From NCBI RefSeq assembly GCF_037042905.1, contig NC_087247.1:45756001-45820000 (forward strand): a stretch of DNA of 64,000 bases, written 5' to 3'. How positions within the stretch are numbered: position 1 is the stretch's first letter; each line of letters opens with the position of its first letter. Source of the stretch: Lytechinus pictus. Taxonomy: Eukaryota. Below the pieces are notes generated by a model. It saw only the letters and a list, made by a program, of their open reading frames with translations. It was not told the origin of the DNA and did not search any database. This document shows positions 1 to 64,000 of this stretch, one piece after another. Position numbers and translations under genes: made by a program.

Positions 1-102
1 CTCTTTTGTGGATAATAAGCCACTTTGTCTAATTCAACTTTGTCAATACCTGTTGGTCTCATCACCATTCCAGTTAGGCTTATTATTTTATATATATCAA
101 TT

Positions 103-393
103 GGAGTGTTGTGGCCCAGAGGATTAGTCTCCGGACTTTAAAACAGAGGGTCATGGGTTCGAATCCCAGCCATGGCGTAATTTCCTTCGGCAAGAAATTT
201 ATCCACATTTTGCTGCACTCGACCCAGGTGAGGTGAATGGGTACCCAATAGGATTTATTCCTTGAACGCTTTAGCACCTATTAATATGGCGGCTTAGCTA
301 CAACCGGGGTAATATGATACCAAGTATCAAATCGCAGTTGAGTATATGCACAAGTAACTGCTATATAAATGGACATATTATGATTATTATTAT
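103..393 (+). mobile_element. tRNA-derived SINE
   Basis: A box (gtggcccagagg), B box (gggttcgaatccc), conserved body tgctgcactcgacccaggtg..aatgggtacc, (tat)n tail; homologous to the other copies in the window. Confidence 0.85.
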
Positions 394-3300
394 TGGTCTA
401 GCTCACCTGGTCTGCTGGAGGCCTACATGTACATATTTGACCTTAAGGCAACATGCACAAACCGATGTCGGTTTCTAAATTTACACTTCAATATGAATCA
501 TGATTGATAATGTAATTATAAAATGCAGATATAATGAGAAAAATACGGGTGTTCAATGTCCCCCATTCCCTGTCATAAAAGTAAACGTCTTTCAGATCGC
601 AATTTGGAGGAAAATTTAAAAGTAAAAAAAGGTACGTTTGGAAACACGATCAGCTCAGATTTTACGACCTTCAGTCTCGTGAATGCAACACTGAAAATCA
701 TTGGGTTTTGAAACGTCTTAGAATTTTCTCTCCCAGTGGAAGCCTACTCAAGTATGTGTCAGAATTGACCTTTCTTATGATGGGTCAAACTGCGCAGCAA
801 GCTGTGCTAACGAGAGCGGAAAATTTAAAGACGATCAAGGTATAATCAGCTTCAAATCTTCAACACTGGACAGTGCATTGCTGATAGCGTTTGTGTTCTG
901 TGTTTTGTAGTGACGTTTTCAACCATGATCCATGTTGCCAATTAAAAATGGAAACCAACATTACACACACCCTTAAAGTTACTGTACCAACATGCCTCAC
1001 ACAGTGGAGAGTGGGGGGGGGGGGGGCACAGGGGGCGCATACAGCATTTTTGCCCTCAGTAGATGTCACGTTTGTTCCCCTGTGAAGTGTTTATAGTTTT
1101 ATTTCCCCCTCATCAGAAACTTAAAAAAATAAAATTAGCCCACTTTCAGTAGCCCATCATGTATTGATTCCTGGCTTTATGTACACACCCATTGAATGAA
1201 ACTCATTAGCAATGGTATGCCCTGAGCATAGCAGTGGGCTGGAAGCATGCAGAGAATGGTTCAGAACCATAAGGTGCTCTTGTCAGCTTTCATTTTAATC
1301 AAATCTATTTTTCATTGAACACAGTCTTGACCCAGTTCAGACATTGAGTGTATTGTTAGGCCTATTCATTCCATACGGCATGTTTCTACAGAGAATCGTT
1401 AAAAACGGTTCATCTTTTCTGGAATCAAAAAACCGTATCGTCCTTAAACCATCCTACAAACCAATCTACAGTGCGAATAATCCGATTAACTCACATTCCA
1501 AATGGATAAACATGGCAATAACCACCTCCCAGAAGTGGTTATGAGAAACCATATTTTGCATGATGCGGTTTATTAACAAACCACATCGCGTCTGTTTCTA
1601 CAGGGAAGTTTTCCAGAATTCTGGATAATTATTGGAACATGTTTTGTCATAATGTAGGTTCACTGTGTAGCAAAAGGGATGTGGATGGATGTATCATGTA
1701 TAAACTTCTTCTAAGGTGACTTGAAACAGTCTTGTCTCCATCCGTTTTAATTCAATGTGAGCTTTCAGATGAATAGCCCCTACATGTATATCATAATTCT
1801 TTCTAATTTTTTTTTTAATGTTGATGTTGCTCCAATGCTAATCAGTCTATTGTTTTGAGTGAATTTAAATGGGTTTGTAGTATCTGTACAAATGCAGTTA
1901 TTCAAATGTCAGTTTTAAATGAATAATAAAGCAGTAAAATTAATCTGCCAGTTAAGCATTACAATATATCATCTACATGACATGTCAGGAAGGTTACAGT
2001 AAGAATGATAATTTAATGCTAAAACCAATACTATGTGAAAACTTCCATGACTCTCCACCAGCTGTCATGCAATTGATTTGATTAATGTACAAGAGAAATT
2101 TAAACATAGATTCCAATGATCTAATGATCATAAAATTTATGTGAACAGAATCAAACAAAATTACAACTTAAGTGCTTGTACTGTAGTGGTATGTATGATT
2201 TTTTCTCTCCCAATTGATTCTGGTTGAAAATAAATTGCCTCTTAGAAGTTAAGCAACATACTATTTAATTTTATTGAGGGTAGACTGGCCTGTTTTGTTT
2301 AATAGTAGTAATCATAATATTGTCCATGTTTATATGTTTCTTGCTTATTTTCAGTGTCCCCGGGTTTCTATCTAAAGGTATATTTCCCTTAGTTTGCAGC
2401 ATACATGTACATGTCCGTGTACGTGTAGGCTAACCCAAGAAAGAATTGAAACAGTATGATAGCAATTTAAACCGCAAGCTAAAAGCCTTTCTCTCCGATT
2501 CATTGCCCACTGCAATTACTTTTGTTAAACTTGAAAAAAAAAGGACCAATTGGGGTAAGTTGGAATAATGAATAGGATCAGAACTCTGAGATGGGGGGAA
2601 AAAAACGTTATGAAGCAAAATTTTCTTTTGTTCAAGTGAATTCGGCAGGCTAACACTAAATTTTTAACATCAATTTCTCTGTACACTAAATCTCACAAGG
2701 ATGTTTGATAAAAGATACCATGACATAGCACTATTCAAGAAGATTACTTACCGGTAACTGTTTTCATCAGAGCTTACAAACTAAATCATCTTTCTTATGT
2801 TAAGTATTATTATTATTCCCATGATATTAAAAAATGAATACAATATTTTTAATAAGAAAATGCCATTGTAGTACGTATAGTATGTACATTGTCTGATGTA
2901 TTGAAGCAGTAATGTTTCAACACTGCTAAAATTGGTGTTATGCCCTTTTCAATCTCATCACATGGTGATGAATAGTGCTTTCAAGATTTGAAAGGTTAGT
3001 TGTATTGCTAACAAATACACACCATACTGATGGTGCTGGGTTGGCATAGAAAGTCGATATGGAGAGTAATTGCATCTCGCCTGAAGGCAACAGCGCACAC
3101 ATGTAAGGCAGGTGACAAACATAATCTTGATTTACAGTCATCTAGCTTCACATCATGGATGCATTTATGCACCACCGTCTTCTTTAAGCTCTCTTAATAT
3201 TGGATACTGCAGTCCACTTATAAAGTATAATGTAATATATTCCAGCAAATAATGGATCCACTTTAAGATTTCCAAAGGATATTGAATCCCACTCAAACAA

Positions 3301-4927
3301 GGGGTGTCAGATAGCGCAGGATAGTTTGGAATTCTAGGATACATACTGTATATTGTATTTTGGAGCTTGGATGTTTTTCATTATTAATTTTTCATTCTTT
3401 TCTGTTTCAGTATTTCTTTTTTTTTTCAGAATGAATAAAATTTTAAAAATATGCAGCTAATTAATATCTGCTTATTAGTACAGGTAACTCTGCAAATATT
3501 TTCATGTAGGAAGGGAGGGGAATACACTTTTCTGTATAAAACCTTTAACCTTTGTTTCTATAAAAGGGGGAAATACTTGATCAATATGCAAACTACACGT
3601 AGGCCATACAGATAATGCATTTTTTTTGCTATACAAAAATTGATTGGATTTAAAAGAAATCAAGAATACACCAATGCAATTAAAATAAGAATATACAATA
3701 TACATGTATAAACATGAACAATGAATGAGTGAATAAATAAATAAGATACAGTCCATATGATACATTCTACATTGAGAAACAAAAATTTACTTTTTACTTT
3801 TTACTTTTTAGATATTTAATAAGCTATTTGTGTTGTCGTCAACTTTTCTTTTTGAAGACATGTCTTTCTAGTGACACATTCAATGACTGCATATAATATA
3901 CATACATACATGTACACGTACATTGTATGCACATGATTATGTATTGTACTTGAATTTGTTCTCATACAATGTATGTGTATGGCTGTTGCATATATTTATT
4001 TCAAACAAATCAGGGTTGGAAGAAAAGGTCATCAATGACACAGACAGATCCCATGCAACCATCAACACAAATTGACAAAACTGTGTTTACACTCAAAGTC
4101 AGTGTGGTCAATGAAACATCTGTTTGTGGTATTTATCAATAAAACAAGTGATTTGGGTCCTGTACAAAAAACCTCAACAAATGTTTGTGGTTTATGAATG
4201 AGTTTAAGTTTATATAACATGGTAACCAGCAATGCAAACTTTCAGTCATTTGTTGAGGTCAAAGGGTTATCCAGTTTCCTGTTTTAACTCTACTGTATGA
4301 ACCAACTGCTTTGACATATTTTTCATAGAATCAAAAGTAACTGATCTTGCATTTCAAAATATCATTCATATATTGTTATTCATAATACACTATTGAAATT
4401 AATATGATATCTACTGGTTGATATATATTTGAATTATTTATGGTAAAAACCTTATTAGGTTGAAAGAAAATGTTGTTCATTATCTAATAATCAGAAACAT
4501 TGGATGTATGTATGTACTTTAAATCCAAAGAGGTAGAAATAAATTTCTACGTCCATAGTACTCCCATATTGATAAAAAATACTTCTTATTCTTATTCATT
4601 CTTATATAATTAGGAACTTCAGGAATAGGTTGTCCCCTTAAGTGTTCCATCATGTACCCCATAGTTCCATGTATATTGTAGATATAAATGACACTAAAGC
4701 ATACTTAGTTTGAAAGTAATGTTGCCTTATGGGAATAACATGGAGCTATTTTTTTTTGTAAATGACAAAAATTTGTTTGTTTGTAATTTTGATGCTACAT
4801 CATTTTACAAGACTGATGCTTACACACACACACATAAAAAAAGGATAAACTGAATGCAGAATGTAGATTTAATGTTTGTTTTTCATATGAAGGCCTGGAT
4901 TCCCAAAGGTTAGACATAGGCTGTGTG

Positions 4928-5303
4928 CAGGGTTCCCACAGTCATGGGAAATCCTGGAAAAATGGAAAAATGGTCATGGAAAGTCAGGGAAAAGTCAGGA
5001 AATTTGGAAAATTTGTGAAAAGCCATGGAAAAGTCATGGAAATATATTTACCTTTTGGCTATGGCAGCTTTCCAGTTTGTCTTGTCTCTCAACTCTCATA
5101 CTCTGATCATACTCTGCTATTATAGTTGGTGTTCATGATTTCCATTTTTCCCAGTTTTGTGACATCCAAATTCTACATTACTCCCGGGACGTCATGGGAA
5201 GTCATGGAAAGCAGCAATTTAATCATGGAAAAGTCATGGAAAGCAGCAATTTAATCATGGAAAAGTCATGAAATTCTGTTTTCCAATATCTGTTTGAACC
5301 CTG
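4928..5303. mobile_element. MITE (hAT-like termini) with internal gtcatggaaaa repeats
   Basis: cagggttc...gaaccctg termini flanked by tgtgtg; tandem gtcatggaa units. Confidence 0.65.
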
Positions 5304-5575
5304 TGTGTGTATCTTTGTTACTTTAAAGAAATGAACACGTGTTCTATTTAATAGGTCGAGGTGTCTATGAAAAGTGATTTCACAAATATGAAGGTTGAAA
5401 CCTTCAAAGATACATCCCTACTGGAACAATGATATTTACTAAAAAAATTTAATCAAAAGTTGATTAAGTTCTTAACTGAGTTTGTTTTGGTACATATAAT
5501 GTACTGTATGTGTAACAAGTTAAACACATGTTAATTATTTTCTTGGGAATTCTTTTGTTTTTATTTTCGTTTCAG

Positions 5576-8500
5576 TCATTAGTTCTCTTGAGTCGATTAC
5601 CCTTCACATCGTTATTCACCCAGTTAGCTAGCCTGGTAGCTCCAGAGTATTTTGACAATGGGGAACCATCAATAGAAGCAGGTACGTATGTTTAATGAAC
5701 TACATAGTAAAATTTGTTACAGTGCGTTATGTCACTTCTTAGTTTGTTTTATGAGATGACAAAGTGGATCCTGATGAATTGATTGGTTTAGAATGTTCAT
5801 GTGACTAGTTATTAATTTTGACTACACCCAATTTTACCTACATGAATGAATGCAGGTGACAGGTAATATATTTTGGCATATTATGGTTTGGAGATGAGGG
5901 TTATTTTTTAAATATCAATGTTCCGCATTATTTATGAAACAAATAATACACACTGATTTGTGTGGGCTTTGGTGCAATGTCCCACACACTTTGCCATCAC
6001 CTTCAAGTATTTTATAATGGTTCCAAAGGTAGGTGTACAGTGTAAGTTGTACACGTGGGTAAATTTTACTAATACTCTCACCGACTTATTTTTATTCAAT
6101 TTTCATTCCTGTTTGGGGGCTAGTGTTATACAGACCAATGACTATCACAATGTCTAGAGAACACCTGTCATTGCTCTATGTCTGTTCTTGTTTTCAGCTT
6201 GCCATGATATTGACCAATGGCCATCACCTTGCCCAGGAAAGACCCTTCACTTACCCATTATGGGCTGTGTCCTTCAAGTTCGTATCCCATCAAGGCAAGA
6301 CAAACCCAGTGCTGCAGCAGTTGCCAAGGGACAGGTAGAGGTAAGGAAACAGTTTGGGAGCATTTCATGAAACAAATAGATTGCCATCGATTATTATTAT
6401 AAGCTAACAGAATCCTTTCATCTGAATGGCTCATAGCAAATTTATCAGTGAATAGCACATTATGTTTGATATGAAAGGTTGTGGTGTACGTGTGTGGGTC
6501 CTATATTTCTTAAAAGGTAACATTTTAGAAACATTGTTCTATAGCAGTTGGCTGTTAGACTTTGACTACTGTTCACACACGTACTACTTTATGTATGACA
6601 GTACTTCAACCCCTTAAAAGTGACCACCCTTCTTCATTGAATTATTACTTAAATGGATGCACTTTCTAATGCTGAAGAACGAACCAAAGTAGTTTTACTG
6701 CAGTCTTAAACTTCATCATATTAGCACAAATCAAAAGTAATATGCCCAAGGTATTCTATTCAATTATCCCCCCTCCATTCTTCTTCTTCATTATAAAAGC
6801 AATAAAGTCTGTAATTTATTTCATTGTATGCTTGATTACAGCTGATGGGATCGCCTCTTACAGTTGTGCCTTCCATCAGTGAGCCTGAGATGTTCAGATG
6901 CCTTCATCCAGTTATACCTCACATACAGCTTCTATGGGAGCTTGTCTTGACTGGAGAGGTATGTCATAGGCTGTATTATCCCATTGGCATGAATTTAGAA
7001 ACATGACTTTTGATCCATGGGTTTATGTAGATTTCATGCACTTATTACAATTCATTCAGCTTGTATGTGTTGTTCAGAGCCCCCAATAATGAATATACTC
7101 TTTGTCACGGTTCACTGACTTCATGCCTGTCACTGAGGTAACTACATTAATGAGCGAGTGGTTTATGTAAATTAAATAATAAAAATAGTGGACTAAATTT
7201 TAAAAAGTTGGCTGTAACTTTAATACTACTACTAATGATATAGAGTATTTCTAAAGCACCAAATCCTCATTGATTATGTGCTCAAGGCTTAAGTAACAAT
7301 CATTGTGATAAAAGCACACATTCTTTCTCAAGATATGCACTGAATTAAACATGATAATGCATAAAATCACCATAAACCATCCTTTTTAAAACCAAGGATT
7401 CAAACCTCCTTTGTTAATTCTTTGGCTTTTATTGTGACTTGCATTCATGATTCACATTTTTTTTTAAAAATCAAACGTGCAATCATGTTTACGGAATGCG
7501 AGCCAGAATTGTCCTAACATTTACTTCCTAAGCAAGTCTTTGTAAGCAACATTCTTACCCATTGGTACATGAATTTGGTGATGCCTGTATAAACCTAATG
7601 GGAGTAGGACAATTTAGAAGTCAGTATCTTTTTGAGGGGTCATTATAAGTACAATTTTTTTCTGCAGACTATATTATTTCCAAACTGCATTAATCTTGAT
7701 TTCTTGTGTATTGCCTCAAAACTTTGTCTAACAGAACACCTCCTGAGGTTAAGTAAAGTATTAAATATAATTGTTAGATTTAAGAATAGTTCTAGAGCAC
7801 AAAATGCTCTCAAGAAAACACAGAGCACAAGTCCAGCATCAGAGCTATTATCATACTAAAAATAAAGAATACTACAATAAATAAATAAATATTAATGAGC
7901 ATGTGAAACGATTTTCAGGAAAATTCTAATTCTAGGAATGTGACAATGGTTGCAGGGTTAGCAGATTGCATAGGGGTAAACAAGGATGATTAATATGATT
8001 TGTATTATATCTCTCTTGTATTTTACTTTTCTATTTCTATATAAAAGACATTAGTTGTGATGGCACCAGGTCCTGGTATGTGTGCTGATACAGTCCATGC
8101 AATGGTCAGTATGATATCACCTCTAAGGTTTATGTGTGATTTCAGACCGTACTTCACCATCCATGACAGTGAATTCAAGGAGTATACAACAAGAACACAA
8201 GCACCGTAAGTGGAACCAAAATGTTGGTTAGAAGAGATCTTAAATCATTTTTAGTTTTGTATAATCATATGATTAAAAAAATAGTGAAGGTTCATAGAAA
8301 GATGAAAGAAAATGTATACTATCATGCAAAATATTCATACTAGGTGTAAATGAAGCTGTAGAAATATGGATATCATACCTATTTGGTTTCTAGTGGGTAT
8401 GTATTGAGCTTTATTAGTTAACATGTTTACATATAATTGTATGTAATTCTTTATGAGTTGATATATGCAATATCATTCTATATTTAGTCCCTCAATTATG

Positions 8501-11500
8501 ATTGAAATTTATTTCCTTGCAGGAAAGCAGCTGTATCGTTTATATTGTACTTACTTGGAGTGGCTAATTGTCTTTCAAGGAAACCTTTATGGAATGGTTT
8601 TTATGCTGCGTTGTCAATGGGCATGAGAAATAAGATACATTTCATTGAAATGCTCATGGTTAGAAGGGTACGCCAGTGAGAAATTGCTAAAATTACTGTG
8701 TTGTGTGATGTCTATGAAGAATGATTTTTAAAAAGATATAACTTTTGCTTTATGCAACCTTTTATTATTATAGGCCTTCAGTAATTCTTGGAGTGACGAA
8801 TCCATTCTTCGCCAAGACATTACAACATTGGCCACACATAGTACGGATAGGAGAACCAACTTATGGTGAGCATTGTTGTTTTGATGGGTATCAAGCATTG
8901 TCAGAGAATTGTCAAGTTACATTTATGAACTTGGATTGTCATTTATTCTTAGTTTGTCTATCAGATGATTTGATCCTAATATTGTATTCTAAGAAGGTTT
9001 ATAGCTTGCATTGTAAATTTATCCAAGCCACATCCACCACAAAAACTCATGGCCACATTAGACAAAAAAAAGTTAAAAGTTGGGAGTTGCTGCTACCCTG
9101 TTAAGCGTTCGGCAAGTTTAGGGATAGAGCAATGTCAATCTGATGCTGCACAGTGACTGCCGGGTCAACAATCAATTGGGCAAAATAAATTTTCATAGTA
9201 TTTCTATTTCAGATTTCTATTTTGAAAAATAGAATGTGATTTTTTTTTTTTTTCATTGTCATTAATGTGGAAATTGTTTAAGTGAGATAAAAAGTTACTA
9301 AGTTACCAAGAATACTGATTTTGCTAAAACAGCTTTATAACAGAGACATAATGTACAAGAATACCATGCAATACTTGAAGCAAAGGATGAAATATCAAAC
9401 TGTCATCAGATGATCAGATATAGAAAATCAAAATCAATAAATGATTGAAAGTTTCCCTTTGTTTTTCTGAATAGGAAAATGAAATATGATATAGTTCCTG
9501 TTAACGAATGCCACATGTTCACCTAAACTGCACCTCAAATAGGCATTGTGGAAAAAATGATTCCAGGAAATAGTGTTGTAGATTGTTCAAGGTATTAGTA
9601 ACAAGAAGTTGTAGCCTTTGTATTATTAAAAAGAAATATTGTTGTATTATTAATATTTGATGAAGTCCATTGTTTTAGACATTGGATGTAGTATTAAACT
9701 GCTCAGACACAAAAATGATTTGTTCACTTTTGTGCACATTATGAAAAGGAGTTTCAATAGGTCAGTTGATCTGGCAGTGGTCTTTATGATTCAGTGGATC
9801 AAGATTCAATACCAAGCTCAGATCATAATGATGTTCCATTTTTTAGTAAGGCAGTAATCTTCATTACCACAACTACCTGGGATGACAGGAAGCCTTTTAT
9901 CCTCTGGTTACAAGTATCAAAGCTTTCTTAGGTGTTACGTGAAATAAACTAGTGAACAATTAACAATTGATATTATGTATAAAGTATTAATTTATTTTGT
10001 TTTATTTTGCAGGTGATAAGAATTCCAAAGCTCTGAAACCAAAGAAGCCAGGGAGTATCAAGACATTAGAGTCAAAGCCAGGTGACTAATAAATAAAAGA
10101 CAAAGAATATATACTGAAATTCCTTGTGTAAATATTTAGACAGATGTGTGAGAATAAGTCAAGCAGAGAAAAAATAGAATTACTGATAAAATGAACTATT
10201 TATATTACACCTGATACATGGTATGAATGAGTATTGCTTCGCAAACATTTAGAATATTGCTATTCATTCTGTCATTGAATTTCATATTCCTTGTATTGAG
10301 TTGAAGTGTATGGCCGGCATTTTTTTTTTCATTTTGATTACAGATCATGTTTTTAATAATTCTACTGTAATTTTTCTTATGATTCACCAATAACCATTGG
10401 TTGTATGTGTTTTGAGATATTTCTGCAACTGATAACCATTCATTGTTTGATGTTATTTATTATAGGTGTCTACACACAGTATAAACCATTCCTGAACAAA
10501 GACAAGAGTATTATTAAGAGATTAGCAAAGGTAAGTCAATCAAAATCTCTGACAAGATGAGTGATGTAACAGGCGCGGGTCCAAGGGTGAGGGGCCGAGC
10601 CGGCCCCGCCTGCCCCCCTTTTTTTTGGCAACCCCCCAAAAAATGTCCTTTTAACTTGAGAGAAACGCTGAAAAACAGAAAGAAAAGTATTTAGTAAGTA
10701 GTAAGTATTTAGTTACATACACATCTTGTTCACAATCACAATCATTGCTCAAAATGTTCAATTTTCAGGACAAAATGCATGAAATTTCCTTAAAAAATTA
10801 GCTTGCGCTTTGCGCTCGTACTATTCAATTAGGGCTTGTATGAGATTATTACTTATTTATGTTTTGTGAGAATAAAGCTAAGAAGTGACTGTTAGGACTA
10901 CTCCTTCAAAGAAAGAAATAAAAATCAACTTTGAGCGGCCAATCAGTGAAAATATGGGTAAACAAAAAGTTTTGGCCTCCCTATTGGCGAAAGCTGGATC
11001 CGCCCCTGTGTAATGTCCATGACATTACAAACTTCTCCAAGAGAATTGAACCTTGAATAAATAGACACCTTCAATAGTGCATTCCACTGGACTCTTACAT
11101 TTTGGTATAACACAAGTTTAGAAATGCACATGACATTAAAAAACCCTGCTAGTTTGTGAGCATGAACAATTCATTTGGTCAAGAATCCTTGAAGTGACAT
11201 GAAAAATAGATTCTGTTAAAGGATGAATTAATGTTGCCAAAAGGAGAAATGTTTTCTGATAGAATAAGAGGTATGGTATATCATATCTGTTCCTAATGTG
11301 TAATCATATCATATCACCTGAAAGTCATTAACTTTAAAACGAAAATGACAAATAATTTTGGTTGACTGTACTCCATGCCTTAGAGTGCTATGCCTACCTG
11401 AATAATTCTATGGTATGGTTGAATGCTATTGAGACATACATTTTCTACCATAAATGTTTTGATATATGAATGACTGCTTTGTATGTAAAACACAGCATAT

Positions 11501-14500
11501 TACTGTGTAATATTTGCAGTTGTGATTATACAATAGAAGCTGGAAAAGTTATTTTTATTTTATTAGAATCTTGAACAAGGTTTCTTACTGCCTTTATCAT
11601 TTGCATGTTTCTGAAAGAATTCCAATGTGATTCTTATATTGACTACCCACAGGGCATGCAGACAAGGAGACCTACAGAAGTCCAGGATGCCATGCTCCGG
11701 AGACATCTCCTTGAGCTTACACAGAGTTTCATGATTCCACTTGAAAGATATGTAGCTAGTCTCATGCCTCTTCAAAGGAATATCTCTCCCTGGAAGGTGT
11801 GTTGACATATGAGCCAATTAAGCTGTGGGTTGGGTGGTTTATCTGACAGTTTTATTTCAATTATTTGTGCTCTTGTGAAACCTGTCATGACCCAATCTGT
11901 CCCAGGCCCCAAGCAACAAGTTTTTATAGGTTGCTGTTGACTTATGATAACATAATGGGTGAGTTTCAAGCCAATTTTGTGGTATATTGTAGCTTTATCA
12001 GCTCGTGCCAAATAGGTAACTGTTTGCTATGGAAACCTAAGCTGTATTAATATGGAACTTTTGTTTAAAAATTGCAAGTTTTTGTGCGATGGGACACATG
12101 ATTGCTATCTATGAAGGCTGGGACATACATTTAATAAGTTACCCTTGTTTTGAGGTATTGTAACATGCATACATTGTATGTATATATCACTATATAGCAT
12201 CCCCCAAGGTTAAAGCCATTTGATGCTGAAGAGTTTCTGAAGACATTAGAACATTCTGGACCCCAACTCACATCAGGACTCAAAGGAGATTGGGTGGGAC
12301 TCTACAAGTAAGTACATCCCAACCATTGATATCAACTTGTTTCTTATGTACTTCTTACTTTTCACACTCACCAAGTAAAATAATTTTTTGTATAAGGTCA
12401 TGCTAGATAACTGTTTTCTTTAAGAAAAAATACAAATCTCCCTTATTAAATACATCATAAATATATTCCACAGCCCTGTTATTAAGCAATGGACTTTAAT
12501 GCATTTATGACATCTTAGTATATTGTACTTTGAAATCTGAACTCGCAAACTAGTGCTTATGAAGGAGAGGTTATCTTGTTGATGTAATTAAAGTATAATC
12601 TATGTGCAGGCATTCGAACATGGTGAAATTCGCATTTAGATTGACAGGTGGTCTGATGTAATGAACAAGATTGTTGATTTGGAATGTTGAATGGCAGGAT
12701 ACATGATGTGCATTACAGGAAGGTTGATTTAAGTAATATACATCATTCCTTTCTCAGTCAGTCAACCTTTTGACTTTGCTCAGAGCTAAATGTAGTTCAA
12801 TTAATTGAAAGGTCATCATACTTCATGCATTCAGTGCTTGTAGTTTAAAAATTAGTTTTGTGGTATGAATTTTAAGTGATTACTGTTCTATCATCATAAG
12901 TTTTTCTCGAACTATAAATTTGAGTCAATTTATGGTTTACTGATCAAATGTTTAGATGTAGACAGCTGTGATTATTGCATAGTCATATTTAACACAACAA
13001 ATATGATGGCCGATGAGAATTTGTAAATAGTAATGGCAAAACATTCAATATCTCTTTGGAGTTCAAAATTGGCTTTTGAAATTTGTAGTTATATACTTTA
13101 GTTTTCAAGTTCTGCCTTGTTTGGAGAGTATTTTGAGAACATTTTTTACACCTTTTTGTTTTCAGAGTTTTGTAAATTTGTGTGATTATTTTCAAATTCA
13201 GAATTCTACCCTCTTGAATTCAGTGTCCTAAGAAGATAAGGAGCATTTTTATGCTTTGTTGATATAATCTCTCATATTCTGCAATTACTGAATCTTGAAA
13301 ACATGCGTTTCAGAATTGCTACTATACTTTCTTAGTTCTCAGATCTAAAGTCAATTACATGATGAAGTGTAGTTTCCCTATCAATCAACACTCATAGTGT
13401 TAGAACTGTTGTGTTTCTTGGATCACTTCAGCCCTTAGAGTTATAACATGTTTTAAGTGATTATTTTTAATATTCCCTTTGATTTTTTGATCCATCACAT
13501 GCAGTGACGATATATTTCTTTATTACATCACAATTTCCTTGCTCGGGCAAGATCTAGATGTGTGTGCGCAATTTCATTGTCATTCACATACATGCTCGGA
13601 ATAATAATAAAGCATCGACTTTAGTGCTTTTCTATGAATCAAAGTTTATTTTTTATTTTTATATCCTGTAGAGAATGTTTCCTTCCTTTGTAGTTGAATA
13701 TTTTCAAATGTGGAATATAATGCTAGTAATCACATCTTGATATCAGGTGATGAGATATATTATCACTTCCTAGGCGAGCAAGATGGAACCCTAATGACTC
13801 TATCTTTCGTCAGCTGTGCTTAAAAAACGATAACTACATCCAGCTCACCCTGTGATAGTTTTCCCATTACCTTCACCAATGGTTATTATTTACTTAATAT
13901 TGGAATTCAGCACATATTGAAAACATCTTTAGTATCATTAATATATTCTTTCAATGATTTCTTCATTTGACATCCTACGCTTTTGAATCGAGTCTCTTGT
14001 GAACATTTCAGTATCCTTTTATCAGGAGATTATAATATAGAATCATACGCATCTGATTTCAACATATTGAACTACTTCTTGTCACAGGAAATTCTTTAGA
14101 TCAAAGAATTTTGAGGGTTGGTTTCAGCAGCGTCAGGAGGAAGTGAACTGTAAGCTGTCAGCTCTCCACTTAGAGACTCTTTGTGAGGCAGACATCGCTG
14201 ACTGGGCGAAAGACAAGCAAGAGGTGGAGGTTGTTGATCTACTCTTGAAGCTTCGAGAGAAGATGGTTAGTTGGCTTGGGTTTATGTCCATATTATTGTT
14301 ATATCTTCACTTATCAAAGGACTGAAGTACTAGTAGATAAAATGATAGCCTTTGATATTATCTGTATGCAATACAGAAAAGGGTTTTGGACTTGCCAATG
14401 CCACTATATGGCAAGTATTTATAATTGCAGTATATGGTTTTTATGCTCCCGCAGACGAAGTCAGGAGGGGGCATTAAGCGTTGGCCCTGTCCGTCCGTCC

Positions 14501-15146
14501 CCCACTTGGTTTCCGCGCAATAACTCGAACAATATTTTAAAAATTTTCGGTGTGTAGGTAGATGACACCAAAATATAGGCTAAGTTTGAATTTAGAGTCC
14601 GCAGGTGAGGTCAAAGGTCACAGCTCATTAAATATGTGAGTTGGTTTCCGTGCATTAAATCGAAAATATTTAATGGATTACAAAAAATTTTGGTGTGTGG
14701 GTAGATGACACCAAAATATAGGCTAAGTTTGAATTTGGAGTCCGCAGTTCAAAGGTCACAGCTCATTAAATATGAGAGTTGGTTTCTGCGCAATAAATTG
14801 AAAAATAATTAATGGATTAAAAAAAAATCTGGTGTGTAGGTAAATGACACCAAAATACAGGCTAAGTTCGAATTCGGAGTCCGCAGGTCAAAGGTCACAG
14901 CTCATTAAATATGGAAGTTGGTTTCCTGAACTTATGAAACAGATTTAATAAAAATTGGAAAAAAAAAGAAAAATTGAAATTTGAAAGTTATTAATATGTA
15001 AACTGCTCTGTTTTGCCCTGCAGGCTAGTGTCCGGGACAACAGTATCTTGGTGAAGCCAGAGTTGATCAAACAGCTAGGAGCACACATGGATGCTATCAT
15101 CTTGAACTTACCTGAAGACTTACAGATTGTCCTACAGAGTCACTGA
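5576..15146 (+). CDS. DENND6: DENN domain-containing protein 6 (DENND6A/B, FAM116; Rab GEF family), 3' part of a multi-exon gene; 5' exons lie before this window
   Basis: Phase-consistent AG/GT exons: 5576-5681 ([24 protein letters not shown]), 6198-6340 ([22 protein letters not shown]), 6842-6958 ([13 protein letters not shown]), 8048-8205 ([29 protein letters not shown]), 8774-8865 ([26 protein letters not shown]), 10013-10081, 10466-10530 ([10 protein letters not shown]), 11653-11796 ([19 protein letters not shown]), 12198-12307, 14088-14265, 15024-15146 (LPEDLQ..stop). The peptides match DENND6 as I recall it. Confidence 0.93.
10570..11008. mobile_element. CAGG-terminal MITE in a DENND6 intron
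   Basis: caggcgcgggtcc...ggatccgcccctg, 5-bp TSD tgtaa. Confidence 0.7.
14438..14960 (+). repeat. Helentron/HINE-like element with three ~125-bp tandem units
   Basis: tttttatgctccc head, (gtcc)n, and three repeats of gatgacaccaaaatataggctaagtttgaa..gtcaaaggtcacagctcattaaatat. Related relics at ~22645-22900 and ~24620-24975. Confidence 0.6.
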
Positions 15147-17545
15147 TAGTGAATCCAAACACTCACTGATGCATGTGAAGACTTCATAAAGGATTGCTAT
15201 GTGTCTTGATATAGCCAAATTTGGTCAAGCAGCTTTAAAAGGTCACAAGGAGTTGAAAACATTGGCATTTCAGGGAAAGGAAGGCATCTTTTGAATGTTG
15301 GAAAGTGAGAAGACGTGTATGAAGCTGGATACTTTTTTTTTATGAAGTAAACTCATTGTTGATTGAGCAGCAATGAATGCATTTGGATGTTACCATTATG
15401 AACTTTGGATTATCTGAAGGACCTGTAGTTCATCTTAATGTACTCAACAGGAATCCATCTGTAATGAGGTTAGCCAACAGAACCAAGTCTTTTATATACT
15501 AAGTTTTTCAACCATGTGAAAGTTTGAATGAAAGTGAGATCCCTGAACTATCTTAAGGTGAATACAGTGTGCTATAAAATCAAGTCAATGATTGATCAGA
15601 CTAGGAAGACATGAATTTACAAATTAATGACTTGAAGGAAAGAATTCATTTCTTGTTCATGCTACAGGTGGTTCCTATCGATGACATTAGAAACCAACCA
15701 GACCAACTTCAACTATTACTATGTGGAAAATGTGACTTGTGACAGGATTGTATTCTCAAGTTTGAACATGTCGTTTGGTCATAAAGGTGAAGGAAAAAAT
15801 GTTTTTGCACATTTTGTATATTTTGTACTGAGAGCCTGAAGGTTTCATCATAATAATAATCCCTTCTAGTTCTATGCACAGTCTGTTCATTTATTGGTAC
15901 ACATGTGCTCAAAATATTTGCCCTTGCCATTTTAGAGTATTTTTATCTGGAACTGATATGAAGTTTTTATACTAAACGTAGTTACACCTAAACTTTAAAA
16001 ATATAGTAGGGAAAATTCAGATTTACTTGAATGATTATTATTATTATTTTTGATATTTGTTACTCCAATCTGCTATTCCTGTCCATCAGTGCATTTAGGA
16101 TTTAATAGAAACTTCTTCCTGAACATTCAAGCTGTACAACCAAAATTTCTACAGGACTGAATTTTAGAATATGTATGTATATTGAATTTCCAGTAGAGAC
16201 TTTTCTCCTGTGCCTTTTGATCACTGACCATATTCTTTTTATTTTATTGATTATTCTTAGAATAATAGTGAATACTTCATTTTGTGCTTGAATTAGAAAG
16301 AAAAAAAAAATTGTAATGAAAATTACCTGATGTGTCTGTTTGACTATCTAAGCTCTTTTGATATATTTTTGCTGAAATTGTTAATTCTCCCATTTTACAC
16401 ACAACTATAAAATTTCAAGGGTGTATATATCTGATGTGCACTATTATTATTCTTCTTCACATCACCACTCTACATGGATAAAGAAATCATTGTATTTGCT
16501 TAGCAATGTGAACAGCTCATACAGCAACTGACTGGAATATCCCCCTGGGAGTGGAGAATGATCTTGCAGCTTACTCAATTTATAGGAACTTATCATTGAA
16601 ACCATTCAATACGGGCATTCAATATTCTGCTGGATTGGTATATTCTGAAATTTTATGCATGTTAAAGTTGGTTGATGCATTTAATGATGATGAAAAATAT
16701 ATTAAATATTATTCCCAGATACTTGAACTGAACCGAATGAACTAAGCGTCATGTTTCCGCAAACTGAACGTTAATGGTCTTAGATGTGTCACAATTGGCT
16801 ACCTTTAATTAACTTTTGACCAGAATTTAGATAAAACCCGAGTTCAGAATTGGGGCCTACGTCGTTGGCATCTTACAGAGAGCATGATTATAATGTTATT
16901 CACTTCTGATACTGCCTACCACAAAAGTAATTACAAATGTAAAATGATTTGTATATCTATATGATATTTCATGGTTATGGTGTGCATGTTTTGACATTGT
17001 ACTATCTAAAGATGTTTGAAGCAAAAACTTATGCAGACACAATGTAATATCCAGATGGTATCAAGTGCTGTGTTATTGTTATTATTAAACTCTTATCAGA
17101 TATTTGATTTATTTATTTACCAACAATATTCACACGTTTACAGGTTATGAAACAAATTGCATAACAGTTGCACATGTATAAGAATACCATGGTAATTGGG
17201 ACCAGAAAGTAGCACAAGTGCTTATTGAGCCTGGCCCCACAAATATTACAAAATGCACATTTAAGAAGGAAAACAAAACAAAACAAACATTAAAATTGCA
17301 ATACATTCCTTGTAAAGGGTGATCATCAACATTTTTTTTTTAAGTATCATAATTGTATTGATTATCTAGTGTAGATTTACATGTTGATGGTGTGAATTTA
17401 TAAAAACAAATAACTTTTTAGAGAATTCCTAAAACTTTTTCTTGATTTCTTCAATTGTATATTAACTGGTACTTTATTCCAGAATTTGCTATCTAGAAAA
17501 GAAAATGAAAATTGGCCTGAGTTGTTTTTAGTCTTGTGGAAGATT

Positions 17546-17910
17546 ATTATTATTTGTTTGGTGTCACCTCTGCCTTGGGGGCGAAAAGCAAACTGAATCA
17601 CTGTGATCAGCGGGTCTCTCCTCCCAATATAACTGATTGAGGGAGTGCAGGTGGACCACTACACAGGGGACTCCCCTACTCTTATATGGATAGTGCAGTG
17701 GGTTCTTAATGTGCAAAGGTGGTGACTCTCCTCTGCAAGGGGCCTCCATTTAACCTCCTGTCCGAAGGATGGACTTTTCCATTGTAACATAGCCCACATC
17801 TATGGAACAAGGTAGAGTTGTTTACACACAACGCAGGCTTCAGTCATCTAACCGGGGTGAACTCGAACCCACGACCTTTGGTTCAACAGACAGACGATTT
17901 AGCCACTGTA
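17546..17910 (-). mobile_element. Second tRNA-SINE-like family
   Basis: On -: cagtggctaaatcg..gtgggttcgagttcacccc head and an (aat)n tail. Confidence 0.55.
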
Positions 17911-19882
17911 CTGTGTACATAAAGTAAGTGAAGAGTAAAGCTAGAATGATGTCCTTTAATATGTACACATTATGCTGCTGTGAGTTATCTTTCCATATTG
18001 CTGTTATTTGAGGTCTATATGGAGAAAAATGCTGGTAGTAGTGTACAACCCTGCCCTAATTTTAATATACATACATGTACTAGTATACACAAATTCATGC
18101 AGAATCAACAGGAATTAACCAGCATCACAAACATTACTTTATCTATAGATTAACATCAAATACATGTATTTGATGGACCAATATTTACGGGTCATAATGT
18201 TACATGTTTAAAAGTCATACAATAGTGAGAGTGATACTAGTATTTCATCGTATTATTAAGCTTTATATTATAGTCATTCCTAGTATCCAGGGTTCTCTTG
18301 GGTTTACAGTGAAAGGTTATACAATGTTTTACAAAAATGTATATTTTTAAACATTAATGATGGTTAGACGATTGTCATCAGAATTATGCACACTTTGAAT
18401 ATCAGAATTCAGAGTTAGAAATGTTGATCATTTTAGACTGTTCAACAATTCTTGTGCCTACACAGTAGCAAGAATCAAGTATAGTAGATTTGAATGTAAT
18501 TTTAATGACATTAAGTGTGTTGCTCATACTGTAGATGTATGTTACGTGTATAATTATATCTTTGTGAGTTGCAAATAACCACCAGTTGGCTACCATTTGT
18601 GATGGAATTAGTCCCACCACCAAACATGTTCTTGCCAAATCCTATCATTAACAGTGTCATTGAATTCATGAAGTGTCTTTTAGCAAGTGACTTTCATTCA
18701 AAAATTAATTCTTGGCTAATCAGATTCAAGGATGTCAGTTGTGTTTGCGTATCATGAATTGTAAGTATTTTTAATTTGCTTCATGAAATGTACAAGGCGC
18801 AATTTATCAAAGTCACATAGAATATCATTGACCTTTGACTTTGCATGAGATAGCAGAACTAGCATAAAACCGGGATTACATATATTTTCTGGCTCATTGT
18901 ACACAGCATGTTTGATGTGCTGTATTATTTTGTCATGTCAGTATTCTTGGTCTCTTTTGAAACAAGTGCTTTAAATAATGTCATCCCCATTTTCACACAC
19001 TAATCTGGGAGTGTTTCAGTGGATTTTTTTAAATCAACAATTTGAGTTTAGCTTTTGTATTGTGGCTTTAAAAAGTTTGTGATTGAATTTCAATTTTTGA
19101 TACCATGATAGAACAATATCTGAGGAATCATCCATGAGACTGCTTAAGACTTATATTTTGTGAGAATATAGACATATAATGATCTTGTTAAAACAGTGAC
19201 AATGTTTTCCATGTAAGAACTTGGTGTAAACAAATGGACATGAAAGCCTCTTTGATATCATATGACTTTATTGCAGGACAATTTATTTTATTATTTTTTT
19301 TTTAATAACAAACTATAATTTCAATTTCAATTGATCATACACACCAAATTTCATGTTCAAAACTTGCCTTAGCAAAATTTGATTTATCTTTGTGATTGGG
19401 AGGATATATTGGCTTAGTTTTGGTGATAGTAATACGTAACATTTTAATCAAGAATTGTGGATTTAAATGTAAGGAGGCTATTGCTAAATTGTGATAAATT
19501 TTAATCCATTTTATGTGCTATTATTTTTACATGTTTTGCAGAGTACATGTATCACCACTTTATATTTGGTGTATTAGATGTTTCTTTCTGATCTTGAACA
19601 GGAAATGCAGGCATTTTCTCAATTTCTGAATGGCTGTGTTTATGTTGTTATAGTTTTAAAAAAGATATATATTTTCTCTGTAATCAGAAATATTTATCTT
19701 GTATATTAAGATGAACTGTTTTCCTTGTACATGTTGAATGATAATGTATTGTATGTGTCTTTGAAGGCACATTTGCTGAAAACGCAAAAAAATGAACTTT
19801 TCAGTGCAGAATCACAGTTTTTAAATTCATTTGTAGTCTAAACAGGGTAGGATCATATTTTAAAAGGCTTTTGTATCATTTA

Positions 19883-20048
19883 CACTGAAAAAAATGAAGT
19901 GCTAATTTAGCACTTACAGTGCTTGTATAGTGACTGCACTAAGAGTGCTGATTTTTTAGTTTAAATTTGAAATAGAAAATCAGCACTCGTAGTGCAGTCA
20001 CTATACGAGCACTGTAAGTGCTTAATTAGCACTTCAATTTTTGCAGTG
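19883..20048. mobile_element. Fully palindromic MITE
   Basis: TA-flanked cactg...cagtg with ~80-bp near-perfect inverted arms. Confidence 0.8.
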
Positions 20049-21375
20049 TACATGACTATGCCCCTGAAATATTTAATGGGTATATGTTTATTGGATTTTC
20101 TTCAGCGCATCTTGTAATCAAAACCTTACATAAAGTTTTAATGTGTTGGGTATGAAGTTTCCTTGCTTTAATTGTATTCTGCAACTGACATAAAGCCATT
20201 TTATTTGAATCGTATTCCTGGTTAATGGTTTAATGGTTGGTGCATGAACATTTTGACACAAGTTTTCTACCATTTTTTATTCCGTTGACCATCAGGATAC
20301 TAGTATACAGGTGAGTCTACCCCAAGTCAAATATTTAGGGACCACAACAATATTTGGGATTTGTATGAAATTAGACAGAAAAGGTAAATAACACTTTACA
20401 ATTATCTGCTCTGAATAGTGCTACAACTTAGATGATTATTCAAATATATGCAGATTCTACTGTGAAAAAATGTGTTCTTCGTCGGTGAATTACATCTTTA
20501 TATTCATTATGATACCATCCTTAGCAAAGTGGAATTACATCAACTTTGTGTCAGAGCAGCATCCCAGAATATTGAAAATATGTTATTATTGGTCATCATT
20601 CTACTCCCTTCATTGGTGCATTGATACCTCATTGCTATTTCACTTGAATTCTAGGTTTTAAAACAAGGGCAATCTATGATTTATCTGTATGCTTTGATTG
20701 CCAATTACAAAACCTATGTGATTGCCATTCAATGTTTTTTACAACATAAATTTGACCCAAGTTTTATTAATTTGCTCTGATTTTTAATTATGAATTTGAC
20801 ACTGGTAAGTGTTAATGACACAGTTAATGATGTACTTATTATATATAAATGTAGGATATTGCAAAATGTGTGAATTCATTTGTGACAAGAAGTTTTATGT
20901 GTATTATCATGATAATTGCAATTAAAATGATTGTTTGACTTGTACTTGGCTTCTTGCTGTGTTCACTCATTTTGTCATTTTGTTTGCTTTGATTCAATCT
21001 CATATTAGCAACACTAAATTAGAAACTATCATAAAATCAATGTAATATTCCTATATGCTTCCCCTCTGCATTATCAGAAGTTAAAAAGGGTCATCTTTTC
21101 CTATTTTATATGTATGTAGTCTATGACTTATGAAAATGAGTAAATAAGCGGATGAATGAATAAAAAAAGAATACATAGATAATTCAATTAGGTTATGATT
21201 TAGAGAATGAGACTGGAGCAACTGCCTCATCTGACAAAAATTGGAATGCTTTAACCATTATAAAACACACAATGTATATCTATATTTTTTGAAACCTAAA
21301 CAAGCATGACTTACGTAAGAAAGTCATGCAAATACATCAAACAGGACCGACAGTAACAAAAGTAATCCATTTATA

Positions 21376-21673
21376 GGAGCGTCGTGGCCCAATGGATTAG
21401 TCTCCGGACTTTGAAACAGAGGGTCGTGGGTTTAATATCCCATGCAGCCATAGCGTAATTTCCTTCAGCAAGGAATTCATCCACAGTGTGCTGCACTCGA
21501 CTCAGGTGAGGTAAATGGGTACCGGCAGGAAGTAATTCCTCAAAAAGCTGTGTGCACCTGGATAGGTAGCCTATAGCTTAGCCGGTTAACGATAATAGCA
21601 GGGCCCGCTGGGAGAACAGTTTTCGGAACTGAAGTGGCTACCCTGGGTAAATATACCGTTATAATTATTATTA
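21376..21673 (+). mobile_element. tRNA-derived SINE, same family
   Basis: Aligns with 103-393; ends in an (att)n tail. Confidence 0.85.
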
Positions 21674-21797
21674 TACTAGAATATCATTGACTGGTGGAAA
21701 CTTTTGTCTAAATGTATTCGGGGGGGGGGGGGGGCACTGAGGAAGAGAGCGATAAAGGCGTCTGGATCAGAGAGGTATGTAATGTAGATAGAATTAA

Positions 21798-22363
21798 AGG
21801 GATACTCCAGACTGAGAATGATACGATTTGGACAGATAGAGAAAAATCAGACAGTCAAAACACTGAAAATTTGATAAAAATCGGACAAAGAATAACAAAG
21901 TGATGGCATTTAAAAAATTTCCAGTAAAACAGCTCAAGGCATGTCTTCATGAATATTCAATGAGCAAATTGATGATGTCATATCCCCACTCGTTCTTTTG
22001 TATTTTCCCCTCAACTGACAACTAAAAACAATGGATTGGCAACTGATTTAGTGCACTAGATATTCATTGCTGCAACTTATTTCATTATAAAGGAGAAATA
22101 TCATTCACACATATATAAAAAATGAAACAGTAATGATTCCATGTAATAACCTAAGAAAAATGAGAGTGGGGATGTGACATCATAGGTACACGTAATGAAT
22201 ATTCATGAAGGTGTATAACTGTTTTCACAATAATTTTGGCTAAACTTTAAAATTTAATAATTTCACTATTTGTTATCAGATTTTGATGAAATTTTCAGAA
22301 TTTTACTGTGTGAATATTACTCTATTTATCTATATATGAATATTATCAGCCCGGAGTACCCCT
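21798..22363. mobile_element. Kolobok-like MITE
   Basis: ttaa|agggatactcc...ggagtacccct|ttaa (TTAA TSD). Confidence 0.7.
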
Positions 22364-23150
22364 TTAAGAAGGGGAGGGGGCCATGAAGCAACCCGTTTTC
22401 AAAAAGATTCATGCATATATCGTTGATTATCTTGGAGGCCACTGACAATTAACAAATAGGGCACTTTTATGGAAATGAGACACAATATGCACAATAGTGT
22501 AATAAGGGTGTAAAAGAACGACTAATATGATACAGAAAAGAATTATCTATAAAGGGTAAAATCACGTGTAGGGTCTTTTTCGCCATATGTATCTGGATTT
22601 TCATGCGATCTTTGACCAGGGAATGCTTTATGAGGTTTACAGATTTTTATACGCCTGTCCTACAGGACGTATTATGGTATCGCGCTCGGCGTCCGTCCGT
22701 CCGTCTGTTAACTTTTCCTTGTAAACGCGATAACTTCGTTTTAACATAACCGAGGCTCATATAATTTGGTGTGTATTATACTAGCATAGATCCCAGGAAT
22801 TCTTTTGATTTTGAGGTCAGAAGGTCAAAGGTGAAGTTGCAACCTTCCAGTTTTCTTGCTTGACTAATAACTCCATTTTCCGCATTTCAGACGGGCGTAT
22901 TATGTCGATGTCTAGACATCGATATAAAGCATAAGTAAACTGGTAGTTTTTCTTTAGATGAAAAAAAAACAAAAAAACTTGGAAATATAGGGCTTTAAAA
23001 AAATCCTTGGTGACGAGTGTGTTCACCGACCTATGGACCTCAGTCCTGCCTGTGATTCAAAATGTGTATTCTCGAGAACAATTATGAACGTGTCATAGGA
23101 CCAACACCCCCTATACCAGTTTACTTATGCTTTATATCGATGTCTATAAT

Positions 23151-23408
23151 NNNNNNNNNNNNNNNNNNNNNNNNNNNNNNNNNNNNNNNNNNNNNNNNNN
23201 NNNNNNNNNNNNNNNNNNNNNNNNNNNNNNNNNNNNNNNNNNNNNNNNNNNNNNNNNNNNNNNNNNNNNNNNNNNNNNNNNNNNNNNNNNNNNNNNNNNN
23301 NNNNNNNNNNNNNNNNNNNNNNNNNNNNNNNNNNNNNNNNNNNNNNNNNNNNNNNNNNNNNNNNNNNNNNNNNNNNNNNNNNNNNNNNNNNNNNNNNNNN
23401 NNNNNNNN
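23151..23408. other. Assembly gap
   Basis: Run of N. Confidence 1.
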
Positions 23409-23898
23409 CTACTTGTGTCTTGCTGTAGGCATATTTTTTGTGATTTGAAATGTCCTGACTTCTTATCCTATATTCTATTTAATAAAAGTTTCTGCATTAT
23501 TTATTTTCATCAAAATAAATTTTCGGTCGAGGTACAGACTTCCCCCGATTCATTTATGTCGTAAATATGTTTGTATAGCAAAATTTCATTTGATCCTCGG
23601 TTAACCAGCTTTTTTAAAATTAACTTTCTTATTTTACATTAAATTTGGATGAAACTTTGAGCATTATGCTTATCAGTTTTCTTTTTGTCCGAAGCGACCT
23701 CCACTTTTTTTTTTTTTTTTTTGGGGGGGGGGGGTGATCTTCTCTCTAATTGTATATACCGTGTACATACAACAGTTTGTGATATTGGACCATTTGTAGT
23801 ATGTTCCTCCACCGAGAACGTTCTCAAATCACTGTTCTAAATGTGAAATACAAATTAGTGTAAGACCTCATTGGACAGTGTGGGTAAGCACGCACATT

Positions 23899-23930
<32 letters not shown>

Positions 23931-25488
23931 AACATTGTAAACAATATTGTTACTTTTAATCAACAGCAAGTTTATCAAAAAGAAAAACATTTGACGAAGT
24001 TACAATAAGCTAGGATATAGTACAAAGGGAACTACATATATATACATGTATACATTTTGATGTTCACAGCGCGCCTGAAGTAGGCATACAATAATATCCA
24101 CACAAACAAATCAATATAAAAGCGTGCTAGAATGCATGATGCCCTGCCAAGTATATCTGTTTTAATTCATGAAGAATAAAATAATGTGAAATAAAATATA
24201 ATCAAACCAAAACGTTATTAAATGAAAATACACATCGAACAATCTTCAAGATTTTACTTTCAATATCTGTATGTCGTTTACCCAAGCTATCATAATTATA
24301 ATTACTGTGAAATTAAACTGATATTCAAGCAGAGACAAGAATATACTTGATACTTTCACTATGCGTTTTCTTTGTAAACTGATATAATTATGCTAAAAAT
24401 ACACTTTAGATTATATGCTGATTCAAAAGTGTATCGCATAACTAGCATCATACGTAATTTATGTTGCGTGATGTTAGGATTTAATTATCAACAGCAAGTT
24501 TTTGGTTATTTTGATTGTACTAAAAAGCAGCTGAAAGCTTATGGTTCAATTCTTGTTTTAACACTTCAGATTTTTTCACTGATATAGCACGTATTTAATG
24601 AGGAGTGGTATCTTTATAAACAAGGACGTTACCCAAGGATCAGTAGTACCAAGTATGAACACAATGATGCAGAAACACAAAAATAAGAGCAATATAAAGT
24701 CAAACAAAAAAATTAACATTTTTGTAACCAAAAAATGATGTACATGACCTCTCATGATTTGACCTTTTGACACATAGATGACCTTTAACCTCACCATTTT
24801 CATCACCACAAATGTGGTATTACCCAGGATCAATTTGTACCTAGTAAGAACACATTTGATGCAGAAATAAAGAAATGAGAGCAAGTTAAATAAAAACTTT
24901 AACATTTTTGTAACAGACCATTAGGAAAAATGATTACAAGGTCTCTGCCGAGCTTCGTTCAGGCGAGACAAAAACTGTATCAGTCCAAACCACAGATTTA
25001 CTAATACCATGGGACACAAATATAAGTGACATAGATTTAGTTGTGTTTTCAATTCTATCAGTGGCTTATTTGCATACTTCAGTATGCAAATTTATAAATT
25101 TTCATACTAGTCAATCAATTTTCTTTCTTTTTTAAATGCATGGTCTATAAGCTACATTTACAGGGTGTGCATGGGTCTATACAGACATAACGCCCGTAAT
25201 CGAACAAAAATGCTTATTATCGCATTTCCAAATCTACAATGTTAACGTATAGGCCATATTCATTCTGCTTTGCGCAATCCAATTACTAGTAATGTATTTC
25301 TTTTGTAATTATTTCTATTTTTATGTTTAGATGATAGACCATGCAGCTTGATTCACGAAATTCAATAAAGTAATTGGTATCGTTTTCCCTTGTTCGTCTA
25401 TTCTTGTTTAAATGTTAACTCACATTGTTAGTCTTCGAACTTGTAATTATTTTTGTAATTAATATAACCGAACCGAATGAGCTGACAT

Positions 25489-28400
25489 CTAAACCAAACT
25501 GTAAGCATATTCAATGGCAGCATTAATAAAGTGGCGCCAGAATCGGTAAGGGAACTTCCACAATGGTGGCTTTGACCATTGGAAAGTTCCACGAGATGGG
25601 AGGCTCGGAAGTTTTGGTTTTCGGGCCCCTTGCTTCCATCTCTGGTATACCATGCCAGCGAAAAGTATCACGGGGAATAGGAAAGCTAGCACACCTCCTG
25701 CGCGGTTCATTCTTACCAGGGTATAAATGAGACCAACAGTCAATGTGGATAGAATCGCTTTCCAATACTTGTCATCTCTGAATACCTGAGGACCCTTCCC
25801 GCGGTCATGGTATACCCTGCAGATGGCAGGTACAAAGAGGGAAACAAAGAAATAGTATGCAACCACCTCAACGGTACGATACAGAAACGGTTTGATATAT
25901 CGCCAGAAGATAATTAACAGTAATAAGCACACGGCTAGACCGCCAAGAATTTTAGGATCACTCAAATCTACTTCAAATCCATGAACTCTTACGATGCGTT
26001 TAGGCCCCCTGCTCTGAGCCTGAACGTTGCACTGGCGCACGAAGACTTCAAGTTGTTCACGGTCACCTTTGTCCATGTCAACTTGCTTGTCCATGTTGCC
26101 GCATATTATGGCCCGGTGGCTACACTCGAAAGTTGTTGGTTGCTTGTCACGGAAACTCTCCATGTGACTACTTTTGATCTTCGCATGCTGGTCTGCAGTC
26201 GAAGAGCCGGCAGATTTCATGGGCCAAGGGAAGTCATGAGCGATGACAAACACATTGCTTTTCCCTGTTGGAGAATATTGGGAAAACATATGTTGTTCAT
26301 TCTAGATTCAGATTAATTGATTGAAAATTACTATGATATTGACATCTTTTAGGAAAAAATCTTCAGATAACACTGTATGTTTTGATGTATTATATTGACA
26401 GTGGCACTAAATTCTCAATCCTCTCATCATTAACCAATTTCACCAATCGGCACTCCAGCCATAGATAAAGTAGGCCCATTATTAGCATACATATTGCATG
26501 AGTATGTTCAGGATATCAAAGTTTGGCAATAAATACGCAACCAAAGTCGTTAGCGAAACATCCTCGAGTCACATAAGTTTGAGTTTTTTAATTCGCAATT
26601 TAGCCCCTGGAATCTTAGCATGTAAATTGTTATATTTTCTGGATTATGAAAATTTTATGTGAGTAACAAGATGATTCTTATGGAACATTGGTTTGTGCAT
26701 GAAAATAAATAAAATCAATCAGTCAATTGTAAAGCTAGTAACTATAGCACTTATGATTTCTATTTCAAGCTTTTAAATTTCTAGTTGCCCTGTTACGAAA
26801 TTGAATTAGGAAATTTATACCCTGAATACACCAGTGAAAGTAGACTGTATGATCATCATTATCATAAGAGACATTTACGAGGAAAGTGATATTTCCATAC
26901 CAAATACTTGTTTGACATGAGGCAAGAACTTGTCATAGAGTGCATCCATGACGTCTGTGATTGCAAAACGACGATTGTTGATAGAATGACAGACTATCAC
27001 ACCATCCAGTCCTTCACTTGAAAGCCGAAAACTGTCTAGATCATTGTATGGTAGCTGAATGAATTTGACTGTTGTGTTTTTCATATTAGAAACCATTGTG
27101 ATGAAAGCCTTGATGTTGGACTTTGATGCTGACGAACAGATGGCTACAGCCTTTTCTCTCTCTTTTCCGGTTGGATTGGCCATTATCTACAAAAAATGAA
27201 AAAATAAAAATAAGCAAAAGATAAAAAAAAAAAAAAAAACCAACAACAAAGGAACAAAGCAATTCAAACAAAAAATCCCAAAAGAAACTTAAATGACCGA
27301 AATCACAGGAATCATTGCTTATCTGATCATTAGTAAAGTAATCAGCAAAACATGCACGACACCATTTAATGTACAAACGAAAGTGAGCACAATGAATAAT
27401 GTATACCCATTCCTTGAACATTTCGTAAGACTATAACACAATAGGAAGAACGAGACATGTATTATGATTATGAATAATAAAATGATAATAGTAACACAAG
27501 TAACATAATAATAATAACAATAATATTAATAATGATAATAATAAAAAATAATAATAATGATAATAACATGACAAACATGATTATGGCAAAAATTACAGCA
27601 ATTATGATAATTTTGGTTGCAAAGTTACGAAATTGAATAAGGAAGTTTATACCCTGAATACACTAGTGAAAATAGACTATATTATCATCTTTATTATCAT
27701 AAGAAACAACCACATGGAAAGCTTTAAAATATTTTGGAAATTTATCCACACTGTGCTACACTCAACCCAGGTGAATGAACGGGTACCCGGTATAGGTAAG
27801 AAATTCATCGAATGCGCAGCTAAAGCCATGCATGCATGGTAATAATAATAGCAGCGCTTGTGTCATCGGGCAACAAGGACTTTATAAATCATCATCATTA
27901 TCATCATCATCGTTATTATCAATTATGACCATATTGCACTTCTATTCATAAGTAGAATAACAATATACATGATATAGTAGTGATAATAACGATGGATTAT
28001 AGGCTTAATGCACATATCACTTTTACACCGACTGACCGAAGCATACAACATAACAGTTCTAATTAGGATAAAACTTATAAAAGGTGACAGAGATACTACT
28101 GGGAATTTTTTACCGGGCGTGTATACAATATAATGTTGCCACTCGACATATTTTTTTTTAGAATCACGGACAACGTATAGGCCTACAGTTAAACACATGA
28201 TTATTAATACCCATAGGGAAGTAGCTGCTTTTGTATATAATTCGTTATGAGAATATATAAATATCATTTTGTTCGCACCAAATAGCCAAAGCCCAAACGC
28301 CACACAAATAAAGTATTAGGCAATACATATTAGCTTCTACATTCGTTTTGTCTTTAGGCCTGCAATTATCTAAAATGTAAGTTAAACATCATGTCATGTG

Positions 28401-28615
28401 CCTCTTCTTCTGGCTAATATAGATAAGACATCTTCAAAAAGATTATATATAGGCCTATTCATTGAATTGGATTCCATTTCCAAATTCCAATCATACACAC
28501 CAATACTAGAAATGCAGACAAGGAAGCAATTAATCTCATCACTGATCTGACACTCTTTTCCAGTGCATGGATATCATTTTTTTCCGCCGCTGCATAGAAT
28601 TCATATACTCACCAT
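25489..28615 (-). CDS. Uncharacterised family paralogue A: alpha/beta (TIR/Rossmann-like) domain + ~4 TM helices, ~354 aa
   Basis: Exon 1 supplies only ATG (28615-28613, then gtgagt). Exon 2 is 27186-26901 (IMANPTG..AVAICSS..DGVIVCHSINNRRFAITDVMDALYDKFLPHV, phase-1 donor). Exon 3 is 26264-25489 (GKSNVFVIAHDFPWPM.. plus four hydrophobic segments). The splices join in frame. Confidence 0.85.
27737..27920 (+). mobile_element. Truncated SINE body in intron 1 of paralogue A
   Basis: aaatttatccacactgtgctacactcaacccaggtgaatgaacgggtacc matches the SINE body. Confidence 0.7.
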
Positions 28616-28802
28616 TTATTTAATATATTCCGTCCTTCAGAGAATTTCAGATATCAATTGCCCAGTGATCAACTGATGACGGTATATCACCAGTTACGTT
28701 GTGTGGTCATGTCTCCTTGGTATGATCTTCAATAACAAGCAAAAGGCGAGCGTGCACGTATCCAGCTCCGTAATGAAGCCGCTCGATGTCAACGAGGTCA
28801 CC

Positions 28803-28826
28803 GGGGAATCCCCATTGGGTATCCCC
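28803..28826 (-). promoter_or_regulatory. Tandem NF-kB/Rel-type sites upstream of paralogue A
   Basis: GGGGAATCCCC (28803-28813; GGGGATTCCCC on the gene strand) plus kB-like GGGTATCCCC (28817-28826), ~190 bp upstream of the ATG. Confidence 0.6.
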
Positions 28827-29170
28827 GCTTCGAAAGTCTTAATTCTAAGGCTTGTTTGTAAGAATTCACGATAAGAGCGAGAGCTGAAAATTTTAGACAT
28901 TCAGACCAGAAAAATGAACATTTTAGGGACTGTTTTTAGGAATTAACAAAGAGCAGACATATCTCACCAATTCACTAGGGCGAACGTAAGCACGGACTGG
29001 AAGCATGTCACTACATAAAACAATAATAAGTGCGAGGAAATATTTTTGGTGTATATTGACTTGAAACGGATTTTTTTTAGTACAACAGGATTATATATCT
29101 CATTAAAAACAGACAATGCGAGCACCAGGAATGATGAACACACAGGCCCTATGTTTCATAAAGTTATGAA

Positions 29171-29357
29171 NNNNNNNNNNNNNNNNNNNNNNNNNNNNNN
29201 NNNNNNNNNNNNNNNNNNNNNNNNNNNNNNNNNNNNNNNNNNNNNNNNNNNNNNNNNNNNNNNNNNNNNNNNNNNNNNNNNNNNNNNNNNNNNNNNNNNN
29301 NNNNNNNNNNNNNNNNNNNNNNNNNNNNNNNNNNNNNNNNNNNNNNNNNNNNNNNNN
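29171..29357. other. Assembly gap
   Basis: Run of N. Confidence 1.
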
Positions 29358-30102
29358 TACAATAGACAAGTGACCTACCATTGTAAAGCTTAGAATCTCC
29401 TCTTTCATCTGAAACTACTTAGATTAATCCTCATTCACGCATGAGTGAGCAAAAACAATTTGAAGAAAGGATACCATAAACTCATTTGGCGGGGGGTATC
29501 TGAATTTCTAAAAGAAAATCACACGCCTCAAAAGTTCAATATCTGCTCTTTTATTTGATACCTTAATCACAGAAAATGGTCAAGAAGTAAAAAAGTTCTG
29601 TTCCATCGAAACAATGCTTGTATTTCCATAATTTCATTAAATAAACGTGTTTTCACCGGTTTCCCACAGAAGCTATCGCACGGTTAAACAAAAATGCATG
29701 GCTGATCGTCAACAAAACGGAGTGTCGAGTGACTCGGAACGCTAGCCTGTAAAACCTCTTCATTTTATGGAATTCAAGCTTTATTTCAAATAACCAGAAC
29801 TTTGTTATTTTTTGACAATTTTCTGTAATTGAGGTATCAAATTAAAAAGCAGATATTGAACTTTTTTTTAAATGTGGTTTTCTATTTGAAGCCCAGATAC
29901 AGCCCGCCAAGTGACTTTTTGGTATCCCCTCTTCAAATTGTTTTTGCTCACTCATGCGTGAATGAGAAATAATCTAAGTAATTTCAGATGAAAGAGGAGA
30001 TTCTAAGCTTTACAATGGTAGGTCACTTGTCTATTGTATTTGTGATTAAATTATGATAAATCATCGATAAATCTCGGTTTAGTTTTTTTCTGGGACGCAC
30101 TG
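29358..30102. mobile_element. Long-TIR Tc1/mariner-like MITE; left end lost in the gap
   Basis: Inverted arms of >200 bp (tacaatagacaagtgacctacc.. / ..ggtaggtcacttgtctattgta), ending cactg|ta. Confidence 0.75.
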
Positions 30103-30644
30103 TATATATATATTCCTTTACTACTTATTCTCTTTCTTTCTCCCTCTTTTTCTCCTTTCCCTCTTTTTTTGTCCAGCCGATAGGGGGAGGGGCACGTGCC
30201 CCTCGTAGTTAGGCCACTGAATTAAATGAATAGTGTAAATTGTGTGTATATCCTTGGCTCTCTGACCATGACGTATTGTGTAGAATTTGAGATAAAAGCT
30301 CTCGTAACTTTATTTTACATCCGATATTGATCTTGATCAGATTTTCAGTGTCCAAATCTTTTAATCTAGAACTATATCATAATTATCATACTGAATTCAT
30401 AAAACATGATAATTGCTTCCAAGCTTTTTATTTGAGCATAGAAACAAGCAGAGGGTTAGGTATTACTTCACACCATTGCATAAATGATACCACTTATAAA
30501 TATTAGCATAAAAACTTGCTTTGCTTTTGATTCGTCAAGGAACTGTAAGAATCAAACACTGACCATTTATCATGAATAGAATACCGAGATGTAAATCCGG
30601 AATTACCCTTCCGATCAGAGAGATGTCGCTATTGTTTTTTTTTT

Positions 30645-30897
30645 AAATAATATAGCACATATCCACCTTGTTAGGTGCTCAAGGCGCTCCTATATTACCC
30701 GGCTAAGCTAGGCGTTCATAGCGCACACAGCTTCTTGAGGAATAACTTCCTACCGGTACCCATTTACCTCACCTGGGTTGAGTGCAGCACATTGTGGATC
30801 AGTTTCTTGCTGAAGGAAATTACGCCATGGCTGGGATTCGAACCCACGACCCTCTGTTTCAAAGTCCGAAGACGAATCCACTGGGCCACAACGCTCC
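30645..30897 (-). mobile_element. tRNA-derived SINE, same family
   Basis: Reverse complement aligns with 103-393; intact B box gggttcgaatccc. Confidence 0.85.
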
Positions 30898-32251
30898 GCT
30901 TTTAATCAACAAACCCAACTAATGATTGGCGCTCGTGCGAACATAAGCAAAGTGCTATCTAACCCTAGTTACCCTCTTAATAAATATCTTATTTCTATGC
31001 ATTATTATTCAAGCAAATTCCAACAATAATGGCCAGGGAAAATAAAAGAAAAGGGAAAACGACAGAAAGGGCAAATTTTATGCATTTGGCCCTTTTTCAA
31101 GGCCTATAGTCCGTACATAATTAATCCTATAACATTCTCATAATCTTATTATAATAACACTATTTTAACATGGATGAACACCATCACGACATTGGTATTC
31201 GTGCAAATTACACATGTTGCGATTAACTTTTAAATCTACAAAATTGTAATCCCTGATTCGTTTCAAAGTAGTGTTCAAAATATCAATAAAAAATCTCAAA
31301 ACCTTTTGGTAAAGTACCAATAAACCCCGAGTTTTCAGTAAATTAGCACTACAAAATTACCATAAATTACAATGTAAAACAGCTGAAAATATTAAGTGCA
31401 GGAAATTTGAAAAAATAGGCTATAGTGAAATTTGTTTCATGCTATCTTAAATCAATATTAATTTTAAACTTTTCTTTCTCGTTATTGCATAAATTCAAAT
31501 ACAAGAGAGGTTCTTGTTGTTTGTTCCTTTTTCCTGGGTTTATATAGGCGTGACAGGAAGAAAGAGGCTGCGGACGTATAGCAATTGGTTCACACTCCTT
31601 TTGATGCTAATCTTTTGAAAATTTAACAATTTAAAGGGTCTTCATCATGGCCCTGGGAAGCGTACATTTTGGAGTGAAACCCTTTTTTTTGCTTGTCAAA
31701 TTTCTCATGACCAAAATGACCTTCATTTTGTCGTGAAACCTTTTTTTTGCTTGTCAAATTTACATCAGCATCCCCTGTAAAAAATAATGAAAATAAATAA
31801 ATCGGGACACAAAAGATACATACATGTATTCAATCAAAAGTACACATTGAAAGGAAAATATAGGTCGATATTCCATTTCCAGCTGTTGCTGCTTGTCTTT
31901 CATTAGCATTTGGGCAAGTCCTTGCGCGCTACTTGTCCGCCCGATATAGGGTTTGGAAAATAGACTAGGGCAATGTGCGTTAACAGGAGTGATGGCTGGA
32001 CCGCGCCTCGGATGCTAATCTATGTATTCAGACGCATTTTTTTTCAAATATCAGAGCCGAGTGCCTTGGCAAAAGGCTAGTCTTCCATGGGTTAGGGAAC
32101 AAAATGATATTTAATAAGACATTGTTATTGTTTACTACTTCGTCTTTGATATGTACATGTTCATTAAGATTTGAGAGATAGTAACATTTTTCATAATTAT
32201 GATTTAAGAGCAGTCAGTTGCGCAGTAGGCCTACAATACATTTCGGATTAA

Positions 32252-34743
32252 CTACATGCTGCACACATTGTTAATCAGAAGATAGATAAAGTAAGTTACT
32301 GCTACCATAATAACCCCAAATCCACATTTCGTTATGAGTTGAGATGCCTGATCTTTAATGTAACAATGGTATAATATGCTAATCAATGATATTATGAAGA
32401 TTGATACCCCAGCAGTCCCCAAACTACGGTACAGTTTGATAGTCAATACAACCACAAGGAACGTCCCTGCTAAGATTACCATCAATAGTTGCATCAGAAA
32501 CATTCTGAACAATCTGACGTGGCTGGCCCTCTTGGAAGCTTCTGCGGATGCTGACTGCATCTGACACTGTCTCACAAAGTCTTCAAGTTGTGTCCACTCT
32601 GCTTCATCCATGTCCACCTGGTTGTCCAATCTACCACAGACCAATAACTTATGAGGACAATCACCATGCTCATGATCAAAGGTTGAGGATAGTTTGCTCT
32701 GGAAGCTCTTCGTATAAGCACCCTTAATCGTAGCATGATCCTCCAGAGACGAGTCGGATGGTCCCATAGGGAAATCATGAACAATAATACAGACATTAGT
32801 TGCGCCTGCATACAGAATGTAAAAAAGTACAATTTCAACCAGGTTTGACTACTTGAAATAAAATGTAATACAGTATACCAATTCAAAATTATTCATCCAA
32901 GAATGGCTACTTCATCCATCTACCAGTCAAATAGTATACTAGTCAAAGATAAATTCATCGGTACTAATTTTTAGAAACATATAATTCTTTTTTAGAATCC
33001 CACAATTCATATCGATGACTTTTGTAACCGTCAACCTCCATACCCAAATTTATAATCCATCAAACGAGAGATGAAAGAGAAGGAGATCAGGGTACCAAAT
33101 ATAGATGAAAGACTTCTTAATTCGTTAACATACAGAAAACGACGCACATCCCCACACACCCCAACAATTTTTTTGCATTTTTTTTATTACCAGAGTTTTT
33201 CGTGAATGTGAGCAGGAACTTGTCGAATAGAATGTCCACAACATCATCCACTGCTAAGTGACAAGTGCTGACAGAATGACAGACTATTACACCATCAAAT
33301 CCTGAAAGATGATCGAATCCAAGATCATTGTCAGGCAGTTCTATAACGTCTACATTGGTCAGACTTGAAACCTTGGTTATGAAATGTTTTATTTTAGACC
33401 TTACTGACTAACAGACGGCTATGATTGTACCTGGTGCCATGGCGCATCATCTGGACACAGAAAACACAATGAAGATCATTCATTTTGTGGAATTTCGATA
33501 AAAAATCAAATTACTAACAAAAGCTAAGTTTGAATACAATGTTGACCTACAAAATAACAGAAATGCATCTTCTTAAAGCTCACAAAGAAACAAGATTAGA
33601 TTCGATCCGTACAATTGCCTTTTGGTGCATTTATAAATATATACTTATAAAAAATAACACAGGAAAAGATTGTCGAGAATTTGATTTGGAATATTTTTTT
33701 GAAGAAGAAATATGTAAACACGTGTAATGTGATTTTAAATGTTCAATTATGAAATATAATACATTCCCATGGTGGGTTTAAGGATAAAAAAAAAATTACT
33801 AATAAGACATTAAGAATTTAAAAAGGTGTCTACTAGATCCTTTAATTTTGATTTAAAAGTACAACAAAAATCCCCCGGAGTCAGCTCATTGTACGTGTGT
33901 ATAGTTATTTATTCCACGCGTTTAGGCCCATCAATCAGATATGATTATGTACACCCATCTGGGAATGACGCTTAACTTCACCATGCGAAAGACATAACCA
34001 TGGTAACCGGGGCTTGAAAATTGAACCTATATGCAATTCGGTAACCCCTTCCCCCCCATGACGCTTGATTACCCAGTGAAAAAAATCACCCCCACATGCA
34101 ATTAAGTCAATGTCCGATTTTTTTTAACGTATTGATTCACAACAAAGTCGTGTTTTGTTGATATCTTGTTACCTGTCACGTCATGCAACCATAATTTTTT
34201 TACTGAAATTCCTACACGATTATAGATATTTTGATGCATTTGATCAAAACCAGATGAGTGAACAAAAGTGCTATAATAGGTATAGAAATCGAGCAACAGG
34301 TCACATCATTCACGTTCTGGCACATATATATGGATTACAGTCAAAGAATAATTGTCTCATGGCCGCATGTATTATTGTTTACCCAAATATTTCAAACTTT
34401 AATAGATCACACATTTCATATGTGATTCAAATTAAAACTCAGAGTATGAAATACGGATTTTACACCGGTGAAAATGTGAGTGGAATGATCAAATTACGTT
34501 TAAAGTTTATTCTAAAATGAAACAATTCTCATTATGTGAAATATGTAATGAATTCCAATTCACAGTAGATGAGATAAAAATGAGGCTAATTTAACTAGCC
34601 TCATTATTAATAACAACCAATTAGTCAACAAATCGATAACATTGTGTCATAAGCAAAAGTTGAAGTAGGTACAGGTTCCATCATGATGACATTTCTGTAT
34701 TTACAACCTAATATTGATAGAAATATTGTTCTGTACTTACCAT
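32252..34743 (-). pseudogene. Paralogue B of the same family, probably disrupted
   Basis: ATG|gtaagt at 34743-34741. Exon 2 (33450-33191) reads MAPGTIIAVC*SVRSKIKHFITKV..DGVIVCHSVSTCHLAVDDVVDILFDKF, with an in-frame TAG at 33410-33408, and the exon-1 ATG is out of frame with it. Exon 3 (32805-32252) is open: GATNVCIIVHDFPMG.. plus 3 TM segments. Confidence 0.75.
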
Positions 34744-35860
34744 TGATCGTTCGCCAACAATATTCTGTTATCACTGCAGACAACTATGTAGCTGGCCTAC
34801 TAGTATTTTAGCTGTAACAGAGGAAGTAGAATTGTTGTACACGGGATGTGTAGTTGAGTGTAACCTACAATAAAAGCCCCATTTTACATGTTCTACCGAT
34901 TGCATCCATCAAATGCTCTAGTCACAAAAACAAAACCCTTCAATGGCATATGTGTTTGTTTCGTTCATTTTTACCATACAAAATGATATTCACATTTGAC
35001 AAGAAACGAAAGAAATAATCTTAGAAACAAACCATAAACACACACACACACCCACACACCCTCACTACCACATGAGTCTATTTAGATTATATTGCATAAT
35101 TAATCCGTTGAATTATAATGGTTTGAAATGAATCATTCGGAATTCTGTCTTGAGAAAAGAAGCATAAAATTATGCTCCTGTTGCGTTTATGTGAATATGA
35201 TAATGAATGTAAATATATATGCCTACATCGTCAATATAACTAAGATAATTTTCACGTAAGTTAAAATTATGCAGGTTATTTTGAAGTAAAATTATGAAGA
35301 GTATATTGAGAGGAGTAACTCCTTCAGATTATTTTTAAGTGAAAACTAGTTAAGAATTAGTGTATGAAAAGATAAAGAATTTTGAATATCAAGTCCTACT
35401 TGTTTAATCGATGTATGGGCTAAAACACGTTTTGGTGTAAACAAATGGAAATAAAAAGAATGTTCACTTAGAGGTTACGAATACCTCTATCCAAAGTAAA
35501 ATCACCGAAAATGATATTAAGGTGATTCGTGTTTGTTTAAGCGATACGTTAACACACACACAAAACATGTACATTGTAAGAATATGAGTAATTTTGCGTT
35601 GTTTTAGGTATACATGCAGTATAAAGGATCAGTCTAATCAAAATACATAGACCCTGTACAAATTTTTTTTTTTTTACATGCATCAAAACGTGATTATATC
35701 ATACAGTGTTTCCTACAAGGGATATATAATGCTTCTTCCACCACGACCATTATAATTATGTATCTAGGCAACTGAAATATTCAATTCAGTCTATTCTTCT
35801 GCTTGAAAGAATCACGTTCCGATGCATACAGTCTGTCATGACATGACTATGTTTTTTTTA

Positions 35861-36486
35861 TACCTCAGTCGCATTTCCCCTACCATGCCTACGGTGCATG
35901 GCCATACGGCGAGTCGAAAACAGCTGTTTTATTCATTTTTATTCAAACCACCTACATTTAAGATATGAGTGATGTCTGTATCGTACTATGATATAGCGGC
36001 ATTATTTTGGTTATTGTATTAATTTAATTTTTGTTCTGGTTTTTATGAGTGCTTATTTTGAGCCATTTTTTAGTTAAACGAGTTACTAATACCTTGGTCA
36101 CATTAGCTCTACGGCGGCCGTACGGCGAGTCGAAAACAGCCGTTTTAACATTTTATGTACGAGCAATACATATAGGTGGTTTGTATAAAAATGAATAAAA
36201 CAGCTGTTTTCGACTCGCCGTACGGCCGCCGTAGAGCAAATGTGACCGAGGTATTACATACGATGTTAATTGACTCTGCTTTTCAAACATTTTTTTGTGT
36301 TTCCTTAGTTCCAATGTATTATTATTATTATCAATGTAACATTATATTCTGTCAATTTATTTCTTGTCATACATGGCAAAAAAATAAAACAAACAAATAA
36401 TTATGGAGCTGGTTAAACAAAAATGTTAAAACGGCTGATTTCGACTCGCCGTATACTGCTGCCGTAGGGGAAATGTGACTGAGGTT
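35861..36486. mobile_element. Nested pair of related palindromic MITEs
   Basis: Inner copy ~36090-36253 and outer arms at ~35861 and ~36486 share tacggcgagtcgaaaacag / ttcgactcgccgta. Confidence 0.7.
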
Positions 36487-37159
36487 TTATGCTTCTATTG
36501 GAAATATTTAATTCACTGCTTGGGTATGATGTAATTTTAGTTTGTAAACTATACTTTTTCATTGTTTCTCACGCCGTTTACAGCTTACAATGGATATACT
36601 CACTGTATGCAGCCATTATGTGTATAGGCCCTATATGCAAACATGCATTATGTGATTATACCAGCACGCATGCAGTATATCCATTATGGCACCACCCTTT
36701 GGTTGTACATGACATTATGTGCTAATTTATCATCCTTTTCACGAGCCATCCTTATGTTTTCAGAGGTCATGAACTAATTTTGAGAAACTTGTGTTTAATT
36801 TCTAGCTTTTAGAATTTACTTTTTTTATTTTGAATACCAACACAAGTGATCGATCAAGAAAAATAAAAGACTGAAATTTTACGAGATATTCAACAATTGA
36901 CATCTCATTAGAAATTAACAAATTAAAATTATTCTTTGATTCTGTATTGACTCTGACCTCTGAGACACTTCGTGATGTCGATGACCAATTATATCAATAT
37001 ATATATAAATGTATATTTTTATTCGATAGGATCGAAACCTTTATTTTGTATCTTTATTATTACAGTGCCACTGATACTTTGTGTTTAAAAGGTTCCTTCG
37101 CATACAAATCATGGCTGAGGCACTCAGAAATAAGAGTGTTCATTACATTTCGATTATGA

Positions 37160-40100
37160 ATATTCATTATCAGGTTCCGGTTGTAGGATTTCAATTCTCC
37201 AATCATCACCTCCATCATCATTGTCATCATTGTCATCATTTTCATCATCATCATCATAATCACCAACAGCAAATTCGATTTCACATTCATCCTTTATTAG
37301 TTTTTTAAACTTCATCCTCTCTTCATCTCATCACCATTACTACCACCATCTTGCTGTTATGACACAGAAAATTTACACACAAATCACATATCATACCAAT
37401 AATCTTAATTTTTTTGGTAATATCAAATTATCCTCCTGAGTAATGACATGGACATTTTTTCTATTTTCAATACAAACAATATATCATCTGATAATAACTA
37501 TTACTCAACCGAAGATTTTACTTCTAGATTTAGAGACATGGAACATAAATTCAGTTTGCTTCATATTAATGCTCGTAGTTTGAATAAAAATTTTGAGTCA
37601 TTGGAATCATTACTTTTCACTTTAAACAATTTCAAATTTTCCATTATTGGTGTCACGGAAACATGGCTTCACAATACTTCACCTAACATATTCAGTTTGG
37701 AAAACTATAATCTCATTAGGCGTGACCGGGAAGATCAAAGAGGAGGAGGTGTAGCATTTTACATCAGTGAACATTTATAATTCAAAGTAAGGAAAGAAAT
37801 ATCATTAAAACAGAGTGAAACTTTATTCATAGAAATCACGAAGCCAAAAAGCAAAACTATAATTATTGGATTGATTTATAGACCCCCTCATGATAAAGTA
37901 AATTTATTTTGTGAAGACCTTGAAACGTGCTTTCATACTATTAGAAAAGAAGAGAAACAAATATATTTAATGGGTGATTTTAACATCAACCTGTTATCCC
38001 AAAATAATGAACATGATTTATTCCTACACACAATGCATTCATTTGGCGATTATCCCCATATAGATAAACCGACCAGAATTGATAGCCATTCATCAACACT
38101 TATCGACAACATTTTTTCAAATATATTAAACAGAGATATTACCAGCGGATTGTTAATATCTGATATATCGGATAATTTGCCGGTTTTTTCATTTTGCGAT
38201 AATGATATTCCAAAAGAAAATATACTCAAATCGACAATGTATAGAAAATAACATTGAATCGTTTAAAAGGGATCTTGCTATTGAAGAATGGTTGGATGTA
38301 TTTCATGAGTCTAATTTAAACATTGCATACACAAATTTTAACAATAAATTGCAGACATTTTACGAGAAAATTTTTCCTCTGATACCACTGGTCAAAAGAA
38401 CGAAGGCAAAAATGCCATGGATTTCTAAAGCAATTTTAAGATCCATACGTACCCGAAAACAAAAATAAATACAAAACTTACAGAAATAGACTAACCAATA
38501 CAATTCGAGCTTCTCGCAAATTATTTTATTCCGAGAAGCTTTACAAAGTCAAATCAAACATGAAAGCAACATGGGAGATTATAAATGATTTGATTGGCAA
38601 GAAACCCAAAATATTACCCAAAGATAATTTCACAGCTCATGATGTTGCGATAAATTCAGAAGATGTAGCTGATACCTTTAATTCCTTTTTTGTTAACTTA
38701 GGACCCTCATTGGCAAACAAACTTGACAGAACTGATGAAAATTTTGGAAAATTTCTTCCCACACCCATTAACTCTTCTTTATTCTTTAACCCAACAAATG
38801 TTCAGGAATTAATTGAAATAACAAAAAATCTCAAATCAAGCAAATCACAGGGAATTGATAGAATTGGTACTTTCCTTCTTAAGCAGATCATACACTATAT
38901 TGCCTCTCCTTTGTGTCATATTTTTAATCTGTCGATTAGCACCGGAATATGTCCTGATTCCCTAAAAATTGCAAAGGTAAATCCTGTTTTAAAAAAGACA
39001 ATCCGCATGAAATAACAAATTACAGGCCTATTTCTATTCTTCCCAGCATTTCCAAAATATTAGAGAAGATTATTTACAATAGACTTTATAAGTTTCTAGA
39101 TACTTTTCATTTTCTAAATTCTAACCAATATGGATTCAGGAAAGGACATTCGACTGATCAGGCTTTAATACAAATATACGATAAAATCACAAATGCAATG
39201 ACAAAAAAAGAACATATAATAGGCGTATTCATGGACTTAAGCAAAGCCTTTGACACTCTTGACCACCAGATATTACTTAAAAAACTTGAAAATTTTGGAA
39301 TTCGCGGAATTACACTATCTTGGTTTAAGAGTTATTTGTCCAATAGAAAACAATATGTAATTCACAATAATATTCCTTCTGATTTTCAGTTAATACAATG
39401 CGGAGTTCCACAAGGATCAATCCTAGGCCCCTTGCTTTTTTTAAAATATATATCAATGATTTGACTTCTGTAACACCTTTATTATCATATGTATTATTTG
39501 CAGATGACACCAACATTTTTTGTTCACATAATAGCTTAGAAACTTTAGTAGATATAATTAACCGTGAATTACCAAAACTATCTTTGTGGTTTAAGTGTAA
39601 TAAGCTTTCACTCAACATAGATAGAACAAACTTTATATATTTCAAGCATACACACTCACATGATAACGAATTTCCTTACAATATAAACATAGACAATACT
39701 CCTCTCAAAAGGAAAAGAGAAACAAAGTTTTTAGGTGTCACAATAGATGAAAATTTAAATTGGAATGAACATGTACGTTGTATAACTACTAGTATTTCTA
39801 GAAACGTTGGTATACTTTACAAAATGAAAAACATAATTCCACATACAACTCTTGTCATACTCTACAATTCATTAATATTGTCTTATATATCATATTGCAA
39901 CATAGTTTGGGCAACATGTGCAAAAACTAAAATTAATACAATATACTTATTACAGAAAAAAGCAATTCGAATCTGTACTGATTCCCAATATTTATCACAC
40001 ACAAATCCATTATTCCATAAACTAAAGACTCTAACAGTATTTGACATAAATACTCTTCAAAATTTACTACTTATGTTTAATTACGTAAATAACATGCTCC

Positions 40101-40802
40101 CACCTTCATTCCACAATTTTTATACTCTGAATACATCTATTCATTCTTACCCTACCCGTAACTCTTCATATTTCCATTTAATCAACCCTAAATTGCTTAT
40201 TGCGCAGAGATCCATAAGACACCATGGTCCAGATTTGTGGAACTCTCTACCAGAGCCTGTAAAACAATCTTCGTCTCTTCACTCATTTAAGGCAAACGTT
40301 AAATCTATGTTATTATCAGAATATTTGAAGTAAAATTTCTGTGTCATATCCTTTTTATCGTGAATTTATTCCTCCTTCGATTTAGTCATTACCAATATCT
40401 TCATCATGACCACCATCATCTCCATGGCCTTCATCATAATCATCATCATCAACATCATCATATCACCGTCACCCTCAGTTTTATCATCTTCATCTTCATA
40501 CTATAATATTGCATGAAGTCATGTTTCGTATTTGAAAATGTATGCCCATTCTGCTTTATAAATGTATTAATTTATTCAATTAGTATAAGTTTGGGATTGT
40601 AATTTTTTTCAAGCAATCTGTTTATGATGACAATCCTTCTCCTGCAAATTGTGAATATCATATAGTTAATCATTTTTGTCTGAAATTATCTTTTTAATAC
40701 TCTTTATTTATGATTCATGCCAAAAATGCTAGCATATTATGTTATGAAAAATGTATTATACGAATGTTATGGATGCAGAAGAAAACAATAAATCAAATCA
40801 AA
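37160..40802 (+). mobile_element. Non-LTR retrotransposon (CR1/L2-group LINE); near-complete but disrupted APE+RT ORF2 at 37448-40333
   Basis: APE motifs HINARSL, GVTETWL, GGGVAFY, IYRPP, GDFNINLL, PTRI..LIDNIF, SDN (normally SDH). RT motifs DLSKAFD, GVPQGSILGPLLF, YIND, FADDT. A stop at 37778-37780 and several frameshifts. 3' tail aataaatcaaatcaaa. The 5' boundary is approximate. Confidence 0.9.
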
Positions 40803-41502
40803 TATACATACGTACACAATTTCTTCAACATGTTTTATTATCAAAGTAAAATTTAATCCAAAACCGAGTACATAAACTCAAGGTTGATAATTATAACAAA
40901 ATTTACAACTTTTCATTTTGTGTTAACAACAGTCTACAAATTATGTACAAACCACTGAAGCAATTAATGATTGAATGAAATGCGTGAACAAGTATATACT
41001 AAGAAAACTAAACCAAGCTGAGACAAAGATAATTATGGTTCACAATGTTACCATCGCCACTCGTATTCTATTTCGCTTAAAGCTCCCACATGCACACACT
41101 CCCACCCCCACCAACGTACACACGTGCAAACACATACAGGACATTCATTCATTTCTAATAAACATTGGCAGTCTTTCATAAGTTCTAGTTTGGTAACAAC
41201 AGCACAAATAACAGCAACAATAAACAAGATAATTATGATTATAAACTTGTATAATGCCTCATTAAGTTTTCAGTGAATGACTCTTCTTAACCATTCAAAC
41301 CAGAATTTCTAGATTTAGATATATATTATACTGTTTATTGGAAATTACATGGAATGAAAATAAAGTAATATTTAAAAAATGAATTATAATCACAGATTTC
41401 TAAACATACAAATTATTATCTGTTCACCACATGATAATATGCCTATAAATCGATTAGATACTCCATTTAAATTACGTCTTGACGATTTGCATTGTTTGTC
41501 AC

Positions 41503-42894
41503 CTACGTAATCTTGATGGGAAACCCTGAAATGTTGCGACAAGACTGAGGCCACCATTCTTTCCAATCCGGCAGGATTGGTTTGTTGATCTTTCCCGCTC
41601 TTGCTGCTTTTTCGTCATCTAATAGTCTACTGACGACCTGGCACATATTCTGAGGCATAAAAAGCCATGATTCGTTTGTGAATTCGACGGATCCTTGTTT
41701 CTTCCATTCAAAGAACTTATTGTAGAGATTGTCATTCTGATCAAGAATGGTTACATAGTCCGCAAGATCTTGGATCGTTTCGAAGTCCTCGACATGGATG
41801 AATGAATCCGGTGGAACGACTGCCTCGTAGTCCGCTCGAGGAGGTCCAAACACAATAGGGACTAGGTCGTTTTTGAAGGCATTATTCCACAGTTTTTCGG
41901 TGATGTAGTCTCGACAAGCGCAGTTTTCTAAAGCGAGATAGAACTTGAACTGTCGTAGTACACCATTGCATGTTTCGGAGAAGTTATCTACACGTGGAGG
42001 ACAAGCTCCTTGCTCCCCGCACTTGCCGTACATGCCCACGTCAAGATATTTGGATAGCTCTTTGACAAACCCAGTCCTATTCCAATGCAGATAGATGGAC
42101 TGACAGTTAGAGGACAACCATGCGACCTGTCGTTTCCGACCAGCAGCCCAATTCCTTGTTTCGTTTGAACTAATCGATGGTTTACTGGTGTCATAGTAAG
42201 CAAAGCTAGCATATAAGTGGGACTCCCTGAAACGGTATGACATTATGTAATCATAAGCGCTGTTGATATAGTCTTTGGGTGGAAGGACTCCTTTTTGTGT
42301 ATTTAGTGGACTTTCGTGGGAGTAAAATATCAATTTTTGTCCTTTACGTTTATGACTCAATATTTTAGTCCAATTCCAGAGTGTCCTGGGTAAGAGCAAG
42401 ACGGCATCACTATCTTTTAATGTCTCATAATTGGCGTCGATCACCAAATTGATACCGCATGCTAGTCCTGGACAGGGCTCGATTCCACGTTGTCGGTGTT
42501 CAGTTCCCCATATTTGGACTTGTTTAACACAATGAGGTCTAGGAAGAGCTTCACGAATCACAAGTTTGGTGTCAATCAACTTTTGTTGACCACCGTCTTC
42601 TGAAGACCTGGTATTCGGTTGGATCAAAGAGGCCGGTTGGTCTACACAAAATTTGAGCTCAGATTTATACCCTTCTTGTTCCCTTTCATGTGCTCCCCTC
42701 TCTTGCATTATCCTCAAAATATCTCCGTAATCTTGAAGGAGCCTAGTACATTCCTCTTTGCTAACAAGACGAACCTTTGATCGATCACTCCCACTGGAAG
42801 ATCCTCTGATCCAATGGCAATGGTAGGAGATCCAGCAGAATGCTAAGATACCCCAAGATGTAATGACATAGAGTAAGAGACGCTTGGGGGACAT
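41503..42894 (-). CDS. Alpha-1,3/4-fucosyltransferase (CAZy GT10), type II membrane protein, 463 aa, single coding exon
   Basis: N-terminal TM (LLLYVITSWGILAFCWI) and stem, then GT10 motifs: HESP, MSYR, VAWLSSNC, FKFYLALENCACRDYITEKLWNN, VPIVFG, PPDSFIHVEDF, YNKFFEW. Acceptor tttcag| at 42907/42906 just before ATG 42894; candidate 5' UTR donor at 48837/48836. Confidence 0.93.
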   Translation of the reverse strand: MSPKRLLLYVITSWGILAFCWISYHCHWIRGSSSGSDRSKVRLVSKEECTRLLQDYGDILRIMQERGAHEREQEGYKSELKFCVDQPASLIQPNTRSSEDGGQQKLIDTKLVIREALPRPHCVKQVQIWGTEHRQRGIEPCPGLACGINLVIDANYETLKDSDAVLLLPRTLWNWTKILSHKRKGQKLIFYSHESPLNTQKGVLPPKDYINSAYDYIMSYRFRESHLYASFAYYDTSKPSISSNETRNWAAGRKRQVAWLSSNCQSIYLHWNRTGFVKELSKYLDVGMYGKCGEQGACPPRVDNFSETCNGVLRQFKFYLALENCACRDYITEKLWNNAFKNDLVPIVFGPPRADYEAVVPPDSFIHVEDFETIQDLADYVTILDQNDNLYNKFFEWKKQGSVEFTNESWLFMPQNMCQVVSRLLDDEKAARAGKINKPILPDWKEWWPQSCRNISGFPIKIT

Positions 42895-44035
42895 TGTAGA
42901 TAAAACCTGAAAATATAAAAAGTGAAGAGTATAATTCTGGATAAACGCACTAAAAGACTGAAGTTTTTTGGCAAACATCTGTGGTGGCCATGTAATGTCA
43001 GATGGACTCGAACGGGTTGTGTTTTCAATACAACCTCAAAACACTATAACGACCAAAAAAATATTCTAAGATGTCATTTTTAAAGATGTTAAAGCATTCG
43101 TTCCTATTTGATATTACTTCTTTAAAGTTCAATTTGTTGCCATTTATCTTGATACCTATAATGCTATCCCAAAATCGCTTTAATTTATTCATTTTTTTCT
43201 ACTAACAGATTACATAAATATAACTAATGTAAAAAATAAGCCCTTTTGTAATGTAGACCTATAATCTTTGATTATGTTGAGTGAATGAGCATTGCCTTGA
43301 AAAAAGGCAAATTAACTCATATTCAATGGCGAGGGGAGGCATGTTACTCCCAAAGTCTCTGTCGAGTGTCGAACATATTTTTTTTAGTCCATACCTAAAA
43401 GGACATACGTGACTGTATTTTCAATGTACGTTGGACTTCTGTTCTGTATGAAATTGATTTCGAAAAATTATCTGTACATATTTTAAAGATCTTCACTTTG
43501 GTCACTTCGTCGTACACATAATGATTAACTACCACATAAATCTTGAAAGAGATGGAACATGTAAATGTTTATACTCTTAGTGCATCTGCAGCATGAGGTA
43601 GCTATGAACTACGAAACACTTTGACCTCTCGCAATTCTTGAACAGTGACGCCCCTGACCTTTAAACTGTATTATTGGCAGACATTCAAGGGCCACAAGCA
43701 CCAGACATTTTAAACAAGTTACTCCAATTTACACTTTCATGAAAGGGGAATGGGAAAAGAAGGGCCTGTTAATGATATAAAGGCACTAAATCTATTCCAA
43801 CACCTTGCACTCCAAATAAATATAACAGTTTCTGATACCTTATTGTTTCTAATGTTTAATAGGTTTTTTTCGTTGTACACATTGTGGCGAATTTCTTCTT
43901 CTTTTGTGACGGGGATGAAAATAAAATCCTCAACAGCGCAGTTCCAACCGCTTGCCTTACATTTCAGAGAATTTGAGAGATTTAAATAGGTGTCACGAGT
44001 TTGTATTTGTTGTATACTATCAACATTCTCAATAT

Positions 44036-45681
44036 TTGATTTGATTTAATGTTCTCTTCTGCATACATTCATTTAATTAGTATATATTTTTTCATAACAA
44101 AACAAAACGTAATATTGTTTACTGTTTTTTGGCATGAATCATAGAGTAAATGTACTAAAAACATTATTTAAAAAACACAAAAAAATTATCCACTACCAAC
44201 ATGTTAAAACATTTACAATTAACAGGAGAAGTATTGTCATCATAAGCAGATTGCTTGAAAAAAATGACAACCCCAGATTAAAACTCATTAAATTGATTAA
44301 ATGCACTGATACAGCAGAATGTGTATATGTTTATACCAAAAACATCAGTTCATAATGAAGATGGAGATGATAAGGATGAGGATGATGAAAACAATAGTAA
44401 AGTGAAAGCAATGGAGATGATGGTGGTCATGATGGAGATAAAGGTGATGATTAAGTCAAGGGAAGGGGGATTTCATGAAAAACTAAAGCATTGATACAGA
44501 AAATTCACTTCAAATATTCTGATTATAACATGGATTTGACATTTGCTTTAAATGAATAAAGAGACGATAGTCTTTTGATAGACTCTGGAAGAGAGTTCCA
44601 TAAATTAGGACCATGATGTCTTATGGATCTCTGTGCAATAAGCAATTTAGGGTTGATTAAATGAAAATTTGAAGAGTTATGGGTGGGATAAGAATGAATA
44701 GATGTGTTCATAGTATTGTGGAATGAAGGTGGCAACATGTTATTTACGAACTTGAACACAAGTAGTAAACTTTGAAGTGAATTTACGTCAAATATTGGAA
44801 TAATGGATTTGTGTGATAAAATAATATTGCGAATCAGTACAAATTCGAATGGCTTTTTTCTGTAACAAGTACATTGTATTTATTTTGGTGTTTGCACATG
44901 TTGCCCAAACTATATTGCAGTACGAAATATTATACAGATATTGCCTTCCTAGAGTTTGAATATAACATTTCCACTCCCCGACGGAATTATATTTTTCCCA
45001 AGGGATTATATTTTGCCCGAAGTGCGCAGCGCTGAGGGAAAATATTCTCCCGAGGGAAAAAAAAACCTTCGGAGGGGAGTTGAAATGTTATTTATTAAAA
45101 CGATAGACCAGGCAATATCTGTTATTTTATATAGTCTTTGTGGATTCGCCATCAGAGATTGCATTCATCATCTGGCTCCAACCTGAAATTCTTGCTACAG
45201 CTCTGATCCATCTACGTCATAATAGAATTTCCTTTGAAAATACATCAAGCGCGTTCTTAATGCAATCGACGCGTTAACAGTAGCGCGTACATCAAATAAA
45301 CTACCTGATTACGCAACTTGTAAGCAGCGAGTGACGTCACCTTAGTGAATATAACGCCGCAATTGACAACACAACACAGTTATATTTACCGAGGTGACGT
45401 CAAAACCCAGAATATAACAAATGTGATCCTCGCAGCTATGGTCACGTGATGGCGTATTGACCTATCACTGATTCGAATCTACATAACCTATGTAATATAC
45501 GGTATATATTAACGAATTGTATAGTGTGACAAGGGTATATGAACTATATTTTTCATTTCGTAAAGCACACCTACGTTTCTAGATATCGTATATGTTCATT
45601 CCAATTTACATTTTCATCTATTGTGACAACTAAAAACTTTGTTTCCTTTATCTTTTGAGAGAAATGTTATCTATGTTTATA
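44036..45681 (-). mobile_element. 5'-truncated second copy of the same LINE family, inverted, interrupted by an insertion
   Basis: ORF 44523-44759 (NNMLPPSFHN..INPKLLIAQRSIRHHGP) is nearly identical to the C-terminus of ORF 39398-40333. The same tail appears as gatttgattt at ~44037, and homology resumes at ~45500 after the insert. Confidence 0.88.
44931..45496. mobile_element. Non-autonomous insertion carrying a ~190-bp imperfect hairpin; superfamily uncertain
   Basis: Interrupts the LINE. Arms acagatattgcc (44934)...ggcaatatctgt (45122) pair around cccgaagtgcgcagcgctgaggg. Boundaries are approximate. Confidence 0.6.
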
Positions 45682-45927
45682 CATACAGTTTGTTTTATCT
45701 ACATTATTTATATTCAGTGAGAGCAAAGCCTTCTAGTCCTTGGCATCGTTTGCGGGATGTTTACATGATCTTATTGCCTGAGAGTCCTTTCAACATTCCC
45801 AGCTAAGGTCAGACTTTATAACCTGGACCGCGCTCGTGAAGAGCACTGTCCTTCGCTTACGTAACAGCGAGGATAGTCTCCCAGTCGCGTGCGACCTCGC
45901 CAAGCGATGACAGATCTCTGTCGCGTG

Positions 45928-46855
45928 TAGCCTCTTGTCGAGGCCCTGTCGGCTGCTTTCCGAGCGAACATGGCAAAGCACGGGAGAGAGCGAAGCAGAG
46001 CGCCGCGAGACAGGGCCTCTGGACATCTGTACCGAATTTCACCGACTTTCTTTTGTTTTTTATTGTTTTTACCAATTCACCGACCAAAAACTGGTCGGTG
46101 AAAATCATCCAATGAGAGCGCGAGCTGCTATGACGTCATATTAAATATTCATGAGCTCATCTTGAATGGCAACCCTTGGATTCTTGGCGAAGAGTGACGA
46201 CGAAATATCAAAGAGCACTGAATATGCCTCTAAAATGCTGAATATTGACCGATTTAAGGATTTGCAAGTCGATGAAATTAACTCTGCACTGAAAGGACGA
46301 GATGTCTTTGTAAATCTACCCACAGGATATGGAAAAAAAAGTAATATTTCATGCGATTCCACCGGTCGATCCGGGGCGTCGATTATCGATCTCCGCTGTG
46401 CAGTGCAGTGAGGGAAGCTGGAGTGGAGTTGCTGGGAGTTGACTCGAGTCTGACCAGCGGCTGAGCAGTATCTCCCGGGAAGTTTCGGGGCGGTGATGGG
46501 TCTGTTACGGCCAGTAGTAATAGTAGTAGTAGTAGTAGTAGTACCACTACTTGTAGCATTTTGCTGGTTATATCCCCTTTAGTGTCCCGCAATTAAATGA
46601 ATCCCCTGCAGAATAGTGTACTACTATATAGTATTCCGAACCCAAGACGAAACAGCTCTGACATTTCATTGGTTTACTCGGTGACCGGTAATATCATGAC
46701 TCATGTATATTCATTAGGAAGACGTTCCTCATGAATATATAATTCAGTTCAGATGTCAAGAGGCCCTGGCTCGCGCCAGGCCTAATTCGCTTCGCGAATT
46801 AGGAAAGCCCTCGCTTCGCTCGGGAAGCAGCTGCCAGGGCCTCGACAAGAGGCTA
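45928..46855 (+). mobile_element. AcademH-like non-autonomous DNA transposon with a RecQ-type helicase N-terminal relic
   Basis: 21-bp perfect TIR TAGCCTCTTGTCGAGGCCCTG; perfect 9-bp TSD TGTCGCGTG (45919-45927 and 46856-46864). Internal ORF at 46166 reads FKDLQ..ALKGRDVFVNLPTGYGK (RecQ motifs 0/I). Confidence 0.8.
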
Positions 46856-47421
46856 TGTCGCGTGCGACTTCGCCTGACCTCACGCCGAGGACAAATTTGT
46901 TTTGCATAAGTCCACGGTCTTGCTCGTCTGCCCTTGTGTACGTTATGCAACATCAAGGACAGACTGGCAGTCGCGTGCAGCCCATCTATGCCGAGGACGA
47001 ATGTTGTTCTTGGGAGAAGGATAGAAACCAACTCAAGGATGCTTTGCTCAACTTAGCTCTCTATAAAAATAATGGGTGAGAACTTTTAGATTTATACAGA
47101 GTCAGACAATGAAAGAAGAGACGAACAGATGGTGAATTTAGTGAGATTTGTCAGAGCTTACATTACCGTGATTATTGTGGTTTAATAATCTCCAACACCC
47201 ATATACATTTCGTAACACAGGTTATTTCTTTTTTTTTTAAATTTTACATTCAAATTTTTCGGAATTTTCTCCTATGTACTTGTATAAATATGCATTCAAA
47301 TTAATTCTCTATTTTGGTGGCCTCGGCCTTTACTCATATAACTTGCCGGTTAGTATTGTGTATGCTTTTGTGGGTGAGGGGCTCGTGAGGGGATAAATTG
47401 GGAATGCGGGTGTGTGTTTGA

Positions 47422-47801
47422 TACCCCTTTCATAAACCCAATTATGCGGCTAATAGCAGCATAATTTGGTCGTAAAATCGGAGGAGGATCAGAGTTATCC
47501 GCATTATTTTGATGCTGCAATTATCCGCATAATAGCAGCATCGGGACAAGATTTTGAGTTTATGAACGCATTTCCAAATAATGCGGATAATTGCCATGGT
47601 GCGGTCACAAGGTCACCCTTTTCCAACACAACCGCATCGGAGGGGGCGTGTCCAGTTGTCGTGACGATTATCCGCCTTTTTCAGGACGGGCGCTCGTAAA
47701 AATAATGCGGATAATTTTCGGAGTTTGTGAACGCATTTTTTATTGAATTATCCGCATTACTATTAGGCGGCTAATTGGAGGATAGGTTTATGAAAGGGGT
47801 A
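47422..47801. mobile_element. PIF/Harbinger-like MITE
   Basis: TIR taccccttt(c)ataaacc / ggtttatgaaaggggta, 3-bp TSD TGA, internal repeated tgcggataat/attatccgca. Confidence 0.7.
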
Positions 47802-50230
47802 TGAGAGAGAGAGAGAGGGGGGGGGGGGTTAGAGGGTGAATGTGGATACTTGTGTGAGACATATGTTGACGGTGTATATGTTTTGCACGTTGTGGGTGCG
47901 TGGATGTGTATGAGCATAGACCCTGCATGTTGTGAGGTATATGTTGAAGAAAATGTGGGTGTGCGGTGCGTGTGAGTTTGTATTTGCTCACACCTCATCC
48001 CCTTCTATCTCTCTTCATTTTCACCATGCCTTGTATGATCGAATGACCATCGACCAAGCAGATTTTTGTGTGTATTTTCATCAATTATAATCAGGCTTGT
48101 CATCTACTCATTCGTAAATTTTATAGGTTGAATCCATTTGTTATATTCTATTGACTGGTTATAATTTCTCTCTTCATAAACGAGATAATTTTGTTTGCGA
48201 GTAATACAAATATTTGATGTTCAGAGTAAAATGACTTGAACCCGCAGTGATACTGAAAGACAAGTAATATAAAATGTGAGCATGGTGAATAATAATTGCA
48301 TTTAGAAAAAATTAGTGGGACAAAATTTGTATTATCCACGCGTGATGTACTAGGCAGTATTTTGGCAACATTTAGAAAATTTCTTATACAATTATAAGCA
48401 AAATTGTTGTCACATAATTTCTTTGGAGAATCTATTTAAGCTTACTTATCCCATTTGCCACACACTACACGACATATTATGTGAAGAACTGATTTTTTTA
48501 TCAGTATTGACTTTATGGAACGTGAGTCAGTTAGTTTTTTATTAGTAAAATTTCATTAACGTGGCAAGAATAATTTGTTTTCAAACCGAATTATGGCCAC
48601 ATTTAAATGATATCGAACAAAACTACTCCAGAAGAAAGCTCATTTACCAAAAAAATCAAAGATTCGTGTAAAATGGGACAATATACATGATTATATGGCA
48701 AGTGAAGGTACATTTCTAGCGTTATCTCTCCAAGTAACTAAGTGCAATTTATTATGTAGAGGAAATAAGAGATACAGGATAATTTATTTGCTTAGATATT
48801 TATTTCACGAACGCAATGAAAATGCCCTTGACTTACCTGTATATTTCTCCGAGCCATTATCTGCTAATAATATTTGGGATAGTATCTGATGCTCATCCTT
48901 CGTCCATCATGTTCTTCAACACACTGGCAGATTCCTAAGTACTTGTGAGCACACACCGTGTGCGGATACACCATAATACATGTACATGAATGGATGAATG
49001 GTAGCCTATGAATTGTTAGTGTATAGTGTATCTACTTTGAGCATAATTATCATCCAAAGAAGGCATCTTGCAGACTATTCGTGACATAAGAAGGAATTCT
49101 CCTCCATGCATCTTTTAATCCGGCCATGACAGCTGCAGATTGCCCATGGAGACAAAGCAGGAATATACGCATTTCAGTCTGAAGTCATACACCACTGTGC
49201 CACCCCTCCTCTCGATATTTTGTTGACGTCCTGTTTTCTTTTTATTTCCTCCATTTTTGCATCAGATTTGGCGACCTCCCGCCACTGCGCGGCATGCGTC
49301 AATTTTGTTTCGAGTTCAAGAGTACTTTGCTCTCATGTCATCTATCCTCTATCTATCCCTCTCTTTCTTCTTGCCTCCTCTCCCTGGCTCCCCTTACCCC
49401 CTTATACTGTTTCATAGTAGCCGAACATAATCTACGACACCCATTTTGCATGATGTTGAGAAATCAGCCCAATAATTCTATATGTGAAATACTAATATCA
49501 TTCCTTTTACTTTCGACGACTCTGTATGACCTGGAAATTTTTTTGAAGTTCAATATTTCTTTTATTGATTCATGTTCATCATAATATAAGGAAGGAACTA
49601 CTGGATACCTCAGCAACCATGGCTAAATGCTTTCATCAGTTTTTTTCTGCACAATAATCAATATGTAGCAAAAGCTATTTTGTATAAATTAATACGGCTT
49701 AAGACAAGTAAAATACAACATTTCATTGGTTTGCCTATACTACGAGGAATATATCTATGCCCAATGGCAGAGTCGTAATGAACCCCCCCCCCCCATACAT
49801 ATAATATATATTTAGGGGGGGGGGGGCGTTTTGGGGAAAATTTATTAAAAGTTGTGAGCTAATGAAACAAGCAAGCAAAAAGATCCAGGTATCATTTTAA
49901 ATCTGATTGTATGATTAGAAGAAAATAAACTCATTATATTCATCCGTTTTAATGATTTTGGCTGCCATGCTCAAACGGGTGGCATCAATGGCGTACATAT
50001 GGGGGGGGGGGGCTTTGGGCGCTTGCCCCCTTTTTAAGACAGAAATCTTTTTTTTTTTTGGGGGGGGGGGTAGATTTTGGCATACTTTTTCAGAAAATAA
50101 TATCATATGTTACCTTTTTCCTTTCCATTTCTCTTTTATTTTGGTCTTGAAACTCACCCAAACCCCCTCCTCATACGCTAGTGCCAAATGGTATGTCGTA
50201 ATGTCGTAATATATATATATATATATATAT

Positions 50231-51143
50231 TGTTACGATACAGCAACAAATAACAATGAAAATTTAGTTTTTAATTTGATTTCCTTTTTTTAATTACAGG
50301 AAACAATCAACTATACACTATAAACAAATAAAAAATAATAATGATCTTACATCTCTTGAAGTGTCAGGTGTGCAATCCAAAGTTATGATAGTCCTGTATT
50401 TAATCCAGATGAAATCCAAGTTGGTTGGCGAAGTTTCCTTAAATTAAAGTTCACAATGATGGCGATGATGAAATTGACGTTGAAGCACGATGAATAACAA
50501 GAGTCACTGTAACGAGTTGGAATGTCCGTGAAGACGATGTTGATGATGATTAACAGTCAATTTCAGCAATCCATGGGTTGAAAAGCATTCATTAAAACAG
50601 CTTGATGATCTCGATGAGAACTGAGAATTCCTCTCTCAAAGTAACTGCAAACAGTTCATTGATGGCGTGCAAACAATTCCACAGAAGATAAATGTTGTAT
50701 TCCAGTTGGAAATAAACTATGCTCGGACATAAAGTCTGGTGTGAAACTCTGAGTTCTGATCTGATATGATGATGTCCCTGAAGAAACTGCCAGCTTATAT
50801 AGATGAATTTCTACTATTCTGGAAGCTTCTAGTATTGTCTTTAAAAAGAACATTATCCTTCTTTCTAGAATAGTCCACTTCTAAAAGACTCTTGAATGAC
50901 ATCAGTGGAATTAACAATGTTAACAACCTAGCTAATCCTATTGGCCTTTTCACTGCCACTAGTCTATTGTCTACATTCCATAAATAACAAAGATTACTCA
51001 GCTTATTAAATAGACATGCCTAACAAAGCTTTACTGAGACATTCTGGAATATTCTTAATCATTGTATGCTATGAATATCCTTAAAGAGGAAATAACTAAA
51101 TAAAATAATGTAATTGCAGTTACAATTCTACTTATACATAACA
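50231..51143. mobile_element. Probable solo LTR inserted in a (TA)n microsatellite
   Basis: TGTTACG...CATAACA termini with (AT)n runs directly on both sides. Confidence 0.65.
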
Positions 51144-51949
51144 ATATATATATATATATATACTGGTTCGGCTTAATGAGATAATATGCAAATTTACTTT
51201 GTTAATAAGAATAATTTATTGTACCATTGTATGGCTTTTTATACAAGCGATGCTATATGGTATATAGGTTAATCAACTAATCATTTTGATTACATACATT
51301 AAGGCAAATACGTAACTTTCAAATATACATAGAATGTAAGAAATTAATTGTCATGGAAATTCCCTTAACATTATCAGTTAACGTATTTTCAAACTTCTTG
51401 AATTAAGATTGGCAACATATAAATTTCACATATGCTAATAGATAGGCGAATTGAGCTAATGAAAAATGTTATCCAATGATAGTTGCAGCACTTAGTTGAA
51501 TGCGATAATATACCATAAAACACATGTCCCTCCATCCTAGGTTGCCGATCAAGCAACCGATCTGTTTACCATAGAACGCAAGTCCCTATATATATCCCCG
51601 CAAAAAATTAAACTTTCACAAATTTTCCGAGCATAAAATCTAATATCTCATCTATTATTATAATTTACAACTTCAAAGTTTATCAGTATGAAGACGGAGA
51701 ATCATTCTTTCAAAATATGGTAATTTTCTAACATTTTAAAGACAACATTATTATTCAGTCAATTGCAGAAAACTTATCCTATAGCTACATTTGGTCATGG
51801 GGTGTCAGGTAACATATTCCCCTGTAATTCAATATAGAAACAAAATTTAAGCCGTCTTGCCCTCCTCCTCCTCAAAATATCTTGGCGTCGCTTCCGATGA
51901 TGAAACATGATGTTAGTTGTCTGTATTTGTCTTTCATATTTGAAAGGGC

Positions 51950-51959
51950 GGGATTCCCC
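51950..51959 (+). promoter_or_regulatory. NF-kB/Rel-type site upstream of paralogue C
   Basis: GGGATTCCCC ~135 bp before ATG 52094. A second site, GGAAATTCCC (= GGGAATTTCC on -), is at 51355-51364. Confidence 0.6.
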
Positions 51960-52093
51960 CTCTCGACATCGACCATCTTTGAGTGCGCCACAAAATTAAT
52001 GACTGACAAGGCACTATTATTATCTGCGTTGTTTTGTTTGTGTTTGTGTGCAGACTGTTGGCAGATTCGAAGGAAATAATATTGTCGGAAGAT

Positions 52094-55000
52094 ATGGACG
52101 AGGTGAAGATTTGATTTCTTTTCTCCTTTGCTCTGTTTTTAAATTGTTTTAATATAACTACTGTTCACGAGTGTTTATCTCAAGTCATGTATGCGAATGT
52201 ACGCTTACTGACTCGACTCTCCGAACACCACATTGTTGGAATGTTGGCCTACATGTTGTATGCACTAGAATTTGCTATATCAAAGTGCAGGTGCTCGACA
52301 AATAATACTCCACCAATAATGCACATTGTTATCTTAACATAATAAGCCTTCATGTTGTCGCGTATGCTGGGCTTGATCAACCCCTTTCAAAATGAAACCA
52401 GGGAATCGTATGCTATAATAAAATGATATCTAGGCCTGCATAATCACGATGTACTATATCTAGATTTTTATCTGTATTTCGAATAGAGCAAAGTGAGGTT
52501 TTTGACGATCAAGCCCGCACAAAAAGGGGTAAATTGTAGGTTTAGGGACTACATGATATAATATAATACACACACCTTTTACACCCCCCCCCTTACACCC
52601 TCGCACCCCAAGCACCAAGACATTGCATGTATGCATTATAACAGACATTCATCAAGATCATCATGTTCGAATGCAGGTACAGAATTAAGAAAGAAGATGA
52701 GTATTGAAAGCAGAGAATAGAAGAGAATATAAGGGAAAATTGAGGACACGCCACAGAAGGGTTTGGCGTAATAATGATTATCCGTTAATAATAAAACAAT
52801 GAGTTTGGGTCGGAATGTTGTAACCTACATTATCATGAGTACGTCTACGTAAAGAGAGAAGAGAAACAAAGATGACATGCAGCATATGAGATCTACACCG
52901 TCAATCTGTACCATTTCCAAAAAATCTGTTGATTTTTTCCCGAACTATGCAAAGTTTGGGAACTGAATCGTTTAATTCTATACATTATTCTCATTTTTTA
53001 ATAGAATATCAGTCAAGGTGTGAGGGAGAATGTGACAGTTGGCATCTGTACGTCAGCGTTGGAGTCCAATATCGAGGCTCTTTTAAACAAAGTCAAAAGT
53101 CTCCCAAATGTAGCAGTTAAATTTATTCAGCTACCATACAATGATCTAGACAGCTTTCGGCTTTCAAGTGAAGGACTTGATGGTGTGATCATCTGTCATT
53201 CTATCAACAATCGTCGTTTTGCAATCACAGATGTAAGAGATGCACTCTATGACAAGTTCTTGCCTCATGTGAAAGAAGTGTTTGGTAAGGGAAAAAGTCA
53301 ACATACTTTTCTTATCTGAATGGGATTTATTTATTTATTTTTATTTTATTTTTGTTTTATTTTTATTTTTTATCTATTTATTAATTAGTTTATTAATCAA
53401 TTAATTAATTTATTTTATTTATTTATTTATTTTTGTTGTTTTTTTTTTGGGGGGGGTGGACATTTAAGAAATAAAAACGAGATCAAACATATTAGAGTGC
53501 ACATACGAATTTACGTATATGACCACTGTGACCCCATATACAAAATCTAATCAGATCATCTTCACTCCTATAATACTTGGACCAAGTTTGAAGTTGATCC
53601 AGCAACGACATTAGTTTATATTGCGAGAACGGGACAGGTGGATGGACGACCTGGAAACATCATGTTTCCAACATGAATCTAAATGATATAGGGAGGTTTA
53701 TATGATGTTTAAGGCTTAGTGTATATGGCCTGATAACCACACGTGTCCAACAAGTTCAGAAATGCAAACTATATGGCGTAATATATAAATATGCTACCCT
53801 AAATGTCGGGAGAAAAGCAACCCCTATATAATTATACACAACAAAAAAAGTAAGTCCCCCTAAATCAATTTGCTGTAACTTTTGAACGGAATTAATTTGA
53901 GATATGATATTTCGTAGGTGGTTTTATGCACTCATTAAGCAACTCCTGGGGAAAAATGAGATTGATCAATTGAGTCATGCATGAGTAATTAAAGATTGAA
54001 TTAAAAATGACAATTTTTGAAAGTCAAAAGAGTCGTTTTTCAAATTGTGCAAATACAAATTTGGGCAAATATTGTTTTTAGGTGAAATTTATGGTGTTAA
54101 TGCTGTTGTACTATCCATCATTTAGACACTCCACACACAATTTTGATATCGTATGTTCATGGTTGAGTGAGCACAATATTGCAGGGGCCGCGGAAGCGGG
54201 GGGGGGGGGGGCTCAGCCCCCCACTTTTTTCCAAAAGCATGTACAAAAATGTAAAAATGACCACACGATTGTGAGTTTTTGCATGGTCAGCCCCCCCCCC
54301 CCACTTTGAAAACTGTTCCGCGGCCCCTGTATTGTGACGTATCATCATAGGGGTTTATGGTAGTATCCTCTACAACTTGTTAGATCATGTTAAAATTTGA
54401 AAATGTTGGTGGCTCCCCCAATTATACGCCCCTCTCCCATTTTAAAATTCTGGATCCACCACTGACTTGTCCATGAATTAAACTGATCATGAGAGATTGT
54501 TAGGAAAAGAATACTTTAATGCAGTAAAAAAAGTATTCATTCCTAAGTTTTCGAATGTGCTCGCTCAACCATGAAAAGGTTCAAAGTTCGGAAAGTGTGT
54601 GGTGATAGAAATGATGGATGATAAAAACAATAGCAATTAAATTCACATTTGAAACCGAAATTGCCCCCCCCCCCAATATTCACTTTATTACCCTTTAAAA
54701 TGAGGCTGTGACATTGAAAATACCAATTTTCCCACTTTGATGCGTGCTCACTCATCCATAAATAAACAAATCGATTTCATTTTTGCACAGAATTCTGCCC
54801 ATAGGTTGATAAAGATTACTGCCAAAGGACATTGCTAAAGACAGCCTTGAAAATATGTTCCCTCATATTGAATAAGGGGTTACTTATTCTTAAACATATG
54901 CACCCATAATGTACACAAGTCTATGAGAGAGGAAGTCAAAATTTTAACAAATATGAGGGTTTGTTTCATGGACGGTTTTTGTTACTTCTGCCAACAGTTA

Positions 55001-58000
55001 TTTCATGAAACTTCGCACATGGCTTCAGCCGGGCTTCAGAGTAACACTATCCAAAAGGCGCGCACACCAAAATAACCATTCGATACGGCACAGAATGGGG
55101 CCAATGCCTTGAACTTTCTTCTCATTTGCATAATTTTCGAACATTGTGTGCTCACTGAGGCATTTAACATCGGGATTTTCATAAAAATCAAATCAAATGA
55201 ACCATGCAAGGAGGTTTGTGACTGATTTCCATAGTTGCAAATTGCACTTTTGCCAATAACGTGAAAAAGAGCTAATCACATTCCACATGTTCATTCAAGT
55301 GTGACTGTTTAATTAAACGCCTTTGAATCATTAAAGCATGTTAATTGGTCATGAACATAACGAAAAAGTTGAGAAAAAATCATTTTCAGTTACCAAAATG
55401 AAACAATACTTGCCTATGATATTTGAAAATCGTATATTTTGTTTTCAATAAATGTTCATTGAACCGTGAAACAATGAATATTGTCGAAGATACTCTTCCC
55501 AAAAATAACTGTCATCATATTCTATCATTTTTATTTTATTTTATTTTTTTCAATTTTTTCCCCCTTCCACAGGGTTCTTTATTTTCAAAAAGGTATAGTT
55601 ACATGGTATAAACATTTACAATTTTCCGACAAACATTAAATAAACATGGTATATACATAATTCATAATAATAATACATATACATGTAGTCAAACTGACTT
55701 ATTGTACAATCAAGTTGTCACAGCCAAAGCAAATTTGGCAAGAAAAAGGGGTCTGATACATATTACTAAGAAATAAACACTGGTAATAATTATGTTAATG
55801 TGACAGATTGCCAGCTTGTTCGAAAAAGTTTCTGAAATGAAACCATTTATTTCTGAACTTATTTGCTCTGATATTTGTTTCATAAATATATTTTTCCATT
55901 TCATAATAAAATTTTAAAGCCGACATAATTGAGGTAAATAAAGGTAACTCTTTTTTCAATTTGGCTAAGTATATCTCTTTTCTTACGATCATCATGACAC
56001 AGTTAAGAGCATTATTATTTGTACCACAAAATCCAAACAATTTGTTTTCATTCGTTAATACGATCACCTCTCGAGTATTTTGAAATATCCATGATTCTAT
56101 TCTCGACCATATTACATTAGAGTGAGTACAAAGGCAAAATATATGCATAATTGTTTCATCATTATCAATACAAAAAGTACATTTCATATTTGTTATTGTA
56201 CCAAATTTCAACAGAGAATCTTTCATATACAATATTTTGTTTAAAATTTTAATTTGAAACCATCTTAAGTTTATATCCATTGTTGCCTGAAAAGGAATCA
56301 AACAGAAAGCAACCCAAAGGTCATCTCGAAAACCTAACAGATCTTTCCAGCTGACAAGAGCCTTACATTCTTCAACTTTAAAGTTAAGAAAAGAGCGATA
56401 TATATTTGAGCAACCTACACGTGTTTTCACAAGGTGCAGAGCTTCAGGAATGATTGGTTCAATAGATTTAGTAATTATATGCGAATCTGTGGGAAAACCA
56501 GACCTAATTGCGTCACAAAGACCGTAATACTGTAGAAAATTGGTTTGTATACCATAAGCACGTTGGAATTCAAAGTATGGAAAGAAGGTACCATCTGTTC
56601 TAAGAATGTCATTAACAAAATGTTTTCCTCGTAAATCCCAAGACCTGAAATAGACTGGTTTGTTATTTATTTTTATTCGATGATTATTCCAGAGAGGCTG
56701 ACAGGCTATGTCATCAGTTAACAATTCAAGCAAGTCTGAGTAAGCAAGTAAAACTTCTTTCCAAAATGGATTGTAATTCGTGTCTGCCAATGTTCTGTTA
56801 TAATGTGAGCCCATGTACAAGTGAAACTTGTGTGTTGGATTTAAGAAAACATTGAACATATGAAAAGTAAAACTGTTTTGAGAATCATTTAAAAAATCGT
56901 CTTATCCATGAAATCTTCAGAGATTTAGCATGTATGAAAATATCTATCATTTTTTATTGATAGAAATGTATTAAAAAAATCAAATTATAGCAAATTTGGA
57001 CTTGTGTTTATTCAACCGTGAAATTTAGCCAAAAAAAATTGTATCGTCTTTTAGAATGTACCTTTTACAAGCCTTCTGACTATTTTTCATGATGAGAATG
57101 TGGAATTAGTTCCAATAAAATGGAATCAAAGTCATGATATTTGGCTTGTGACTTTTGAAAAGTGACATTTTTGCCTTCTGATGGTGCTCACTGAAGCATG
57201 ACGTAAAATACGTCCATAACATTTACTCAGAGGGTACCTTATAAAATTACCTACACGCTCATGTAAACTCGCATTGGTTCGGAAATTATTGATGTTTGTT
57301 TAAGGGGGGACTTACTTTTTTGTTGTGTATAGTTGCGCAAACATTGAAATCTAAATCCTGTAAACGAACATTATGTTAAAATGCAACCCTAAATGGCATA
57401 ATCTGCATAACCAAATAAGCAAAGCTAAATGCCGTGATTTTGTGAAAAATGGCTACCCTAAGTGGCGTTGTCATGACAGCGAATGGTGCTGAAAATCAGC
57501 CAGTTCGAAAAATACGTCGACGAATCCTTGATAGATCGGGACCCTTTCTGGCGCCTTTTAAACATTAATAAGTTTTGCTCTTTTCAACGGTGCCGTTATT
57601 GTTACGTTAAATCTCATGTTTGAGTAAGAATTGCCATGAGAGTAAGAGGTACAAAATTCTAATTTTACTTCTCATTGTTATATATACTGAATTCCAGGAA
57701 AAGACAACGTCTGTGTTATTGCACATGACTTTCCATGGCCAATGGGACCAAGAGCCGATGATCATGCTATGATCAAAGGAACCTACATGGATCGCTTTCG
57801 GAGCAAACAATTCACAACCTTCGAGTGTTCCAAACTGGCCATCATCAGTGGTAAGCTGGACACTCAGATGGACATGGATCAAGAGGATTTGGAACAGTTT
57901 CAAGAATTCATCTATCAATGTTGGACCCATCCACCATATCATCACATGTCCCACAATATTCCACCGCCTAATCCTGACCCCAATAATTATGTTAAGTTGA

Positions 58001-58620
58001 CAGATGTCTTGTTCTATACCATAGGGGGTGGAATGTTTGCATATACAATATACCAGTTTCTCCCTGCTGAAGGAGCTTCTCCTCCTTTAGAGAGCAGTGC
58101 TCCATCTAGAGGAACAGCAGGTTTTGTTCTAAGGCTTGTTCGTTGTCCTTTCAAGATCATGTTCAGCATTGTTAATTTGATTCCTGCATGGGCAATTTCT
58201 AATGATGCCAGCCAGTCTCTCTGGGCTTTATTCAAGCGTGATGTTCTCGTGAAGACCATTGAGATGCCCAGGTCCTCCTTGGGTATCTTCGGTCTAGTAC
58301 CTTGGATTTCTCTCATGCCACTTCGACTGGTTTTCTATTCATCTAAGTTTGTCACTACCTGGGTCATGAGATGTTTCTGGGGCTTTTCAAAATATTGTTT
58401 GGTAACAGCAGGTGCATACGTCATGATACCTGTGACTGTCAAACTGTGCTCCATGGCGGTAGATCGAAACCCAACACAAGGAAGCAACAGGACGGTGTCA
58501 GATGGTGAGAACCGTAATAATTGGTCTGTGGCACCTTGGCGAAAATTACCATTCTTATTTTGGCGTCATGTTTTTGATCTGTTCAATCAGCTTGTCTTCA
58601 ATAAGTTCAATAACGGTTAA
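52094..58620 (+). CDS. Paralogue C of the same family, ~403 aa, with a hydrophobic/amphipathic C-terminal region
   Basis: Exon 1 is 52094-52102 (MDE|gtgaag). Exon 2 is 53005-53284 (NISQGVRENVTVGICTSA..HSINNRRFAITDVRDALYDKF, phase 1). Exon 3 is 57698-58620 (GKDNVCVIAHDFPWPM..FWRHVF..stop). All joins are in frame. Confidence 0.85.
54182..54329. mobile_element. Small CAGG-terminal MITE
   Basis: TIR caggggccgcggaa / ttccgcggcccctg, 5-bp TSD tattg. Confidence 0.75.
55560..56960 (-). mobile_element. Tx1/L1-clade LINE 3' fragment (ORF2 C-terminus with CCHC zinc knuckle)
   Basis: ORF 55795-56859: FWKEVL, PLWNN..IKI, TNFLQYYGL, RWFQIKIL, CTFC..ETIMHIFCLC. Boundaries are approximate. Confidence 0.82.
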
Positions 58621-60678
58621 GGACTATGAAATTGCTGTCGTGTTTATGGATAAAGATCATGGGAATATTCTTACAAAAGATCACAAATATGAGATATGAA
58701 ACATGAACATAATTTATGTCACATGACATTATGGGGGTGGGGTTACTGGCATGTGACGTCACAAAATTGAAATTTTACGGCTTGTACCAGCTAATAATGT
58801 CCCTCGTATGGGCCACACAATGATGAACCAATTCAAGTTTTATAAAGTTTACATAATTTAGAAAGCTCAAAATCTTACAGATATCGCTTCACTTTTTTTT
58901 CTTTACAAGCCCTTATCATGTTCCTGTAGCGGCAGTATTTTACACTACATTCTAAGTTTGATAATGGGAAATGCACACGGAGGGACACAGAATTTGCATT
59001 CTTTTTAATTACTTTTTTTTCTATCAGGGTCAAGTTAGGAATAAAAAGTCCTATTTATTGGTAATGTTCACTTTCATCAAGAGTAATACACTTTAGGTTT
59101 TTCCTTCATTTTCCAAGTTTGTACTCCTGCACCATACTTCTCTTTTAATTGGTGCACTGATTCCTTTATCAGATATCAATAATGAAATAACGCTTCTCGC
59201 ATGAACATTCTCAAATTCGTGATTGGACGAGCTCGGTCAGATTAGGAAAATTAGCTATATAGTTTTATAAATTTGATTTGATTCTGAAATTAATTCAGCC
59301 GTCTGTCAGATTTGGCATAATACGAAATTGAAATATCGTTTCCACAGCAAACTTTTGTAACATTTAAGCAGGAATGAGTTGAGTGTATGTTTAATTGTGT
59401 TCAAAGAAAACTGTTTTTATATCATGAAGGGAGTTTTGATTTCAATTTATTAGATAACAATCAATTAAATAATACATGTGAAATCAACAAATGAAAACTT
59501 GAGGAAAGCCTTACTCAGCTGCGTCAATATCAAGGTGAATGCTGCATGGTCTACCAAGCTTGGACTGTGCTCTTACTAGAGTTCACTTTGTCTAACCCAA
59601 AGATAATAATTTTGAAAGATTCGTGATCACCCCAAAATGAGAAATCGACTGTCTTGGTGACAAAGTGAAAAAAGGTTAACACACTGGTTTAAATGAATAT
59701 TAATTTGTGATCGTAAGGTGTCGCAGGAAGCAGGATTATGATCATGCAATGCTCATTAATGTTGTTGCATATACCAGGGCCCGTTTCATAAATCTCGACT
59801 GTGTGTTATGATAACATGTTTGCAATAACATTTTAAAGCTGCTGAAATCACTCAATTGATTAGTTGATCTTAACTTGTCATAGAAGCATGTTTCATTACA
59901 ATACGTTTTTGTGAAACTGTACATTAGAATTTAAACGTATGTTTTTTTTTTTGTTTTTACAACTGCCCGGATTTGCAGTGTAACTACTTTTTCCATCTTA
60001 CTCAGACATTCAAAATGCAAAATGTAAATTGTTTCTCTTTACTTGTGACATTAAATGAAACATGAGGTTGATTTGATCTAAAATTGTGATATTGTGATTA
60101 TTATACGTAGTAGAGTATTAATATTATTAGTACATGTTAATTATTGTCAATCAATATACCTCTATTATCAATGAGTCAGGCAAAGGTTTTAACCAAACTA
60201 TGTGACATGTGACTTTAATGTGCACTCTCCCTATTTTGTATTGGGAGTGGAGTGACAGCCTCTTTGATTAAAAAAAGAGAAATCAATAAGAAAAAGAAAT
60301 ATAAAAAAAAAGAAGAAAAAAGGGTCCGAGATCATCGAGATGTGTTACTCTCGTGTATCCCCATGATTAATTATAATCATGGACCTATGAAAAGATGGAC
60401 GACTAACGCGAGCATTTCTTTGATCCAATGATAGTCACCGTCACCTGGTTATGCGCATCTTAATGAGAACATATACAGGTGTTGTAACAATATAGCAATT
60501 ACCATGACTGTTAAAGTTTCCCGGTCTTGATTTTTGTAGGCTGATACCCTGTTTCAGCATGTGCCTTTCAGTCAACATGCTTCATATATGGAGCAGCAAA
60601 CTTGAGGAGCAGACGATTTATATTATATAAAATATGATATTATTCGATCCGCTAACTACCGCTCACACATAAGGACCT

Positions 60679-60841
60679 AATTAGAAAGTCAAAAAGGGGC
60701 CTAAGCTTTCGATCCTAGCAGAATTGGATTCTGCTAGGATCTTTCTGCTAGGATCGAAAGCTTAGGCCCCTTTTTGACTTTCTAATTTACTCCATTGGCT
60801 CTCTTTTATTAGATAAGCAGTTTTTAGCAGCTTCTTTTTGC
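60679..60841. mobile_element. Short fold-back insertion with a 13-bp TSD (Penelope-like end)
   Basis: cacataaggacct is duplicated at 60666-60678 and 60842-60854; inside is a ~45-bp perfect inverted repeat. Confidence 0.65.
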
Positions 60842-61617
60842 CACATAAGGACCTCAATAACATTGAGAGATACGCGATCTATACATGTTATGTGCCACGT
60901 ATAATTATGTGGAATATTATGGAGAAAATTGGGAAAATTGAATTTAAATGGTAAACAATCAATCACAATATTGCCTCTATATTAAAATATGCAGACATTT
61001 CCACAAATAAAACACATGGAACTAAGATTACCAAAGGTAAACGGTAAACAAAAACTGCACATCGATTTTCCATTATTTCATTGATTTGTTATTAACTGCG
61101 CATATAATATTTGTGAAATATAAATGTCCAATCACGAACTGCTTCAGTCCCTTCTCACGGTGACGATCATATAGGACCAAAGAACACTAGTATGAAGAGA
61201 ATGTTATTCAGATAACAATTACAGTCACCTGTTAGTGAATTCATTATCTAAGTGATGAATGTCCATCTCTTCATAGGTCCATGTTCTAATTAAGAAAAAT
61301 TGCGCCACCGTTGATTCCATATCTTAATACCTTGCCAATATCCTTGTAACTGTACAACCGCGCCCTACATGGCCGTATTACCATCAGGTTGAAACTAAAT
61401 TTGCCATGAAACTTTCCACGAAATTTCGACTAAGAAGAATATTCTTATTTGAATTTCATATATAAAACAAAAAGTATGCCCCCGCAGCCCACAAAAGGCC
61501 CCACGGAAAGAAATTAGAGAAAGAAGGGAAAAACGAAAGAAACGAAAAAAAAAAGCGTTACAAATGATGCTATTATATGAGTAATATGTCAACATTTATC
61601 ACAGAATTAGGTTGTCA

Positions 61618-62390
61618 TTTTTATCTCGCCTGTATAGCACAGCGAGACAAAAGGCGCCGCTTTTCCGACGGCTGCGGCGGCGGCGTCTACATTGAAATCT
61701 TAACCTAAGAAATGACATCATAACTTAATAAGTAATGTATATAGACCTAGTTCATGAAACTTAAACATAAGCGTAATCAAGTGTTACTGAACATTCTGTT
61801 TGAGTTTCAGGTCACATGATCAAGGTCAAATCTCATTTAGGCTCAATGAACTTAGACCATGTTAGGGGAATCAACATCGAAATCTTAACCTAAGTTTAAG
61901 TTTTTGAAATGTGATCAGAACTTAGAAAGTTTATAGATCTAGTTCATAAAACATGGACATAGAGTAATCAAGTATCACTTAACATTCCGTGCGATTTTTA
62001 GGTCACATGACCATGGTCGAAGGTCATTTATGATAAATGAACTTTGGTCATTTTAGGGGGTAATTGTTGAATTGCCATCATAACTTTAAAAGTTCATTTA
62101 TCTACTTCATAAAACTTAGACATAAGAGTAATCAAGTATATTTGAACATCCTGTGCGAGTTTCAGGCCACATGACCAAAATACAAGGTCATTTAAGGTCA
62201 ATGAACTTTTGCCATTTTAGGGGTAATTGTTTAATTACCATCATAACTATGGAAGTTTATGGACATACTTCATGAAATGTGCACATAGGGGTGATCAAGT
62301 ATCACTGATCATCTTCCACAAGTCGTAGGTCACATGACCAAGGTCAAATGTCACTTAGGGTCAATGAACGTAGTATAACAGTATTATTTC
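61618..62390 (+). repeat. Helentron/HINE-like element with ~120-bp tandem subrepeats
   Basis: ttttt-atctcgcc head with a short stem and (cgg)n, then repeated ttcatgaaact..aatcaagt..aggtcacatgacca.ggtcaaaggtca units. Confidence 0.6.
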
Positions 62391-62860
62391 CTTTTTTTCG
62401 GGGGGGGGGTCCCAAACAACCTTTGCTTTTAATAAAAAAATGCCTATTTGGTAAAATGGCCTTTTACGGATTAAAGTAATTGTATTTCCATGCTTGGCCA
62501 CCTCTTGATCAGTGCGGGGGGGGGGGGCAAGATAAAGGATTAATTTGATTTTCGTATTATCCCTCTTTTTTCTTCTTTTTTTTTCTTTCTGTATTATATT
62601 TCTTAACTTTTCTTTCAGTGAAGAGAACGTAGGAATAGACTAAAATATAGTTGAAGTGATTTATGAATCTTATGTACATGTTAATATGTTTTTGTTCTGT
62701 GATTTTACTGAAAACTTGATGTATTGTAGATGTTGATGTTATGGGAATAATCAATAAACGAATACTTTAGAACAACAGCAACAACATTTTTAGGGAAGCC
62801 ACTGAAGTCAGATGTTAGATGTTTCGCCTTTTTCTTAGACTGAACCAAGACTATGCCAAC

Positions 62861-62871
62861 GGGGATTCCCC
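62861..62871 (+). promoter_or_regulatory. NF-kB/Rel-type site upstream of paralogue D
   Basis: GGGGATTCCCC 120 bp before the exon-1 donor, followed by TGACCTCG as in the copy A promoter. Confidence 0.6.
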
Positions 62872-63578
62872 ATCGCGCTGAATGACCTCGACGTTTCAAA
62901 GCGTTCGGCTGGTCATAATGCACGTATACGTGTTGTCGAGCGTGACACGCTTTGAACACAATTAGAATAACCCGGTGGGACAAAATACGAGGTGAGTGTC
63001 TATAATCTAGGCTACCATTGCGAGTTGCTAAGTGGCATATATATTTCAATTAATTTTCAGAAGTAGGCTCTATTTGATCTTTTGATTTCATATTAGAGAT
63101 TTCGGCGCGAAATGAAGAAAATGTGATCATCGTGCATGGAGGCATGGCAGAGAATTCGCCAATAATATCCGCCATCTGATGAATCATAAATGCACATAAT
63201 AATAATAACTATTTTGTAAAATCTATGTACCAAAATTACAGGATATACAAAGTGAATCTATATTTAAAGTTGATAATTACTTAGAATTATAAGGTCAGAA
63301 AAACATGGGCATACTTTTAAATGGGTTGAATCATCATTTGCATTTTTAAAATAATTTATGCTACGTTGTGTATATGTTGTGTATAATAGATTTTTATCAT
63401 CAAATAATTTTTTCTAATTAGACTTGAAGATGATGATGGATCTTAACTTTTTAATGTAAATGGAAGAACGATGATATTCCAATCAAAATTTACCTATCCA
63501 TATGAGCTATTCTTGGAATGCGTTCTGAATATAACCTAGAATAGATCCTTATTATTTGCTATCATTATCTATTGATAG

Positions 63579-63861
63579 ATGGAGAGTCAATCATCAAAGC
63601 CGAGACAGATTACGATAGGCATCTGTACATCAGCGTTAAAGTCCAACATCGAGGCTTTTATAGAGAAAGTCAAAAGTCTCCCCAATGTAGCAGTTAAATT
63701 TATTCAGCTACCATACAATGATTTAGACAGTTTTCGGCTTTCAAGTGAAGGACTGGATGGTGTGATAGTCTGTCATTCTATCAACAATCGTCGTTTTGCA
63801 ATCACAGACGTCATGGATGCACTCTATGACAAGTTCTTGCCTCATGTTCAAAATAAAATTG
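63579..63861 (+). CDS. Paralogue D, first coding exon; the gene continues beyond the window
   Basis: ag|ATG at 63579; reads MESQSSKPRQITIGICTSALKSNIEAF..HSINNRRFAITDVMDALYDKFLPHVQNKIG, with phase-1 donor g|gtaagt at 63861/2. A probable non-coding exon 1 ends at 62991 (acgag|gtgagt). Confidence 0.85.
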
Positions 63862-64000
63862 GTAAGTTAAATCAATAATTTTTGTTTGTCGTTAATATAA
63901 GAACACTTTTTGTGTGCGCGTTTGTTTGCGTGTATAAAGTTAAAAATGTACGTCGAGTAAAATATAATTAAACCAATAAAAACAAACATAGAACAAACTG

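Follow-up and report, generated by a model that had tools for sequence, protein, structure and literature searches.

What do the four related genes between positions 25,489 and 63,861 of a 64,000-nucleotide stretch of the Lytechinus pictus genome (the window) encode, and what might their products do? An initial annotation, made from the letters alone, took them for paralogues in which an unnamed TIR/Rossmann-like domain is fused to variable membrane tails, and proposed that they form an undescribed immune system. We find that the four genes are real, transcribed members of a gene family. Our best reading, to which we assign a probability of roughly 0.45, is that they specify a membrane-anchored, flavodoxin-like module with a ligand-binding or enzymatic role, from a family that has not been described.

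Four paralogues and their transcripts

All four paralogues, A to D, were recovered by tblastn with E values of 1e-14 to 1e-68, and exact coding exons could be placed for the four genes that the initial annotation had claimed (Table 1). Each shows the phase-1 intron at G/[KA]xNV (the slash marks the splice position), as had been reported, while the micro first exon that was ascribed to all of them was confirmed for gene A only.

Table 1. Features of the gene cluster, in window coordinates
Feature	Position	Strand	Remarks
Gene A last coding exon	25489..26264	-	Second half of domain, tail and stop
Gene A second exon	26901..27186	-	N-terminal half of domain, beta1 to alpha3; 100% match to P0001
156-nt exon core (gene A)	26915..27070	-	Gene-conversion tract; counterparts in C (53115-53270) and D (63692-63847)
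Gene A first exon	28613..28670	-	5'UTR and ATG (28615-28613), then GT donor; 28670 is a provisional 5' limit
Assembly gap (N)	29171..29357	.	Intergenic, between gene A first exon and gene B 3' end
Gene B second coding exon	32252..32805	-	Remaining domain and three hydrophobic segments
Gene B first coding exon	33191..33440	-	In-frame TAG; degenerate core motif
Gene C main N-terminal exon	53005..53284	+	No in-frame ATG; TAG at 53002-53004 just before acceptor
Gene C last coding exon	57698..58620	+	Second half of domain and long, weakly hydrophobic tail
Gene D first coding exon	63579..63861	+	ATG at 63579
Gene D next exon	64189-64431 (window-equivalent)	+	189 nt past window end

For genes A and D the predicted splicing is borne out by junctions found in RNA-derived contigs. 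In gene A, the ATG ends the first exon exactly (...aaataaATG/gtgagt), position 28613 is joined to 27186 of the second exon in an RNA-derived contig, and the corresponding RefSeq protein, P0001, begins MIM-. The second exon, over which RNA contig coverage is exon-only, carries the motifs ICSS, VKFIQLPYND, DGVIVCHS and NNRRFAITDVMDALYDKF. The GT..AG intron that follows is removed in RNA-derived contigs from two runs (joint 26263->26900), and the last coding exon contributes NVFVIAHDFP, QPTTFECS and IICG, followed by a tail of three to four hydrophobic segments with a terminal WKFPYRFWRHF motif before the stop. The spliced junction of gene D (QNKIG/KENVC) was seen at the loose end of an RNA contig; its full-length protein, P0164, has 349 residues and has its annotated start at an ATG within the main exon, and its tail indeed lies outside the window.

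The missing ATG and the stop just before the acceptor of gene C imply that an upstream exon supplying the ATG is required; a BLAST search of the window with the gene A first exon revealed no similarity that would mark the first exons of C or D. Depending on the transcriptome-like run, 64-89% of the 31-mers of the last coding exon of gene C were present. In gene B, codon 11 (33410-33408) is an in-frame TAG and the motif is degenerate (HSVSTCHLAVDDV); an earlier L. pictus RefSeq protein of the B type, P0031, whose annotated start is an ATG within the main exon, is 95/91% identical to gene B and has Ser at the TAG codon. Genes A and D are intact, gene C is intact in both coding exons seen, and gene B bears a premature stop. 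The domain motifs listed in the initial annotation are all present in A, C and D, whereas the core motif of gene B has decayed. No family exon or real open reading frame in the window crosses the assembly gap, so frame continuity there is irrelevant to these findings. Expression is low, with depths of 0.3-2 in the stranded RNA-seq runs examined.

A homogenised exon core and divergent tails

A core of 156 nt is 94-100% identical in five local genes (A, C, D and two just outside the window), as opposed to only 55-74% identity in the remainder of the same exon and introns that do not align. This pattern indicates gene conversion, and we regard the core as an exon-restricted conversion tract; the cluster is a clean example of this process.

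The tails, which are hydrophobic and fast-evolving, follow the N-terminal domain in each gene. Those of C and D are homologous (E 2e-7), and a C-terminal W.K.P..FWRH motif is common to A and C (E 0.001). The proposal that the tails of A, B and C are unrelated thus held for B against C, the one pair with gene B that was compared and that gave no similarity, and failed for A against C. Outside the domain, a Pfam scan of eight long family members gave no match, and ESM-Atlas look-ups with the domain and the gene A tail returned only unnamed chordate and echinoderm clusters.

A family of echinoids and frogs with one bacterial member

We count at least 45 family loci in the L. pictus genome, and public data clustered at 50% identity yield 161 representative clusters. 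Named members that we examined come from echinoids or anuran frogs, plus one Endozoicomonas gene, and the amphibian motif that the initial annotation had cited is real, occurring, for example, as HTKNRGRINITDVHDSLY in frog proteins. The genes lie in tandem clusters in both orientations, the same intron position after the glycine recurs in members from Diadema and Strongylocentrotus, and a dN/dS of 0.1-0.5 points to purifying selection on the domain. In verified fusions the domain is joined to a PAP2 lipid phosphatase (two echinoid genera), a kinesin motor (two frog species) or P2RX7_C, and tandem domain copies were verified as well; none of these partners is a classical immune domain. Of 201 genomes from its order, 1 has the Endozoicomonas gene, which resides in a low-GC island; its neighbours encode SSF and EamA transporters and an enoyl-CoA hydratase, with no defence island around it. 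We read it as the product of a single transfer into a bacterium that lives in association with animals.

Some observations might suggest a transposable element, with the genes as its passengers or components: LINE fragments occur between the genes and in the gene C intron, and some frog members have P2RX7_C-type and weak DDE_3 matches. However, the introns are conserved across echinoids, flanks cannot be aligned, tails are divergent, the exon 1 domain region is open and intact in A, C and D with dN/dS below 0.5, and the gene units contain neither terminal repeats nor a transposase. We therefore regard a transposon origin as extremely improbable.

Pfam scans of 48 members assigned no family to the domain, whose database names all read 'uncharacterized', in agreement with the view of the domain as unnamed; a literature search by gene identifiers and keywords returned no mention of the family. 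A few candidate relationships were discarded along the way. A CEP76 peptidase-like match (E 0.006) concerned 1 of the 48 members and has the wrong fold. AAA_16 matches in frog proteins stay below threshold and fall on the strand-4 region of the family domain itself, and were therefore rejected as evidence of a STAND ATPase. Some database entries bear the names 'TIR', 'NB-ARC' or 'AIG1', which our searches did not reproduce. A Death-domain fusion was likewise rejected: P0155 has a Death-like match of 21.8 bits, below cut-off, and no family domain, and only P0156, a model since superseded, fused it with two family domains, so that the link is one of a neighbouring gene or of an outdated fused model.

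A predicted flavodoxin-like domain with a conserved sheet edge

The domain spans about 170 residues at the N terminus, is split by the conserved phase-1 intron and has no signal peptide. An AF2 model (pLDDT 91.9, pTM 0.87) predicts with high confidence a five-stranded (beta-alpha)5 three-layer sandwich of the flavodoxin-like type with a parallel sheet, the fold class being read from the DSSP string of the model and from superposition. The alternating beta/alpha, flavodoxin-like fold of the initial annotation is thus upheld by the model. Indeed, none of the outcomes named there as refuting it was encountered: we found no match to a housekeeping or transposon family and no departure from an alpha/beta fold, and spliced transcripts exist.

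Over 107 non-redundant domains, H68, S/T69, T78, D/N79, Y85, D107 and Q138 (gene A numbering) are near-invariant. From the set of invariant residues proposed earlier, H, S, TD, D and YD are family-wide, whereas the RR pair (R73/R74), like D82, is conserved in only about 75-80% of the domains. The signature H-[ST]-x3-[RG][RG]-x2-I-T-D-V-x-D-[AS]-L-Y is unique to the family. The conserved residues map to the C-terminal ends of strands 3 and 4 and to the long loop after strand 3, and we infer, from their secondary-structure positions only, that they cluster into a pocket. In flavodoxin-like and Rossmann-like domains, that edge of the sheet is the binding site of phosphorylated ligands. The location of the conserved residues therefore suggests that the domain is most likely ligand-binding or hydrolytic, although the same conserved face might just as well serve for contacts with other proteins.

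Possible kinship to TIR domains and GTPases

The domain might be a very divergent TIR of the STIR clan, with NAD+-cleaving activity or a role in building signalling oligomers. Its best profile-profile score was with PF10137 (hhalign P 0.0018), yet this signal dropped to P 0.0078 (5% probability) once the PF10137 alignment was enlarged, near the values of 0.011-0.09 among the negative controls, which extended up to 0.48. Positive controls gave 1e-5 to 1e-20 (true TIR pairs mostly 1e-5 to 1e-10), except for ThsB-PF10137 (0.014). Values for TIR_2 (0.1), metazoan TIR (0.49) and ThsB (0.38) lie inside the span of the negative controls. None of the models PF01582, PF13676, PF10137 and PF08937 matched P0001 or any of the 48 members at E<=1-10, the PF10137 model matched none of the family loci in a search of the whole L. 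pictus genome, and a frog protein named as CAP12 TIR had no TIR Pfam match. Moreover, the Glu of the TIR NVxxE motif is the catalytic residue of TIR NADases, and in PF10137 it aligns to a gap in the family, which has D79, D82 and D86 and no conserved Glu. Structural scores for TIR domains were no better than those for CheY receivers or GTPases. Kinship to TIR, as first proposed, is thus not upheld, and we consider it improbable. The suggested kinship to nucleoside 2-deoxyribosyltransferases fared no better, the PF05014 and PF15891 models being absent from the Pfam scans.

The three-layer fold of the model is also G-domain-like, and the proteins may be seen as P-loop-less, tail-anchored derivatives of GIMAP/AIG1-Toc-IRG GTPases that act as non-catalytic membrane scaffolds or adaptors, in the manner of the pseudo-GTPases CENP-M or IRGQ. 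Against this, GxxxxGK[ST] is found, even in relaxed form, in 0 of 107 domains, and Pfam AIG1, Ras and MMR_HSR1 remain unmatched in the 48 members at E<=1. In addition, the PF04548 HMM matches no family locus in the whole genome, hhalign against MMR_HSR1 gives P 0.36, the family domain lacks the antiparallel strand 2, and conservation is strongest after strand 3 instead of at the P-loop position. A GTPase ancestry therefore seems unlikely.

A putative membrane-proximal module

Under the ligand-binding or enzymatic reading that we favour, the domain would be a cytosolic module at the membrane surface that binds a small ligand of the nucleotide or phosphate type, or hydrolyses it. The variable tails would supply location or output, as would a PAP2 body, a kinesin motor, P2RX7_C or tandem copies in other members. 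The weak hydrophobicity of the gene C tail speaks against this reading.

Lineage-specific expansion, tandem clusters, gene conversion, a stop-bearing copy and bacterial transfer fit a role in conflict, and an innate immune or cell-death role for the family is plausible. The proposal of an immune system as such was not sustained, since PADLOC models gave no relevant match to the family, the Death link belongs to a superseded model and the verified fusions involve PAP2, kinesin and P2RX7_C. In its most specific form, this idea would make the HS...TDV...Y...D...Q domain a hitherto unrecognised module of innate immunity in deuterostomes that acts as an enzyme or binds a second messenger, a functional analogue of TIR that either has an independent origin or is too diverged to be recognised. 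Fast-evolving tails would tether it to membranes and serve as outputs, gene conversion would both diversify and homogenise it, and an Endozoicomonas symbiont would have captured it once as a host-mimicking effector. We put this forward as a speculation with a small chance of being correct; if true, it would add a new effector class to invertebrate and amphibian immunity.

Conversely, the domain could be an ordinary, non-immune regulatory or enzymatic module associated with membranes, for instance in lipid-phosphate metabolism or in vesicle or organelle transport, that expanded in tandem without any conflict role. The recurrence of the PAP2 and kinesin fusions, the purifying selection, the low expression and the lack of similarity to any defence-system model argue for this view, but housekeeping enzymes seldom show such a combination of 45 or more loci, tails that diverge rapidly, degenerate copies and concerted evolution. 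The examined members also have a patchy spread over echinoids, anurans and one bacterium, which speaks against this view. We consider it rather unlikely.

The family is large, conserved, transcribed and confidently modelled, yet we found for it no Pfam entry, name or literature mention; once defined, it would give annotation pipelines a new domain family. Its members occur in echinoids and anuran frogs, two distantly related animal groups, and in one bacterium that lives in association with animals; they are connected to membranes, to a lipid phosphatase and to kinesin motors. As L. pictus is a genetic model urchin, the family is a tractable target for studying signalling or enzymatic activity close to membranes.

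Comparison with known systems

The family domain differs from GIMAP/AIG1-Toc GTPases, CENP-M and IRGQ in that no P-loop or other G motif occurs in the 107 domains. CheY-like receivers, such as the CpaE N-terminal domain, superpose near-completely on the model (rmsd 2.8-3.3 A). However, the family lacks their acidic pocket and Thr/Lys, the equivalent positions being C/S-S, H-S, H-D and G (hhalign P 0.35), and, unlike them, is eukaryotic and membrane-tethered.

With TIR domains, especially the bacterial CAP12/Pycsar ones (PF10137), the family shares a five-stranded flavodoxin-like fold of similar size, conservation concentrated after strands 2 and 3, a presumed placement at the cytosolic end of membrane proteins, tandem copies and expanded families. 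PF10137 gave the best profile-profile score, a weak one that is not significant. The family differs from TIR domains in that no box 1-3 motif or counterpart of the conserved Glu was found. Pycsar PycTM and CBASS TM effectors combine a sensor domain with transmembrane segments. The family has no sequence relation to these (PADLOC returned nothing), and the one member from a bacterium has transporter genes as neighbours and lies outside any defence island; the likeness is one of architecture only, in that a small cytosolic alpha/beta domain is joined to a few membrane helices.

Four paralogous genes and their transcripts

The window corresponds to contig C3:45,756,001-45,820,000 of the L. pictus genome and, as the initial annotation had proposed, contains exactly four paralogues, A, B, C and D (tblastn with exon translations, E 1e-14 to 1e-68); the same search found no family copy in its first 25 kb. 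The predicted phase-1 GT..AG intron is present in all four genes (G|KSNV, G|ATNV, G|KDNV and G|KENV, respectively). No family exon spans assembly gap 2, so that frame and continuity there are irrelevant to the finding.

The 266-aa ORF of A is 100% identical to RefSeq LOC129256279 (protein P0001, 354 aa). Contigs in two runs span the exons of A and none of its intron, indicating that both runs behave as transcriptomes, and in each of them the joint 26263->26900 leaves out 636 nt (CT..AC on the plus strand, GT..AG on the strand of A). One contig connects 28613 to 27186, i.e. the first exon of A to the second; as the sequence at this donor reads ...aaataaATG|gtgagt, the start codon is the sole coding contribution of the first exon, in agreement with the start of P0001 (MIM-). 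Stranded raw RNA reads cover the exons of A at low depth (0.3-2) with the first mate on the plus strand, which fits minus-strand mRNA. The D junction, ...QNKIG|KENVC, is carried by a loose end in the same RNA data and agrees with the full-length RefSeq protein P0164 (349 aa), residues 1-94 of which are the D exon; the next exon lies 189 nt past the window end. Spliced transcripts thus exist for A and D, and 64-89% of the words of the last exon of C are present in the same transcriptome-like runs. C lacks an in-frame ATG and has a TAG just 5' of the acceptor, and hence requires an upstream ATG exon, which was not found in the window. The micro first exon ascribed to these genes is therefore confirmed for A, and splicing and translation give a product matching P0001 for A and two coding exons without a start codon for C. 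Because codon 11 of B is an in-frame TAG (33410-33408) and its core motif is decayed, reading HSVSTCHLAVDDV, whereas P0031 (LOC129256277), an earlier L. pictus RefSeq protein 95/91% identical to B, has Ser at the TAG codon, B is, judging from these lesions, a pseudogene or null allele in this assembly.

Coordinates of features in the window
Feature	Coordinates	Strand	Basis or remarks
A coding exons	27186..26901 + 26264..25489	-	sequence reading and splicing
B coding exons	33440..33191 + 32805..32252	-	sequence reading and splicing
C coding exons	53005..53284 + 57698..58620	+	sequence reading and splicing
D coding exon	63579..63861	+	sequence reading and splicing
Assembly gap 1	23151-23408
Assembly gap 2	29171-29357		between first exon of A and 3' end of B
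GT10 alpha-1,3-fucosyltransferase ORF	41503-42978	-	intact, single-exon, 491 aa; Glyco_transf_10 E 3e-54
Decayed non-LTR retrotransposon	37448-40333	+	endonuclease and reverse-transcriptase fragments, several frames
Decayed non-LTR retrotransposon	55795-56859	-	354-aa ORF with zf-RVT inside the 4.4-kb intron of C

Two further intervals near A have RNA coverage. In its first intron, 38 nt at 27737-27774 reach a depth of about 1000 in contigs and about 300 in raw reads, the latter mostly with the first mate on the minus strand, with one fixed A>G at 27758. Because almost every read continues into unlike sequence on both sides, the signal comes from an abundant transcript or repeat encoded elsewhere that this interval matches over a short length, and not from local expression. 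At 28729-29100, upstream of the mapped first exon of A and adjoining gap 2, contigs of the RNA-derived run X1 have a depth of 45-140, one of them extending toward the gap; this coverage could come from another transcript or from repeat pieces, or it could mark an A transcript with a longer 5'UTR or an alternative first exon. The fucosyltransferase ORF lies between B and C; upstream of it, positions 46001-48000 have the highest G+C of the window (0.44 vs about 0.34), possibly marking a promoter or a CpG-rich region.

An undescribed family in echinoids, frogs and one bacterium

The domain was previously considered unnamed, and searches of Pfam with the exons, P0001 and 48 family members at permissive thresholds, of PDB sequences (phmmer and profile searches) and of PADLOC returned nothing recurrent or above threshold. 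Exhaustive HMMER searching of 1.84 billion cluster representatives yielded 161 proteins at E<=1e-3 (31 of them at E<=1e-30), and a profile search gave 85 more-or-less full-length relatives, all named 'uncharacterized' and none with a precomputed Pfam domain. Named members that were looked up come exclusively from echinoids (Strongylocentrotus, two Lytechinus and two Diadema species), anuran frogs (thirteen species, including Xenopus, Bombina and Lithobates) and a single bacterium, Endozoicomonas elysicola. Proteins from the frogs, often with 2-6 domains in tandem, contain the amphibian motif named in the initial annotation (e.g. HTKNRGRINITDVHDSLY and HTKKHGRLNITDVTDSLY).

In the L. pictus genome, the family profile detects N-terminal exons at about 45 loci and second exons at a similar number, clustered on contigs C3, C10, C18, C9, C12, C8, C5 and C2. 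Almost all of them are interrupted at one shared profile position, and genes of Diadema setosum and S. purpuratus also have the G| intron position. Besides the four genes in the window, the local cluster includes two more within 54 kb downstream, six in all. We conclude that the family is real, large, transcribed and undescribed, and that the initial annotation was largely correct. A group of five long ORFs of 1135-1164 aa on contig C9 (4,528,125-4,685,928) weakly matches AIG1/GIMAP-type GTPases; it lies about 200 kb from two family loci at 4.89-4.92 Mb.

Within the local cluster, A, C, D and the two downstream genes share a 156-nt core in the first coding exon at 94-100% identity, while the same exon outside the core is just 55-74% identical and the introns are unalignable; B and all other genomic copies are <=82% identical. 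First-exon dS (0.35-0.52) is far below that of the second exon, where A vs C is saturated. Because of this contrast between core, exon remainder and introns, and the lower first-exon dS, the mosaic is best explained by exon-restricted gene conversion. One L. variegatus gene, LOC121410726 (P0005/P0152/P0153), matches A at 95% in its first coding exon and C at 83% in its last, although in L. pictus A and C are 30 kb apart and oppositely oriented. Such an A/C-like hybrid suggests that the cluster was rearranged, or that exons were exchanged within it, between the sister species. A dN/dS of 0.1-0.5 indicates purifying selection on the domain.

Predicted fold and conserved residues

An AlphaFold2 model based on a 48-sequence alignment (pLDDT 91.9, pTM 0.87) predicts the order strand 13-19, helix 23-34, strands 39-45 and 63-69, helix 88-96, strand 101-106, helix 120-143, strand 147-150 and helix 162-173, so that, according to the model, the alternating beta/alpha fold deduced earlier is correct. 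Over 107 family domains (gene A numbering), conservation is 98% at H68, 100% at S/T69, 94% at T78, 98% at D/N79, 91% at V80, 79% at D82, 98% at Y85, 99% at L89, 96% at G97, 97% at D107 and 97% at Q138; R73/R74 reach about 75%, with G-R in frogs. In the model, these residues fall where strands 3 and 4 end C-terminally, within the 18-residue loop that follows strand 3, and ahead of strand 5. This sheet edge is the ligand-binding edge in this fold class; conservation and placement thus support the putative active or ligand-binding site that we, like the initial annotation, infer.

Tails, fusions and the bacterial member

By hydropathy, the tail of A has three to four membrane-type segments and that of B has three; those of C are weaker. 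The tails had been described as unrelated; this holds for B and C, which show no similarity when compared as a pair, but the C and D tails are homologous (31% identity across about 100 residues, E 2e-7), and a terminal W.K.P..FWRH motif is common to A and C (E 0.001). In the fusions classed as reproducible, the domain follows a PAP2 lipid phosphatase in L. pictus and Diadema (E 1e-12 and 4e-9) and is joined to kinesin motors in Xenopus laevis and Discoglossus (E 1e-40 and 1e-47) and to the P2RX7 C-terminal domain in a Bombina member; tandem arrays of the family domain in frogs complete the set. A candidate Death-domain association was rejected: protein P0155 scores 21.8 bits as Death-like, below the cut-off, lacks the family domain and was joined to two family domains solely in a superseded model.

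The E. elysicola member (L006 8001-12762, scaffold 1) is 259 aa long, has 36-40% identity with the urchin domain and adjoins a 1223-aa unannotatable ORF. The gene is single-copy, the family occurs in 1/201 genomes of the order, the G+C of the island is 0.39-0.42 vs 0.48-0.50 in most flanking sequence, and SSF and EamA transporter genes flank the low-GC stretch. These features fit acquisition from an animal host rather than an origin in bacterial defence, and the stretch resembles an island of eukaryotic origin within the genome of a symbiont.

Our preferred reading is that the domain is a predicted cytosolic, membrane-tethered small-ligand-binding or hydrolytic module. The candidate immune role originally put forward, or a role in conflict, is suggested by the evolutionary dynamics, although a fusion to a classical immune domain was not found.

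Possible relationship to TIR domains and GTPases

Structure searches matched family members in AlphaFold DB and ESM Atlas (TM 0.6-0.78) and, beyond these, gave a broad tie among GTPases/pseudo-GTPases (structure scores: Gtr2 10.3, IRGQ 9.6, EngB 9.5, CENP-M 9.1, GIMAP7 8.4), TIR domains (RPS4 8.7, SIGIRR 8.4) and a CAP12/Pycsar TIR cluster (TM 0.54/0.56). Using hhalign, a non-redundant alignment of 107 family domains was compared with alignments built from genome searches (PF10137, 10 and later 29 sequences; TIR_2, 25; ThsB, 3; urchin TLR TIRs, 5; controls Response_reg, 29, and MMR_HSR1, 28). The best result was that against PF10137 (P 0.0018, with strands 1 to 4 aligned collinearly); with the larger PF10137 alignment it weakened to P 0.0078 and a probability of 5%. 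Other targets gave P 0.1-0.49. Reversed-sequence controls gave P 0.06-0.41 and cross-superfamily controls P 0.011-0.48, true TIR pairs P 1e-5 to 1e-20 with the single exception of ThsB vs PF10137 (0.014). The PF10137 HMM matched no family locus over the L. pictus genome. A CAP12/Pycsar TIR name on the UniRef cluster of one frog member could not be reproduced as a match, nor could the 'AIG1-type G', 'NB-ARC' and 'TIR' names on AFDB entries, which refer to whole entries. Accordingly, the domain resembles TIR domains in its fold only, and TIR membership is at most putative.

A serious rival is that the domain originated from a GTPase, as a pseudo-GTPase, for which its architecture and the longest structural alignments argue; however, the AIG1 HMM misses the family loci and a P-loop is found in 0/107 domains. 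We favor, for GTPases as for TIR domains, a predicted likeness at fold level only; the deep ancestry of the domain may be TIR-like, GTPase-derived or receiver-like. The family differs from AIG1 and other GTPases in the absent P-loop, and from PF10137 (CAP12/Pycsar TIR) in that the conserved Glu of the PF10137 NVxxE motif lies opposite a gap in the best alignment.

What the first reader, a model, noticed from the sequence alone, without database searches (positions are those of the whole stretch)
28803..62871. The same NF-kB site sits in the same orientation just upstream of all three intact paralogues
Seen: gene-strand GGGATTCCCC at 28813-28803 (A), 51950-51959 (C) and 62861-62871 (D), ~120-190 bp from the exon-1 end, in promoters that otherwise barely align. 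Short co-conserved downstream words are TGACCTCG (A, D) and GACATCGA (A, C). Extra kB-like sites are at 28817 and 51355. I saw no such site in front of disrupted copy B. Established: this fits the Rel/NF-kB consensus GGGRNWYYCC. Inference: the family is pathogen- or stress-inducible.
Basis: partly seen in the sequence, partly recalled or inferred. Interest (0 to 1): 0.8.

Follow-up and report, generated by a model that had tools for sequence, protein, structure and literature searches.

The report
Conserved NF-kB site before urchin genes
An 11-letter palindrome identical to a classic NF-kB binding site lies in front of many members of an unstudied sea-urchin gene family in four urchin species while the DNA around it has diverged, so it is probably a working switch, possibly for immune induction.

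Summary
GGGATTCCCC occurs three times in the window (0.05 expected). Each copy lies on the gene strand, 120-190 bp upstream of the proposed exon-1 ends of paralogues A, C and D. Their promoters show no BLASTN similarity to each other.

The real unit is the 11-bp palindrome GGGGAWTCCCC, so "same orientation" rests on the central base only.

The site is family-wide. The exact 10-mer lies upstream of 12 of 23 Lytechinus pictus paralogues sampled (about 0.013 expected per region). It also lies upstream of family genes in S. purpuratus, L. variegatus and two Diadema species. The flanks are unconserved. In half of the 24 family-linked sites a strong splice donor follows 96-200 nt downstream. Pseudogene B has lost the site.

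The sequence equals the mammalian MHC class I kB site, which the p50 homodimer binds over 11 bp. L. pictus encodes an NF-kB whose recognition loop keeps all four p50 base-contacting residues.

Not shown: binding, induction by pathogens, or the exact transcription start. RNA contigs hint that the start lies between site and donor. NCBI's model of gene C would make its site intronic.

The family is echinoid-only, has at least 42 copies, matches no Pfam family, and has a G-domain-like N-terminal fold.

Earlier notes of this scan mention kB-like sites in other promoters of this genome.

The parts
28803..28813 (-). kB-type 11-mer GGGGATTCCCC of paralogue A (LOC129256279), 190 nt upstream of the exon-1 donor
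28817..28826 (-). Degenerate second kB-like word GGGGATACCC, 3 nt upstream of A's site. It misses the strict consensus by one base.
28783..28800 (-). Co-motifs TGACCTCG (28800-28793) and GACATCGA (28790-28783). Together they give the shared core GACMTCG.
28613..28730 (-). Exon 1 of A. The 3' end is firm: ATG at 28615-28613, then GTGAGT. The 5' end is not mapped; contigs of run X15 cover only the 28578-28730 bin.
26900..27186 (-). Exon 2 of A, encoding the conserved N-terminal half-domain
   Evidence: Joint 26263/26900 in RNA-like contigs; acceptor at 27186
25489..26263 (-). Last coding exon of A (rest of the domain plus transmembrane helices). Transcript contigs continue to at least 24600.
51949..51959 (+). 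kB site of paralogue C, CGGGATTCCCC (exact 10-mer; the 11-mer has one mismatch)
51965..51972 (+). GACATCGA co-motif of C
51797..51808 (+). Alternative first coding exon end used by NCBI's model of C (ATGGGGTGTCAG then GT). It lies upstream of the kB site.
52094..52102 (+). It is in frame with exon 2 at 53005 and resembles D's exon-1 end.
51355..51364 (-). Extra consensus kB word GGGAATTTCC, about 600 bp upstream of C's site
62861..62871 (+). kB-type 11-mer GGGGATTCCCC of paralogue D, 120 nt upstream of the exon-1 donor at 62991/62992
62883..62890 (+). TGACCTCG co-motif of D
62847..62853 (+). AAGACTA word upstream of D's site. It is also seen upstream of the site in A (AAGACT) and in S. purpuratus and Diadema family genes.
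32252..33425 (-). Disrupted copy B (exon-2 remnant 33207-33425 with a TAG; last exon 32252-32767). No kB site and no promoter similarity upstream.
29171..29357 (.). Assembly gap, 358 nt upstream of A's site. It is not part of the element.

Best explanation
GGGGAWTCCCC is a functional cis-regulatory element shared by an echinoid-specific multigene family. It lies about 100-200 bp upstream of the donor of a short first exon. It is most likely bound by a Rel-homology dimer, and the best fit is a homodimer of the urchin p50/p105-type NF-kB, with each subunit reading one GGGGA half-site across an 11-bp span. That would place the whole family under one NF-kB-dependent control.

Shown: the element, its retention against randomised flanks in four species, its position relative to exon 1, and a matching factor in the genome.

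Inferred: which protein binds it, and that the output is induction on infection or stress. Neighbouring conserved words (GACMTCG, AGACTAA) suggest that co-factors act with it.
For: Window: three exact copies against 0.05 expected.

Genome: 1303 10-mers and 772 11-mers in 812 Mb, against 377 and 176 for the reversed controls. 59% of the 10-mers carry the extra 5' G.

Family in L. pictus: 12 of 23 paralogue upstream regions (8.3 kb each) carry the exact 10-mer, and 11 carry the 11-mer. About 0.008-0.013 is expected per region, giving a binomial P near 1e-17. Three more regions carry GGGAATTCCC or GGGAAATCCC.

Other species: the site is upstream of family genes in S. purpuratus (-591, -206, -271), L. 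variegatus (-1303), Diadema setosum (-200; 10-mer at -4045) and D. antillarum (10-mer at -4655).

Flanks: unconserved (mean 0.2 bits per position), and A, C and D promoters are not alignable.

Position: GTRAGT follows 96-200 nt downstream in 12 of 24 sites (P near 1e-9).

Pseudogene B lacks the site.

Literature: the sequence equals the MHC class I kB site (PMC9991059). The p50 homodimer prefers 11-bp spacing and contacts the G bases through Arg54, Arg56, Glu60 and His64 (PMC10527052).

Factor: the L. pictus gene at C18:12.08 Mb encodes RFRYGCEGPSHGG, with all four residues in place. A Rel-type gene lies on C7.
Against: There are no binding, accessibility or challenge-expression data.

The transcription start is not mapped. 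NCBI's model of gene C places its first exon upstream of the site.

Eight of the 23 L. pictus paralogue regions show no comparable kB-type palindrome (no GGGGAWTCCCC, GGGAATTCCC or GGGAAATCCC) within 8.3 kb; five of them have no match to GGGRNWYYCC at all.

Gene A is barely expressed in the two raw RNA runs examined.

In mammals, p50 homodimers on this site can repress or stay inactive without a co-activator (PMC9991059 shows the analogous inactivity for p52:Bcl3 on the MHC site). The sign of regulation is therefore open.

Paralogues share ancestry, so the binomial P overstates independence.
Confidence: 0.65

Rival explanations
1. The element is functional, but it is read by another factor with kB-like specificity. 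Candidates are a HIVEP/Schnurri-type ZAS zinc-finger protein, an NFAT-type or Rel-type dimer, or an urchin-specific factor. It need not be tied to immunity.
For: Only sequence evidence links the site to NF-kB. The genome has three RHD loci, including a Rel-type and a weaker, probably NFAT-like, one. The 11-mer is over-represented genome-wide, so it may serve many kinds of gene. That ZAS zinc fingers bind GGGGATTCCCC is from my own knowledge and was not checked here.
Against: Two 5-bp GGGGA half-sites with one free central base are what the p50 loop reads, and that loop is intact in L. pictus (PMC10527052). Variants seen in other paralogues (GGGAATTCCC, GGGAAATCCC) also stay within kB space.
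Confidence: 0.15
2. It is an NF-kB site, but it sets constitutive, tissue-specific or repressed expression rather than pathogen or stress inducibility.
For: Perfectly symmetric p50/p52-type sites can be bound tightly yet be transcriptionally inactive in mammals (PMC9991059). RNA-like contigs from two unrelated studies already hold gene A's exons.
Against: The gene family looks like an immune effector family: lineage-specific, at least 42 clustered copies, fast-diverging C-termini and pseudogenes. A review reports that urchin NF-kB transcripts rise after bacterial challenge (PMC11359984).
Confidence: 0.15
3. The shared word is only inherited from the ancestral promoter or spread by gene conversion, and has no function.
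Against: The flanks are randomised. The word survives in paralogues whose proteins are only 40-54% identical, and in four species of three genera. The pseudogene lacks it.
Confidence: 0.03
4. The palindrome acts as a small GGGG/CCCC hairpin in the 5' UTR RNA, not as a DNA site.
For: It is a perfect 4-5 bp inverted repeat. The transcription start is unmapped, and run X1 has an uninterpreted contig in the bin that contains the site.
Against: Contigs of run X15 stop short of the site. RNA-like runs hold only 13-27% of the words between site and donor. Both central bases occur, and loop-less variants such as GGGAATTCCC replace it in some paralogues.
Confidence: 0.02

Closest known systems
MHC class I (H-2K) kB enhancer site GGGGATTCCCC, bound by NF-kB p50 or p52 homodimers (PDB 1SVC, 1A3Q)
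   Same: The 11-bp sequence is identical: two GGGGA half-sites around a central A/T (PMC9991059, PMC10527052). The urchin NF-kB keeps the Arg, Arg, Glu and His contacts.
   Different: Here it lies in promoters of an echinoid-only orphan gene family. Binding and activity are untested. Which dimer binds, and with which co-factor, is unknown.
kB sites in promoters of invertebrate immune effector genes (for example Drosophila antimicrobial peptide genes, regulated by Dif/Relish)
   Same: A Rel-family site is shared by a battery of lineage-specific, clustered genes, close to the start of transcription.
   Different: The comparison rests on my own knowledge. Insect sites are asymmetric (GGGRAYYYYY type). 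This one is a strict p50-type palindrome conserved to the base across genera.
GIMAP/AIG1, GBP and Rho-type G domains (for the encoded protein)
   Same: The predicted N-terminal alpha/beta fold of P0001 (residues about 11-175, pLDDT mostly above 85) is closest to these.
   Different: There is no Pfam match and no PDB sequence match. The P-loop position reads CSSASKSN or CTSALKSN instead of GxxxxGK[ST].

Membership tests
Rel/NF-kB (kB) DNA site | Matches the consensus GGGRNWYYCC | tested here: met
   all three window sites match on both strands
Rel/NF-kB (kB) DNA site | p50-type architecture: two 5-bp GGGGA half-sites with 11-bp spacing | tested here: met
   A and D, and 9 further L. pictus paralogues, carry GGGGAWTCCCC. 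C has one 5-bp and one 4-bp half-site. Reference sequence from PMC9991059 and PMC10527052.
Rel/NF-kB (kB) DNA site | A cognate RHD factor with intact base-contacting residues exists in the organism | tested here: met
   the C18 locus encodes RFRYGCEGPSHGG; the C7 locus encodes a Rel-type loop
Rel/NF-kB (kB) DNA site | Retained beyond neutral expectation in paralogous and orthologous promoters | tested here: met
Rel/NF-kB (kB) DNA site | Lies upstream of, and close to, the transcription start | tested here: inconclusive
   A donor follows 96-200 nt downstream in 12 of 24 sites. RNA contigs suggest the start lies between site and donor. NCBI's model of gene C disagrees.
Rel/NF-kB (kB) DNA site | Physically bound by NF-kB/Rel (EMSA, ChIP) | not testable with these tools
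   none
Rel/NF-kB (kB) DNA site | Confers stimulus-dependent transcription | not testable with these tools
   The one read-laying run showed only low basal expression of gene A.
P-loop GTPase (for the encoded protein) | G-domain-like alpha/beta fold | tested here: met
   (Foldseek probability 0.97-1.0, TM by target about 0.5 to Rho/Rac/Cdc42; GBP and GIMAP7 are also hit)
P-loop GTPase (for the encoded protein) | Walker A / G1 motif GxxxxGK[ST] | tested here: not met
   Sequences. Nearly invariant C18 and S20 occupy the loop, and there is no glycine pair.

The most novel reading that the evidence does not exclude
The family is a previously unrecognised echinoid immune-effector family. Its members are membrane-anchored proteins with a degenerate G-domain-like head, and they form a core NF-kB regulon. 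The strict 11-mer GGGGAWTCCCC (772 copies, 4.4 times its reversed control) would then mark that regulon genome-wide. That would give a sequence-level map of NF-kB targets in a non-chordate deuterostome.
Probability: 0.35. Interest if true: 0.65.

Novelty: new member of a known kind. Interest (0 to 1): 0.5.

Why it matters
Echinoderm immunity is known mostly from receptor and effector gene inventories. Very few cis-regulatory links between NF-kB and its target genes have been defined.

This element is base-perfect and deeply conserved. It sits in front of a large orphan family in a species where stable transgenesis exists (L. pictus; PMC11361634). That gives ready-made reporter constructs, a candidate NF-kB regulon, and a reason to study what the encoded G-domain-like membrane proteins do.

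It also suggests that the p50-type homodimer binding mode is used natively in a non-chordate deuterostome.

Tried and rejected
- Chance was rejected by shuffles and whole-genome counts.
- A repeat or transposon origin was rejected because the flanks differ between paralogues.
- MAFFT alignment of the three promoters did not even put C's site in register.
- Transcription start mapping failed. The single read-laying run showed too few raw reads on gene A, and the contig pieces around exon 1 were ambiguous. A word-share query of the site-to-donor interval gave only 2-4 of 15 words.
Whether known immune-induced genes carry the 11-mer is therefore untested.
- Pfam, PDB sequence search and the ESM Atlas gave no name for the protein.
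- Literature searches for the LOC identifiers, and for kB sites in urchin promoters, found nothing specific.
- P0005 and P0029 (L. variegatus) were not on record for locus retrieval.
Full report
**Observation.** The 10-mer GGGATTCCCC occurs exactly three times in the window: 28803-28812 (-), 51950-51959 (+) and 62862-62871 (+). Dinucleotide-preserving shuffles expect 0.05 copies. The looser consensus GGGRNWYYCC gives 16 matches against 2.4 expected, and most of these are the same three palindromic places counted on both strands.

Reading the sequence shows that A and D carry the 11-mer GGGGATTCCCC. C carries CGGGATTCCCC.

For A that donor is corroborated. The NCBI protein for this gene (LOC129256279 of Lytechinus pictus, P0001) starts MIMANP. 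This needs the ATG at 28615-28613 spliced to 27186.

The extra word at 28817 misses the strict consensus by one base; the one at 51355 fits.

The assembly gap (29171-29357) lies 358 nt upstream of A's site. It plays no part in the claim, and I did not test continuity across it.

**The unit is an 11-bp palindrome.** GGGGATTCCCC and its complement GGGGAATCCCC differ only at the centre, so "same orientation" depends on one base.

Genome-wide (812 Mb) there are 1303 copies of the 10-mer and 772 of GGGGAWTCCCC. The reversed controls give 377 and 176. 59% of the 10-mers carry the extra 5' G, where about 18% would be expected from base composition. The genome therefore favours the full palindrome.

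**The site is a family trait, not a local accident.** The N-terminal exon of P0001 matches 42 places in the genome. Two of these are further close paralogues (E and F) just beyond the window.

I fetched 8.3 kb upstream of 20 of them. Nine carry the exact 10-mer, all as the full 11-mer. It lies about 1-2.4 kb before exon 2, and once 7.1 kb, with either central base. Three more carry GGGAATTCCC pairs or GGGAAATCCC.

With A, C and D this makes 12 of 23 regions, against about 0.013 expected per region (binomial P near 1e-17). The paralogues are not independent, so that figure overstates significance.

The same element lies upstream of family genes in four other species:
- Strongylocentrotus purpuratus: -591, -206 and -271 from the coding start, plus a further tandem copy.
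- L. variegatus: -1303.
- Diadema setosum: -200; a 10-mer at -4045.
- D. antillarum: a 10-mer at -4655.

From my own knowledge, Diadema separated from camarodont urchins more than 200 million years ago.

**Only the 11 bp are kept.** BLASTN with word size 7 finds no similarity among the A, C and D promoters; only the recent duplicates E and F align. Across 16 non-redundant family sites the flanking columns carry about 0.2 bits each.

The disrupted copy B has no site with up to 2 mismatches in 9 kb upstream, and no trace of a promoter.

**Position.** In 12 of 24 family-linked sites a consensus donor GTRAGT follows 96-200 nt downstream (about 0.05 expected per site). This fits a short first exon that starts just after the site.

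RNA evidence is thin. Contigs of two RNA-like studies confirm the exon 2 to exon 3 splice of A. One run (X15) covers the 28578-28730 bin but not the bin holding the site. RNA-like runs hold only 13-27% of the words between site and donor. This suggests a start inside that interval, with the site at roughly -70 to -150, but it is not proof.

One conflict remains. NCBI's model of gene C (P0013) uses a first exon that ends at 51808, upstream of the site.

**Who binds.** GGGGATTCCCC is the mammalian MHC class I kB site (PMC9991059). The p50 homodimer prefers 11-bp spacing and reads the three outer G bases through Arg54, Arg56 and His64, with Glu60 on the paired C (PMC10527052).

L. pictus has three Rel-homology loci. 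The one on C18 encodes RFRYGCEGPSHGG, which keeps all four residues at identical spacing. The one on C7 has a Rel-type loop, RFRYPVEGRQAGS.

A p50-type homodimer reading two GGGGA half-sites is therefore the most economical reading. DNA-binding specificity of NF-kB is reported as conserved between a cnidarian and human (PMC3630861, abstract). A review reports that urchin NF-kB transcripts rise after bacterial challenge (PMC11359984). None of this shows binding or inducibility at these genes.

**Neighbouring words.** TGACCTCG and GACATCGA share the core GACMTCG. It lies downstream of the site in A, C, D and one S. purpuratus gene. It lies upstream, in the same orientation, in E, F, their L. variegatus orthologue and another S. 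purpuratus gene.

AGACTAA-like words lie 7-25 nt upstream of the site in Lytechinus, Strongylocentrotus and Diadema members.

Genome-wide, TGACCT within 25 nt of the 11-mer occurs 43 times. My rough expectation is about 15, and the reversed control gives 0. I cannot name the factors involved.

**The genes.** The family is found only in echinoids, and every member is annotated as uncharacterised. It has no Pfam or PDB sequence match.

AlphaFold2 models residues about 11-175 confidently as an alpha/beta fold. The closest structures are Rho-type, GBP and GIMAP G domains and flavodoxin. Transmembrane-like helices follow. The canonical P-loop is absent.

Large copy number, clustering, variable C-termini and pseudogenes are typical of immune effector families. 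That is resemblance, not evidence.

**Verdict.** The NF-kB reading is well founded at the sequence level. Inducibility is untested. It is a new member of a known kind of element, attached to an unknown gene family.

Noticed in passing
whole genome G000: GGGGAWTCCCC occurs 772 times against 176 for its reversed control, and 59% of GGGATTCCCC copies carry the extra 5' G. The full palindrome is favoured genome-wide. Some copies have identical flanks, for example three on C8, so other gene families or repeats may carry it.
   Followed up: partly
G000 C3:44840378, C12:28988074, C15:12912352, C15:29148600, C20:3280501, C2:21513689: The 11-mer directly abuts TGACCT (0-1 nt apart) at six places unrelated to this family. 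This may be a composite element used elsewhere.
   Followed up: no
window 17666-17676: GGGGACTCCCC is a second perfect half-site palindrome, with a central C. It lies far from the family genes, in a region where an ORF at 8745-9104 looked to me like part of another gene.
   Followed up: no
window 27737-27774 (intron 1 of gene A): About 1000 RNA reads per run match only this 38-nt stretch and run on into unrelated sequence on both sides. An abundant RNA encoded elsewhere shares this short segment.
   Followed up: no
window 51797-51808 versus 52094-52102: There are two candidate first exons for gene C, both in frame with exon 2 at 53005. NCBI's model uses the upstream one; the downstream one resembles D's exon-1 end.
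   Followed up: partly
window 41503-42978 (-): An intronless 491-aa ORF with a family-10 fucosyltransferase domain (Pfam E = 3e-54) lies between copies B and C.
   Followed up: no
window 37448-40333 (+) and 55795-56859 (-): Long ORFs that I judged by eye to be LINE or reverse-transcriptase fragments (not checked against Pfam). The first lies upstream of pseudogene B, the second inside gene C's large intron.
   Followed up: no
L062 (G000 C7:44062252-44062392): The Rel-type RHD gene reads RFRYPVEGRQAGS. A Val stands where, from my own knowledge, vertebrate Rel proteins have the redox-sensitive Cys of RFRYxCEG.
   Followed up: no
AlphaFold DB hits of model m5ca697ac57b0: One structural relative of the N-terminal domain is a 542-aa entry named AIG1-type G domain protein (its residues 3-143 match). 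Another, A0A081K8W7, has an accession unlike the urchin series. These hint at fusion to GIMAP-type GTPases and at relatives outside echinoids.
   Followed up: no
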